Positions 1 to 64,000 of a stretch of 64,000 bases of DNA are shown here, in pieces; position 1 is the first letter of the stretch; the number at the start of each line of letters is the position of its first letter. The translations under genes were made by a program, and so were the position numbers. The stretch covers positions 96,410,001-96,474,000 of the forward strand of contig JANJGN010000007.1 of the NCBI GenBank assembly GCA_026770705.1. Reading direction: 5' to 3'. The notes under the pieces are model-generated. The model made no database searches. It saw nothing but the letters and a program-made list of their open reading frames with translations, and had not been told where the DNA came from. Source of the DNA: Isurus oxyrinchus. Taxonomy: Eukaryota.

Positions 1-479
1 GTGATGAGCGCATGACGGATTAAATTGAACGGTGAGAAGGGTGAAGAGATGCATTTTGGAAGGAGGAATAATCAGAAGCAATATGATATAAATTGTATAA
101 TTTAATAGGGTCGTAGGAATAAGGGAGCCTGCGGATTTATATACACAAATCTTGGAAAGGACAGGACAAACAGATCAGTCGGTTTAAAAAGCATAAAGTA
201 TAAACCGTAATATAGATTGGAAATGTCATGACGTTATTTTAAATCTTTAAACGTGCAAATGATGGGCAGTGTGGACAGAGTAAATAAGAAGAATGCTCAG
301 CAACAACTGGATAAAGGAGGGATTGACGAAGGTGTCATATGCTAAAGTACAAAGGGGGTGCTGATGGTAGTGGTTGGTGCTGAAAAATGGTGCTAATAGT
401 GGCATAAAGATAAGAAAACAGAATGTGATTACAGCAGAACCACGGGTATTATTGTGTGAAAGAACAACATGGAACACGT

Positions 480-825
480 AAGAAACGGCCCTGTGGGAGA
501 GGGGCGTGTAGAGGTGGAGGTAGTGCGGAAAAAAGGATAGAAAATTGGATTAAAAAAGTGGATAACAACAACGGATAAATGAATTAAAATAAAATAAGTG
601 GAAAAAAAATAAAATGAATGTAGAAAAAAGGGGATTTAAAAAAGGGGTGAGGATGGGGGAAAGTTCATGGTCTGAAGCTGTTGAACTCATTGTTAAGTCC
701 GGAAGGCTGTACAGTGCCTAATCGGAAGATGAGGTGCTGTTCCTGCAGTTTGCGTTGGGCTTCACTGGACCATTGCAGTAGGCCAAGGACGGACATGTGG
801 ATATGAGAGGAGGGTGGTCATCCAC
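480..825 (-). mobile_element. Penelope-like element 3' fragment
   Basis: Minus strand reads EQHLIFRLGTVQPSGLNNEFNSFRP*, matching the 3' end of the Penelope-like copy at 47941-49710. Confidence 0.75.
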
Positions 826-1515
826 AGGTCAGAGTCCCACATTACATTTGAATGGACCCGTGGTCCGTGCCAATCATTAAAACACACATTCGAAGATGGA
901 GAGGACTAATTTTCTTCTGATATGTGACTCAGTTGTTAGATCTTCATTGAAACGTGTCTGTAATCGTTGCTAACCAAAAAACAAATAGGTTTGCACTGTG
1001 CTGCAATAAACCTAGAGTTTGAAATACAATATTGATGTCGAGATGCGGTAAGAAACACTTCCTCTCTTTTCGCAACATCAATATTAGAAACGCATGTAGG
1101 CCAACGGTTTTCGCTGCACCAGAAACCGCCGCACAGTTTATTTTTGTAAAAGGTCAGATTAATTCGTATTTAATGTAAGCGAGCAGCTAAACAAGAGGCT
1201 GCCGTCAAAAGGTTCATATTTCTGTTTCAGAATATACCGTGAGTACATTTTAAAAGGACATGTCTGTTAGCACTATCTGCAGACTCAGTTGTCCCCTGGG
1301 TTCACAAGATCCCCGTTGTTAAATTGTTTTTCCTTTCCATGCGTCCCAATATATTACCGATCCATAACGACCTGAAACTTCCGCACACAAAATTGAGCTT
1401 TTAATGAAAATCTGTATAAATGTGACAAGTGATCGTCGCTATAGAGCACGAACAATTTGGGGGACTTCACAAGCGAAACTTTCAGCTATGGGCCTTCATC
1501 TCCTACGGATTTTAC

Positions 1516-1567
1516 AGAGATTGCTCAGTATGATGAGAGCCGCATATTGGGCTATTTTGTTTGACAT
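1516..1567 (-). CDS. Possible leader exon of a fourth paralogue (MSNKIAQYAALIILSNL)
   Basis: Same N-x3-Q-x10-phase-1 donor spacing as the gene A leader. The donor T|gtaaaa is weak, and no V exon follows inside the window. Confidence 0.28.
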
Positions 1568-3027
1568 TATTTGGTGAAAGTCAGGAAGCAAAAGCGAGAT
1601 GAATCTCGCCGGGAGGTGACACACCAGATTGCCAACTTCCCCAATATATCCCCGAGACACATATCCCTTTTCCCCATGTAAAACCCTGTGCAAGAGAAAT
1701 TCCAGCCTCCGATTAACAGCAATTCTTCCCGATACCACTTAGAAAAATGCCCTTTTAAATTTGCTTTTTGTATCCAACCATTTAATTATGATGGTTTAAT
1801 GTTGTTATATTGCTGTGGACATGGGGCGCCTTTTTGATTACCCAGTACAGGATAATGGGGGTAATTTGGAAAGAATTGCAAGTCTGCTGCGTAAAAAAAG
1901 TCAGGGAAATATTTTTTCACCGGATATAAGGATACCAATTGTGCCAGTTCAATAATACTTTTCATATTTTTGAAAAGGAGAAGTTTCAGGAAAATGGAGA
2001 AGGAACAAGTCAGTAGAAGCAATTGGATATCCTTTGCAAAGATTCCGCATAGGCCTTTCGGGCCGAATGGACTCCGTCAATGATGCATTATTATCTAATT
2101 CTATACGAGATCAGTTATGTGTTTGGTTCTTCCCTGCGCAGAACAATACAAGCAAGCCCGAAAATCGCCTGTCCAGAGTTAATGAACGGCAGCAGTGAAC
2201 CCACACGCTCCGGCCGGAATTCCGTGTTAGCATACTCACTGTCCCCTCGGCGGAATCAGTCTAACTAAGAACAGTCCAGTGAAATAACTTGCCGCTGGCT
2301 ATGTTTATGTACTTAAATGACACTTCCGCTGTAGCGAAAACTGGTCAAGCTCTTTAGATTCTAATGGACATTGAGCATCAGAAGCTGCAATTTTCTGATA
2401 AGCTTTTTAATGCTTGTTTAGTGGTTCGACAGTTGAACCGAAATAGCAAATTCCTTCGTGGAAGTTGGAAACAAAATCGTTGGGATTGTTTAAGGTTAGG
2501 TTGGATGTTATGATGGGAGAGTAATGGCGAATGTTGATTGCTCGCCATCTGTGTGTTCTTAAAATGGCAACAAATTCATCCAGTGCACGATAACCAAACG
2601 GTACCTGTGTCCTGCACATACTGGGAAAACGCAGGTCAATAAATTAACACGGTCAGTCTATGACTTTCTTCCATGTCCCTTATTCATGGCAGCGTTAGTG
2701 GTGAAGCCAGTATTAATAGCTCGTGGCTTATTAGGATGGTTCAAAGGGAACCAGGTATGGTCGATATTGGGCACAAGGGACGGCAAGTTCAATTCCACAA
2801 AGCAGTTTAGTGAACTATTTGAATTTCAATCCAACCCTACAACTTCATGGCTACTTTATTGAAAGCAGTTTTTTCTTTAGTTATATTTTGCTTAAAAGAA
2901 GCTGATTTCAACTTTTCAAACTGTCATTGTGGGATGTGAACTCGTGCTCTGCGAAGTCAGTTGGCTAATTAGTTTAGTTAGAGATCATTTATGGGCACAG
3001 AGTTATGGGAAAATGTCACAACATGCG

Positions 3028-3388
3028 GGAGATGGTGGCACAGTGGTAATGCTAGAAATCTAGAGAACTATGCTAATGCCGTGGGGGCACGAGTTCAAAT
3101 CCGGCAATGGAAGCTGCTGGGGTTTAAATTCAATTAATAAATCTGGAATTAGAAGTTAGTTTCAGTAATTGTGATCATCGGTTGTCGTGAAGACCCATTT
3201 GATTCACTAATGTCCTTTAGAGAAAGGAATCTGCCATCCTATTGGGCCGGGCCTAGATATGTCTCCAGACCCACAGCAACATGTGGTTGACTCTGAAATG
3301 TTCACTTCAACGGAAATTCTGGGGGGGCTACAAATGCAGAAAAGCTTTACCAGCGACACCAGATCCCATAAAGGAACAACAGTAAAAA
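3028..3388 (+). mobile_element. tRNA-headed SINE
   Basis: A-box-like TGGCACAGTGG, B-box GAGTTCAAATCC and a 3' tail shared with local LINE ends. Other copies at 4533-4872 (-) and 17146-17403 (+). Confidence 0.7.
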
Positions 3389-4532
3389 ACGCCTGCTGTA
3401 CTTTTCACTAGTTTGCTCCATAATCCCCAGATGTCTTGTAATTCGGCTGCATCTGACCGACTAACACACATGTTGCTGCTCAAGTGCTGCTATCTCTGCA
3501 CTATTGTTGTATGACTTATTGAATTGCCAATTAGAATAATAAATATCTACAATAATTCTCAGATAAATTTACATTTGAAAATATATTGGTATGAATATTG
3601 ACAGTCAGCGCTGAATTGATTTTTTGTTATGTCCTGCATTCCTGGCTCAAATTCGAAAGTTGCAGGTCATTACTTGAGAAAAAACACTTAGGGGTAGATA
3701 CACTATAAAATGAAGCATGATCTTGATATTCCATTTTCAGGAATTGTTCGGTGTCTGACCTGTATTTGACAATAGGGGTGAACTGTTCAGCTACCTTGCA
3801 AGCAGCAGGAGTCCGATTGGAAAATCGTGGGACCATTTCCCAGAACTCTGTTTTCATCGTCCTGAATGGACGGAAAACGGCAGAGAGTGAAAGTTCCTGC
3901 TGAGTGACCCCGACTGCACCCGTGCCTCAGGGAGTGGGAAAGTTCCTCTCCATTTCTCCAACATTAGAATGATCCGAATATACCGCTGCAGCTGTGTTGT
4001 GACCAAAATCATGATTGAAACATTGTTTGCTGCAGTTGTAAAATTAAACTGCGGGGTGACTTTAACATGGTAAATCCTTGGGTAAAGTGTTAAATTCGCC
4101 AGTGTCCCCTGGACTTTGAACGCTTTGGGGTAGATACAATCAGCTACATTTTTCTCTAAATGTAACTGCAAGACAAGCTCGCTTCCTGATTCTGTTATTG
4201 TTTTGCTTCGTCCACATGGTATAGTTAAGCACCTTTATTTATATTTAAGAAACGTCGCTACCCACCGATGAGAACCAATTCCCGAAAGACTGACCCGTTC
4301 CCTACAGATGAACGATCCGATATGTGAGGGAAGGAGCTCAGGATCAAATAAAATCCATTGATAAACATGAGGCAGTGCTTTGTACAATTCAAGAAGATTA
4401 CGTCCTGAAAGATCGGAAACAGTTTAAACAACTATTGCCATTTTATTATTACACTTTAGGTAGAGATTTATGAAACAGAATAAAAAGTGCTGAACTATAT
4501 TTAATATTTTAGTTTTTTCCAACTTGATTCTT

Positions 4533-4872
4533 TCATGGGATGTGGGCGTCCCTGGTAAGGCCAGCATTCCTTGTCCATCCCGAAATGCTGCCACGTCATC
4601 TCAGCAGCTGTTAAGAGTCAATCACATTGCTGTGGGTCTGGAGTCACGTGTAGGACAGATCAGGTAAGGATGGCAGATTTCCTTCCCTAAAGGACATTAG
4701 TGAACAACATGGGTTTTTTACGGCATTTGACTTATGAGACTAGATTTCAATTCCAGATTCACGAATTAAATTTAAATTCCAGCAGCTGCCAAGGTGGGAT
4801 TTGAACCCTTGTCCCCAGAGTATTAGCCTGGGCCTCTGGATCACTAGTCCAGTGACATAACTGCGGCAACGG
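4533..4872 (-). mobile_element. tRNA-headed SINE (same family)
   Basis: Reverse complement of the 3028-3388 family, including GGGTTCAAATCCC and the cccacatcccatgaa tail. Confidence 0.7.
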
Positions 4873-7800
4873 CAGGCTGATGGCTGTATTATATAAATAT
4901 ACTGACACATATATGGCCCAGTATTCAGTATTTGGAATTCTATGAAACCATTTAAATCAGGCACCTCCTTACTTATTCTCTGGTTGCATCTGGAGTTGAT
5001 TAATGAGTGGAACCATAGAAACCTTGATCCCTAGAATTTGTTGAATATCAGATCGCATCTATCGGCGTTCTCCTACCAGTTTGTGTGGTGCAATGTGTAT
5101 TTAACAGCCCGCAAAGCCTTGCAGCCTCTACCACAATGGACATTGAATGGTACCTGGATAAGTGAAAGATATGTTTCCAGGCCTTAGGCACATCTGTAGT
5201 CCCCATGGAATACTCAGAGAGATGGTTGTTTTATGGCTCTGATCTCTTTATTGGGATCCACAATATCTACAGGTTTTGGAACATGAACGCTTCTCTGATA
5301 AATTACTTTGCGGTGTTGACATCCTCAAGATGAAAGATGAGGCCAAACTGGGGGATAGCCCCAATCTTGAAAAGCATGGGGGTGAATTGTAAAACTATAG
5401 CAACCTGCTGCCATATTCGGTTTTTTAATCTGCAGTTTCTGAAATATTTTATTGTGCGCCTGATGTTGTAATAAACAGTCGTCATACCAAAAAATGATAA
5501 CAAACCCTGTTTGGCAACGAAGTTATTAAATATTTATTTTCAAATTTGTTGCACAATTTAAGCTAGTAGCTCTAAACCATTTATGCCTAAGTGCTGGATT
5601 CATAATTTGACGGCTACTTTTATTTTTAAAATATTGCGAACGAATGTATTCTGTACACGGTGTGTGACAATATGGTGAGTACCTTTAGGAGAGACAGCTT
5701 CCACATTCCATTGCCGAAAACTCATGGAGAATTCTTTCTCCTCAAAGCGAAATACGTTAAGGGATAACCAAAAGTTTACCTATCTCCAGGCTTTGACTAG
5801 ATTTACTCTGTTAGTTCAATTTTTAAGAATAATTATTCACAATATCTCTACACATAAGAATGAGAATATTCTTCAGCTCGTCATTATTAAACCAAAAGAT
5901 TAAAGTATAATGTTACAAAACTATTGAACATGAACTAATTATTTGTCAGATTTAAGAAGTCCAGCTGTCAGGACTATACGCTGTTTAAAAAAATGCAAGT
6001 AGTTTCGTCTTACAGCTGAGTAAAATAGATTTTAAACGATCACATTTTGTAATGTGAGCTCTCCATCATGTGTAAAATTCCATTAAAAGTGGGTGACTTT
6101 GGGATATATATTCTGCTGCTCCAATTACAAGAACATAATAGTGAGAGGGCCTGAAGCTGCTATAACATCCGGGACGCCACACATGTAGACTGGACACCCA
6201 ACCTGCTTCCCAGCTGAAACCGGCTTTGCGAATCGGAAATACATTATAAAAACTGCTCGACTGTTTAAACCAGGTTTAGTATATTTGCTACACGACATTG
6301 TATTTTTTTTTTGGTTTAGGGTGGACGATCTGTTTCTGTTCTGATTCACGATCGGATGGAGCCGTTTCCTTTAATGCTTATCGGCGAAACTTATTTTTTC
6401 CGAACTGGTCAGTGGCATCTCACCGGAAGGCGGGTTTGCATCTGCGCCTCTCTGCAGGGGCCAAAATACAAAATAGGGATTTGCTTATGTTGTCACATTA
6501 TTGGAACGGACTCCCAGTTCAGTTATTCAGGACCGACAGGAACATCGCCAGTCGGTGGTAAATGATTTTCGGGTCATTTAACTTAAGCAAAAGGAATTGA
6601 AAAGGTTCCTGTGACCTATGATTTGACGAATCCTGAAACCCAAAGGCATTACCTCCTTCAGTCGCGCCGGAAATTTAGAGATAGACATAGGCCTACCGCA
6701 CACTGGACAAGATTTACAGCACATGATAGTTGCAGGGAAAACTCGAAGCGATTGCATCGTTTAAAGAGTTTAACACAAGCAAATGTGATGTTTTAAAGTT
6801 AGTGATGTAACAATTATACAATAAGCAGACTGCTAAGGAGCTAATAAAATTCAGCTAATATATCCCAGAACCCCCAATACAAGACGCCGTGCGAAAGTTT
6901 AAACTGGAATTTGGGGATCACATTTAGGGTATGACATTTATTTTTCCACACTAAAACTGAGAAAAGAATTATAGTGCAAGCAGGAAGGAAAAGAGCAAGG
7001 CTAATCCCAAATGTGTAAGAAAAAGCGAGTTCGGAAGTTGTTTAAGGCGCCGAATCTTCCCAAACCACACTGAATGTGGTTCAAAATTCTCAAAACGTAT
7101 GCAAAGCTTTAAATGATTTAGATGGCGGCTTATTTTTCCAATCTTTACCAAGGAACAAACGACGTACATGGAAAAGAAATCGGGAACAGATATAAGGAAA
7201 ATATTTCCTCGTTTGGGAGAATTCTCTAGATGGGGCATCGAAGGCAAACTCTCGGAATAAGGCCGGACATTTTCCTGCGCGGAACTGATTGAATCGCTCT
7301 CGATATCTGACTAAATTGTGATCAATTATATAAGCCTAATGTGTGTTCTTACCGAGTTACTCTTTACATTGAAACATTTAATCCATGCGTAATGAGAGGA
7401 CAAAACTGGGGGATTTTGTGCAAAGTACACAATTATGCTCATTAATAGCAGGAAACGAATTATTTGGGTTCAGAGGTATGCACGTCGCCAATCTATCTGC
7501 GATAGTCATACATCCGAATCCAACAGTGCAGGAATAGTAATGACAATTCTTACTCAAGTTTACATAGAAATGTATAGAAGTTACAGCATTGAAACCGACC
7601 ACGTGGCCTCATGGGCCTATGTTGGCGTTTATGTTGCAGTGAGTCTCCTCCCAATTCTGTTTACTTCCCCCATGCCTCAACTTGTTGCATTCTGCGAACA
7701 AACTGCGCTGGTAGGAGCGTGAGCTGAGTTCAATACTAACAGAATGCACATCTGGAACCGCCCAATTACCTAAACAAACTCGCCTCTTCACCAGCTCCTG

Positions 7801-7932
7801 AGAATTGCGATATTTTCGTCAGAGCACAGAAGGTTATTTGGTGATTTGTAATGTTTAAAAATTGGAATGATGGGACAGTGCCGATGCACATAATTGCGGC
7901 GATAGTTTAAAACGGGCGGCATAAGATTGGCT

Positions 7933-8020
7933 CTGCAGAAGAGTCATACGGACTCGAAGCGTTAACTCCGTTTCTCTCTCCACTGCTGAGTTTTTCCAGC
8001 ATTTTCTGTTCTCATATTAT
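7933..8020 (+). mobile_element. Short Penelope-terminus insertion with hammerhead-like motif
   Basis: ctgcagaagagtcatacggactcgaagcgttaact, flanked by ataagattggct / ataggattggct (imperfect 12-bp TSD). Confidence 0.6.
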
Positions 8021-8561
8021 ATAGGATTGGCTGCCCGTTCTGCACCTAGCCCCATTTTGGCTTCTAATAGAGGAAAATTGAGCCGGTTTCTAAGCCTGAG
8101 CCAACTTTGTCAATTGTTCACATTTGTCAAAAATTAAAATTGCTCCACACCCTTCCTCATTATTGAAGAACGAGTCTATACAACTATAAAATTAAGTGTA
8201 AAGGAGACGGGAAACCGTTTTCAGGTAGAGAGTTGTGAAGTCTGGCTATCTTCCAAACATTTCCTTCTCTTCTAATGTATCTAGTATTTCAATTTCTATT
8301 GAGTCAGGAAGACACTATGAAAGCTATTAAATTGATCATATCAACATTTGAAATAGGTTGCAAAAGTGGTAGAAGGAAAGGAAGATAAATGTACAAGGCA
8401 GGCACGTGGAATCAGGATACTGCTGGCTTCCAGAATAAGCACCATCGTGGCTTTTAGGCTGATTTTGCACTGCAGTTTCTATCTACCTATTTGTAATTTG
8501 AACAAATTGTTTACTTAACTCTATTTTAAACTATTTTTAAACTAATTAAGGCATTTGTTAC

Positions 8562-8674
8562 CTTCATTTTCTTGAATTGGCATCGTTTCCAAATAATGAG
8601 GGTCACCATTAAAAAGACCAGTCCATCCCATGCACATCTGAAAATCAGTAAGTAATGGGAGATGCTTTCAGGAT
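8562..8674 (-). pseudogene. Gene C: transmembrane exon (DPESISHYLLIFRCAWDGLVFLMVTLIIWKRCQFKKMK)
   Basis: attttag| and AAG|gtaaca. Aligns with the gene A TM (LLI...KRCxxKK). At 113 nt it is one short of frame-preserving. Confidence 0.78.
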
Positions 8675-8752
8675 CTAAAATATTAATGCAAAACATGTAG
8701 ATATGAATGCTATGACCAAATTGTTACCCAAACGCAGCCGTAAGCAATGGGA

Positions 8753-9008
8753 TAAAAGCAAAAGACTGTGTATTCTGGAAATCTGAAATAAAAACAGATA
8801 CTGCTGGAAAAACTCAGCAGATCTCCACTCAGCATCTGTGGAGAGAGAAACAGAGTTAACTTTTTGAGTCCGAATGACTTTCCTTCAGAGCTCAAGAAGA
8901 AGAGAAATCGTCCGAAGAAGAGTCATATTGGACCGGAAACGTTAACTCGGTTTGTCTCCCCACAATTGCTGCCAGACTTGCTGAGTTTTTCCAGGATTTT
9001 ACGCTGTT
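8753..9008. mobile_element. Inverted pair of Penelope-like termini
   Basis: Left arm ctggaaaaactcagca...gagttaac is complementary to right arm gttaactc...tgctgagtttttccag. Confidence 0.7.
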
Positions 9009-9579
9009 ATGTAAGTAATGGACTCTTGTATGAAAAAAAATATTCTCAGCAAGTATGTGGTCTGAAACAGCAGCATCATTTCAATCAATCATTGCTACTT
9101 CATCTTTTTATTCACGGGAGTATAGTTTTAAGAGAAAATATATTTTCTGAGACCTCAACTGAATCTGCTTTCCTGTTGGTAATAAGATTTTGATTGTAAG
9201 TGGCAATGTAGAATTTTTAATATTGTGCAGTTTCTAACTGGTAAATTTGCAATTTGCAGCAGATTTTGAGCACTGATTGTGGGGTGCGGTTAACGGAGAT
9301 TTTGCCCCAAAGAGTCAGTCGGGAATTATTTCCCAAGGAGTCAGCTGCGCGCTTGACCCGTGACTCCAGAATTCCTGGAGGAGTCGCACGATGAGACAGT
9401 AATTGTGCAGCTTTTGGGAAGGATTTCGCCTTTATTAAAAGCGAGCAAACGTAACTCGAAGTCCTACACTTTCACGCAGTTAAAATCTGCTGAACGAGTC
9501 ATACATGAAAAGCAGAAATTGCCTAACCGGGAGAGTCGTAGCAACTTTAATCTGTAATAACTGAGATCTCCAACCTTAC

Positions 9580-9885
9580 CTGTGTTGGTGACAACATGAG
9601 TGGCTACGGTTGAAATTTGGAGCGCACTGTTAGAGACCGGACAGGTATAAACAGTTGGGGTCCGGACAGGCTGCATATCTTGCAACCGGCTAAAAGCTTC
9701 ATAAAGTCCATTGGTGTTGAGTTTAATGACGGTACTTATCCCTGTTATAGTTTTTTTGCCATATTTATGCTAAGTGAAGCTGATATTCTCCGGGTAAAAA
9801 GGGGATGTCACACACAGAACCGTCAGATGTGCAGATGAATCCTTTTCAAATTGCTGAGAGTTGATTTTCAGTGGAGTTGGAGGAG
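9580..9885 (-). pseudogene. Gene C: C1 exon with nonsense codon
   Basis: 306 nt with intact splice sites. About 34 substitutions plus a 6-nt gap versus gene A C1 by hand count. The invariant Trp TGG is TAG (9772-9770), and YTCLVSH has become YTCPVSN. Confidence 0.92.
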
Positions 9886-9904
9886 CTAGACAAATAAAGA
9901 ATAG

Positions 9905-10670
9905 AAAAACATCTACTTTTCACCACGACCGGAGGTCTCAAAGCATTTTACAGGCAATAAAGTATAGTTGAAGCGCAGACACTGTTGTATTAAAGAAGAT
10001 TTGGCAGCCAATCTGTGAACAGCAAACTTCCACAAACAGCAATATGATCGTGACCGCGTAATCTGTGTTTTGTGTTTTCGAAGACAATTGGACTTGTAAG
10101 ATAAGGAGGTTAAAAACAAAACAAAACTGCGGATGCTGGAAATCCAAAACAAAAACAGAATTACCTGGAAAAACTCAGCAGGTCTGGCAGCATCGGCGGA
10201 GAAGAAAAGAGTTGACGTTTCGAGTCCTCATGACCCTTCGACAGAACTTCAAGGAGGTTGTTTTGCAGGGTTGTGGGAGAAAGGCTGCTGTGGCGGTTAA
10301 AAGCGACTGCACAGGAAGTGGCAGCCAATCTGTGAAGAGGAAACTTCCACAAACAGCAATATGATCGTGACCAGATAATCTGTGTTTTCTGATGCTGTTT
10401 AACGGATAAAGGTTGGCCAGGACACCAGGGATTACTCCCCTGCTCCTCTTCAGAATAGTGCCATGGGATCTTTCACATCTACCTGAGAGCAGAAAGGGCC
10501 TAGGCTTAATGTTTCATCCGGGGAACCGCACATCCGGCAGTGCAGGACTCCTGGAATATTGCACTTGAGTGATAGCCTTGATATTTGTGCTCAAGTCCTG
10601 GAGTGGGATTTGAACAAAGAGCCCTGTGCCTCAGAAGAGGCGAGTTTGCTACCAACGCAGCTACAGTTAA
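9905..10670 (-). mobile_element. Deu-domain SINE (SacSINE1/AmnSINE1-like), rearranged
   Basis: Deu core (GGTGTCCTGGCCAA...CAGATTATCTGGTCA...TTGCTGTTTGTGG...ATTGGCTGCC) on the minus strand. Same intronic position as 60320-60780 in gene A. Confidence 0.7.
10112..10250 (-). mobile_element. Short Penelope-terminus insertion with 9-bp TSD
   Basis: TSD aaggaggtt at 10103-10111 and 10251-10259. Nearly identical to the reverse complement of 34840-34940. Confidence 0.8.
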
Positions 10671-11207
10671 TAACCATTGATCAGGATTGCCAGCCAAACG
10701 TATTCCAGTCCATACCTGGCCCCATGGCCGGGGGTAGGGCGGCTGGGGGCATTGAGTTCAGTCTTTGTTATCAGTACTCACATCCTAAACGAAATTTTGC
10801 CGTTAACCGTAACCAATGCAGATAAATGAAACTGTCAAACAGGATGACATTCATTTGCAGATCCGCGCCCGTATCTAATCTACTCGAAAAATGCGCGTTC
10901 TTAACGAATGCTGCAATTTTAACTTCAATAGTCTGTTGCATACAAATTTCGCGTGCATTTTGAAATAAAACAACTAACAGATAATGCTGTAAACAGATAA
11001 ACAGATTAATATTGCTGAAGTATTGAAATATAAATCAGCATGTAACATGTAGCAGTCACAAGTGCAGTTTGAATGCATTAATGCATTGCTATGTACTAGT
11101 CGTAGAATTTAATTTACATTTTGAATCCATTAAAGCACAATCGAGAAATGTTTAGGTGTGAAATATTACAATCACAGTGACCTCATTAGCCTTTTTCTTC
11201 TACTTAC

Positions 11208-11318
11208 CCCACACTGATAAATTGGACCCCGTTCCGTTTCCAACCGTTTTGCCTCGATGGGCGACAGTACAATAGTATATTCCTACATCCTGCAAACTCA
11301 CATTGATTACCTGAAGAT
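11208..11318 (-). pseudogene. Gene C: 3' part of VJ-type V exon ([36 protein letters not shown])
   Basis: Close copy of the 3' third of the gene A V exon with intact donor GGG|gtaagt. Homology stops at about 11318, and no first Cys, WW motif or leader was found upstream. Confidence 0.88.
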
Positions 11319-13051
11319 CGGCCTTCGATCGGTCTTCGTATGCTCCTTGGATTAAGTGGAAACTCTTTGACCTGAAGCGTAGGCAACCTTCCATGTTAAC
11401 TTGAGCAGATGGACGAATACTGCATCAAACCAAGCAGCAGCTGAGAAGTAAAAAACAGGATAAGTCCTGAGCCCATCCTCCTTCCAAGACGTGACTCGGC
11501 CCCTGGGAGGCTGCACTAGCTGAACAACAGTTTCCAGCACTAGGCGGTGACTTCTGATCAGTCACATAGAATCAGGGGAGTTCATTTCTCAACTCGGTTG
11601 CCATAATGCCTTTCCCTCAAGAAATCTGTTCTTTCGGCAGGAGAAGTTTTCACTGTCTCAATAGGCAGAGTGTTTGTGATAATATGCGAACAATCACATT
11701 GTCCAACTCCGCTGCCGTGGTGATCCAGCCATTGACTGTCCTAAGCAGCTTCAAGGAGTAAAACTCTGCCCACAGATAGCCTGTAAGTGCCAACACTCAC
11801 TCTGGCCTGATTGAAAAGGGATCTAACGCAACACTAGCAGAGGGGCGCTACCACCAGCCAAAAGCTTCTGAAAGATGGAAGGTTAATAAGACCATCATTG
11901 TTTGTAGTACACACTGTGGCCAGAGCAGGCCGGCGGCAAAGGGAGTGGATGAGTTGGATGATTGGTGGATGAGTTGCTAATTGAAGGGAATATAACTTCA
12001 TGAATATTGTTAAACCTCTGAGGGTTGTTACAGCTGCAGCTATCCGGGCAACTACAATTATTCCATGGCACTCCTTCCCAATGTTTTGCTGGTGTTGAAG
12101 AAGCTTTAGGGAATCAGGGCACCAGATATTCGCTGCCGGATACTGTCTGCAGTGAAACTCTCGGCGATGCCAAGGCCATGGCGGCTATGTCTCTTCGGTT
12201 AGAGTTGATCACGGCCTGGCATTTGTGTTGCGGAAACGTCCTCAGGCTGCAGGTCTTCCTGCAATCTGGCAAGGGCTGCATGATTAGCTCGGTAAACGTT
12301 ATTGGAATGGAATATTGTGCAACTATTAGCCCTCCACAGCATCCCCGCTCCCCTCCCCGCCAACCCCTTTCAGATCTCGTTGTGTAATAAGGTCACGCTT
12401 AAAGAACACTTTACCTGAGCAACTGCCTTAGCGATGACCCGGAGTTGCAATGAATATCCTCCAAAATGACAATTATATTGTTTTTTTTGTCTGTTGTGAT
12501 TCCAAAGATTCGAATGGCTTTTCCCTTGCGCCCACTGAGTTCAGTTTCTGTCAGAGCCCCATGTCGCCACACTACTCGAAAACACCACCAAACCTTGCCT
12601 TTTCCGGACATTACCGCCGGCCATTTTATTGCCGGACTCCACGACTGTTTGAGGAGATGCTCAGACATTGTTCCACTCGCGCCATTAAAGGCAACCAGTT
12701 CCTCTTAAATGGGAGTTGCCGCAACAAAATGAAATGTTTCTGAATAAAGACATGGCTCCAAGCCCATCTCATTACAACCCCCAGATTCTCTGGTGCCGTT
12801 TACAAAGACCTGGTGCAGCTGCTGCGCAGCAGGCAGGCAGGAGCTGTGTTCTCCCCTGTGAGGTGCAATCCCTTCAGGCAACACGCTGTCTGTCAGTGGG
12901 AGGTTAATGCCAGTGGTTTAGTTCCTAAGACTGGCTGCAAAACCGCAAAGTGTTCACTGACCCCACCAGAGCTCTCAATATCAGAACCTCCGCCACCAAC
13001 AACAAAAATGATTGTTTACATCTGTTAACGCTATAAAGCGAACCTGATATC

Positions 13052-13390
13052 AACATACGAAATGGAGTAGAAGTAGGCCATTCGGCCCCTCGAGCCTGCT
13101 GCGCCATTCAATAAGATCATGGCTGATCTGTTTGTGTTTCAAATTCCACATTCTCATCTACCCCCGATAACCTTTGATTCCCTTGCTGAACAAGAAACTA
13201 TCTACCTCTGCCTTAAAAATATTCAATGACCCTGCCTCCACCGTCTTCTCAGGCAGAGAGTTCCAATGACCCACAGCCATTTGGGAGAATGAAATTTACC
13301 TCATCTCTGTCCGACAAGGGAAACCCCTCTTTTTAAAGCAGCACCCCCTGGTTCTGAGATCACTCACAAGAGGAACATCCTTTCCACATT
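13052..13390 (-). mobile_element. CR1 LINE 3' end
   Basis: gtaggccattcggcccctcgagcctg...catggctgatc 3'UTR signature, also seen at 41790, 47720, 54720 and 63510. Confidence 0.7.
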
Positions 13391-13399
13391 CTGCACGCA

Positions 13400-13920
13400 A
13401 AATTCGACAATGAACCACGTAAGATAATACCGTGGATGACCAAAAACTTCGTTGGAAAGTTAGACTTCAAGAAGTGCCTTCAAAGAGGAGCCCATGGTAG
13501 AGAGGTGGGCCTATTCAGTTAGCGACGTCCAAAGATTGCGACTATGGCAACTGAAGGCACGGCCACCAATGTTGGAGCGATTACAATCAGGAATGTTGCA
13601 GAGGCCAGAATTGGCAGAGCGCTGGTTGTCAGTCCGGAGGGTGTTGCAAAAAAAGGGGTGAAGGGGCATTTGAAAACATGGGTAATAATTTTAAAATGAC
13701 GGTGTTGTCTAACCGGAGCCAGTGGGGGCCAGTGAGTGCAGGAGTGATAGGTGAAGGGGACTAGGTAGGAGCTAGAGCATGGGGAGCAGATGACCTGAGG
13801 TTAATGGAAGGTTTAACATGCGAGTCCAACCAACAGTGCATTGAAATAGTCAGCTATGGGGGCGACCAAGGCCTGGATGGGCATTACAACAGCGGAGTGG
13901 CTGAAGCAGGAGTAGATGTT
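13400..13920 (-). mobile_element. Decayed L2-like LINE fragment
   Basis: Similar to 39540-40630 and 44365-45490. Confidence 0.5.
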
Positions 13921-14717
13921 GCTCTCTTATTCTCTGTTCACACCTCCATCACCTCCAGCCTCGCCTTTCATATTATAACCCTGCATGACTCCCTGCAAAA
14001 TGCTGACTTCTGCAATCTCTACAGCAGACTCACTCCATTGTCTTTTCCTGCTATTCCTACGTTCTGGACTTCCCAAACTCAGCGCTATTGCAAATTTCAC
14101 TTCTTGATAGCTCACCTTGAACAACATAGAAATTAATCAACTTTAACAAGGGCATTCACAGAACACTTCCCAAAGGTGTCACTAACATCTTCCTCCTGCA
14201 GGGGACGGTAGCGTACAGCACATTGCAGGAGGCTGTGACTGCAAGAAGCCGAGTCTGCCTACACATTGTGTCCCTCCTCTGTAATATTGGCAGGGACAGA
14301 ATCATGCCAGTGTTGAAATGCAGACGCTGGAGGAGGTGCCATATAGGCTTTCATCACAACTTGTTCCCATCTCCATTCTTACTTCTATTTCACATTCTAC
14401 ATGGCAATCTGAGACCGCTTTCACAACCCATTTTTCTATCTCCACTATTACTCACACTAAAAGTTAAAGTTTGTCCCTCTTGTCCATTTCAGTTGATCAA
14501 AATGTGAGAAGCCCTCTGTCACTCCAGGAGCAGGGGACCGGCCTTCCTGAAGATGCAGCATAATTAGAACTGACCTGAGCAAGCAGTAGGTCAGAGACTG
14601 CTACCATGCAAAAGTGAGAGAGAACACTCACTTACCTGAAGACAGGTAGCAAGTGTGCCGGAGCTAAACCAGGGGATCAGAGGCTAAAGGTGCCGGTTAA
14701 CCAGAGGGTGAGACCAC

Positions 14718-15380
14718 ACAACATCCTGGGGGCTACGATTGACCAGAAACTGCCCTGGACAAGCCATATAAATACTGTGGCTACAAGAGCAGGTCAGAGT
14801 CTAGGCATCCTGCCGTGAGAAACTCACCTTCTGACTTCCCAAAGCCTGTTCACATCCACAAGGCACACATGTGATGGAATACTCTTCACTTGCCTGGATG
14901 AGTGCAGCTCCCACAACACTCAAGAAGCTTGATACCGTCCAGGAGAAAGTAGCCCATTTGATTGGCACCCCATCCACAAACATTCTTTCCCTCCACCACT
15001 GACGCACAGTAGCAGCGGTGTGTATCATCTACAAGATGCTTTGCAGGAATTCAACAAGGCCCCTTCGACAGAACCTTCCAAGTCCACAACTGCTACCAAC
15101 TAGACAGAGAAGGGCGGCAGGTAGATGCGAACACCACCGCCTAGAAGTTTCCCCCCAGGTTACTCGCCATCCTCACTTAGAAATATATCACAGTTCCTTC
15201 ACTGGCACTGGGTCAAAATCCTGGAACTCCATTCCTAACAACATTGTGGGTGTACCTAAACCACATGGACTGTGCAGTTTAAGATGGCAGCTCACCTGCA
15301 CCTTCTCAAGGGTAATTAGCAAGGGGTAATAAATGCCAGCCTCGCCAGTGATGCACACATCCCATGAATGAATAAAAAAA
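14718..15380 (+). mobile_element. LINE 3' fragment (family of 51852-54590)
   Basis: gtggctacaagagcaggtcagag...gatggaatactct...cccatgaatgaataaaaaaa tail. Confidence 0.7.
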
Positions 15381-15650
15381 GTATCGCTGCACCAGGGAGC
15401 TCATATGCTGAATTCAAGGGCCTAGGCTATTGGCAACTGGCAGACACAAGGAAATGTTGGGTGCTGCAATGTGCATGCTGCCAGCGGGCTGCATAGCAAG
15501 TCTGGAAAAAAAGAGGATTTCCTCTCCAACAGGTATCACAGCTTGACGGAGAGCATCAGAGTGGTATTGGCTACATGTGAGTGGTGTATGCCATCCTCTC
15601 TCTGAATGACAGCACGGTTGTATCCCAGCCAGCCACTCCACCAACGCCAT

Positions 15651-18600
15651 TGTTAGTATATTATTGTGTTGTTGGGTTGGAGTCGTTTCAATGAATTGTC
15701 AAAGGCTGCTGGCTGCAAAACACTCTAACTTTATTGTAACATACTTACACTTATAAGAACGTTCCACACCAGCTTCTGACCATGCTGCCTCTGCTCAAGT
15801 CCCAGATCACATGAGTGTATGTTACTTCATTCCATGACAACACAGGCTGTTACAGTTAACCCTTGATAAGACTTAGCCTAAGATGCTGCAATATACTACG
15901 TCTCCCACCAAGTGTCAGTTCAGACTTCAACGTCCTGCGATGTTTCTAGAAACCCAAAGCGTCAGTCTCCTGGTCGTTCTGAACATTTCAGTTTTTTGTA
16001 GTCCTATACGAAATGTAATGACTTTTTGCTCTCTTAGGTACATGTTGTTTTTTTTCTGTCTCTCTCTTCTCTTCCATTTCTATGTTCTCTCTCTTCCAGG
16101 TTCTCATTTATCGATAAGCGATGTGGCGTCTTTACGAGTTTACTGTACTTATTATTCCTCTCATTTTCAGAGGATAAGAAGCTCTCAGTCTCCTGGATAC
16201 TGTTAAACATCATTTGAACTACGAGATGATTCGGGATCAGCTGCTTCAGTGTCTTCTTTTATTTGTGATGATTACGACCTTTCTCGTCTTTCACACTTTT
16301 ATCCAGTTGCAATCAAAGCTCTTCCGCTTTTCCTTACTGAGCCCAGTGCCGTCTGAACAATTTTAGATCACTGGTGTGGTGACTTTTCTACCACTTCTCT
16401 GATTCAACCATATCCTACGGGTTGAAGATCTAATAACCTTCTCGTCTTGTGCTGGCTTCATGGCACTTTACCTGTTTACTCCGGTATGTTTCCTCTCTAT
16501 CTTGTACTTTTTCTAAGTCTGTGTCTTTGGCCTGTGGCATCAATATACATGGATGGGTAAGAATTTATCCCCTCAACCCCCTTTCCAAGAGTAACTCACA
16601 TGGAGCCAATCCATTCTGCATGGTCGAGGGGCGGTAACTCAAAAGCGCTAGGAAATCCTCATTCTTTTCAGTAATGCCTTTACAGTTCAGACACCTCTCT
16701 CCGCTTCTCCATCAACCCCTGGAAACCTCGGCTTTGCATGATGTAAGTGGTGTGAACAAATCTACTTGATTCTGTTAGCTCTTGAAATTCTATTTTGACG
16801 AATTGTAGACCATTATCTGTTATCACAATATCAGGAATCTTATGAACTGTAAAAATGATCTTTTCATGATGTTATCACTGCCTGTGATGTGCGACCATGT
16901 AACTGTTTCACTTCAACCCACCTCGAGTAGTAATCTACTAATATTATGTACATTTTCCCTCTACGCTCCAGTAAATCCCTTTCTAGGCATACGTAGGCCT
17001 TGTAGGAAAAGAAGGTGGAATTAGTGGTTCTTTTGATCCCTGTGAATTGAACATGTGAACATCAGAATATCATTTCTTCCATGGAGTTCGAGAGACCAAA
17101 CCACCAAACTGAACACCATGCTCCGGCTCTGCACAGTGTAAGTAGTGGAGGCAATGGTGTAGTGGTATTGCAGTTGGACCAGTAATCCAGAGACCCAGGG
17201 TAATTCAATAAAAACCTGGAATTAAAAGTCTAATGATGACCATTGTCGATCATGGCCAAACTATCCGGTTCACTAATGTCCTTTCAGAGAAGGAAACCTG
17301 CTGTCCTTCTCTGGCCTGGCCTACATGTAACTCTCAAGTCCCCTCTGAAAAAGGGCAATGAGGGATGGGCAGCGATGCCCACATTCCATGAACGAATAAA
17401 AAATGATGCACAATCTCAAGTCTGAACATTCGTATGACAATTCCATCATTGTATACAGGTGTGCTTGCTACACGAAAAGTGGTCCAAATATAGAGCTGTG
17501 TGGTATATATGTTGGTCATCCTCTAATCCAAAATTGTCTGCTTACATTCCATGTCTGATTTCTGAGCCTCTCTGATTTCACTCAATCCTCATGTAGTTGG
17601 CAGTAATATATGGACTGTGATAATAACAAACTCCTCGACTTCTTCCAGAAATTCAATATCACATCTCCCTGGATTCACTTTTTCAATGCGGGATAATGTG
17701 GCTGCTGTACTGTGTTGTTTCCCTTGAACAGATACCGTATGAGAATCAAACAGCATCAATATTAATTTAAACTCCCGAACTCTTAATGGCAGAGCAGCAA
17801 CCTCTTTCAAATTCAATAGTGCGCTTAAAGGTTTTTGATCTGTTTCTAGCATAATGTGAAGTCCTAAGGCGTAGTCAACAAAGTTCTCGCATGCCTACAT
17901 TGCTGCTTCCTTTTTGATTATTACATCTCTCTTCTCTGTATCTGTTAAAGACACTGATGCATCATAAACTGTTCTGTTTCTTCCATTGTGTGTACCTGAA
18001 AACGTATTGCCCCCAAACCCACAAAGTATGTCTGCCGCGATAATTGTAGGGAACTCTAGATAATAATAATAATAACGGGCAGAATCATCCCAGATTTGCA
18101 CTAAGTGCAGTAGCAGGCTGGTAAAATGGCATTTTGCCCAACAGCCACAATGGGGAGTTTTCATGCCGTATCACTCCAAACCCACTGCATTATTTACACA
18201 TTCCCCGGAAAAACGCCATTTCGATGGCAGGCGGGCTCTCATTCACCCACCTCACCATCACTTCACTGCTTCATCATGCTGGGTGCTATATTTAAAGTCC
18301 AGATGCGCGCACACAGTAGCCAAGGGCTACTGCAGGGAAGATGCCCATGAAAGACAAAAAGACTGCAAGCCCCACGTTTAGTGGTGTGTCACTTGGAACA
18401 CATTTTGGATGATATGGAGGCCCTCCAGGATGCTCTTTGGGTGGCAAAAAAAAATATGAACTGCTAACTTCTAATACTATATCTTAAAAACTACCCCGTT
18501 CTTAAATCCCTCTCTACACGCACACACACACACACACACAAGACACATAAAACACACAAATCATGGATATTAAGGGTGGGATAAAATAGTTCAACAGCAC

Positions 18601-19733
18601 CAATCCAGAGTACAAGGTTCGATGGTTTAATTTTGATTGATGTCGTCCAACTTCTGTTCAGCTTCGGTGATGACACGAGGTCGTCCTCCAGCACTTTCCG
18701 TGTTTAGTTGGTTGAAAACTTGCATTTCAATGCCTCTAACAGTAGTTTCCCCCTTTTCCTTTTTACAGGTGTTTCCTCAGAGAGAGAACAGGTTATAAAG
18801 ATATGAGGTAAAGAGGCTCTAAATGTTTTCTCTTTGCAGGCCAGAAGCATTTTGTTGTGGAATTACTAAAACCTTCCACACACGGGGGAAAGAGGGTTTA
18901 GGTCTTGTTGCTTTCAGGCTCGGAGCTACTCTGCACAGCTCTCACACAAAACCTGGTCACCTGGTTAGGAGCCAATTTAAACGCTGTTGCCCGGCAGTTT
19001 CCTTGGCCCAGGATTCCTTTCCAGCACCATCCTGTCTTTCATGGCACACTCTGTTGCAGGACTGCAACGGTTCAAGCAGGCAGGTCACACCATCTTTTCA
19101 AGGGCAATTATGGATGGGAAATAAATGCCCGCCAGCCAGCGATACCCACATCCCATGAATAAATAAAAATTACTTGAAATAATTAATAAATGCGTTCATT
19201 AATCATTGCAGCATTGCACAATGGTGTTCTTAGGGAGATTGCAATATGTCTCCGATGCATCAATAACCTCTGTCTAAATGGCTTTATCCTCATCGATCAG
19301 CAAGATAATTAGGAAGTCATTCGCACAGCCACAGTGTGCTGACCTGCGAGAACCAATGCAATCTGAAATCAAGCGAATATCTTGTACCACTTGGCCATGA
19401 TTCAACTTAAACGAGGCTTTCGGCTGTCTCAAAACTCTACAGTAGTGTTAAAGATTTTTCTAGTGCCTTCTTTCTTTTCAGCTGTCATCATGTATTGTTC
19501 TTTGTTGGTAATATGGTAATATGAGTAGTTTCAATAAATTCTCAAAGACTGCTGGCTGCAAAACACTAACTTATTGCAACATATGTACAGATATAAGAAC
19601 ACTCGATACTAGCATCTGACCATGCTTACTCCCCTCAAATCACAGGAGTCTATGTCACTTCCTCCCATGACATCACAAGCTAGTGCAATTAACCCCTGAT
19701 GGAAATTAGTCTAACACACTCCATTATACGACA
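15651..19733 (-). mobile_element. Decayed Gypsy LTR retrotransposon with nested insertions
   Basis: Related ~245-bp LTRs at 15651-15900 and 19491-19733. PBS-like tgatgacagc follows the 5' LTR, and a PPT-like tract precedes the 3' LTR. Remnants of gag (KWYKIFA*FQIA, ~19350-19400), RNase H (ETDQKPL, 17589-17852) and integrase are present. Confidence 0.75.
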
Positions 19734-21307
19734 GTTAGTTCCACACAGCTCGCTGAATTAAGTTGATTGAAACAGATGATTACATTTGTAGCATGATACA
19801 TTACAGGAGGGGGCCATTGTTAGACCATTAATTTATTGAATGTTTGGGGAAATGCTGTGCGGAAGTAGCCAGTCTATTTCCTACGTTGCAACATTTCAGC
19901 AATACTTAATTTGCTGCACATCCCTTTGGGACCTCCTTAGGTCGGGAATGGAGCGATACAAATAATTATTTATTTTCTTTCTGGGCTCAGTTCAAGCCTC
20001 TCCTATACTGAATCAGCTGGGCCCAAAACCTTAATGCACTGGCGAATTTCCCTTTAGTTGTTGGATTTTGTAAAGGTGCACATCGAAAAGCATCACTCCT
20101 GTTCCTTATCATTGCTTTCTTACGATTGTGTAATGAGAAGGTTCATAGAGACTCTCATTTTAGTAAAATATCAGACAGGTGGTTATGGGTTGAAGACAAC
20201 ATACTGAGATGTACATGCAAGAAATACCTCCATATATATATATATAGAGAGAGAGAGAGAGGCTATGAGTGGAGTGGTCTGTGAGAGTGAGGCCCGGAAG
20301 AAGAGCGGGCAGAGGACAAGGCCCGGGAGTGGAGCGCTCAAAGGGTTTACACTTCAAATCGAAAAAAGAGAGGAGTCAGACAGTGCTCCACAAGTCAGCT
20401 ATGACACTAATTTAGTGATAATAAGAGACAGTACATTGCAAATAAAAGGAATCCGGTAGCAAGTAGCAATAGATAAATGGCATTTTCCCTTTATTTTTCG
20501 GCCTTATGCAACGTATTATTTTTCTCCCGGTCCGATTATCAACCTATATTGTTTACCACGTAATCTAGTTTCGTTCAAATGTAATGAAACGGCTTGTTAC
20601 GCTCTGCTGGCACTTCTGTTTCTGGATAATGCCGCCATGAGCATTTAATTTTTGTTTTCTAACCCTAATTCCGTTACCACATTCGCAATAAATACCTGAT
20701 ATTTAATCACATACCTGTGTCTCTGCCTGTTGTATGAGCTTCAACTCCCCATTCTTCTCCTACACAACGTCTTTCCGTTTACTGAAATGGTTTTAGGTTC
20801 AAATTTCCCATTTCTCCAGTTTTCATAATTCTCATAATGTATCCGGTTTCCTCTGCTAAACTCAATAATCTTAACAGGTCATCATTTTTACCTTATGCTA
20901 CTTCCAGTTGTTCCCTTTATTTCCCACGTTATTTCTTTAGGTGTTTATTAGTAACTGCTTCTAAAACATCAAACAATCCCAATTTTACTGTTTCTTTACT
21001 CAGAAATCCATCCCGAGGAGCTGAACTCATTCACTCACAGGTCGATTTTCCCGAACAAGTCACCAGCTTTCCGCAGGGCCTGCCGTACCTCATAAAACAT
21101 TTATCCTATTATTCTTTTATTAGTTCTGCCTCTTGTTTACTTCAATATGATTTCCTGAATCTACTGTCGCAATAATCAATTGAAATAGAAGATGGCTAAT
21201 CTCGTAACCCGTAGCCATGTAAACACGTTTCTCTTCCGATTGCCAATGTTAGATTTGGAACACCAGCTCATTAAAATTCATTGAATTAACAGATTGAAAA
21301 CACATCA

Positions 21308-21315
21308 GATATATG

Positions 21316-21353
<38 letters not shown>

Positions 21354-21357
21354 TAAA
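21308..21357. repeat. (TA)n microsatellite
   Basis: Read directly. Other simple repeats: (CA)n 18521-18540, (TA)n(GA)n 20232-20261, (AGAT)n/(AGAC)n 34303-34337. Confidence 0.9.
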
Positions 21358-22484
21358 ATATATTACTTGTGCATACCCCTTAGCAAAATCTAGGTGACGT
21401 GCTTGGAAACTCAACCCTGAGAAGACTGTGATCCGTGTATGTGATAACTATTACAAGGTGGCACTGTTGCACCAAACATACTTCATGACAGATTGGGGGG
21501 GACATCAGCTGGTGTGAATTTAGTATTAAAAGATTAGATGCAGACAATTCCCCAACATATTAACATCTTCCATCAAACATGTTAATCCCGATTTTAACTT
21601 TGTGCAAGTGGCTAGGTTTACAGCGAGTAAAAATGCCTCCAAAGGTAACCAGAATTATTAGTACATACATCTTCGTGATTCTTAAAGTTGCATTCCAACA
21701 TTCGGCGCCTTAGGTTTGTCCTTCAGGAACCTAAGTACTTAAGGGGAGCCACGTGTTTGCCTGTATCAAATATAAATCATTCTCATTTAACAGTAATATG
21801 GATTTTCTATTGTTAAGCTAACTATCTCATCTCAATACATTTTCTCAACACAGATTCCAAGCTCTCTGCTAAATCAGACCCAATGTATAGTGACGGTTTT
21901 TCGTTTCTCCTCCAATGTTAATGATCCCACGGTTCAAATCATTCATACCAAGCTAACTATTGTATTGTACAGGGTCTTACCCAAGTGAAACTATCTAAAT
22001 TGATGTAGGTGAGTGAAGAAGAGAGTAATGCTGTGAGAGGGTTCCATGGGCTTGGGAAAGATTAACTCAAGCCACTAGGACTGCGGAGGAACTCAAGTGG
22101 ATTTGACTCCGGCTTATTGTTCTTCATCTCGTTTTAATTGGTGGAGGGTTTTGGCTCTGCCTTGTTTCATAAAAGTGTCAAAGTGAGAAGCACTAACCAG
22201 CTCCAGAAGGACACCTATCGATGTCCAAAAACGTTGTGGCCATTGTCATACTCATTCCGATTGTATTCCCAACTTGCAAGCAAATGCAATGCAAGTAAAT
22301 TCTACATCCGTTTCACGGAACGCAAGCTACCTTTAAATGGCCTGCTTACTAAAACATTCCCTATGTCCCGAATGGACGAGCTACCAATAACCCATTTAAT
22401 AGCACTAACCTTTACCGATCATTTTCAAGTGAGATAGCAGCCCAATAACTCTCGTGTCTCTCTAACAGGTTTCCAGGCAGGTGC

Positions 22485-22551
22485 GGTTGGGGTGGGGCAT
22501 GGGGTGGGGTGGGGGGCGTTGGTGGTGGGGGTGTGGGGAGGGGGGAGGGGG
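22485..22551 (+). repeat. G-run tract
   Basis: Eight runs of 4 or more G within about 65 bp. Confidence 0.8.
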
Positions 22552-22982
22552 CGCATTACCCTATCACCCCGGTTTTGGCAGAGCAAATCTCTCTCCACAT
22601 TCTTCAGAGAGAGCCATCGCCTTTAACGTTGACCCTCCTTTGGTCTCCCATTCTACACCTTAATGCTAATATTGCCAACATAAGTACACTGATTGCAAAT
22701 TCATTATCTTCTGCCGAATCGTTTAAGCTACCCTAAGGACACTCAAGGTGCAGTATAAAGGATTGTTCTTCCTATCCAAAAGTCAGCTCAACTTCATCTT
22801 CTTCCCCATATATGCCAAGTTCTTTCCCCAACACAGTTGATTCCTTATCTTTGTGTTGTTTACCATTTCCCATTTAACCATTTGCTTCGCCTCCTTGTGT
22901 AAATGTGAATGAAAACGATGATCGTGAAATATGTTGAGTGCTTCACGAAAGCCCCAAAGATAGAAAAAGACTAACATCCCTA

Positions 22983-23153
22983 CGATAAGAGCAAAATACT
23001 GTTGATGCTGGAAATCTGAAGCAAAAACCGAAAATGCTGGAAAATCGGAGCAGGTCTAACAGCACCTGTGGAGGGAAAGAGAGAGTTAACGTTTCGAGTG
23101 TGTATGTCTCTTATTCAGGCTTCTGAGGAAGTGTCATACGGACTGGAAACGTT
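22983..23153. mobile_element. Short Penelope-terminus insertion with 16-bp TSD
   Basis: Perfect TSD aagactaacatcccta at 22967-22982 and 23154-23169. Contains CTGAGGA...GAAAC. Confidence 0.8.
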
Positions 23154-23924
23154 AAGACTAACATCCCTATCTGGTCTGTCCAAAACCCTCCAAATCTTCG
23201 AGAATGAAGTTCAACATCGACGGGGATAGAAAGAGACAGAAGTATATTGGCTGCCAGTTACACAGTCCACCTGTTTATCTTCCAATGTAAGTCAATTGAC
23301 GGTTTGGATAACGAACGGCCGTTTCACCGTAGCCGGTATTGTGTCCCTCTGCAGTGACGGTTAAAACCCTTATAATTATCAGGCAACAGCTGAATGGTCT
23401 ACATTCCAAGGATGAAAGTCTTACTTATCAAGATCCACTACAGCACAAAGCAGGATACTCCCAATGAAATTGACGGCCCACAAGGCGCCAGCCGTGTGTG
23501 CAAGGAGATGTTAATGTTCTCCAGAGAGATTCTTAGCACATCAGCCTGGGAGCAACACCTGTCAATTTGATCCAGCATCCTGTTTGATAATATTGATCAG
23601 TAGCAGTTTTGTCGTTCACCAGTGGCTACTTCACTGAGACAAGAGTCACATCGGGCTTTGAAGGTCCCCGGGAACCACAAATCTATGCACGGCACCACCC
23701 ATCCCCCTGTAGCCTGCCCAGTGGTACTGCTTAAAGTGCCATGAATTTAGGTATAAGTATTTTCCCATTACCTCTGGAAGTCGCTATCGCGTGATAAGTC
23801 ATTGTTTCATAGAATAGCGTTGATCACCAACTAAGTATTAGATTAGAGGGATTCCCACTTCGCAATCCATAGCCGAAGTGAAAAGCTGCATTTAGTGCAG
23901 CGATGATGGGGCAGAACAGTTACA

Positions 23925-24426
23925 GTTGAGGTGGTGATAAAGGCAAATGGGACAGTTGCCTTTATCAATAGAAGCATAGATTACAAAAGTAGCGGTGTCA
24001 TGTTGTGGAGTTGTATAAAACCTTAGTGAGGCCACAGCTGGTTTACTGTGTGCAGTTCTGGTCGCCACATTATAGGAAGGATGTGATTGCACTGGAGGGG
24101 GTGCAGAGGGGATTCACCAGGATGTTGCCTGGGATGAAGCATTTAAGTTATGAAGACAGGTTGGATAGATTTGGGTTATTTTTGTTGGAGCAGAGAAGAC
24201 CGAGGGGCGACCTGATCGTGGTGTACAAGATTATGAGGGGCATGGACAAGTTGGATAGGGAGCAGCTGTTCCCCTTAGTTGAAGGGTCAGTCACAAGAGG
24301 GCATAAGTTCAAGGGGAGGGGCAGGAAGTTTAGGGACAATGTGAGGAAAAACATTTTTACCCAAAGGGTGGTAACGGTGTAGAATGCACTGTCTGGGAAG
24401 GCAGTGGAGGCGGGTTACCTCACATC
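23925..24426 (+). mobile_element. CR1 LINE ORF2 C-terminal fragment
   Basis: ORF 24005..24382 LYKTLVRPQLVYCVQFWSPHYRKD...LEGVQR. Confidence 0.9.
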
Positions 24427-24719
24427 CGAGGAGGATAGGTAGTTGCTATTAGCCCCCTCCGACAGCACAGCACTGGCTTAGTACTGGAGCGTTAGCTGAA
24501 GTTTCTGAGCTCAGATCCTGGAGTGAAACTTGAAGTCAGAGCCTCCCGATTCGAAGGCAAGAACGCTACCCACTGAGCCAAGAGTGGCTGACTGTCACTT
24601 CAAGTCGAATTTAGTTTTCTGGCGTTCTGTAGCTTGTATTGTGACTTTAACTGTTCTGCCCCATCATCACTGCACCAAATGCAGCTTTGTGCTTCGGCTG
24701 TGGATTGTGAAGCGTGAGA

Positions 24720-27700
24720 TCACAGCTCACAGATCACAGAATCACCGTGCAGAAGAGGCCCTTCGGCCCATCCAGTCTTATAGTCACGTGTGAAACACCT
24801 GACCTACCTACCTAATCCCATTTACCAGTACTTGGCCCATAGCCTTGAATGTTGTGAAGTGCCAAAAGCTCATCCAGGTACTTTTTAAAGGATGTGAGGC
24901 AACCCGCCTCCACCACCCTTCTAGGCTTTGCATTCCAGACGATCACCACTTTCCGGGTAAAAATGTTTTTCCTCACATTGTCCCTAAACCTCCTGCCCCT
25001 CACCTTCAACTTATGCCCCCTTATGACTGACCCTTCAACTAAAGGAAGCAGCTGCCCCCGATCCACTATGTCCATGCCCCTCATAATCTTGTACACCTCG
25101 ATCAGGTCACTGCTCAGTCTTCTCTGCTCCAAAGAAAACAACCAACGTCTATCCAACCTCTCTTCATAACTTAAACGTTTCATCCTAGGCAACATCCTGG
25201 TGAGTTTCCTCTGCACCCCCTCCATTGCAATCACATGTGGCGACCAGTACTGCACGCAGTACTCCAACTGTGGCCTCACCAAGGTTCCATACAAATTTAA
25301 CATGAAATCCCTACTTTTGTAATCTATGCCTCGATTGATAAAGGTAAGTGTCCCATATGTCTTTTTCACCACTCCACTAACATGCGCCTTCGCCTTCAAA
25401 GATCTATGGACACACACACCAAGGTTCCTTTGTTCCTCAGGACTACCTAGAGCCATACCGTTCATTGAATACTTACTTGTCAAATTGCTCCTTCCAAAGT
25501 GTATCACCTCACACTTTTAAGGGTTAAATTCCATCTGCCACTTATCTGCAGTTTGGCCATCCTGTCTATATCTTCCTGTAGCCCAAGACACTCAACCTCA
25601 CTTTTAACCACCCAGCCAAACTCTGTTATTCCACAAATTTCCAAATGCTATCCCCACGTAGTCAACTATGTCGTTCATATAAATGACAAATAATAGGGGA
25701 ACGAGCACTGATCCAGTGTACGCCACTGGACACTGGCTTCCAGTCACTAAGCAGCTTCTGTCATCACCCTCTGCCTCATACAACTAAGCCAGTTTTGAAT
25801 CCACCTTATCAAATTACCCTGTATCCCATGTGCATTTTACTTCTTTATAAGTCTCCCATCTGGGACCTTGTCAAAGGCTTTGCTGAAATCCATATAAACT
25901 ACATCAACTGAACTACCCTCATCTACACACCTGGTCACCTCATCAAAAAATTTAATCAAATTTGTTAGGGATGATCTCCCTCTGACAAAGCCATGCTGAC
26001 TATCCCTGAACAAACCTTGTCTCTCCAAGTGGTGACATATACTCTCCTTCAGAAATGTTTCCAATAGTTTACCTACCACTGACGTGAGTCTCACTGGCCT
26101 GTAGTCCCCTGGCTTATCTGTAAACCCTTCTTAAATAGCAGAAAAAAATATTAGCTGTTCTCCAGTCCTCTGGCACCTCCCCCGTGGCCAGAGAGGAATT
26201 AAAAATTCGGGTCAGAGCCCCGACGTTCTCCTCCCTTGCCTCCCTCAGCAACGTTGGACACAAATCATCCAGACCCGGAGATTTGTCATTTTTAACCTGC
26301 CAACACCTCCAATACCTTGCTCACTCCCTTAGCAATTTGCTTAAGAACCTCGCAGTCTCTCTCCCCGAGTTCCATACCTTCATCCTCATTATCTTGGGTG
26401 AACACAGACATGAAGTATTCATTCAACACTCTACCGATGTCATCTGGCTCGACCCATAGATTACCCCCCTTGGTCCCATATGGGCCCTATTCTTTTTCTG
26501 GTTATCTCATTTCCATGGATATACTTATGGAATATCTTGGGATTTTCCCTACTTTTAGCAGCCAGAGTTTTCTTATATCCCCTCTGTGCTCTCCTAATCG
26601 CTTTCTTAAGCTCCGTCCTGCACTGTCTGTACTCCACTAATGCCTCTGCTAAAAGCCTCTATTTTCCTTCTCATCATAACACGAATATCTCTGGTTAACC
26701 ATGGTTCTCTGGGCTTGTTACTCCTTACTATCACTCCAGGGGGAACATCTTGAGCCTGTACCCTCCACATTTCCTTTTTGAACACCATCCACAGTTCCTC
26801 TGTAGATTTCCCCACAAGTAACTGTCCCCAGTCTACCTTGGCCAGATCCTGTTTTACGTTACTAAAATCCACTCCCCCCCTCCCCCCACCCCCAATCCAA
26901 AACATTATTTTGAAATTTGTTGATTTTTTTGTCCATAACAAACTTAAACTCTGCAGTGTTTTGGTCGCTATTGCTAAAAAGCTCACGCATCACCACATCA
27001 GCCACCTGTCCAGCAATGCACCATCCTTTGTTGGACCCTCTACATATTGACCTAAAAAGTTCTTCTGAACACATTTCAAGAAATTCACTCATCCAATCCT
27101 TCAACGCTACACCTATTCCAATTAATGCTGGGAAAGTTAAAATTACCTAATATAATTACCCTATTGTTATTGCTTTTACACACCTCCACAAATTGTACAC
27201 ATTTTTGCTCCTCAATGTCCCACTGACTACCTGTGCACCTATAATAAAAACTTAATAATGCGGTTGCCCCTATTTTGTTCCTAAGCTCTACCCACAAAGC
27301 TTCATTCGATGTCTCCTCCAAGATATCATCTCTCCTTTCTGCAGTAACTGACTCCTTAACTAATAATGCAATGCCTCCTCCTCTTTTACCCCTCCCCTGT
27401 CTCACGTGACGATGCTCTACCCGGAATGTTGAGCTGCCAATCCTGCCCTTCCCTCAGCCATGTCTCAGTGATGGCTACTATATCACAATTCCACATATCA
27501 ATCCTCACCCTTAACTCATCCTTTTTACCTGTAATACTCCTGGCATTAAAGTAGAGGCCATCCACCCTTGCCTTACTCCTTTGAAGCTTATTGCAGCTGT
27601 ACCCCCCCTGATTTGATTGGTTTACTGTATTATGATGTGTCCCTATTCTGCTAACATTCTGTGTCCCCTCCCCATGCCGAATTAGTTTAAACTCCTTCCC

Positions 27701-27735
27701 ACAGTACGATCAAACCCACCTGCAAGGATGTTATT
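24720..27735 (-). mobile_element. CR1 LINE, broken ORF2 (APE + RT)
   Basis: APE (RGGGIALLVKE, ILGNFNFP), RT (QHGFVRGRS, YMDFSKAFDKV) and C-terminal (LVRPQLEYCVQYWSP) pieces in ORFs 27085..27405, 25837..26094 and 24812..25507. Confidence 0.93.
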
Positions 27736-30368
27736 CCCACTATGTTCAATGGTAAACCCAGGATGTTGATGGTGAGGATGCAGAAGAAGCGATATCATTG
27801 CATGACAATGTAGATGGTTGGATTCTCTGTTGGAGATGGTTATTGCTTGGTATTTTTGTGGCATGAATGTTACTTCACATTTATCAGCCAAGATAAAGCA
27901 CTGTATGACAAGTTGGTGAAAATCGTTAAGTTGTGGCTTTCAATAGGCCTTCGGATAAATATTTTAGGGAGAAAAACTGAAACGATAAGGAGAAAGAGCT
28001 GTGACTGTGACTAACTGGTGGGGAGGCTATGAGCCAAATGACATGCCCTATGCTCTACTATGTTATGCATCTAATTAATTCATTGATAAGGAAATTAAAT
28101 ATTGCTAGAAATGAACAAAACATTTACATTAACTGGAGAACTCCAAAACAAGGCTTTTCTGCTTCTTGTTTTTGCAGTATACACTTTAATTGTTCTCTCC
28201 CTCGATAGCATGTCACGAAAGCATGACAAGAAAGTGATGTTAAACACACAGAAAATATTACAATTAATGAGAAATAAACTATAGAAAGATCAGCATCTGA
28301 AAGCGAAAAAAAGGTTAACTCCTCGGATGGAACGCCTCTTCAAATCTTGATGTCTGTACAGTGTGCCTACATAATTATAGCTTTCTACCAGTTTCTATTT
28401 TAACTTGAGCACGATCAAGTTAAATGTTACATCCAATACTTTCATAATGTCTCTCTTTGTTTTGCTGGGTGTGCCTAAGAACATTCCCCATTGTTTCCCT
28501 TTCCCACCTGCTTATAGTTTTGCTTCTCTTTGGTTAAACATATGACATCTTGTCCTCTATTTTCAGCTGTCCCTATAAAATTGAAGCAATTTTAAATTAA
28601 CTCATTAGTTTGATTTGTCAACAGAGTGATCCATGAAGCAGAAATAAAAAGCAACATTTATTTTTTCTAAATTACATTGACCAACTCCATTATTCTCACA
28701 ACGGGCGGAATCCTCCCAGTCGTTTGGGACTGAAAGCGCTGGGCCTCATTTCTTATGCAACCTTTTGCAGCCTTTTGAGAGTACCTCCTTTCTGAAGCGC
28801 CCTCTTATTCTCCTTCTGCCGCAGCAGCGTTCGACTCTCACATGTGGCACTATCAGCCGGCTGGCCCTGCCTGCCCTCTCATTGGGTCGCCAATATCTCT
28901 GTTCCAGCCGTTCACCCTGACTGGCTGGGGAAGGCTGAGGCGGCCAGCTAATTGACCGCTTCCCAGAAGATCCCTCCTATTGACGTACCGGAGACCCGAG
29001 GAGAAATTGTCTGAATGCCCAGGAAATTTTTAGCTGCAGAATATTCCGCCCAATGTGTGCTTCAGATACAGTTTTTAATGATGTTTTATTACTATTTAGA
29101 CCACAATAACTCGACGGTACAGCGACTTTGTGCTGCCACATTCTACCCTCCGTTCACTTGTGACCATCAAAACCCTTTATTCAATCGCTTAATTCATAAG
29201 TTTAGTTCCATTGTCACCTCCATGATCAGTGACTCACGGTTCACAGTTAAACAAGGCCTCGATTCACCTCGTTTCTGTAATCTCTCCATGTCCTCATCCC
29301 TCCCTATTTATCTAATCGACGCCGTCCCAAAACATTCTGACACCTGGGCCCTTCCAATTCTGGCTTCTTGAACTTCGCTTCGCCATCGGCGGTGGAGACT
29401 TCAGTTACTGCAATTCCTTCCAGAAATCACTCCAACTCAACTTTGCTTTTCGCCTTCAAGGCGCTTTTCAAAAGTTAACTTTTTGAGCAAGCTTTTGTCA
29501 TTGCTCACTTTACATATGTCGCTCCGTGGCCAGTGTTGTTTGATAACTCTCCTGCGAGGTGAACTGGGGCGTTTTACCATGTTAAAGACCACGTTAATAC
29601 AAGTTGCTCTTCTTTGGAAACTACGACTCGAGTGCACAGAGCTCGTGGACGATTTTAATCTAAGTAGCCGTGTTGTGGCTAACATGATCACATGTACAAT
29701 GAATTAAAAACCAACACCGGTGGGTTGGCAATTTGAGAGAACTTAATGTTTACTCAGAAGGAGGTTATGGAGAAAATCGCCTGGTCTAATGGCAGAGTAT
29801 TTCATTAGGCCGATCCTCGCGCGATTTATTGTAACAGAAGCAATGGGGTCTCACTCTGTGCTAGCACGACACCGCTAATCGCGGAAGTTCACCTTGTGTT
29901 AAACCAATGTTCAAATCCTCTAAGGGTGCTTGATTTGTTTTTTTTTCTTTTCGTCTCCAAAGAGCTTTTCTCTGTATCTGAGCCTTGCATTACCAGCTCT
30001 TAGAGTTTATCAGAAAGCATTTCGCTAAACAGTATCCATCTCACCTATATTGTACCTGACCTGGGAGTGTTTGACGAGGCGATGTAATGGGAGATTCAAT
30101 TTACATCTAAATCGTGTTGTAGCTATTCTTAGAGTGTTTAATGGGACACTATAGACGGAAATGCAGTCGCATCCTTCCGATTGTGTATTTGACTGGGACG
30201 AATGGGTACTTGTTGATGGTGTACGGTGGCTTCGAGTGCAAACAAACATTGAAAATTAAAGCGCGTACAAAATTACCGTATCAAGCACATAATTTAAATA
30301 TGCTCATTAGAGAATTAATTGCATTATTTTGTATTACAAAAATTTTGGGAAATGTGGTAGAGACCCAC

Positions 30369-30415
30369 GCCAATTTTTTCGAAGTGCCCTGGCCCCTCTT
30401 CATTCCCGCGGGCTC
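30369..30415 (-). pseudogene. Gene B candidate vestigial cytoplasmic exon 1 (GARGNEEGPGHFEKIG)
   Basis: cttttctttcagttag| and GGC|gtgggt, 47 nt, phase 1 to 0, similar in size and phase to gene A exon 5. It lies downstream of the stop codon. Confidence 0.4.
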
Positions 30416-30752
30416 CTAACTGAAAGAAAAGGTTCAACTTATGCCACACATCAATGAAGGGGTGTAGGGAAATCCGATTAAGCCTCAGCCAATGCCGCCT
30501 TGAGGACCACAGGACAGGGCAATCTCATGTGAAATTTCCTGAAATGCATTCAGCCATTGATTCAAAACTTCAAAACGTCACCAAAAATCCAAAAACAAAA
30601 CGTTACTTTGTGTTCATTTGACTGACTGCGGGGCAATTTATTTGTTTCAGATTGTGGTTCCAATTAGAGATGCTTAACATATCACCATAGTCCCATTCCG
30701 GATCAGATTGAATATTCCTTCCTTTCCTCGATGTCATGTTGTTTTCTTCGTC

Positions 30753-31266
30753 ATTACCTCCGCCAGGTAATGTTTCCGCCCGATGGTGAGTCTGCTAGTC
30801 TGCCTGTAAATAATATATCTCGAAAAATAATGGATGGATTTCAACGAAACTTGGTACACAGAAAGGGCATGGTCCGAGGAAGAACTGAATAGTTCTGATC
30901 AAGGTGTGGATCTAGGACTTGATCCGGGAATTTTATAAACGATCAGTTAACAAAGGGAGATAGGGCGAACTGACCTTTTTACTTAGAATGTTGTTGATTG
31001 TTTCAGGATGTTGTGGATTGTCTCAGCGGCTGTATTGGAATTTGTCACAGATGTAAAAATGTAAGCAGTGTTTTCACAGCAGGTCGTTGGATGTGGATTG
31101 GCTTGAAGCCTCTTCAGCGAAATGAAACTTCAAAATAAAATATTTCTATTCTTGTCGTTATAGAGCATCAGTTAGGCAGGGAAAAGCTTCAAAGAGCTGC
31201 GTAATTGTAATAATGTTCAGTTAACACGGCATGGAGAATGTATGCACTCTGCTAAGTGCCGTCTGC
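30753..31266 (+). mobile_element. Non-autonomous Helentron-associated (HINE/DINE-1-like) element
   Basis: 5' attacctccgccagg, internal ggatttcaacgaaacttggt and 3' hairpin gcact-N6-agtgc resemble fish Helentron-associated elements as I recall them. Confidence 0.5.
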
Positions 31267-31321
31267 ACTTATTGCAAATGTATCAAAGAGAAATCACATA
31301 GCTGGCTCCTTACCCTTACAG

Positions 31322-31428
31322 TTATTGAGTTAACGACTTCTTCACGATGAAAGTAACGAGAGCTAGAAATATTAATACAGCTCCCGCATATCCAGAAATC
31401 TGTAGATAAATGGGCGTGTGCCCGTGGT
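31322..31428 (-). CDS. Gene B exon 4: transmembrane exon ending in early stop (DHGHTPIYLQISGYAGAVLIFLALVTFIVKKSLTQ*)
   Basis: Acceptor ttcttacag|. TAA at 31324-31322 lies 8 nt before an intact donor AGG|gtaagg (exon end 31314). The exon is 115 nt, one more than a frame-preserving 114. Confidence 0.82.
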
Positions 31429-32129
31429 CTGTAAGAATCATAATAATGATGGTGAAAATAATGAACATAATATTAAAATTGCTAATGATATGAATAATCA
31501 ATGATAATCGCTTCATTGAACGCAGTGTTATACAACCGGTATATTGAACGTAGGTTGCACGATATACGTCTTCAGTGTCTCAGTAACAGAGCTGAAGACT
31601 GAGATTGTTAATTTGTGCAATCTAGTGCTTTTACTGAATCCTGCTCTCCAGCACTGATCTGCATTAAATGGTTTAACGAAATGCATGTTTTTTTTTTGCA
31701 TTTTCATTGACAGAGTAATCAGGACCGTCGTTGCTAGGAACAGTATGCCGCAATTGCAGCCCCATTATTACCGGGTGACAGGTCACGTACAGTTGGATGT
31801 CTAAACAAGGGAACTGATGCAGATCGGCAGCTTGTCATAACTGAAAAATCTGAAATAAATGAGTGAAAGGGCATCCCACCTATTCCCGTTTTCTGTTTTA
31901 AAAGGCGAACAATTGAAGCTGATGGAAATTACTTTATGGATTGTATTTATTGATAGATTGCACCCTATTACTCAGATGCGAAACGTGTTCCTCCTTCATC
32001 CGTTTCACAATTACCTAAGTAAAATGAATCTTCAAATGAGCTTAATTGTGATCAAAGGATTGGCCGAAAATAAAGCGGATCCGTAGTAGCAAGTGACTGA
32101 CAATATCTGGACAAAGGTCAAGACCTTAC

Positions 32130-32438
32130 CTGAATTAGAATTGGAGTTAAAGTAAACAGCCATGGCTGGACTCTGCAGTGTGCGGTGAGACACCATACAG
32201 GTATACACCGCCCCGCTCCGGGATGCCTGTGCCGTTTTTAACCTGCTGGAGGCTTCAAACATCCCCTCCGAATTCACCTTTTGAACAGTGCTGATCCCAG
32301 TGACAATCTTTCTGTCGTTTTTATACCAAATGAAGTTGAGAGACTCCGGGTAGTACTGAGCCGTTTCACACACGAGTTTTAGAACAGATGAGTTCGTCCG
32401 GAATACTTTGGGTATCAGCCGCACGGGTTCTGGGGAAG
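32130..32438 (-). CDS. Gene B exon 3: Ig C1-set domain
   Basis: 309 nt, phase 1/1, ttccacag| and TCAG|gtaagg. LVCETAQYYPESLNFIWYK...FEASSRL...VYTCMVSHRTL. Confidence 0.93.
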
Positions 32439-33919
32439 CTGTGGAACAGGGAAACGAAAACACTGATTGTCTATGCTTTGCTCTCTTAGTTTCGTTTACA
32501 TCCAGTTTAACTTGATATAGCCACGTGATTCTTGGTCGCAGGCACAAAAATAAATCACTGACAGCATTTTGCTATGTGTATTTTGAATGTCTCAACAGTT
32601 TACATACACACTTGGGCTGCGTAATAATGCGAAATAAAATTCCCACTATGAATTAAGAAAGGCGTTGCAGTGACCGCAGAAAGTGTGGGTAGACAATCAG
32701 ATTTGCTTAGCTCCTGCAAATAAATATTGCTGAAAAAAGAGACCTACTGTCTAATCTTTACATCCAGCACTCACCAGGATGGAGGCAAGAATATCACGTT
32801 TCAAAGGGAACAACAATGGCAAAGAAATATGTTTTCATATCTACTCATCTGCATTTTATTCTTTCTCATTATTCAACATGATTAAGTAAATAAATACAAC
32901 TTATACAGACGATATGAAGTCAAACTGATAGCGTTAATATATGTATATCTGCAGCAAGGGGGGAAATTATTGCTCTCACGATAATTGGTATGTGCAGAAT
33001 AATGATATTGTATCCAAAATTTTAAAGATGGAAATAGCACAACTTGCTGCAAATTTGATTCGAAGGAAATGGCGGCAAGTGGAGTTTGAAGGGATTATCC
33101 GTGGAGCTGTAAAGGGGAGCTGGCTGAATAACCAGTCCCAGTTTTTTTTTCCCATCCTAACAGGTAGAAAAATGAACTTTAGACTTCCTCTGGCCTCAGT
33201 TCACCGAGTAGCGCGGTAAATTGCACAGGTTGGGGGCCACAGTAATGTAATGTGATTCCAGACGAGTATCAAATGTAGTTTGCAAAAATGATCAAATGGG
33301 TCCCTTGGAACGAATTGCAATCTTACCTAGAATTTATGCAAATACTCCGAGATTGTTCCTTTCGTATTCTGTAAACGTTTAACCAGGTGTATATAAAGCT
33401 CCCCTTGAAAGACGGGAGGGCGATTTGTAATAATTAGTATCACTATTTATTTTACAACACACAACCTTCTAATAAATTCCAATCGCTAGAGTCCGTAGGA
33501 TTTAACATGCAGATCAACATGTGTAATCATATTACCCTAACCTTTGAAGGTGGCGCAGCAAGATTATCATATCCAGGGATTTTGAAATAGAATTATAAAG
33601 TACAGCCTCCTGTGAAAAATGATTTGTTTTCTATCTATGTAGCCAGACATTCAAGGCCTTTACTGGTACAACATACCGCTATTTTGAGTCAGATCCCTAA
33701 TCTATACACTATCATGGAGCCTTGCGCTAATCAATACATATATTATAGATGAATACAAAATAATGGGTTCTAACTATGATATGGTTTTAGGGTTGAATTT
33801 AAATAATGTTCTCTAATCCTCTTCCAAAGATTAACGTTAAGAATCAATTTACGAAGTAATCAGGAGCAATCTATGATACAATATATTCCATTCGAGCAAC
33901 TCACTCGAAACCCGCTTAC

Positions 33920-34231
33920 CGTGCACAACAAGTCTCGATCCGGTTCCATTAACGATCCAGTTCCCTGTATTTCTTATTCCGCAGTAATAGACTCCGGCGT
34001 CGGGGAAACGGACATTCAGGATCTGGAAGGAAGCCGTTTCCTTCTTAAATTGAAAGAATCGTTTTCTGCCGTCAGAATCCGGTTGCAATAAGGTTTCATC
34101 GCCGAGTCTCCACCAATAAACCTCCACATCTGAGTGAACCTGGACAGAGCTCGTTGTACAATGGAAGGTAATGTCTGCACCCGCCAACAGAATGGCGCTT
34201 TCAGGAGTTTGCCTCACTGCAGAGGAAGCAA
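33920..34231 (-). CDS. Gene B exon 2: VJ-type Ig V domain
   Basis: 312 nt, phase 1/1, ttttatag| and CACG|gtaagc. Motifs VRQTP, ITFHC, VYWWR, ASFQILNVRFPDAGVYYC, and NGTGSRLVV. Confidence 0.95.
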
Positions 34232-34400
34232 CTATAAAATATTAAAAATATAGTTGTAACATAGAAATAAAATATCCTTTAACCGCGGGTACATAGATAC
34301 TTAGATAGATAGATAGATAGACAGACAGGCAGACAGACTGGTAGATGGAAGAACGGATGGAAAGAAAGAAAATAAGAAAGATCTGAACATAAAAGCAAAA

Positions 34401-34940
34401 CAGCCTTCCGGACTGAATATTGAGTTCAACAATTTTAGACCATGAACTCTCTCCTCCATCCCCATCCCCTTTCCGATTTTTGCACTCATTTTTGTTTTTT
34501 TTTCCAATAATTTATATAGATTGTTCTTTTCCCACCTATTTCCATTATTTTTAAATGTATTTCCATCCATTGTTTTATCTCTACCTTTTTGCCTTTTTCG
34601 ATTCCTTCACCCCACCCACCCTCACTAGGGCTATCTGTACCTTGCTCGTCCTGCTTTCTATCCGTAATTAGCACATTCCTTTAGATAATATCACCAGCTT
34701 CAACACCTCTTTGTCCTTTTGTCTGTGACATCTTTTGGTTATCTCCACCTATCACTGGCCCTCTATCCAACTCTTCTTGTCCCCCCCCTCCCCCCACCCC
34801 TTAAACCAGCTTATATTTCACCTCTTTTCTATTTTTCCTTAGTTCTGTTGAAGGGTCATGCGGACTCGAAACGTTAACTGTGTTCCTCTCCGCAGATGCT
34901 GCCAGACCTGCTGAATTTTTCCAGCTATTTTTGTTTTTGT
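34401..34940 (+). mobile_element. Penelope-like 3' end / pseudo-LTR in gene B intron 1
   Basis: QPSGLNIEFNNFRP* followed by a pyrimidine-rich UTR and the hammerhead-like agttctgttgaagggtcatgcggactcgaaacgttaact. Confidence 0.8.
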
Positions 34941-35014
34941 TTAAGAAAGATTTGAAACCTGATTGAAAGAAACAAAAGGGGAAAAAAAGCAGAGCGGTTT
35001 GTTGCGGAAAATAC

Positions 35015-35060
35015 CTTCGTAAATAACCCCCAGGGCCCATATACACTGACACCCAAACAT
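35015..35060 (-). CDS. Gene B exon 1: signal peptide (MFGCQCIWALGVIYE)
   Basis: 46 nt, phase-1 donor GAAG|gtattt. Aligns with the gene A leader (QCIWALGVIYE vs QCLAILGIIFT) with the same donor position. Confidence 0.75.
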
Positions 35061-35924
35061 TGTTCAATGGCTATTCACCAGCTGCATCTCTGATGGATTG
35101 CAAATATTTTCTCGATAATCCGGCCTGATTGCTGACGCGGCGAGCTGCTGTATCACACGCGGAATTTATTTTAACAGGCGAGTCATGAATGTCACTTTAA
35201 CAGGAAGTTAAACCAACTTCTTGTTGGCTGGCAGTGTGGGCTGAATCTCAATGATATCGCATTAAGAAAGCGACAGTTTTACAGCGCGTTGATGGGACTG
35301 ACTAAATTAGACCGACAAATTTTACGTTAAAAGCAATTGAAAGCAAAGTGTGGGCGAAATGCGGAATAGAATGGGAGGGGCACATTGTCAATAAGAGAGA
35401 GTTGGAAGGCTTCAGAAAGAAGATTTGAGCTAAATCTGGTCCACCTGACATGGCTTTATCATCCGTGCAAGAACACTGTGGAACTGCAGATATTCCGGTA
35501 AAGAGGATCACCAGAGGGTGGGTTCTCAGCTTTGGGTCAGATTCTTTCAGGGCAGGATTTCTATCCATCCCTCCGGTCCACTCTGATTTTGATCCATTTG
35601 TGCTTCTGTTGGGGCTTCACCTAGTGCTCCCGGAGCTCCCGTGTTACAGCCGTGAATCTGTTGCTGGCTCAAGTTAACTGAACAACTTCTCAACTGAATC
35701 CAACCACTTCCATCAAATACAAGGTGCTGCTCTGCAAACCCACACCTGCTCCAGCTATGGCCGCTCCTTCGTGAGTAAGTGCAGCGGCCTTTCTTTTTAG
35801 CTTTAGAGCTATTCAGATCCCTCATTCCCCTCTTTTTTTTATTGAGGTTGGGGATGCATTCTGCATTAGTAATTACATTTTGTTTCGGTGCCATGTATTG
35901 CCCAGACCTGAACTTCAAAATTTC

Positions 35925-36330
35925 ACTAAGTTTGCTTCTAATTTCCTCCCAGCCATCAGCTGCACATGATTCATCTCCGTCTCCCCATCCCGCTCCGCCC
36001 CATCCCCTTCCTTCCCTCGATTCCTCTATCTCTAGTTCCGGGGTTAGACTGTTAATAATTACCTACTAAAACCCCACTAACTGCCACAGCTAACTTGGCT
36101 ACACTTCCCTCCATCCTGCTTCCTGTAAGAACTCTTCCCATTCTTTCAATTTCTCCACGGGAGTTACAAAGGTTGCCCTGTTACCTCTTCCTCCCCTATA
36201 TCTCGGGCTCCTAACACTCGGTCCAGGTGAAAGGGTGATGTACTTGAACTGATTTTCATTTAATACCCTCTATTTCGTGTTCATGATGCAGTCTCCTCCA
36301 CTTTAGCAAATGGAAGAAGCGCTATGCAGA
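35925..36330 (+). mobile_element. Decayed Penelope-like fragment
   Basis: Reverse-complement similarity to 48170-48920 (catcctgcttcctgtaag, ccaggtgaa...gtacttg). Confidence 0.55.
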
Positions 36331-36724
36331 CAAATCCCACTTTCAGCTCTTATTCTGGAACTCTGATGGTGACAACATTTCAAGTGCATATCCAAGTTTT
36401 GTTTTAATGAAGTAAGGGTTTCTGCCCCCATCAACATCTCAGGAAGTGTGTTCCAGGCCTCTAATCCTGTTGCCAATTTGATTAATTTCACGCCTCCTCC
36501 ACTTTGCCTTCTTTTTTTCTTGGATTTTGAGAGTCCTTGGCAAGGTCCGCATTTGTTGCTCATCCTCAATCATCATTGACAAGATGACGGTGAATCAAAT
36601 TCTTCAAGCACTGCAGTCCATGTCATGTAGGTACACCCACGGTGCTGCTGGGAGGGAGTTCTGGGTTTTGGCCTGTCGACAGTGAAGGAAGGGCAATATG
36701 GTTCCAAGTCAGGATGATGTGTTT

Positions 36725-37835
36725 TACCAAGTGGAATAAATCCTTCCTGTGGATCCTATCTAGGCATCTCATAATTTTATACTCATCAAACAAGTCTCCC
36801 CTCACCTCCCTCCCACCACCGCACTTCACCATGCTCACACGAACCCAAGCTCAGCCACTCAAATTCTTCCTCGTAGACAAAATGTTCCAGTCCTAGCATC
36901 ATCTTAGTAAACATCCTCTGTATCCTCTTCAGTGTGATCAAATCTTTCCCCTAATGTAGTGATCAGAGCTGTATGTATTACTGGAGATAACTAGTGCATT
37001 ATACAATTCACGCATAATTTCCATGCTCTTATATTCCAAGCAAAAGAGGGAAGCACTTTTAGGCCTACTTGGTCAACTTACCTAACTTCTCTGTTACTTT
37101 CAGGGGTCTATGGACATGTCCTCCAAGGTTCCTGTGCTTGTCTTCATGCTTCTCAGTAAGCTTCCATTTATTGTGTATTCTATGGCCTTGTTTTCCCCTC
37201 CACAAATGCAAGACCTCGCACTTCTGTGGATTGAATTCCATGTAGCACTTTCTGCCCACCTGGCCAGTCCATTGCCATCTTCCTGCAGTTTAGAGTTTTC
37301 TTCACACTGTTAACCACACGACAATTGCTTGTATAACTTGCAAACTTATTAATCATGCACACCACCGCACTTCCCCTAATATGTTTAAGAATCTGTTGCT
37401 GATATATATTACAAACAGAAATGAATCAGTACTGAGCCCGCAGAACATTGCAGCAAACAGTTTTCCAAGTTACAGAAATGCCGGTCAACCATTACTTTTC
37501 CCTTCCTGCCACTGAGCCACTTTTGGAACCTACTTGCCACTTTCCCCTGGATACAATGGAAATTCACTTTTGTGGTCAATCTGCCATGCGAGTCTTGGCC
37601 AAAAGCCCTGCTAAAATCCATGGGAAATATACCAAACAAGCGAATATATTTCAGCCTTCTTGTTATCTTCTCAAACAAATTCCATCAAGTTTGTCAGATA
37701 TGGCCTGCCTTAAAATATCTAAACTGAGTGTTCTTGACTAATCTGTGCCTCTCAAAATGGTGATTTATACTGTTCCTTATTTTCTTCCACTAATTTGCCG
37801 AACAGCACAGTAATGTTGATTGGCCTGTAATTACT
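36725..37835 (-). mobile_element. Decayed CR1 LINE RT fragment
   Basis: MDFSRAF, HCIQGKVASRFQKWLSGRK and MEFNPQKCEVLH remnants. Confidence 0.75.
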
Positions 37836-39539
37836 TTAACAGCTTTAATTTATTGCCTAGCCATAATTTCCCTTGACAAGGCGGTGGTGAGCTACTTTCT
37901 TGAACCACTGCAGTCCATAGCCTACAGGTTCCTAACACGCCATCCATCATGAGTTCGGGAATGGGGACAGTTGTCTCTGATGCCGCTGTGTTTTGCACTA
38001 TTCACAAATCCTCAGTTACGGAAGATGTCCGTGCCGGCATGCAAAACGGTCTAGGCAAATTTGAGGCCCCTGCTGACAAGTAGAGATTTACATTTTCATG
38101 ACACAAGTGCCAGGCAATGAACATCTCCAAGTAGAGAGAACTTAGCCATCTCCCTTTGACCTTCAACAGCACTTTCCAAAGCTGGGGTCCCAGTATCACC
38201 GTGCTTCAGATCGCCAGAGATCTGAAAATTAATTGGACCAACCAGATATAGACTGTGGCTACAGGAGCAAGTCAGAGGTTAGGAATCCTGTGGTGAGTAA
38301 CTCACCTCCTGACTCGCCAAAGCCCCTTCACCATCTACAGGGCAAAAGTCAGGAGTATTATGGAATAGTCTCTACTTGCCTGGATGAGTACATCTCCCAC
38401 AACACTGAAGATGCTTGACACCATCCAGGACAAAGCAGCCCGCTTGATGGGCATACCATGATGCTAACTCAAAATGGAGTTAGCAGCTCAAAAAATTGAG
38501 CATCCATGATGTGTTGTCATGATCATGCTAACCAGGAATCTCCCGCTCTTTGCCCTTGGTGTATGTAGGAAGGAGTTGCAGGTCGATGCTCCACCTGTTT
38601 AGCCATCTTATGAACGCACCTTCCTTGGACATCAAGTTGCAGAGTGGGACTTAAACCCAGAGCTCTGGATCAGAGGAAGGGACGCTACCAGAAGACTCCA
38701 AACCCTTTGGCTTTAGTGAAAGGAAGTAGTATACGATGGACGGTTAATTTGATATCACCCATTTTACGTTATGGACAAAAGTTAAAAACAATACTCTTAT
38801 GCTTTTTAGTGCAGAGCAATTGCAATGGAAACGAGAATTTGGCGAGATATAAATTAAAAATGACCGTGCATTGAAATCCATGAAGCATGCGAAATCTACA
38901 CTGAAATAACCACATAGGCCTCCCCAATACTTCTTCTCCATCCTGGCAATCCAGTTCAGCCACTAAGCAGATAAAATATTTAATGTGTGTGTTTGCAGCT
39001 ATTAAACCAACTCATTTGAGTTCGGTTAGAATTAATCTTACCCCGAAGTATGAACATAAATCAGTAAACAAATCTATATTGAAAGGTGGTGCGTAAGAGC
39101 TACAGTTGCTAACAGCACTAAACGTTTCCATTATGCTGCAATGTGGTCGGTGATGGGTGCTAGAGAGATGCTCAGAACCTTCCACACGCAAGCAGCGAGA
39201 ATAGAATAAAGATTAGGCAATAACTATCAGTAAAACAGAAACCACATCCCAGTTGTGATATAAAGGTCAAATTAAGTGATAGCTAGCCGTGCACATAAAT
39301 GGTAAAATATACATTCATTGACCCTTTGGCTTCCTTAGATGAAGACAACTATTAATATCTATTCGGGTCTAATATGTTCGCACTTTAGACTGGTGACATT
39401 AATATTCGCGCCATTCGCAAACCGTTAGTTAAGTTGCAAATATCTGTGCCCCTTAACGAAGCCGTGATGGTTTTTATGTCCATATGCCTGTTCTGCAACA
39501 CAGCTACTTCTATTTATAAAGTGCCCGAACGTAGTCAAA

Positions 39540-40630
39540 TGTCCCAAGGCTTTTTACAAGAGTGGCATCAAACAAACATTTGACACTGAGTGGCACAAGG
39601 TGAAATTAGGGCATATGGTTAAAAACTTAACCAACTTACGGAGGGTCTTAAAGGACGAAAGGGAATTAGAGAGTCGTGGAAATTTAAGGATGGAATTCCT
39701 GAGCTTAGGACCCAGGCAGTCAAAGACAAGGCTACTGATAATAGAGCAATCAAGGTGCCAGAATTGAATTAGTACAGGTACCTGGAGGAGAGAACAGAGA
39801 TGGGGAGCAGTGAGGCCAGGGAGGGATTGGAAAATAAGGATAAACATTGTAAAATTGAGACATTGATAAATCAGAAAGTAATTTGGTCAGCGAGCACAGA
39901 GGCCATGGATGAATGGGTCTTGGTGTGAGAAATGACATGGGCAGCAGGGTTCCGAATGACCTCGAGTTTACAGAGGGTAGAATGTGCTAGAGTGGTCAGG
40001 AGTGTATGGTAATTGTGAAGTCTCGAGTGGGATGGCTGAGGGTTTCATCAGCAGATGAGCTGAATTTGGGACAGAGTTGTGAAATGTTATGGAAATAGAT
40101 GGTCTTCCTAATGCGATGGATATGTGGTCAGATGCTCATCTGTCGGTTAAGTATGACGCCAGGTTTGTGAAGAGTCTGGTTCAGCCTTAGAGAGTTGCCA
40201 GGGAAAATGGTGGAGTTGGTATCAATTGCATGAAGTTTGAAATCGGGACTGAACACAGTGGCTTCCATCTTCCAAATATTTAATCCAAGGCAATTTCTGC
40301 TCATCTAGTATTGGATGTCGGACAAGCACTCTTACTGTAGTGACATTGAAGGAGTTGGGAGAGGTAATGGTGAGGCTGAGCTGGACATTGTCAGCACACA
40401 TGTTAACATTAATGTCAAGCTTTTGGATAGCGTTGCTGACGGGTAACATAGAGGCCAAAATAGAGCGGAGTCAAGGGTAGATCCTGGGAGGCACCAAGGA
40501 AAGAACAGCCAATGCAGGCGATATTCTAGCTACGACTATATGGTTAAGAATGGAACCAGGCAAGTACAGTCCACACAGGCAGACACAGTGCAGAAACATT
40601 GGAGGAAGACGATGTAGTCAACCATGTCAA
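39540..40630 (-). mobile_element. Decayed L2-like LINE
   Basis: RT remnant MCADNVQL (YADD-like) and L2-type 3' end LSSFKTLRK. Confidence 0.6.
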
Positions 40631-40899
40631 AGGACTTTCTACACTTCCGCAATGGCGCTTCGAACGTACTTTAACAAAGTGATTTTTTGGAGGGGGAGGC
40701 GGGGCCGGCTTTCGTGCCTTGAAAAGCTCTCTTTTTTTCGTCCTGATAGTTCTCTATGTTTCTTCAACCTTAATGGATTGCACCAAAAGCCTCGGCATTG
40801 GCCTAGTTTTTTAAAAAAAAAAATCGTAATCGCTTTCCTTGCTCGTTCTCCTTATGAACTCTGCACAAAGTCAGGAAGCACTTTCGTATGTTCCCCTGG

Positions 40900-41530
40900 T
40901 CTGTAGTGATCTAGCTCCTCTTGAACTGGTGCGAAAACACTTTGAAAGCAAACCCACGTCCTGCAGATAAGACCCACAACCATAATTAGAGCTCAGTGAA
41001 ATGCAAGGGCCTCCCAGGGCTACCAGGCCCGAAGTGTGCCCACATGCAGTATTGACCAGAACATCAAATAATGCCATCCTCGTGTTTCTTGGCCAGTGTT
41101 TCAAGCAACCGCCTTCCCATGACCGCTATATCCTTCGCTGGATTAGGCCTGTTATTGGTTAAGAGTACATTTTACAAATAACACTTTCCGCCACGCGATG
41201 CATGTTTAATGGGACAGCCTGAAAAATAGAGGGATTCCAAATGTTGATGGGGACTCATGATTTACGCAGGAGTGCTTGTTACTTATGTCTTAATGGTCCT
41301 GTTATGAATCAATGACGAATGGCTAAATACCATTACAACAGCCAATCAGGGCAGCTGCGTTAATGACACTTTGGATAACCAAGACTTTGTTACTTCGGCC
41401 AAGGAGGGATCTTTTCCCAGAATTGTTTGACAAAGTGGCCAAACTAGACTCTGCAGGGGTCACGGGCAACATCTTGTTCTGTTTTACTGAAAGACTTTGT
41501 TCCGAGGAAGTATATTTTTGAAAAAAAATG
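40900..41530 (-). mobile_element. Possible decayed PIF/Harbinger (ISL2EU-like) transposase remnant
   Basis: Fragments KMLPVTPAESSLATLSNNSGKRS, GIPLFSG and HRVAESVICKM fall in the order of the DDE-domain motifs. Highly degenerate. Confidence 0.3.
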
Positions 41531-41787
41531 TTGTACTCTGGATCTGTTTGTTCAACAAATTTTATTTTATCTCTTCCAGTGAAGTTAATAGAATGATTTG
41601 TATGGCCCATTTCATTTTACATGTTGTCGCGCTCATTTCATGATGTTCGTATTGAAAAACGAAGACATTCTGGTTCAATAGCACAACCCAGTCAACCCTA
41701 GCTGTCCCCTGGGTTCGGAATATATAACGAGCACTAACTGGTTTATCTTGTTTGCACAACCGAATGTATAATCAGAGAGCCTAGACC

Positions 41788-43620
41788 AAGAACATAACAA
41801 GAGGTAGGAGCAGGAGTAGACCCTAAGACCCTTGTAGCCGGCTACGCCATTCAATATGATCATGACTGACATTGGGCTTCAATTCAACTTTCCCGCCGTC
41901 TCCTCCATATTCCTTGATTCCCTAAGAGGCGAATTATGTGTACATCCCAGCCTTAAATATAGCAACGATAGAGCATCCACAGTCCTCGGAGTAGAGAATC
42001 TCAAAGATTCAGAACCCAGCAGAATTAATCTTTCAGTGCCTACCATGTCAAGCCCCTTCAGGACCTTGTGCTTTTCAATGAGATCACCGCTCATTCTGCT
42101 AGCTCGAAAGAATAAAAGTTCAATTAATGCAGCCTCACATCATAGGACAATCTCTTCAACCCAGGGGTCTTCAAGGCATTACAACCAATGCAAGTCCCTT
42201 AAATATAGAGGCCGAAACTGCACACAGTGCACTAGGTATGATCTCACTATAGCCCTTTGCAATTGTTGCAAGATTTCCTTATTCATGTGCTCCATTTCCA
42301 ATGCAATAAAGGCCAACATGCTATTTGTTCCTTGTACGAGCACACACAGATATCTGAACTTCAACATTTATAAATTTCAAGCCTTTTAAAAATATTCTGC
42401 TTTTCTACTATTTTGACCAAAGTGAATGACCTCACACTTCTGCACATTGTACTGCACCTGCCACCTTGTTTCCCGCTTACTTAACCTGTCTGTATCTCTT
42501 TTTAGCCTCTCCATTTATCCCTCGCAACTTACATTTTCATCCAGGTTTATATCATCAGCAAACTTGGATACATTACTCTGTGTTTCTTCATCTGAGTCAT
42601 TAATATAGGTTGTAATTAACTGAAGCATCAGCACTAATCTTTGTGACACTCCATGAGACATTACCTACCAACTTGTAAATACCCAATTTACGCCTATTCT
42701 TTGCTCCCTGTCCATTAACCAACCCTCTATCTATGCTAACATATTACCCCCAACTTCGTGACTACATGAACCCTTGTCTTGCCTGTTAAACCTTTATGCG
42801 CCACCTTCTGGAATTTCTTTGGAAATTCAAGTATACGACATCTACTGGTTTCCCTTTATCTACCCGATTAGTTACATCTTTAAAAAAATCATCAATTTGT
42901 CAATTTTTCCCTTTAGTAAAACCATGTTGACTTTGGCTGATCATACAATACTTTTCTAAGTACATTGTTAAGGCTTCCTTCATAATAAATTCCAGTTCTT
43001 CCCAGATGATTGATGTCAGGCGTTTGCTCTGATGTTCCGATTGTCTCTCTCGCTCTCCTTTCTTGGATAGTGCTGTCATATTTGCTTACTTCCAATCTGC
43101 TGTTACCATTCCAGAATCTACAGAAGCTTGAAAACTCATAGCCAGTGCACCCACTATCCTTGAAGCTATGATTTTTAAAGCCTTTTGATGTAGGTCACCA
43201 GGTCCAGATTTGAATCCATTAAAGTTTCCCAAATACTTATTCTCTGTTGTTATTAATAGCCTTAAATTCCTCACACATTTTTTACCCTCTTTTCCAGGTA
43301 TGTCGCTCGTGTTTTCTACTGTGCATACAGGCAACTACATATTTATTCAATGCATCTGCCATTTTCACATTTCCTATAATAATTTTTCCTGCCTCTACTT
43401 TTAAGGGCCCAACGTTTACTTTAGCTACTCTCTTCCACTTTTAAAAGCACGTACAGCCTGCTTTCATATTCTTGGCTGGTTTGCTCTTATATTCCATTTC
43501 CCCATTTAAATCAAGGTTTTAATGCCCCTTTGTTGGTTTCTAAAACATTTCCAGTCGTCAGACTTACTGCTATTCTCTGCAACATTATAAGTCTTTTTTT
43601 ATTCGAGTACTTAACTTGCT
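41788..43620 (-). mobile_element. Decayed CR1 LINE
   Basis: SGPGDLHQKALK...SVDSGMVTADWK, IVRSYLVHCVQF and the CR1 3'UTR. Confidence 0.8.
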
Positions 43621-44364
43621 GAGTGAGCAATGGCTGGATTTTTTCACTTTTCTGTTTTTCAATGGAATTTATTTTTGTTGAAGGTTTTGACATTTCTGCA
43701 AACAACACACTGTTTGTATGTTTATGTTCATAAATAATCTGTAAATTTAAGCTTACAACAACTGCAACGTGCAAGTGTATCAGGAAAGAATATGATAGGC
43801 ATTTACTTTACCCAAACACGCACTTACTATTGGATTTATTATATAGTGCATTAATAATACATATTATGAAATAAGGAACTCAAAAAACCACACCCATGTT
43901 ATATAATCCATTATATATCTTTCATGCCTGCATACTAACACTCGGATAACAGTGATACACTTGAAAATAAGTTACAGCGAAATGTATAATAACAACGTAA
44001 CAATTGCCAAGGGCCAGCAAAGGCCTTTTGAGCTCGTCATTCCAATATACCATCATCGATACACATTTACAACCCATCTAAAAGTTTTGATTCTTTTGCC
44101 CCTGTTGAAGAAATAATGCATCTTCTGAGTAACGTAAAAACTACATTTCAGAATCCATTTTATGTTCAAATATGGAAATATTCGTAATTGTTTAGTGATT
44201 CCTTGTCCTCTGGTACTACTAATTGGATTTCCTTTTATATTCTGCATTCACCTATCTTTGAAAAAATGCATTTTTTGTTTGGGTACAGACTGTAAAAACA
44301 AATCAAGGAAATAGCACCAGAACAAAAGCAACCACTTAAATATATAGAGTACGTTTAACGTAAT

Positions 44365-45490
44365 GGAATACCTGAAAGGTGCTTCACTAAACCTTTAGAA
44401 AACAAATAATGACAGCCAGCCACATAAGGAGATATGAGGTCAAATGAGTAAAATTTAGTCAAAGAGGTTGATTTGAAGGAGTGCCTTAAAGGGTGTAGGT
44501 GAGGTGTAGAGAAGGAATTCCATAGCTTCGACCTAAGCAACTGAACCCCTACTGCTGATGGAGCAATTATAACTGGTATTGCACAATACATTGGAATTAG
44601 AGGATCGCGGATGCCTGGGAGGATTGTGGGAAATTACAGAGGTATGTAAGAGGAATGCCAAGGAGGGATTTGGACACAAAGATGAGAATCTTAAATCGAG
44701 AAACTAGGAGCCAATGTAACTCAGCCACTACAGGGTGATAGGAGAACAGTTCTGCTGCAAGTTGCCACGTGGAAGCCTTGTTTTGGATGACCCCAAGTTT
44801 ACAGAGGGTGGGATGTGGGCGAGCAGGCAGAATCGGGAAGTCCAGTCTAGAGTTATTGAAGGCATTATTGAGTATGTCAGATGAGCTGAGACAAGGGCGA
44901 GTTCAGGCGATGTTTGGCAGGTGTAAATAGTTGGTCTAAGTGATGGCATGAGTCTGAGGTCATCAGTTCATCCCAGAGTCAAATGTGTCACCAAGGATGT
45001 GAAGAGACTGCTTAATCTCAGACTGTTGCTGGGGTAATCATAGATTCAGGAACTATGGAACACAGTTTGGAGAAGGAACTTTAAAAATGGCTTCAATCTT
45101 CCCTATATTTAATTGGTGAAAATTTCTGCTCATCCAGTGCCGGATGTTAGATAAGCAGTCTGATCATTAAACAATAGTGGAGGAGATGAGAGAGCTGGTG
45201 GCGAGGTAGTTTGGTAGCATCAGCACATGTGACTAACACTGTATATCCTGATATCCCTGAGGGGTCGTATGTAGATGAAATTTAGGAGGGATCTGGAAAA
45301 TATCCTTGGGGGCAATGGTGCAGGAGCTGGAAGAGAAGCGATTGAAGGTGACTCCCTGGCGACGAATACATATGTAAGGATGGAACCACGGGAGGGCAGT
45401 CTCATCCAGCTGGATAACATGGAGAGGTGTTGGAGGAGGATGGTATGACGAGAAGGATGAGGAGGGAAAGCTTCTCTTTGTCACGGTCAT
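44365..45490 (-). mobile_element. Decayed L2-like LINE
   Basis: Colinear similarity to 39540-40630 (aatttctgctcatccagt, tggcttc...cttcc). Confidence 0.6.
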
Positions 45491-46814
45491 TTGGTATGTC
45501 AGCACGAGAGTGGAAAACATAACTAAGCGAGTGAATAGTTTCTCTTCTGATTCTACTTGCTGCATTTACTTTAAATTGTGTACTTACTTTATCTGCAGTT
45601 TTTGAAATGTTATGTAGACGCTGTAAGTCCACAAGTTAACTGTCAAAAGTATTGCCGTTCGGCATTCAATGTTATTTCCACCTGGTGTCTCATGAGAAAT
45701 TATCCTATTGCACTATCACTATTTGCAGAAGAACAACAAAGCTCTCCTCGGGTCCTGGCCAAATGGATCAAAGAACATCACTGACAGAGTTATCTGATCC
45801 CTCTTCCAATGATTGTGGAATCCTGTTGTGCTTTTTTGCCAATCCCAATTGCCCTTGCTGACAATAGTAATTACATTGAAAAATTACTTCCCTGCGAGGC
45901 GGTGTGGGACGAGTTGTGTTTCCAGACAGCGAAGTATAAACCTTGCTTTATTCGCTGATTCTTCCTGGCTCATTTATTGCTCCTTGATATTATTTTTGTT
46001 TCAACACAATCTAGCCCTTAAATCCAGATGTGAATAGAAAAGGAAATTAAGCCGAGAGCAGAACCTGTTGCCTATTCCCTACCGCCCGTTTCGCGCTACC
46101 GGGGAATTTGTATCTCCCGCAAAAATTCCTGTTTTTACCAATATTCGAGAAACTCGATTATTGGTTCCTGACCGACCACAGGGCTCCGATTAAGGATTAT
46201 CTTGTCAATGCGAAAACAACACTAAATCCAACCCTTTCCAAAGCTGCACAAAATTCAGACAGCAGAAACAGCAAATACAAATATGAACACGAATCAGATG
46301 CCTGGTCCTCGACGGCTGGGGCCTGTTTGAGCAGAACTTGAGTTTTTGCAACCTATTTCATCCGCACCTTCTTCAATAGGGTGAAGGGTAGCGACCGCTT
46401 CTAAGTTAATGCTTGTCGCCTATTCTTAAAAACTGGTATCTTACACCTTTCTCCCAGAGCTGCTGTTGTTACTTTGTCCGTTGTTGATGTCATGGTAATT
46501 GGCTTTTAGTGAGATATACACAGAAATAAAAAGGGTTCCGTATTAGGACACCAGTATCACGTGGCTCTTGGTTCCGTGTACATGATGTCAATTATTTGTT
46601 TTCCCACCTTTAACTGAGCATACTCTGTGCTCTTATCCTTATAGTGAGGCTTTACTGTTTTCTTTGGCCCTGTCATATCCAGAGCAGCGTAGGTCAGCTG
46701 AGTGTCGGGTAGTCTTTGCTTGGCCTGTGAAAACAATGTTTGGGATTATAATTAGTTCGATATTTTACATGTCTGTAGTCTAAGGTTAAGCACAGTCATT
46801 GGGACCAAAAATAA

Positions 46815-47245
46815 ATTCTTGCATTTATATGGCGCTTTTCACGACCTCAAGCCATCCCAAAGCGTTTTACGGTCAAGCCAACACCTGTGGTGCAGTTAGC
46901 CAATGTTGTAATTTGGGAAACACGGCAGCCAATCTGGTAACAGCAAGCTCCCACAGACAGCAATATGGTAATAATAACCTGTTTCTGCGATGATGACTAA
47001 AGGATAAACATTGACAAGGACACCAAGGATAACGCCCCTTCGAAATCCTGACAGGGGATCAACTTTTGAAGATTAACACGGTCTCAGTCGAACATCCATC
47101 TGAAAGACGGCACATCGGACATTGCAGACTTGCCTCATGACTGCACAGGAGGATTAACGTATATACTTGGTGCTTAAGCCTCCGGATGAGCTATGTCCCA
47201 CAACCTTATTACCCCGAGGCCAAACTGAGTTCCGGCTGACATAAT
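46815..47245 (-). mobile_element. Deu-domain SINE overlapping the end of gene A exon 6
   Basis: Deu core and 3' tail gcgccatataaatgcaag on the minus strand, with a degenerate tRNA-like head near 47240. Confidence 0.65.
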
Positions 47246-47471
47246 AGCGAGAGCCTCGCAGAATCAGTGTTAAAGACAACAGAGCACCCAAGTGTATGAA
47301 AGCTATTTTTAAGGTGTTAATGACAGATATTCGGTATTTCTCTGTTCGGCTCTTCAAACCTACCTCCATATAAACTGTACTGTCTTGACGTTTAGGCCTT
47401 GGGGCTTTCTGGGAATTAGTCGTATCGAGTGCAGCATAAAGCGCCAACATTTCGGCATCACCTTGAATGGA
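47154..47471 (-). CDS. Gene A exon 6: cytoplasmic exon with ALYAAL (ITIM-like) and TVYMEV (ITSM)
   Basis: Acceptor ttgtctttcag|TCC in phase 0, in frame with ORF 47154..47450. The 3' end is uncertain because of a possible donor GAG|gtaggt at 47364/47363. Confidence 0.72.
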   Translation of the reverse strand, partial: SIQGDAEMLALYAALDTTNSQKAPRPKRQDSTVYMEVGLKSRTEKYRISVINTLKIAFIHLGALLSLTLILRGSRYYVSRNSVWPRGNKVVGHSSSGGLSTKYIR

Positions 47472-47940
47472 CTGAAAGACAATAAAGAAATTTTGTCATG
47501 TTGCTAGGACAGATATTCTCGGCCGATCGCTCTTTGTGAAGCCCGATGCGCGTTGCCCCGAAAACGGCAGCTCCAGGGTGCACCCATTGAATGAACAGAT
47601 AGCATATCATTCACTGCTGCCCGCTGCATCCCGGCCTGAGCTCCATATCTGCGGCACCAGCCTCCAGTGGGCGGACTGAGTCTTAGGAACAAAGATAGTA
47701 TCCAACTGTGGGAGAAGATAGGAACATTGGAACAGGAGAAGGCCATTCAGCTTATCGAGCCTGCTTCGCCATTCAATAGGATCATGGCTGATCAAACACT
47801 TCAATGCATTTACCCACACGATCCCCATAACCCTTTGCGTTACTGTTAATCAGAAATCTATCAATCTCTACCTTAAACACACAATGACTGAGCTTCTACA
47901 GCCCTCTGGGGCAGAGAATTCCAAAGATTCACAACCCTCT

Positions 47941-49710
47941 GTTGAACTCAAGTCCGGAAGGCTGTAAGGTGCCTAGGCGGAAGATGAGGTGCTGTTCCTC
48001 CAGATTGCTTTGGAATTCACTTCAACATTGCAGCAGGCCAAGGACGGACATGTTGGCATGAGAGCACGGTGATGTGTTGAAATGGCAAGCGGCAGGAAGG
48101 TCTGGGTCATGCTTGTGGACAGTCTGGAGGTGTTCCGCAAAGTGGTCACCCAGACTGCGTTTGGTCACCCTATTGTAGAGGAGACCACATTAGGAGCAGC
48201 GAATGCAATAGACCAAATTGAAGGAGGTATAAGTGAAGCGCTGCTTCACCTGAAAGGAGTATTTGGGCCCTTAGACAGTGGGGACGGAGGAGGTAAAGGG
48301 GCAGGTGCTGTACTTCCTGTGATTCCATGTGGAGGTGCCATGGGCACGGGATGAGGTGTTGGGGGTGATGGAGGAGTGGTCCAGGGAGTCCTGGAGGGAA
48401 TGGTCCCGACGGAATGTGACGGGGAAGGTGAAAGGCAGATGTGTTTGGTGGAGGTATCATGCTGGATTTTCCGGAAATGGCGGAGGATGATCTTTTGAAT
48501 GCAGAGACTGGGCAAAAAGTGAGGACAAGGGCTACCCTGTCACGCTTCTGGGACAGAGGGGAATGCATGGGCAGAGGTGCGGGTGATGGGTCGGAAAGGC
48601 TGAGGGCCCTGTCAACAACTGTGCGGAGGAAACCTTGGTTAAGGAAGAAGGAAGATATGTCAGAGGAACTGTTTTGGAAAGTGGCATCATCAGAACAGAT
48701 GCGATGGAGGTGAAGGAACTGAGAGAATGGGATGGAGTCCTTACAGGAAGCGAGGTGTGAGGAACTGTAGTCAAAGTGGCTGTGGGACTCAGTGGGATTG
48801 AAGTGAATATTGGTGGACAGTCTATCACAAGAAATGGAGGCAGAGAGGTCAAGGAAGGGAAGGGAAGTGTCAGAGATGGACGATGGGAAGGTTAGAGGGT
48901 TGGAAATTGGATGCAAAATTGATACATTTTTCCATGTCCAGTTGAGAGCATGAAGCTGCACCGAAACAGTCATCAATGTACTGGAGAAAGAGTTGTGGGA
49001 GGGAGTCTGAGTGGGACTGTGATAAGGAATGTTCTCCATACCCTTTAAAGAGACAGGCATAACTGGGACCCATGCAGGTACCCATAGCCACACCTTTCAT
49101 TTGGAGGAACTGAGACGAGTTGAAGGAGAAATTGTTTAGTAAGGGAACAAGTTCTGCCAGATGGAGAGTGGTGGTAGCTGGGATTATTCGTGCCTCTCTT
49201 CAAAGAAAAAGCGGAGAGCCCTCAGATCATTCTGGTGGGGGATGGAGGTGTAATGGGATTGGACGTCCATGGTGAAGGGGGTGGTTAGGGCCAGGGAACT
49301 GGAATTTGTTAAAATGACGTCAGAGGAATCGCAGATGTAGGTTGGAAAGGACTGGAAATGAGGAGAAAGAACGGAATCAAGATAGGAAGAAATGAGTTCT
49401 ATGGGGCAGGAGCAGGCTGACATGATTGGTCTGCCAGGACAGTCCTGTTTGTGGATTTTGGGGAGGGGGTAGAAGTGGGCTGTCCGACGTTGGGAGACTA
49501 TGAGCTTGGAAGCTACAGAGGGAAGATCTCCAGAAGAGATGAGGTCAGTGACAGTCCTGGAAAAAATGGCTTGATGTTCGGTGATGGGGTCATGGTCCAG
49601 GGGGAGGTAGGAAGAAGTGTCTGTGAGTTGGTGCTCAGACACTGCGAGGTAGAGGTCAGTATGCCAGAAACCAACAGCACCACCCTTATTGGCAGGTTTG
49701 ATGACAGTCA
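47941..49710 (-). mobile_element. Penelope-like retroelement, broken RT + GIY-YIG ORF, in gene A intron 5
   Basis: IKPANKGGAV, LPKIHKQDCPGRPI, KGVAMGTCMGPSYACLF, LQYIDDCFG and SCKDSIPFSQFL motifs. Confidence 0.92.
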
Positions 49711-50947
49711 CACTTATGTTACAACAGAAATAGGAAAATAATTTAGATAATTTTATGAAATTGGGCTTCAGGCATAATTAGAAAATTTCTGCATCAATTA
49801 TAGGCTGGCTGGAACTGAATTAGCACAGCGTGACAGAAAGGAGCCTAGCCAGTTATCAAATCACTTCTAATGTTCAGACACTACCATGTGGAAGGACAAG
49901 GGCAGAAGATAACTGGGAACACCACCGCATGGAAGTCCCCTCCAAGTCACTCACCATCCTGACTTGCAAATATATCACAGTTCCTGGAACTCTCTCCGTA
50001 ACAGCACTGTGGGTGTACCTGCACCACATGGTACAGAGGCTCAAGAAGGCAGATCACCACGACCATCTGAAGGGCAATTAGGGATGGGCAACAAATGCTG
50101 GCCCAGCCAGCAACGCCCACATCCCATGAATGAATTTTAAAAAATGGATAGATGAGGCGACTGAAGGGACTGTCAATTTCTCGGCCCTTTGCCATTGTGG
50201 TTTTTCATATTGCAGCAAATTCATCCAAAGTTCCACTTCCATGGCCTGGGCACATGCGGAAACAATAAATAGCAACCTGGCATCTTCAGCTCGTGACATT
50301 CTGCAGGATTTTGTACAAACTCTCAAGCTACGGGGGCGCTAGCAAGGCCAGCATTTATAGTGTAATCCTGGATGCCTTGAGACAGTGGTAGTTGATATGC
50401 CAGGATATTTCAGAAGGAAGTTAGGAGTTAGCTCAAGGTGTGGGCTAGAGTCAAGGACAGGCTGTTCAAAGATAGCAAATGTGCTTCGTTGTCAGACATT
50501 AATGGACTAGTTGGAGTTTTAAGGGAATCCAACAACTTCATGGTCATTTTTGCTGCTATTGTATTTTGCTTAGATAGGTTTTTGAACCTGGATTCAAAAT
50601 ACCTTGGATTTGAAATCCAGTGCTCTGGTTTAGAATTAGCTAATGCACATTGTTCCCTGTGTACAGGAGAATAAAACAGTCTTATTTTCACTATTCATTA
50701 CAATCGAAGTTAAGTTTTATGCAATATGCTTATTGACAACAGCAGATGGCAGCTACAATTCAGTGCCTCTGATCTGTTGACAATGATTGTTACCAGAGCA
50801 CAAGTGCTGAATTCACATTGTGTTATTTCGGATGAATTTGTGCAGCATTGCAATAGAACATGAAAACTTAGTGTGGTTAATAGATTACATCACCGTTGCG
50901 CATATGTTTGCATCTGAGATACATTAGAATGGATTGTGGAAACATAC

Positions 50948-50991
50948 CTGCAGTACGGGGTAATCGGATTTTTCACCATTCTTCTGCTCAC
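50948..50991 (-). CDS. Gene A exon 5: cytoplasmic exon 1 (GEQKNGEKSDYPVLQ, ITIM SDYPVL)
   Basis: 44 nt, phase 1 to 0, ttcttattag| and CAG|gtatgt. The phases link the TM exon to the last exon. Confidence 0.75.
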
Positions 50992-51625
50992 CTAATAAGA
51001 AATGAAATTTAAGACTTTACAGTAAGCTTTTACTCAGCTTCTAAACACACGTTGGGAGATCCAATTTAAAGTATAGCATGGCCTAGGTGTCACGTTTGGA
51101 ATGGTTACCGTCCAATCAGTTTTTGGTAATAGGGATTGGATTGTTGTGCCGCTGGCCGAGCAGCGAGAGTCTGATTCGGAAATCGCGTGGGCAGAAAAAA
51201 GAACTTCACGCCCAGAGACCCTAATGATGTAAAATTGCAGACAACGAAAGGAGACTTTGCAACAAAGCACTGGCCGAGTGCAAGGCTCTGGTGGGGTCTG
51301 AGGAGGGAATTTGGAAAATTCCAACCGACTTAAAAATTCAAATCCACCGCTACATCGATATAGATAAAACACATATGCAATAAATCAGTGTTGACATCTG
51401 AGTAAGTGAAGCCGACAGGAGTGATTGTGAAAGGCTGCATGTATTTTAAATTTCAGGAAAATCTGCTCTGATCAGTTATGGCCTCTGTTCCTGGTAGACA
51501 GGCTATTGTTTGAACAGATCAGTTGCAATCAACGAACTTACTCTACATTTAAGGCTTTTTCTTTCGCACGCTCTCTCTCTTTAAAAGTTCTGTTTACTTT
51601 AGTAAGAAGGAGAAAGTATTCTTAC

Positions 51626-51736
51626 CGTGATTTTTCTTTGTGACACAACGCTTCGCAATAAAGAGTCCCAGTACCAATAATACGAACCCGCCTCCTGCAG
51701 AGGCAGAAATCAGCAAGAAGCTGGTGATCTGAGCAC
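51626..51736 (-). CDS. Gene A exon 4: transmembrane exon
   Basis: 111 nt, phase 1/1, cttctag| and CACG|gtaaga. GAQITSFLLISASAGGGFVLLVLGLFIAKRCVTKKNH: an uncharged hydrophobic span followed by basic stop-transfer residues. Confidence 0.88.
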
Positions 51737-51851
51737 CTAGAAGATCGAAGTGAAGTGTATAAATAAAAAAAACTCTATGCTGTTCAATTCAATAAAACCA
51801 TGACCAAAATCATAAGAAATCTACAACTTTTCCAGTAATTTGTGTTAATGT

Positions 51852-54590
51852 AGAGGCGGTGACGCAGTGGTTATGTCATTGGACTAGTTAACCTGATGTC
51901 CAGGCTAAAGTATTGGGAATGCGAGTTCAAATCCCACCGCTGCAGCATTTATTAAAACCTGGAATCAAAATTGTCGAAAAAAACCCCTGCACTTAGGGAA
52001 GGAAACTGACTCTGCTCCACGTGCGACTTCAGACCCACACTGGTTGACTCTCAAATGCCTTCTGAAATGTTCAGTAAGCCACTCAGCAGTATCAAACTGC
52101 TGAATGTCAAAGAGAACTGAAACCTGACGGACCACTCAGCGTTGACCTAGGCACTCGACAACAGCAAACACAGCCCTGTCGATCCCGCAAAGTCTTCCTT
52201 ACTAACTTACGGGGGCTATTGCCAAAATTGGGAGAGCTGTCTCACAGATCGGTCAAGCAACAGCCTGACTCAATCATACTCACGGAATCATACCTTACAG
52301 ATAATGATCCAGACACCACCATCATCATCCCTGGGTATGTCCTGTCCCACCGGCAGGACTGGCACAGGAGAGGTGGCGGCACAATGGGATACAGTAGGGA
52401 GAGTGTTGCGCCAAGAGTCCTCAACATTTAGTCCTGACCCCATGAAATGTGTTGACATCAGGACAAACATGGATATGGAAGCAACCAGAGCCAACGCCTC
52501 CATGCCCCACCTCAGCAATGGTTCAGTACTCCTCCATGTTCAACACCAACTGAAGGTGCCAGGGCACAGAATTTATTCTGGGTGGGGGACTTCAATGACC
52601 ATCACAAAGAGTGGCTCAGTAGCACCGCTACAGACTGAGCAAGCTGCGTCCTAAGGACATAGCTGTTATATGGGGTCTGTGGCAGAAGCTGAAGGAGTTA
52701 TAAAGAGGCAAGGAAAACCTAAATGGTCTCGTATATACCAATCTACATGATGCAGATGCATATGTCCAATACAGTATTGGTAGGAGTGACCAATGCACAA
52801 TCCTTGTGGAGTCCAAGTCCCGTCTTCACATTGTTGTCTGGCACTAACACTGTGCTAGATGGGATAGATTTAAAACAGATCTAGCAAATCAAGATTGGGC
52901 ATCCACGAGGCACTGTGGGGCATCAGCAGCAGAATTGTACTCAAACACAGTAGATAACATCATGACTCAGCATATCCTGCACTTTATCTAGCTGGGTGAT
53001 CAACCCAGGTTCAATGAAGAGTGCAGGAGAGCATGCCAGGAGCAGCACCAGACATACATAAAAATGAGGTGAAAACCTGGCGAAGCTTTAACACAGGTCC
53101 TCTTACATGCCAGTGAAAACAGCATGTGATAGACAGAGCTGAGCAACCCCACATCAAACAGATCCGATCTAAGCTCTGTAGTCCTGCCACACCCAGTCGT
53201 GAATGGAGATGGACAATTAAAAAACTTTTTGGAGCAGGAGACTCCATAAATATTCTCATCTTTAATTATGTGGGAAAAACGAGAACATCAGTGCAAAAGG
53301 CAAAACTGGAGCACTTGAAACCATCTTTAGCCAGAAGTGCCGAGTGGTTAACTCATCTTGGCCTCCTTCTGACGTCCTAGCATCACAGATGCCAGTATAC
53401 ATCCAAGTCGATTCACTCCATGTTACATCAAGAAACGACTGCTAATACTTGATACTGCAAAGGCTATGGGGCCTGACAACATTCTGGCAGCAACACCTGA
53501 ACACTTGTGCTCTAAAACTAGCTGTGCCCCTAGCCAAACTGTTGCAGTGCAGCTACAACACTGGCATCTACCAGGAAATGTGGAAAATTGCCCAGGTTTG
53601 TCGTCCACAAAAAGCAGACAAATCCAAACCATCAATTATGCATCATCAGTCTACTCTCGACATCAGCAAAGTGATGGAAGGAGTTGTTGACAGTGCTGTC
53701 AAGCAGCACTAACTCAGCTTTATTCACTGACGTTCAGTTTTGGTTCTGCTAGGGCTTCATTACAGCCTTGGTCCAAACATGGACAAATGAGATGAACTCA
53801 AGTGGTGATGTCAGAGTGACGCCCCTCGATATCAAGGCAACATTTGACTGAATGTGGCATCAAAAAGCCCCTAGCAAAACTGGAGTCAATGGGAATCGTG
53901 GAAAGCTCTCCGCTGGTCGGAGGCATACCTAGAAAAAAGGAGAATGATTGTGGTTGTTGAAGATCAATCATCTCAGCTCCAGGGCATCGCTGCAGGAGTT
54001 ACTCAGGGTAGTGCCCTCGGCGCAACCAACTTGCTGCTTCATCAACAACCTTCTTTTCATCATAAGCTCAGAATTGGGGATGTTCACTGATGTTTGCACA
54101 ATGTTCAATGCCATTCATAACTCCTCATATATTGATATAGTCCTTGTCCACATGCAAAAAGACCAGGTCAACATTGAGGCTTGGGCTGAAAAGTGGCAAG
54201 TACCAAGTACCAGGCAATGACCATCTTCAATAATACAGGATCTAATCATCTCCCCTTGACATTTAAAGGCATTATCAGAGGCAAGCACAATGTCAACTTC
54301 CTGGGGGTAACCATGACCAGAAACTGAACTGGACAAGCTTTACAAATACAACGGCTACAAGAGCAGGACAGTGGCTAGGAATCCTGCTGTGAGTAACCCA
54401 TCTCCTGACTCCCCAAAGCCTGTCCAACATCTACAAGTTAGAAGTGTGATGGAATCATCTCCACACACCTGAGGAGCCCAGCTCCCACAGTACTCAAGAA
54501 TCCTGACACCATCCAGGACAAAGCAGCTCACTTGATTGGCACCACATCCACTACCTTAAACATTCCTTCCCACCATCACATCCAGTGATG
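51852..54590 (+). mobile_element. LINE (APE + RT remnants) beginning with a tRNA-like head
   Basis: Head gaggcggtgacgcagtggtt...gagttcaaatccc, then APE QQPDSIILTESYL...RRGGG, KAMGPDNI and RT MFTDVCT remnants. Confidence 0.8.
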
Positions 54591-54711
54591 CAGAAGTGCA
54601 TTGCCATGCATTTGTGTGGCTTGGGTGTCACTTCCCATTTATCAGCCGAAGCCTGAATGTTCACCAGGTCTTGTAGCTTATGGGCAAGGTCTGCTTCAGT
54701 ATCCGAGGGCA

Positions 54712-56915
54712 TACAAACCTACAAATCAGAAACAGAGGTAGCGCATTCAGTCCCTCGAGCCTGCTACGCCATGCAATATGTATGAATTTGGCCTCAACTC
54801 CACATTTTCGCCTACCTCCAATCTCCTTTCACTCTCTTCTTAGTCAAGAACCTATTTACCTCTGTCTTAAGTTATTCAGTGGCCCTGCTTCCACCGGTCT
54901 CTGGAGAAGAGAGTTTCAAAGAGGAATGACCCTCTGAGAGAATGAAATCTTCCTCGTCTCCCTCTTAAATGGGAAACCCCTTATTTTCAAACTGTGTTTC
55001 CTATTTCTACTCTCTCCACAAGAGGAAACATCCTTTCAGCATTCACCCTATCACGTCTCCCCAGGATCTTATATGTTTCAATATGATCACCTCTCATTCT
55101 TGTAAACTCCAATGGCGCAGCCTATACAAACTTTTCTCATAAAATAACCCCTCCCTGCCCGACCACCACCACACCCACGCCCCCCCCCCCCCAATCCCAG
55201 GTATCAGTCGAGTGAACCTTCCTGAACTCCTTCTAATGCATTTATGTCCTTTCTTAAATAAGGAAACCATGACTGTCCACAGCATGCAGATGTGTTCTCA
55301 TCAATGCCCTGCACAACTGTAGCAAAACATCCTTACTTTTTATATTCCATTCCCCTTGCAATAAAGGACAACATTCCATTTGCCTTCTTAATCACTTGCA
55401 TACCTGCAAATTAACTTTTTGTGATTCATGTACCAGGGCACCCAGATACCTCTGCGCTTCAGATTTCTGCAATCTCACCATTTTCTCCATTTCTATTCCT
55501 CCTAACAAAGTGAACAAATTCACATTTCCCCACATTATACTCCACCTGCCAAAATTTTTCCCACTCACTTAACCTGTCTATGTCCTTTTACAGGCTCCTT
55601 ATATCTTTGTCACATCTTATTTTCCTATCCATCTTTGTGTCATCAGCAAATTTAGCTACCATATATTCGGTCCTTTCAGCCAAGTCATTGGTATGAATTG
55701 TAAAATTTGAGGCCCCTGCACTGATCCATGTGGCACCCCAATCACCATATCTTCCCAACCCAAAAATGATGCATTTATGTCTAATCTCTGTTTCTTGTTA
55801 GCTAGCCAATCTACTATATGTGCTAATATGTACACCTGCACCCTACACCAGGGCTTGGCCTAAATAGCCAAGTGGTTATGGTGCTGGGCTTGTAACCCCA
55901 AGATCAAGAGTTCAAATCTCACAATGGCAAGCTATGAAACAATGTAACTTCATCTGAATAGGAACAGATGGAAACGTGTTTGTACTCAAAAGAGTTACAC
56001 CCTATATTAGGGCTTGGCTTAAATAGCCAAGTGGTTATGGTACTGGGTTTGTAACCCCAAGATCAAGAATTCAAATCTCACAATGGCAAAACTATGAAAC
56101 AATGTAACTTCATCTGAAACAGATGGAAACGGGTTTGTACTCGAAAGAGTTACACCCTACACCATGACCTCTTAATTGTGCTCGGTGGGCACCGCGGGGA
56201 CTGGGGTGTTTTCTTGACCCCTTTAATCACATTTTGATTTAAAGTTTGTAAGTTTCCTTTAAACTTTGTTCTTGGTTTTACGGCTGGCCTGAATTAGGGG
56301 CTGTGCCTGATTTATCCCGATTTTGTTGATTTGTTTTTCATTTAAAAGATTATCAAGAGCTCAAATCTCACAATGGCAAACAATGTAACTTCATCTGAGT
56401 AGGAACAGATGGAAACATGTTTGTACTCGAAAGAGTTACAGACTAATTGATATACTCGAAAGAGTTACACCCTACACCAGGGCTTGGCCTAAATAGCCAA
56501 GTGGTTATGGTACTGGGTTTGTAACCCCAAGATCAAGAGTTCAAATCTCACAATGGCAAGCTATGGAACAATGTAACTTCATCTGAATAGGAACAGATGG
56601 AAACGTGTTTGTACTCAAAAGAGTTACACCCTATACTAGGGCTTGGCTTAAATAGCCAAGTGGTTATGGTACTGGGTTTGTAATCCCAAGATCAAGAATT
56701 CAAATCTCACAATGGCAAACTATGAAACAATGTAACTTCATCTGAAACAGATGGAAACGGGTTTGTACTCGAAAGAGTTACACCCTACACCATGACCTCT
56801 TAATTTGTGCAATAACCTTTGATGTGGCACTTTGTCAAATGCCTTTCGAAGTCTAAGTACAGCAGAGCAACAGGTTCCCCTCCATCCACATTACTTGTTA
56901 CTTCCTCAAAGAATC
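54712..56915 (-). mobile_element. Decayed CR1 LINE interrupted by tandem array
   Basis: CR1 3'UTR at ~54720 and WLANKKQR...GVPHGSVQGP. The LINE sequence resumes after 56792. Confidence 0.75.
55839..56792 (+). repeat. Tandem array of ~155-159-bp tRNA-Thr(UGU)-like units (4 full + 1 partial)
   Basis: Units start at 55851, 56010, 56480 and 56639, with a partial unit at 56352-56440. Each full unit has TAGCCAAGTGG, TTGTAA and GAGTTCAAATC or GAATTCAAATC. Confidence 0.9.
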
Positions 56916-58019
56916 CCTTACAGAGTAACGAATGGTACTGTGCATTGTGGAGGTTCAGCGAGTGTGCAATCTACAAGATGCAATGCAACAACTCACCAAA
57001 GCTCCTTGGCAGCACTTCCCAAACCTGCAACCTCTACCCACTAGACGGACAAGGGCAGTAGATGCATAGGAACAGCACATTTGCGAGTTCCCCTCCAAGC
57101 CAGACACCATCCTGACTTGGAAATATATTGACATTCCTTCACTGTCAGAGTCAAAATCCTGGAAATCCCACCCTAACAGCACTGTGGGTGTACCTACACC
57201 ACATGGATTGCAGCAGTTCAGCTCAGCTCACCACCACTTTCTCAAGGGCACTTAGGGATGGGCAATAAACGCTGGCCTAGCCAGCAATGCCCGCATCCTG
57301 TGAAAGAATAAGGCAAGTCAGTTTTATGAAACAAATTTAAAATGCTGAATTTCTCTTATGTTTAAAGAAACACCTCGGGCTTGATGTATGGTGGTCCCTT
57401 GGGTACATTATTGGTTAAGTGCTAAGTAGCAGAATGTAGTGGTAAAATGATATTTTTGAATGGATCAGGGTTCAAGATTAGAACCAATGCTTTACTTGAT
57501 ATGAGGAGTACAATTTGAAGAGTATTAATTATACAACATTGGTAATGCAGTAAATTATTACAAAGATAGTGAGAGATTTTGGTAATACATAAACTAGAGA
57601 GTAGGGTCACAAATGGTAAGTGCAATTTAATGCAGGCAAAAATTAAGTGTGCAGTTTGTGTGAAAAAATATCGAGGGATGATAATCTGAGGAGCATACTA
57701 AAGCAAAGATAACTAGGAATGAATGGATTAAAAAAATAACTAGGTGCATATAAATCTTTCAAGGTGGCAGGGAAGTTGACAAGTCGATCAAGGAAGCTTT
57801 TGGGAAATTAACTTTACAATAGAAGCATTGAACCATGTTAAATTTTAGAAATATCTGGTTAGTTCTCAGCTAGTGCATTGCATATAATTAATTTTAGGAA
57901 GGGTGTGAAAGCCTTGGAAAAGATGACAGATAATGTTATCCAGGCATTACAGGGTTAAGGATCTTCAACTGTGTTGAGAGATTGGAGAAGCTGTGATGCT
58001 GTGAATACATGAGATTAAG

Positions 58020-59623
58020 GGGATATCTAATCAAGGTATTTGAAGAATATTAAGGTGGATGAATCCCCAGAGCCACATTGGATCTACCCCAGAGTACTGA
58101 GGGAGGCAAGGGAGGAGATTGCTGGGGCCTTGACAGAAATCTTTGTATCCTCACTGGCTACGGGTGAGGTCCCAGAGGACTGGAGAATGGCCATTGTTGT
58201 TCCATTGTTTAAGAAGGGTAGCAGGGATAATCCAGGAAATTAGAGGTGGGTGAGCCTTACATCAGTGGTAGGGAAATTATTGGAGAAGTTTCTTCGTGAC
58301 AGGATTTACTACTATTTGGAAGCAAATGGGCGTATTAGTGAGAGGCAGCATGGTTTTGTGAAAGGGACATTGTGTCTCAATAACTTAATCAAGTTTTTCG
58401 AGGAAAAGACAAAGATGATCAATGATGGAAGGGCCGTGCATGTAATATACATGGATTTCAGTAAAGCCTTTGACAAGGTCCCTTATGGCAGACTGGTACA
58501 GAAAGTAAAGTCGCATGGGATCAGAGATGAGCTGGCAAGATGGATACAGAATTGGCTTGGTCATAGAAGACAGAGGGTAACAGTGGAAGGGTGCTTTTCT
58601 GAATGCAGAGCTGTGAAAAGTCGAGTTCCGATGAGATCAGTGCTGGGATCTTTTCTGTTTGTAGTATACATAAATTATTTGGAGGAAAATGTAACTGGGC
58701 TAATTAGTAAGTTTGCAGATGACACTATGGTTGGAGGAGTTGTAGATAGTGAAGAGGATTGTCAAAGGATACAACAGGATATAGATCAGTTGGAGACTTC
58801 GGCAGAGAAATGGCAGATGCAAATTAATCCAGACAAATGTGAGGTAATGCATTTTGGAAGGTGTAATACAGGCAGGAATTATACAGTAAGTGGCTGAACC
58901 CTTAAGTGCATTGATGGGCAGAGGGATCTGGGTGTACAGGTCCACAGATCACTGAAAGTGGCAACACAAGTGGATAAGGTAGTCAGGAAGGCATGTGGCA
59001 TGCTTGCCTTCATTGGCAGGGGTACTGAGTATAAAAGCTGGGAAGTCATGCTGCAGCTGTATAGAACCTTGGTTAGGCCACACTTGGAATATTGCATGCA
59101 ATTCTGGTCACCACGGTTCCAGAAGGATATGGAGGCATTGGAGAGGGTGCAGTGGAAGTTTATCAGGATGCTGCCTGGTCTGGAGGTTATTAGCTATGAG
59201 GAGAGGTTGGAGAAACTCAGATTGTTCTCACTAGAGTGACGGAGATTGAGGGACAACTAGATAGAGGTTTACAAAATTATAAGTGGCATGGACAGAGTAG
59301 ATAGTCAGAAGCTGTTTCACAGGGTGGAAGAGTCAATTACTAGGGGACATCTATTTAAGGTGAGAGGACAAATCTTTAGGGGAGATGTGCAGGGCAAGTC
59401 TTTTACGCAGAAGATAGTAAGTGTCTGGAATTCGCTGCTAGAGGAGGTAGTGGAAACAGGTACGATGGTGTTTAAGAGGCAGCTTGACAAATACATGAAT
59501 AGGATGGGAATAGAGGGATACGGAACCCGGAAGTGCAAAATGTTTTATTTGACGGACAATATGATCAGCGCAGGCTTGGAGGGCCGAAGGGCCTGTTCCT
59601 GTGTTGTACTTTTCTTTGTTCTT
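58020..59623 (+). mobile_element. Relatively young 5'-truncated CR1 LINE in gene A intron 3
   Basis: ORFs 58040..59668 with QHGFVKG, YMDFSKAFDKV, SKFADDT and LVRPHLEYCMQFWSP, ending in a (ttctttg)n tail. Confidence 0.95.
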
Positions 59624-59988
59624 TGTTCTTTGTATGCAATGTTACGAAAGGTTTATTTGATCAAGTAGGGAGCAACTGTTCTCCAAAAACTGGGTCTTAA
59701 TTTGCAGTCATAGATCTAAAGCAACTGGCAAAATAAAATGTGAGGGGATGTGAGCAGAATTATTTTCTCACCTGAGGTTAATGTTTAAAACATACAATCT
59801 GAAATGTTGTTGGAAGAAATTTATGTCGGGGTTTTTCGAAGACAATTGGACATGTAGGCTAAGGAAATTGATTTGCAGGGTTGTGGGAGAAAGGCTGCTG
59901 AGAGGGTCAAAAGAGGCTGCGCAGGAAGGCTGGGCTAAATGGCCTTTTCCGAAGCTGTAAATTTCTATTTCTATATCAGAACTCTTAC

Positions 59989-60300
59989 CTTTGTTGGGGT
60001 TGGTGAAGATATGAGTGGCTATGGCTGAAATTTGCAGCGCACTGTGAGAGACCAGACAGGTATAGACAGTTGTGGTCCGGACAGGCCGCGTCTCTTGCAA
60101 CCGGCTAGAAGCTTCATAAAGCCCATTGGTGTTGAGTTTAATTATGGTACTTATTCCTGTTATAGTTTTCTTGCCATATTTATACCAAGTGAAGCTGATA
60201 TTCTCCGGGGAGAAAGGAGATGTCGCACACAGAACAGTCAGAGGCGCAGAAGAATCCTTTTCAAGTTGCTGAGTGTTAATTTTCAGTGGAGTTGGAGGAA
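59989..60300 (-). CDS. Gene A exon 3: Ig C1-set domain
   Basis: 312 nt, phase 1/1, tttttctag| and AAAG|gtaaga. Open frame VPPTPLKI...LTVLCATSPFSPENISFTWYK...GLYEASSRL...VYTCLVSHSAL, with C1 hallmarks CxxxxFxP, W and YxCxVxH. Confidence 0.93.
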
Positions 60301-60319
60301 CTAGAAAAATGAAGAATCG

Positions 60320-60780
60320 AAAAACTTCTATTTATACAGCACCTTTTACCACTACCGGAGGACTCAAAGCGTTTTACAGCTAATAAAGAACATTTGATGC
60401 GCAGTAATGAAGAAGATTTTGGAGCCAATCTGTGAACAGGAAACTTCCACAAAGAGCAACATGATCATGGCCAAATAATCTGTGTTCTGTGATGCTGTTT
60501 AACGGATAAAGGTTGGTCAGGACATGAGGGATTACTCCCCTGCTCTTCTTCAGAATAGTGCCATGGGATCTTTCACATCCACCTTAGAGCAGAGAGAGCC
60601 TAGGCTTAATGTATCACCCGGGAACTGCACCTCCGGCATTGCAGGACTCCTGGAGTATTGCACTGGAGCGTCAGCCTTGATATTTGTGCTCAGTATGGAG
60701 TGGGTCCTGGAGTGGGTCCTGGAGGCCAAGATTCTTGTGCCTCAGAAGAGGCGAGTGTGCTATCAACCCAACTACAGTTA
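60320..60780 (-). mobile_element. Deu-domain SINE in gene A V-C1 intron
   Basis: Deu core present. Paralogous position to 9905-10670. Confidence 0.7.
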
Positions 60781-61715
60781 ATACCATCAATCAGGGTTAC
60801 TAGCCAAACATTTTCCAGTCTATTCCTGGCCGCATGGCCTGGAGTAGGGCGGCTGGGGGCATTGTGTTCAGTTAATGTTATCAGTACTTACATTCTAAAC
60901 GACATTTACACGTCTCACTACTCTTTGGTTGTAATTTGAAATGTTATCGCCGAGCGAAGAAAAACAGAGCAGGCGGGTGATCGCATGCGTAGCCCGTTAA
61001 AAACTCCACCCAATTTTCCATTCAAATGGGAAAGAAATTTGAACGGGATGTGATTTGGACTGTTGGGCTGTTTTGCCGTTCGGCTGTAGGCCAATTTCAC
61101 TCCGTTGAATCTAAAATTTGAATCGGAAGTAGAATTGACCAAGTTAGCGGGAATTCGACACCAAGGTCCCGGATGATGTCATATTTGATGGAGTCCGAAA
61201 TGATGAGGAAAAGGAGGCGAGGCGGTTAGTTCAAATTACACAGTGTGAACTTTAACCATTAGTAATGCGCGCTTAAGATATTGTCCATTAACTTATGAAT
61301 ATGGAACATCTGATCTCAATAGAAGAGTCCAACACCCCCGCCCCGACCCCGGCGTAAGCAACGTAGCAAATTATGAAATAGAATAAGGATAGCATATTTC
61401 CTTTCTCAAGATCCGCACTAGTGTCCAATACTGTCCAGATATGCACCTTTAGCAACTTGGGGATTTTAACTTCAATGGTTTGTTGCATACACGTTGGGAT
61501 ACAACAATTAACAGATGATGCTTGATCAATATTTGTCAAATATTGTGATATGCGTTAACATGTAACATGCAGCAGTCACAAGTGCAATTTGAATTTATAC
61601 ATATTACTCGTGGCATTTAATTTACAATTTGAATCCCTCAAAGCACAATCGAGAAATGTTTAGGTGTGAAATATGACAGTTAGAGGGACCTCATTAGCCT
61701 TTTTGTTCTACTTAC

Positions 61716-62036
61716 CTCCCACGGATAAATTGGACCCCGTTCCGTTTCCAACCGTTTTGCTTCGATGGGTGACAGTACAATAGTATATTCCTGCATCCTG
61801 CACTCTCACATTGATTATTTGAAGAAAGCCGCTGAATTTAGTCTTGAAGCCAATCACTTTCCTGTCATTTTGTCCCGTTGTGAGATATTGATTATCTCCC
61901 TTTTTCCACCAGTAAACATTGACACGCGGACCGTCTTGAAATAAAGGAACCGAGCAATGGAAGGAAACGTTTGTGCCGGTGTTTGTGTTCACACTCTCGG
62001 GGAGCTGAGTGACTTTGACTGACTTTTCACCGGAAC
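61716..62036 (-). CDS. Gene A exon 2: VJ-type Ig V domain
   Basis: 321 nt, phase 1/1, acceptor ccccatag| and donor GGAG|gtaagt. Motifs VTQxP, FHC, YWWK, FLQIINVRVQDAGIYYC, and J-like G strand [10 protein letters not shown]. Confidence 0.95.
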
Positions 62037-62191
62037 CTATGGGGAAAGATAACAATGATACCGTATTACAGGAGGGAAAACGCGAGGCTTAGGGGCTCAG
62101 GCATTAACTGGAAAGGAGAATAAAACATGTATCACAAGAAAGTTAAATCAAAATGCGATTCATAGAGAAAGCAATGTATAATAGCAGATAC

Positions 62192-62246
62192 CTGTGAAGA
62201 TGATCCCCAGAATAGCGAGGCACTGAGTGACAACATTCGCCAGCAT
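62192..62246 (-). CDS. Gene A exon 1: signal peptide (MLANVVTQCLAILGIIFT-G)
   Basis: ATG at 62246, 18 codons + 1 nt, hydrophobic core, donor CAG|gtatct in phase 1. A 155-bp intron joins it in frame to the V exon. Confidence 0.85.
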
Positions 62247-62527
62247 TCTGAACCAGTTGACCAGTCGGAGCGACAGACCATGAACTGGCTGATAGTTTGT
62301 AAGGAGCCTGGGGAGGCGGAGAATAGAAAGCGTCACAATGAAGGCGTAAACATCCTGTCTTTGAGCTGAGAACATGTCATTTCTTTCCCTTTGGTGAGAT
62401 TTGCTGAAACTGTATATCTGCCAGAAGAGGCCACAGCTCACAACTTGAGTTTTTTCTATTCAGCTGGTCCGACCTCACCCTCCTGCCTTGTGGAAAGCCT
62501 GGGTGAAAAGCGTTCTGTGCATATAAT

Positions 62528-62615
62528 TTCCCAGGAGTTCCCTGTTGGGGTGGTTCCCAGGAGTTCCCGGGTGGGCTGTTTCCCAGAAGTTCCATGTCGG
62601 CAGTCTTTCGGGGAA
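62528..62615. promoter_or_regulatory. Array of four GAS/STAT-like sites upstream of gene A
   Basis: TTCCCAGGA (62528), TTCCCAGGA (62554), TTCCCAGAA (62580), TTCGGGGAA (62607). Period is 26-27 bp, about 280-370 bp upstream of the ATG. Confidence 0.4.
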
Positions 62616-63504
62616 ACTGGGGTAATGGCTAATTTGGGCCGTTGCCAGTTTGTGCAGAGTTTGCGTTGATGGTCCGGCTAAGATAAGGCAGGAAATTGTG
62701 AGAATTGCAGCAAAATGACCTTAAGTATCCTACATCATTTTAGACGACACAGGGGAAATGTTTAGAAGCGTAAAGTCGAAATTGTGGAAGAGTTGAAGCA
62801 CATGACCCCTATATTTAGCGATATACGCCAGGTCTCTCGCTGGAGCATGAGACATTGTAGGAAACCCAACGACGGTGCAGCATGCTGTATGGTGATTCAT
62901 GCTGTTTCTGTGTCACTTTCCAATTTGATCATTGCTAAAAGTAACCAGGTAGACTACCAATAACCATCAGGTCAAGCGTCTGTGATTGTATTACTAAAAT
63001 AATTTCAGCAATGCCGACCTTTTCATGTTTCATCCGTTACTGTGAATGTCTCTGCTGTTCCTCAGTAATCAGAGTCGAGAGCAGTTTGGGTGAAGAGTGG
63101 TTTTTCCTGCTGCAGAATTTAATGACTTGCAGATTCAAGCAACAGCGGCAGAGGCACCAAATCATTGTTTTCGCCATTGTGAAGAGGAAAGTTTACTAAA
63201 AAAAAACCTCGGGCATTTGTGCAGGAGAACAAAGAGGCGCCAGGTTCCTTGCTGCATTTATTTATCAAAGGCAAGGGCAGGAAGGGAGAAATGTTTGGGA
63301 GAGAACAACAGTGTTCAAAAGAGAAAGGAACACGGACAATAGAAGCTGTCCAGGACAGTCATTATATAAAATATCATCCGTTCCCACCAGTTGAAGTGTA
63401 GGAGGACAATAGCCTGGATTTTAATGTCGGGGAAAAAGAACGAGTCTCACAGTTCATTCGGCTTACAGTTGTCCACAGTTTTCGTGAGTTGCGCGTTACA
63501 AACG

Positions 63505-64000
63505 AACATACGAAATAGGAGCAGAAGTAGTCCATTCCGCCGATCGAGACTGCTCCGCCATTTAATAAAACCATGGCCGATCTGTTTGTGTTTCGAATTC
63601 CACATTCCCAATTACCCCCGATGACCTTTGATTCCCTTGCCTAACAGTAATCTACCTACCTCTGCCTTTAAAAATATTCAATAACCTTCATTAGCCTTCT
63701 TAATTACTTGTATCTACATGCTAACTTGTTGTGGCTCATGTACTAGGATCCCTCTGCACCTCAGAATTCTGCAGCCGTTGTCCATTTAAGAAATACTCTG
63801 CTTTCATATTCTTCCTGCCAAGGTGAACAACTTCACATTTTCCCACTTTATACTCTATCTGCCGGGTTTTTGCCCACTCACTCAATCTATCTATATCCAT
63901 CTGTATCTGATCGTATCCGCACAACATAATTTCCTCCCATCGTTGTGTCATCTGCAAACGTATCTAACATATCTTCACTCCGCTCATTTAAGTCAGTGAT
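63505..64000 (-). mobile_element. CR1 LINE 3' fragment
   Basis: DIDRLSEWAKTRQIEYKVGKCEVVHLG and the CR1 3'UTR. Confidence 0.85.

Follow-up and report, generated by a model that had tools for sequence, protein, structure and literature searches.

The 64-kb window (the whole stretch of 64,000 nucleotides of Isurus oxyrinchus DNA analysed here) contains three receptor-type paralogues, all on the minus strand, whose V exons end at 11208 (copy A), 33920 (copy B) and 61716 (copy C); successive copies lie about 23 and 28 kb apart, in agreement with the preliminary description of three same-strand paralogues at intervals of about 25 kb. Copy C is an intact inhibitory gene, copy B is an intact short-tailed gene, and copy A is a dead fragment. 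The same order recurs in all three: a one-exon V with a J-like strand, a C1-set exon and a membrane exon. In copies B and C, a splice and frame check places phase-1 introns with AG/GT borders between the leader, V, C1 and TM exons, and Pfam assigns V-set and C1-set domains to the exons. The series of phase-1 exons proposed earlier (leader, V, C1, TM, cytoplasmic) is complete in copy C and extends from leader to TM in copy B; it fails for copy A, which has neither leader nor cytoplasmic exons. The gene structures, the domain types and the absence of recombination signal sequences (RSS) are established directly, as are the orthologues, the colinearity with SIRP-alpha and the lesions of copy A described below.

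The V exons of copies B and C run unbroken from the A strand to YYC...NGTGSxLxV and are spliced directly to C1, while copy A retains a remnant. The J-like strand is built into the V exon as first described; YYC and NGTGS are separated by 10 residues rather than the 8 originally given. An RSS scan of the whole 64-kb window returned one weak match at 42582, far from any V, and shuffles average 0.58; this lone site is at chance level and there is no RSS at these genes, as had been stated. Exon structure and Pfam likewise uphold the earlier reading of germline-joined VJ, single C1 and TM receptor genes of a cartilaginous fish. Family profiles in all six frames added no Ig, TM or tail exon to these sets anywhere in the window, which contains no genes from outside the family and gave no Rfam match. 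Joined models of copies B and C were built from window coordinates and served for frame checks and for local BLAST against retrieved proteins; the queries of the database searches were single exons or homologous proteins, not the joined models.

Copy C (62246-46557, minus strand) has seven exons with AG/GT at every junction and a joined frame of 372 aa; every conserved Ig residue is kept and the splice sites are canonical. Its cytoplasmic part is divided over three exons and reaches down to 46557. The features of copy C are as follows:

62192-62246, minus strand: exon 1, split leader (ATG, 18 codons plus 1 nt, donor GT), placed by tblastn to the leaders of P0001/P0003 and a splice and phase check.
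61716-62036, minus strand: exon 2, V-set with germline J-like G strand (YYC-x10-NGTGSNLSV), phase 1/1; Pfam V-set 2.5e-11, family V profile 146 bits, AG/GT.
59989-60300, minus strand: exon 3, C1-set (VYTCLVSH motif), phase 1/1; Pfam C1-set 1.4e-10, 77% identity to S. canicula P0001.
51626-51736, minus strand: exon 4, stalk and transmembrane segment (FLLISASAGGGFVLLVLGLFIAKRC), phase 1/1; tblastn to P0002-P0005, TM profile 41.7 bits, AG/GT.
50948-50991, minus strand: exon 5, short cytoplasmic exon (EQKNGEKSDYPVLQ), corresponding to GVKNDGERANSPEQ of homologues; AG/GT, frame kept.
47364-47471, minus strand: exon 6, cytoplasmic, LALYAAL (ITIM-like) and STVYME; tblastn, tail profile 23.6 bits, AG/GT.
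46557-46724, minus strand: exon 7, last cytoplasmic exon, QLTYAAL (ITIM), STEYAQL (ITSM-like), IMYTEP and stop; tblastn 57-70% to P0002/P0004, tail profile 50 bits, joined frame 372 aa.

The tail of copy C has the SIRP-alpha layout of four tyrosine sites, with a fifth tyrosine. In the C1 tree copy C groups with orthologues from sharks and rays in a well-supported, starred clade (99/96), on a short branch of its own (0.10); the branching order of this clade follows the species tree of sharks and rays, a pattern that suggests conserved orthology. Copy C is an intact orthologue of a gene that has been conserved in both groups. SIRP-alpha and SIRP-gamma bind CD47, and the phosphorylated SIRP tail recruits SHP-1/SHP-2. 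In copy C the V domain would bind a cell-surface ligand, Src-type kinases would phosphorylate the ITIM/ITSM tyrosines, and the phosphorylated tail would draw the tandem SH2 domains of SHP-1/SHP-2 and so dampen cell activation; ligand binding, phosphatase recruitment, cell type and expression are inferred only.

Copy B (35060-31322, minus strand) has four exons, a joined frame of 257 aa and a 6-residue tail. The features of copy B are as follows:

35015-35060, minus strand: exon 1, leader (MFGCQCIWALGVIYE), placed by an ATG/phase-1/GT scan and agreeing from residue 1 with the leaders of its orthologues P0060 and P0033.
33920-34231, minus strand: exon 2, V-set with J-like strand (YYC-x10-NGTGSRLVV); Pfam V-set 2.3e-9, family V profile 111 bits, frame check.
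32130-32438, minus strand: exon 3, C1-set (VYTCMVSH); Pfam C1-set 2.9e-11, family C1 profile 109 bits.
31322-31428, minus strand: exon 4, stalk, uncharged TM and 6-residue tail (KKSLTQ), read from the sequence and aligning with the TM of P0060/P0033; joined frame 257 aa.

An alternative in-phase acceptor for exon 2 is present at 34216. A TM exon near 31.77 kb was also considered and was dropped for 31322-31428, which has an in-phase AG acceptor and a family TM match. The stop of exon 4 directly precedes the ancestral donor site. P0060 and P0033, from other sharks, are 68% and 65% identical to copy B and colinear with it from the leader onward, and their tails are likewise short and tyrosine-free. 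With its uncharged TM and almost no tail, copy B may act as a non-signalling partner or decoy, like SIRP-gamma.

Copy A (11334-8562, minus strand) is a pseudogene fragment without the leader, the first 60% of V or the tail exons. The features of copy A are as follows:

11208-11334, minus strand: V-exon remnant (E-F-G strands only), defined by a blastn breakpoint; V-profile positions 60-101 only.
9580-9885, minus strand: C1 exon, disabled, from translation and comparison with copy C (272/312 nt identical).
8562-8674, minus strand: divergent TM-like exon (LLIFRCAWDGLVFLMVTLIIW), read from the sequence; TM profile 31 bits.

The last ~40% of the V exon is kept in copy A, and 90% DNA homology to copy C breaks off abruptly at 11317; the missing half of V was sought beyond an upstream insertion, and no V-profile match was found in any frame in the 900 bp upstream or elsewhere in the window. 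The C1 exon carries a TAG at 9770-9772 in place of a conserved Trp codon (TGG in copy C), and the His of C-x-V-x-H is replaced by Asn. The donor phase of the TM-like exon is unlike that of copies B and C, and no tail match was found in 1-8560. The V-exon part, the next intron and the C1 exon are 80-90% identical to those of copy C, and the pattern points to an origin by partial duplication or gene conversion followed by decay. Inhibitory, tailless and possibly activating members had been proposed for the cluster; copies C and B are of the inhibitory and short-tailed types respectively, and the charged TM belongs to dead copy A, which leaves an activating member unsupported.

It is very unlikely that the locus has no working gene and consists of decaying duplicates alone. 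Copy A is plainly dead, and two stop codons stand immediately ahead of the former donor site of copy B; however, the frame of copy B is intact and its orthologues in distant sharks are also short-tailed, while copy C keeps its open frame, conserved Ig residues and splice sites over all seven exons and has a short branch. A search for sequencing runs gave none recorded as RNA. Four sequencing runs compared with the window gave contigs at ~2.6% divergence that span introns and flanks, and therefore represent genomic DNA, not RNA, of a close relative or another individual; these contigs contain no splice joints, the sole "joints" falling within a repeat at 60.5-60.7 kb, and are uninformative on expression.

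The window is probably part of a gene cluster of a cartilaginous-fish family of SIRP-like receptors, non-rearranging type I membrane proteins with leader, V (with J-like strand), single C1, TM and tail. Dozens of members are already in public annotations of sharks, rays and chimaera, under inconsistent automatic names (SIRP-alpha-like, Ig lambda-like, tapasin-related, MHC II beta-like, NCR3LG1-like ('NCR3 ligand 1-like'), CD276); the word-indexed homologues of P0003 are all chondrichthyan (43/43), about half of them with SIRP-type automatic names. A profile (HMM) search was exhaustive over 1.84 billion proteins, and not all of the 150 matches listed could be named. All 20 receptor-sized matches above the first nameable SIRP are chondrichthyan. 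Outside cartilaginous fish, annotated SIRPs from bat, corvid, duck, turtle, lizard, frog and coelacanth make up most of the nearest receptor-sized relatives that could be named among the matches listed; the others are one protein each from lungfish and skink and a pIgR-like cluster from turtle.

The family profile and SIRP-alpha of bat and corvid align without a break from C1 across the TM to the C-terminal end (profile positions 123-357, SIRP-alpha residues 250-503). When P0007 is compared with bat SIRP-alpha by BLASTP, V-C1 pairs with d1-d2 at 2e-15, and a second, domain-shifted alignment continues through d3, TM and tail at 1e-13; hhalign of the family against corvid SIRP-alpha gives a probability of 99.1% (E 1.4e-18, 347 aligned columns). 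Bat and corvid SIRP-alpha can be aligned, site for site, with the tails of copy C and of its homologues; an HMM of the tail alone gives 35 bits for real SIRP-alpha tails, whereas 2000 composition-matched shuffles reach 11.3 bits at most. Because ITIM/ITSM tails are alike even among unrelated receptors, convergence could explain some of the tail signal. In ESM Atlas features the two closest clusters are both SIRP-alpha (0.97, 0.96), and in the C1 tree, an unrooted tree of chondrichthyan and SIRP domains, the chondrichthyan C1s lie nearer SIRP d2. By these sequence comparisons the evidence favours the family as the cartilaginous-fish counterpart of mammalian SIRP; a SIRP-like family had been one of the possibilities raised earlier, and it is favoured by the profile search, BLASTP, hhalign, the tail HMM and the ESM Atlas alike.

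The ectodomain by itself does not separate SIRP from Ig, TCR or UrIg. With the family profile against solved structures, UrIg2 and an IgA heavy chain rank over SIRP-alpha and Ig light chains are close behind; a Foldseek search of the PDB is dominated by Fab chains, most of them light chains, and does not tell the families apart, and the V exon alone is matched better by Ig light-chain V and I-set domains than by SIRP V. A length-filtered protein search with the V exon alone gave one candidate and no match, a result that has no bearing on longer relatives. Tetrapod SIRPs have two membrane-proximal C1 domains (d2, d3); each gene in the window has one C1 exon, as do most of the chondrichthyan members retrieved. 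A separate, undescribed antigen-receptor-like VJ-C1 family descended straight from the pre-RAG ancestor, with a SIRP-like tail gained by convergence or exon shuffling, would account for a V-C1 ectodomain that scores at least as well against UrIg2 and Ig heavy and light chains as against SIRP-alpha in the PDB; it would also account for the single C1 expected of a primordial receptor, and the literature search found no paper naming these genes. Such a family is nonetheless unlikely given the colinearity with SIRP-alpha through C1, TM and all four tail tyrosines to the C-terminus, and given the SIRPs that predominate among the nearest named non-chondrichthyan receptor-sized matches listed. SIRP is itself regarded as a near relative of the antigen-receptor precursor because its VJ-like V domain is paired with C1 domains (PMC2785349), and the two readings therefore overlap.

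The result for the window is mostly ordinary: a conserved inhibitory gene, a conserved short-tailed paralogue and a pseudogene. The suggestion that the family may be new is not borne out, as its members are already annotated and the link of the SIRP V-C1 pair to the origin of antigen receptors is published (PMC2785349); nor does the term "diversifying" suit a copy C clade that follows the species tree or a copy B with orthologues 65-68% identical in other sharks. With the favoured SIRP relationship, the many SIRP-like genes of sharks, rays and chimaera, which have only a V and one C1, would date the family to the root of the jawed vertebrates and provide a simpler architecture with which UrIg, Ig and TCR can be compared; a common name for the inconsistently annotated genes would help comparative immunology. 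The literature search found no paper linking SIRP with cartilaginous fish. More tentatively, and with less probability than SIRP-like membership itself, the single-C1 V(J)-C1-TM form seen throughout cartilaginous fish may represent the ancestral layout of SIRP, from before d2 and d3 arose by duplication, and may have grown in these fish to a polygenic system, megabase in scale, of inhibitory and tail-less receptors undescribed in the literature; if true, it would provide a present-day model for the proposed precursor of antigen receptors, a "V-C1 receptor on myeloid cells".

Among known systems, the SIRPs (SIRP-alpha/SHPS-1, SIRP-beta, SIRP-gamma) share with the shark genes an N-terminal V with a germline J-like strand, a C1-set domain, a single TM and a tail. 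The SIRP-alpha tail has four tyrosines in the same order and at similar spacing and ends just past the fourth site, and tailed and short-tailed paralogues adjoin, as do SIRP-alpha and SIRP-gamma. In contrast to SIRP, the shark genes have one C1 rather than two, their V domain is not specifically SIRP-like by sequence, and the family is much larger; unlike SIRP-beta, no intact member in the window has a basic TM residue of the DAP12-binding type. NKp30 (NCR3) is similar in having a non-rearranging VJ domain, and the J-like motif of the shark genes resembles that of NKp30; however, NKp30, whose single VJ domain leads directly into stalk and TM, is not known to have a C1 domain or an ITIM tail, whereas all three copies here have a C1-set exon, and NKp30 is not among the matches listed. 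The NITRs are teleost receptors that are not known to have a C1. NKp30 is cited as a non-rearranging VJ molecule (PMC12227049), and PRARP as non-rearranging VJ genes of chicken (PMC10751288). The UrIg/UrIg2 genes of elasmobranchs (PMC12227049; PDB 9dmx) likewise do not rearrange; their VJ lies in one exon, their leader is split and they have domains of C1 type. Both the C1 exon and the family profile have UrIg2 as their top PDB sequence match; taken singly, the UrIg2 C domains match the C1 exon weakly (13.6-16.4 bits), the high total being a sum of several weak matches. UrIg2 in sharks has nine to eleven C domains, forms disulfide-linked dimers and has no ITIM tail described (PMC12227049), whereas the shark SIRP-like genes have one C1 followed by a TM exon, no stalk cysteine and a SIRP-alpha-type tail. 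Membership in one of these or another named non-rearranging VJ family (NKp30/NCR3, UrIg/UrIg2, PRARP, NITR or B7/butyrophilin) is most improbable, despite the J-like motif, the UrIg2 match and such automatic names as 'NCR3 ligand 1-like', 'CD276' and 'tapasin-related'. Ig light chains and TCR chains share the V-C1 ectodomain fold, with Fab chains as the best Foldseek matches, and the G-x-G bulge motif of the G strand; unlike Ig and TCR, the shark SIRP-like genes fuse the V and J-like parts in one germline exon without an RSS, and have their own TM and signalling tail.

Three minus-strand paralogues, copies A, B and C, belong to a family of cartilaginous-fish SIRP-like receptors with a leader, a V domain with a built-in J-like strand, one C1 domain, a TM segment and a tail. 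Profiles of the family V, C1, TM and tail regions scored on all six frames of the window give exactly three V matches (one partial), three C1, three TM and one tail-exon set; the minus strand carries every relevant feature, the window contains no Ns, and Rfam returns no match to it. The receptor genes of the preliminary description are real, and both domain types are called in copy C when checked against Pfam V-set and C1-set; its outline and its suggestion of a SIRP-like affinity stand, while novelty and diversification were overstated. The genes are additional members of an already known kind of receptor.

Predicted exons of the three copies (window positions)
62246-62192, minus strand, copy C leader exon
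62036-61716, minus strand, copy C V exon (Pfam V-set, 2.5e-11)
60300-59989, minus strand, copy C C1 exon (Pfam C1-set, 1.4e-10)
51736-51626, minus strand, copy C TM exon
50991-50948, minus strand, copy C first cytoplasmic exon
47471-47364, minus strand, copy C second cytoplasmic exon
46724-46557, minus strand, copy C third cytoplasmic exon
35060-35015, minus strand, copy B leader exon
34231-33920, minus strand, copy B V exon
32438-32130, minus strand, copy B C1 exon
31428-31322, minus strand, copy B TM exon
8674-8562, minus strand, copy A TM-like exon (contains Arg and Asp; donor phase unlike that of the other copies)

Copy C is predicted to have seven exons with AG/GT at all junctions, phase 1 at the joins of leader, V, C1 and TM, and an open joined frame of 372 codons. 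Its V exon extends from the A strand to DAGIYYC, followed by 10 residues and then NGTGSNLSV; since this exon includes the J-like strand and splices directly to C1, V and J-like segments are fused in the germline. A scan of both strands of the window for RSS (heptamer/spacer/nonamer rearrangement signals) gives one weak site at 42582, distant from all V exons, against a mean of 0.58 RSS-like sites in shuffled sequence; with V and J-like strand in one exon, the genes are non-rearranging, as first proposed. The tail of copy C carries the motifs LALYAAL, STVYME, QLTYAAL, STEYAQL and IMYTEP, of which QLTYAAL is a canonical ITIM and STEYAQL is ITSM-like.

Several repeats accompany the copies. The 8.2-kb C1-TM intron of copy C holds an antisense LINE-type reverse-transcriptase ORF (58250-58894, plus strand; Pfam RVT_1 1.9e-25), with degenerate relatives at 24.9-26.2 kb and 23.9-24.4 kb in the interval separating copies A and B, and a direct-repeat block at 55839-56810 (units of ~160-340 bp, 80-98% identity). 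A high-copy repeat at 60444-60691 in the V-C1 intron of copy C, where contig depth is in the thousands with many loose ends, recurs in an intron of copy A (10323-10797).

Copy B is predicted to have four exons, all in phase, spanning 257 codons; its TM segment lacks charged residues, and the frame ends after KKSLTQ, three codons ahead of an apparent old phase-1 donor, with a second stop next. The model is colinear from leader residue 1 with P0060, a homologue from another shark species (68% identical), and with P0033 from Heptranchias (65%); the short tail of copy B is not a private accident, because the tails of P0060 and P0033 are also short and tyrosine-free.

Copy A is a pseudogene fragment. 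From mid-V exon through the C1 exon it matches copy C at 80-90% DNA identity, and this homology breaks off sharply at 11317, within the V exon, leaving a remnant of V-profile positions 60-101 only; nothing V-like or leader-like is found upstream of the remnant. In the C1 exon, the conserved Trp codon TGG of copy C is replaced by TAG (9770-9772) and the His of the C-x-V-x-H motif by Asn, and no tail exons are found after the TM-like exon. The "activating" member suggested earlier, for which copy A was the candidate, thus rests on a dead gene. Where the 5′ part of the copy A V exon would lie (11318-11560, minus strand), a one-frame translation resembles the odd N-terminus (ALIDAVFVHL) of P0006, a Leucoraja homologue; this sequence is possibly a repeat element of the kind that gene prediction at times mistakes for an exon.

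The C1 exon of copy C retrieves proteins 50-77% identical in Scyliorhinus, Mustelus, Heterodontus, Heptranchias, Hemiscyllium and Leucoraja, and a full-length Heterodontus homologue retrieves 43 proteins, every one (43/43) from sharks, rays or the chimaera Callorhinchus, under automatic names ranging from SIRP-alpha to "Ig lambda-1 light chain-like", "tapasin-related" and "CD276". Twelve family sequences align with a single coherent architecture. Duplicated V or C1 domains are annotated in P0011, P0015 and P0020, homologues from other species, for example as V-C1-C1 in Amblyraja and as V-V-C1 in S. torazame; such forms may be genuine variants or fusions of adjacent genes, and if they are genuine, a two-C1 form is present within cartilaginous fish. 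Our literature search, incomplete in coverage, found no paper naming a shark SIRP-like family.

In an unrooted C1 tree, the sarcopterygian and tetrapod second C1 domains of SIRP (d3) form one group, as do their first C1 domains (d2; 99/98), and all chondrichthyan C1 domains fall together (86/79) on the d2 side (92/79). A starred clade (99/96) whose order is that of the species tree holds copy C, adjoining carcharhiniform sequences; copy B is sister to this clade on a long branch. The branching pattern suggests conserved orthologues and not a fast-diversifying local family. A search of public sequencing runs gave none recorded as RNA. Four public runs yield genomic contigs over exons, introns and flanks at ~2.6% divergence overall; among the differences listed, the V exon of copy C (61716-62036) has four amino-acid changes and one silent, and the C1 exon (59989-60300) none and two, which may hint at V-domain polymorphism, the counts being tiny and the contigs maybe from another species or a paralogue. 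Human SIRP-alpha shows V-domain polymorphism.

Non-rearranging VJ-C genes of sharks have been described as UrIg and UrIg2 (PMC12227049, PMC10751288). Taken alone, the ectodomain of the SIRP-like family has a generic antigen-receptor character. UrIg2 and the IgA heavy chain outscore SIRP-alpha when the family profile is run on solved structures, and Ig light chains are not far below; when the C1 exon is searched singly, its UrIg2 score adds up three weak domain matches. Foldseek with the model of P0007, a family member (pLDDT ~70-88 over the Ig domains), returns Fab chains, and the isolated V exon gives stronger matches to Ig V and I-set domains than to the V domain of SIRP. The SIRP-like assignment therefore rests on C1/TM/tail colinearity, ranking in an exhaustive search, a tail test and the common overall plan.

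The profile of the 12-sequence alignment was scored without a word index against 1.84 billion representative proteins, and all 20 receptor-sized matches ranked above the first named SIRP are chondrichthyan. Among the 150 matches listed, for part of which names were obtained, most of the named non-chondrichthyan receptor-sized proteins carry a SIRP annotation (bat, corvid, duck, turtle, lizard, frog, coelacanth), the remainder being one protein each from lungfish and skink and a pIgR-like cluster from turtle. Bat and corvid SIRP-alpha align to the profile in one stretch from C1 through TM to the last residue; BLASTP places the V-C1 part of P0007 on d1-d2 of bat SIRP-alpha (2e-15), with a second, domain-shifted alignment to d3, TM and tail (1e-13). 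A tail-only profile gives 35 bits on genuine SIRP-alpha tails and at most 11.3 on any of 2000 composition-matched shuffles, and protein-language-model features rank SIRP-alpha clusters first. Two C1 domains are a defining feature of SIRP, and the shark genes do not have them; they are filed as SIRP-like homologues, SIRPA orthology not being proven. The V-C1-C1 structure of SIRP-alpha was published as "a link to antigen receptor evolution" (PMC2785349); when aligned to the shark family by hhalign (99.1% probability, 347 columns), SIRP-alpha differs by its extra C1 domain, which appears as a single large insertion.

Follow-up and report, generated by a model that had tools for sequence, protein, structure and literature searches.

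Gene A of the shark Isurus oxyrinchus raises the question of whether a gene with an antigen-receptor-shaped ectodomain encodes an inhibitory receptor and, if so, through which tyrosines it would act. The gene lies on the minus strand of C7:96410001-96474000 of a 4.98-Gb genome; this whole analysed stretch of 64,000 nucleotides is called the window here, and feature positions are counted within it. An earlier note had proposed a checkpoint-type receptor with a TCR-like ectodomain, an uncharged transmembrane segment (TM), and a tail whose three tyrosine motifs (an ITIM, an ITIM-like motif, and an ITSM) recruit SHP-1/SHP-2. We consider it likely that gene A, an intact seven-exon gene for a predicted non-rearranging V(J)-C1 membrane receptor, inhibits immune cells through two duplicated tail modules. 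As far as sequence can tell, the earlier conclusion of an inhibitory receptor recruiting SHP-1/SHP-2 is probably right, via other tyrosines: the corrected gene model points to Y329 and Y352, both in exon 7, as the candidate key residues in place of the ones named earlier.

The predicted model of gene A has a leader-VJ-C1-TM-tail layout, with GT-AG boundaries, compatible phases, and 372 aa without an internal stop. Exon 1 (62192-62246; 55 nt, ATG to CAG|gt, phase 1) encodes a leader 78% identical to that of the Heterodontus homologue P0005. The V domain (Pfam V-set, E = 4.8e-11) is encoded in a single, non-rearranging exon 2 (61716-62036) with a joined J-like end, GNGTGS, and is followed by a C1-set domain in exon 3 (59989-60300; Pfam C1-set, E = 5.1e-10) that has no extra cysteine for an interchain bond. 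Exon 4 (51626-51736) supplies the TM, which has a run of small residues and a basic stop-transfer stretch and is uncharged, as the earlier note had said, with no charged residue in 51736-51626. Hydrophobic stretches near 57755, 20481, and 7011 were rejected as the TM of gene A because the homologues match 51736-51626. Besides the two Ig-domain pairs, the predicted protein has two further cysteines, located in the leader and immediately inside the membrane.

The tail is encoded by three exons. Exon 5 (50948-50991; 44 nt, phase 1 to 0) contains SDYPVL (50951-50968, Y277), and exon 6 (47364-47471; 108 nt, phase 0 to 0), tail module 1, contains ALYAAL (47427-47444, Y293) and TVYME (Y315), the latter abutting the donor. 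After intron 6 (46725-47363; 639 nt, gtaggt...ttttcacag, first codon GTA), the terminal tail module 2 follows as exon 7 (46557-46724), which lies outside the positions given in the earlier note, had been missed there, and was found by matching P0005 to the window; it begins in phase 0 at the acceptor ttttcacag, and its frame ends at TGA. Exon 7 carries LTYAAL (46680-46697, Y329), an ITIM; TEYAQL (46611-46628, Y352), which is ITSM-like; and IMYTEP (46569-46586, Y366). Two AATAAA candidate polyadenylation signals (45947-45978) lie downstream on the same strand. The introns hold repeats, namely a reverse-transcriptase fragment (Pfam RVT_1) in intron 3 (58244-59665), a high-copy element in intron 5 (47700-50140), and about 425 nt in intron 6 (about 46790-47200) that are extra relative to the paralogues. 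The possibly-RNA runs (contigs of 8/8) gave zero depth over exons 4-7 and listed joints in repeats, and have no bearing on expression or splicing.

Judged by its sequence, gene A is a real, intact gene, and the 115 aa of its spliced tail can be aligned over their full length with RefSeq models of Mustelus (63% identity), Heterodontus (54%), and Heptranchias (53%). That it is instead a silent or decaying copy with inactive motifs seems very improbable to us. Many V matches in the cluster contain stops, and genes B and C of the window are damaged, so decay is common there; in gene A, however, every one of the seven exons is intact, as are their splice sites, the reading frame, and the four cysteines of the domains, and identity over exon 7 is 60-70% with the homologues of three other shark genera (67% to P0005 and 70% to Mustelus P0028).

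The three motifs first proposed, SDYPVL, ALYAAL, and TVYMEV (47361-47378), all translate on the minus strand, and the tyrosines of the last two are indeed 22 residues apart. The ITSM is lost at the splice junction. Exon 6 ends as ATG GAG|gtaggt, and the GTA at 47363-47361, which had been read as the last Val of TVYMEV, begins with the GT of the splice donor; as exon 7 opens with Ala, the predicted spliced tail reads TVYME|A and therefore has no ITSM there. The motif is most likely a splice-site artefact. No consensus ITSM, TxYxx(V/I), was found elsewhere in the predicted spliced tail either, the only candidates being TVYME|A and TEYAQL, which misses the strict consensus because it has Leu at +3. 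Pattern matching identified the junction between modules in 22 of 42 homologue tails, all of them automatic gene models rather than experiments, and 20 of the 22 join without Val, while Val-Gly is kept at two, both from Heterodontus (P0005 and P0008). An ITSM forms across the junction in four of the 22 because the next module begins with Ile or Val. Two paralogues in the same genome have the donor and the acceptor at the same places, with introns of 213 and 214 nt.

A true ITSM, TVYMEV, would be restored in a transcript that retained intron 6; the resulting 386-aa isoform would lack the exon-7 motifs and might show SAP-type switching. The frame through the intron is open for 70 codons, some annotated homologues (P0010 and P0016) terminate shortly beyond module 1 and have Val or Ile at +3, and the Val-Gly of P0005 and P0008 would fit such a product. 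Intron 6 is also the last intron, and its retention would escape junction-triggered decay. Against this stand the strong donor and in-phase acceptor, and the read-through is not conserved, running for only 18 and 31 codons in the two paralogues, where the intron starts align with frame-breaking indels. Intron 6 of gene A contains no polyadenylation signal (AATAAA), and the in-frame GT six bases downstream of its donor that would keep Val-Gly is absent, the only other nearby donor shifting the frame. We regard retention as improbable. The other nearby donor, which lies four bases inside the intron, was considered and rejected; with it, the frame is shifted and the exon-7 motifs are lost.

The spliced tail of 115 aa has seven tyrosines (Y277, Y293, Y315, Y329, Y345, Y352, and Y366), two consensus ITIMs (SDYPVL and LTYAAL), and four YxxI/L/V motifs. 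In 20,000 shuffles of this tail, at least one ITIM arose in 17%, at least two in 1.3%, and at least four YxxI/L/V in 0.8%, so the whole tail is motif-rich beyond chance and SDYPVL alone is not. A similar test, reported in PMC11460946, gave odds below 5% for 41 of 51 known inhibitory receptors.

For conservation, 95 family proteins (search hits numbered up to P0103 and no longer than 500 aa) were considered and 42 tails retained, each with a TM, a tail of at least 60 aa, and at least one YxxI/L/V; of the 53 left out, 20 had no detected TM, 12 combined a charged TM with a short or motif-free tail, and there were 21 others. The 42 include isoforms and paralogues, and the counts from these related rows are not independent and, since the rows were selected for a YxxI/L/V, are inflated. 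In this alignment, two of the exon-7 motifs stand out: Y329 (LTYAAL) is Tyr in 38/42 and part of a consensus ITIM in 28/42, and Y352 (TEYAQL) is Tyr in 29/42, with YxxI/L/V in 27/42 and an ITSM in 7/42. Y293 (ALYAAL) is Tyr in 33/42 (YxxI/L/V in 32/42, ITIM in 15/42), followed by Y315 (TVYME; Tyr in 23/42, ITSM in 5/42), Y366 (IMYTEP; Tyr in 16/42), Y277 (SDYPVL; Tyr in 3/42, ITIM in 0/42), and Y345 (Tyr in 2/42). The closest tail, that of Mustelus P0028 (63%), shows CHYPEQ in place of SDYPVL and PPYAAP in place of ALYAAL, lacks a Tyr where TVYMEV lies, and reads LTYAAL, TEYAEL, and VIYTEP in its exon-7 region. Conservation of the tyrosines, which the earlier note had named as a check, therefore holds for ALYAAL at the family level and fails for SDYPVL and the ITSM. 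ALYAAL can stay as described, ITIM-like and departing from the consensus at -2. SDYPVL conforms to the ITIM consensus and is, on this alignment, lineage-specific. The best-supported motifs are, by the same comparison, LTYAAL and TEYAQL.

These observations are compatible with the following mechanism. Upon ligand binding, a Src-family kinase would phosphorylate Y329 and Y352, which are 23 residues apart, and pY329 and pY352 would jointly engage both SH2 domains of SHP-1, SHP-2, or SHP-2L. Y293 would serve as an additional docking site, and Y315 and Y277 would likely be minor or neutral. Bivalent binding by both SH2 domains is described in PMC8631942, which also states that Ala, Val, Leu, or Ile at pY+1 of the PD-1 ITIM favours SHP-1 recruitment and that Pro does not. 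Both LTYAAL and ALYAAL have Ala at pY+1, which by analogy suggests that SHP-1 can be recruited, and SDYPVL has Pro there. PMC12151841 reports that the SH2 binding sites are conserved across jawed vertebrates, that an SHP-2-like gene occurs from sharks to mammals, and that the PD-1 motif (T/V)EYATI lies 25 residues past its ITIM. Gene A resembles PD-1/BTLA in having an ITIM followed about 23-25 residues on by a TEYA-type motif, a spacing that suits bivalent SH2 binding (PMC8631942 and PMC12151841), whereas PD-1 combines one V domain with a single motif pair, and gene A has V-C1, two modules, and Leu at +3 of TEYAQL. Two features of ITIM receptors, (S/I/V/L)xYxx(I/V/L) in the predicted tail and an uncharged TM, are present. 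What stands of the earlier proposal is a probable SHP-recruiting inhibitory receptor with an antigen-receptor-like V-C1 ectodomain, which the uncharged TM and the conserved tyrosine motifs support; its ITIM, ITIM-like, and ITSM architecture does not stand.

Tail exons 6 and 7 are duplicates of a single phase-0 module, in which about 11-13 residues and an xxYAxL motif are followed 22-23 residues on by a TxY-type site, and some homologues (P0011, P0022, and P0095) have three or more modules. The +3 residue of the TxY site is exon-coded in the terminal module and splicing-dependent in internal modules, and its use as a switch is put forward here as a hypothesis. In the broadest form of this idea, cartilaginous fish would own a large family of non-rearranging VJ-C1 paired receptors, apart from SIRP and PRARP, whose tails grow by duplication of a phase-0 exon (ITIM ... 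TxYxx); the ITSM Val would be coded by the donor GT, and the choice of splicing would switch the ITSM on (if the intron is read through or a donor six bases further along is used) or off (when joined to the next ITIM module). We hold this complete scheme to be tentative and, on the whole, unlikely. The paralogue L007 1378-1870 (C7, about 97.156 Mb) has at least two, perhaps three, serial tail modules with the same donor position. The closest paralogue, L018/L019 (C7:97071735-97083640), has an open V exon (67%), C1, TM, and two tail modules, and a second GT six bases past its module-1 donor would keep TVYAQV as an ITSM.

Gene A belongs to a large family of cartilaginous fish. Its V exon gave 57 matches at E of 0.001 or less (150 of 185 candidates scored), of which 56 lie on C7, nearly all of them within two clusters (96.4-97.6 and 108.6-110.0 Mb), and many have stops. 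All 40 relatives from a profile search were from sharks, rays, or a chimaera, and the RefSeq labels on homologues were SIRP-like ("PTPN substrate 1-like" and "SIRP beta-like"), Ig-lambda-like, tapasin-like, or CD276-like. Two members share the window, both on the minus strand. Gene B (34241-31310) is a divergent paralogue (V 41% identical) with open V and C1 exons, and in its TM exon a stop is reached before the donor, apparently via a frameshift. Gene C (11325-8560) is a close, broken relative with only the last third of V and a stop in C1; its TM has an Arg near the outer end, as in P0014 and P0015, and it is probably of the activating type. Such TM-Arg paralogues fit, at the level of sequence, a family of paired inhibitory and activating receptors. 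Another single-exon VJ group (L033, L034, and L037; C21, 100-105 Mb), which lies closer than the C7 family does to SIRP-labelled V domains, has what we take to be an NKp30-like look. The coelacanth protein P0187, of V-C1-TM structure with LLYTTI and TVYAEI in its tail, is a possible bony-vertebrate relative: it aligns with the shark family at an hhalign probability of 99.2 and falls outside the family branch in the V-domain tree, and its search returned only its own cluster. In the literature, we found no paper describing this shark family, and papers on PRARP, VJC1, or UrIg, or their supplements, may describe it.

The ectodomain had been called TCR-like, which holds for the V(J)-C1 layout only. 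The predicted fold of the homologue P0001 is V plus C1 (pLDDT 83.8), and its Foldseek and VIA match lists are full of Fab chains (Z 14.6-14.9 at an rmsd of about 9-10); the Foldseek rows also include TCR chains. Because the matches mix Fab and TCR chains, no family is singled out and the model shows no Ig light, Ig heavy, or TCR preference; that SIRP chains are unlisted does not exclude them. Unlike a T-cell receptor chain, gene A has V and the J-like end in one 321-nt exon rather than in split rearranging segments, no spare extracellular Cys, and an uncharged TM with a 115-aa tail in place of a charged TM for CD3 and a short tail.

Might gene A instead be the shark orthologue of SIRPalpha, reading CD47 as a "don't eat me" signal? 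Many homologues carry the RefSeq names "PTPN substrate 1-like" or "SIRP beta-like", and among the PDB sequence matches of P0005, SIRPalpha (2wng) ranks second (E = 5.8e-16). The SIRPalpha tail of paired tyrosine motifs also resembles that of gene A. Against orthology, SIRP is linked to NSFL1C, and the genome places an NSFL1C-like gene on C12 and a second SEP gene on C5, with the gene A cluster on C7. Hits to PF11566 (PSMF1/FBXO7 domain) fall on C1, C12, and C19, not C7. In the V-domain tree (37 rows, midpoint root; six proteins and three loci without a recognisable V motif dropped), the family group (85/94) stands apart from coelacanth, lungfish, and lizard V domains that bear automatic SIRP labels (91/88), both values being below the tool's star threshold. 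A coelacanth SIRP-labelled V matched only C21, not C7 (eight matches; 150 of 254 candidates scored). For CD47, this genome showed no clear match: hits to PF08204 were all weak, generic Ig ones, and PF04549 had none. Such a result does not imply absence. Finally, gene A has one C1 exon between V and TM, as against two in SIRP, which is defined as V plus two C1 domains in PMC12975943, and PMC13262535 places the SIRP family at Tetrapoda. SIRP membership is thus not supported by the sequence comparisons, and orthology appears to us a poor prospect. In common with gene A, SIRPalpha has a J-bearing V with C1, an uncharged TM, charged-TM relatives, and a tail whose several tyrosine motifs are candidates for the recruitment of SHP-1/SHP-2 (PMC12975943 and PMC12324903); the differences are the number of C1 domains, the apparent separate grouping of V, and the position away from NSFL1C.

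Among cartilaginous fish molecules, shark UrIg/UrIg2 (PMC12227049, PDB 9dmx) is likewise an elasmobranch non-rearranging VJ-C1 molecule, whereas UrIg2 carries nine C1 domains and is located next to the Ig/TCR complex; the term "ITIM" is absent from the main text of PMC12227049. UrIg2 (9dmx) is the best PDB sequence match of the gene A family (query P0005), and UrIg-like V domains form a separate branch in the V-domain tree. PRARP combines a single-exon VJ domain, C1, TM, and a tyrosine-based inhibitory tail, as a gene pair with one motif. Gene A shares with PRARP/VJC1 the single-exon VJ, C1, TM, and inhibitory motif, and differs from the PRARP pair in its 56 V matches on one contig and its tail of repeated exon modules. 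PRARP is the likeliest candidate among named relatives. Non-rearranging PRARP and VJC1 genes are the subject of Fu et al. 2019 (pmid 30770416) and Ohta et al. 2019 (pmid 31492741).

The logic of the inhibitory tail itself is already well known. What the preferred reading of gene A as an inhibitory receptor would add is a family in sharks, rays, and chimaera that joins a non-rearranging, antigen-receptor-shaped ectodomain to an inhibitory tail of the PD-1/SIRPalpha type. Such genes bear on the role of the Ig/TCR precursor before rearrangement and on the age of paired inhibitory and activating receptors.
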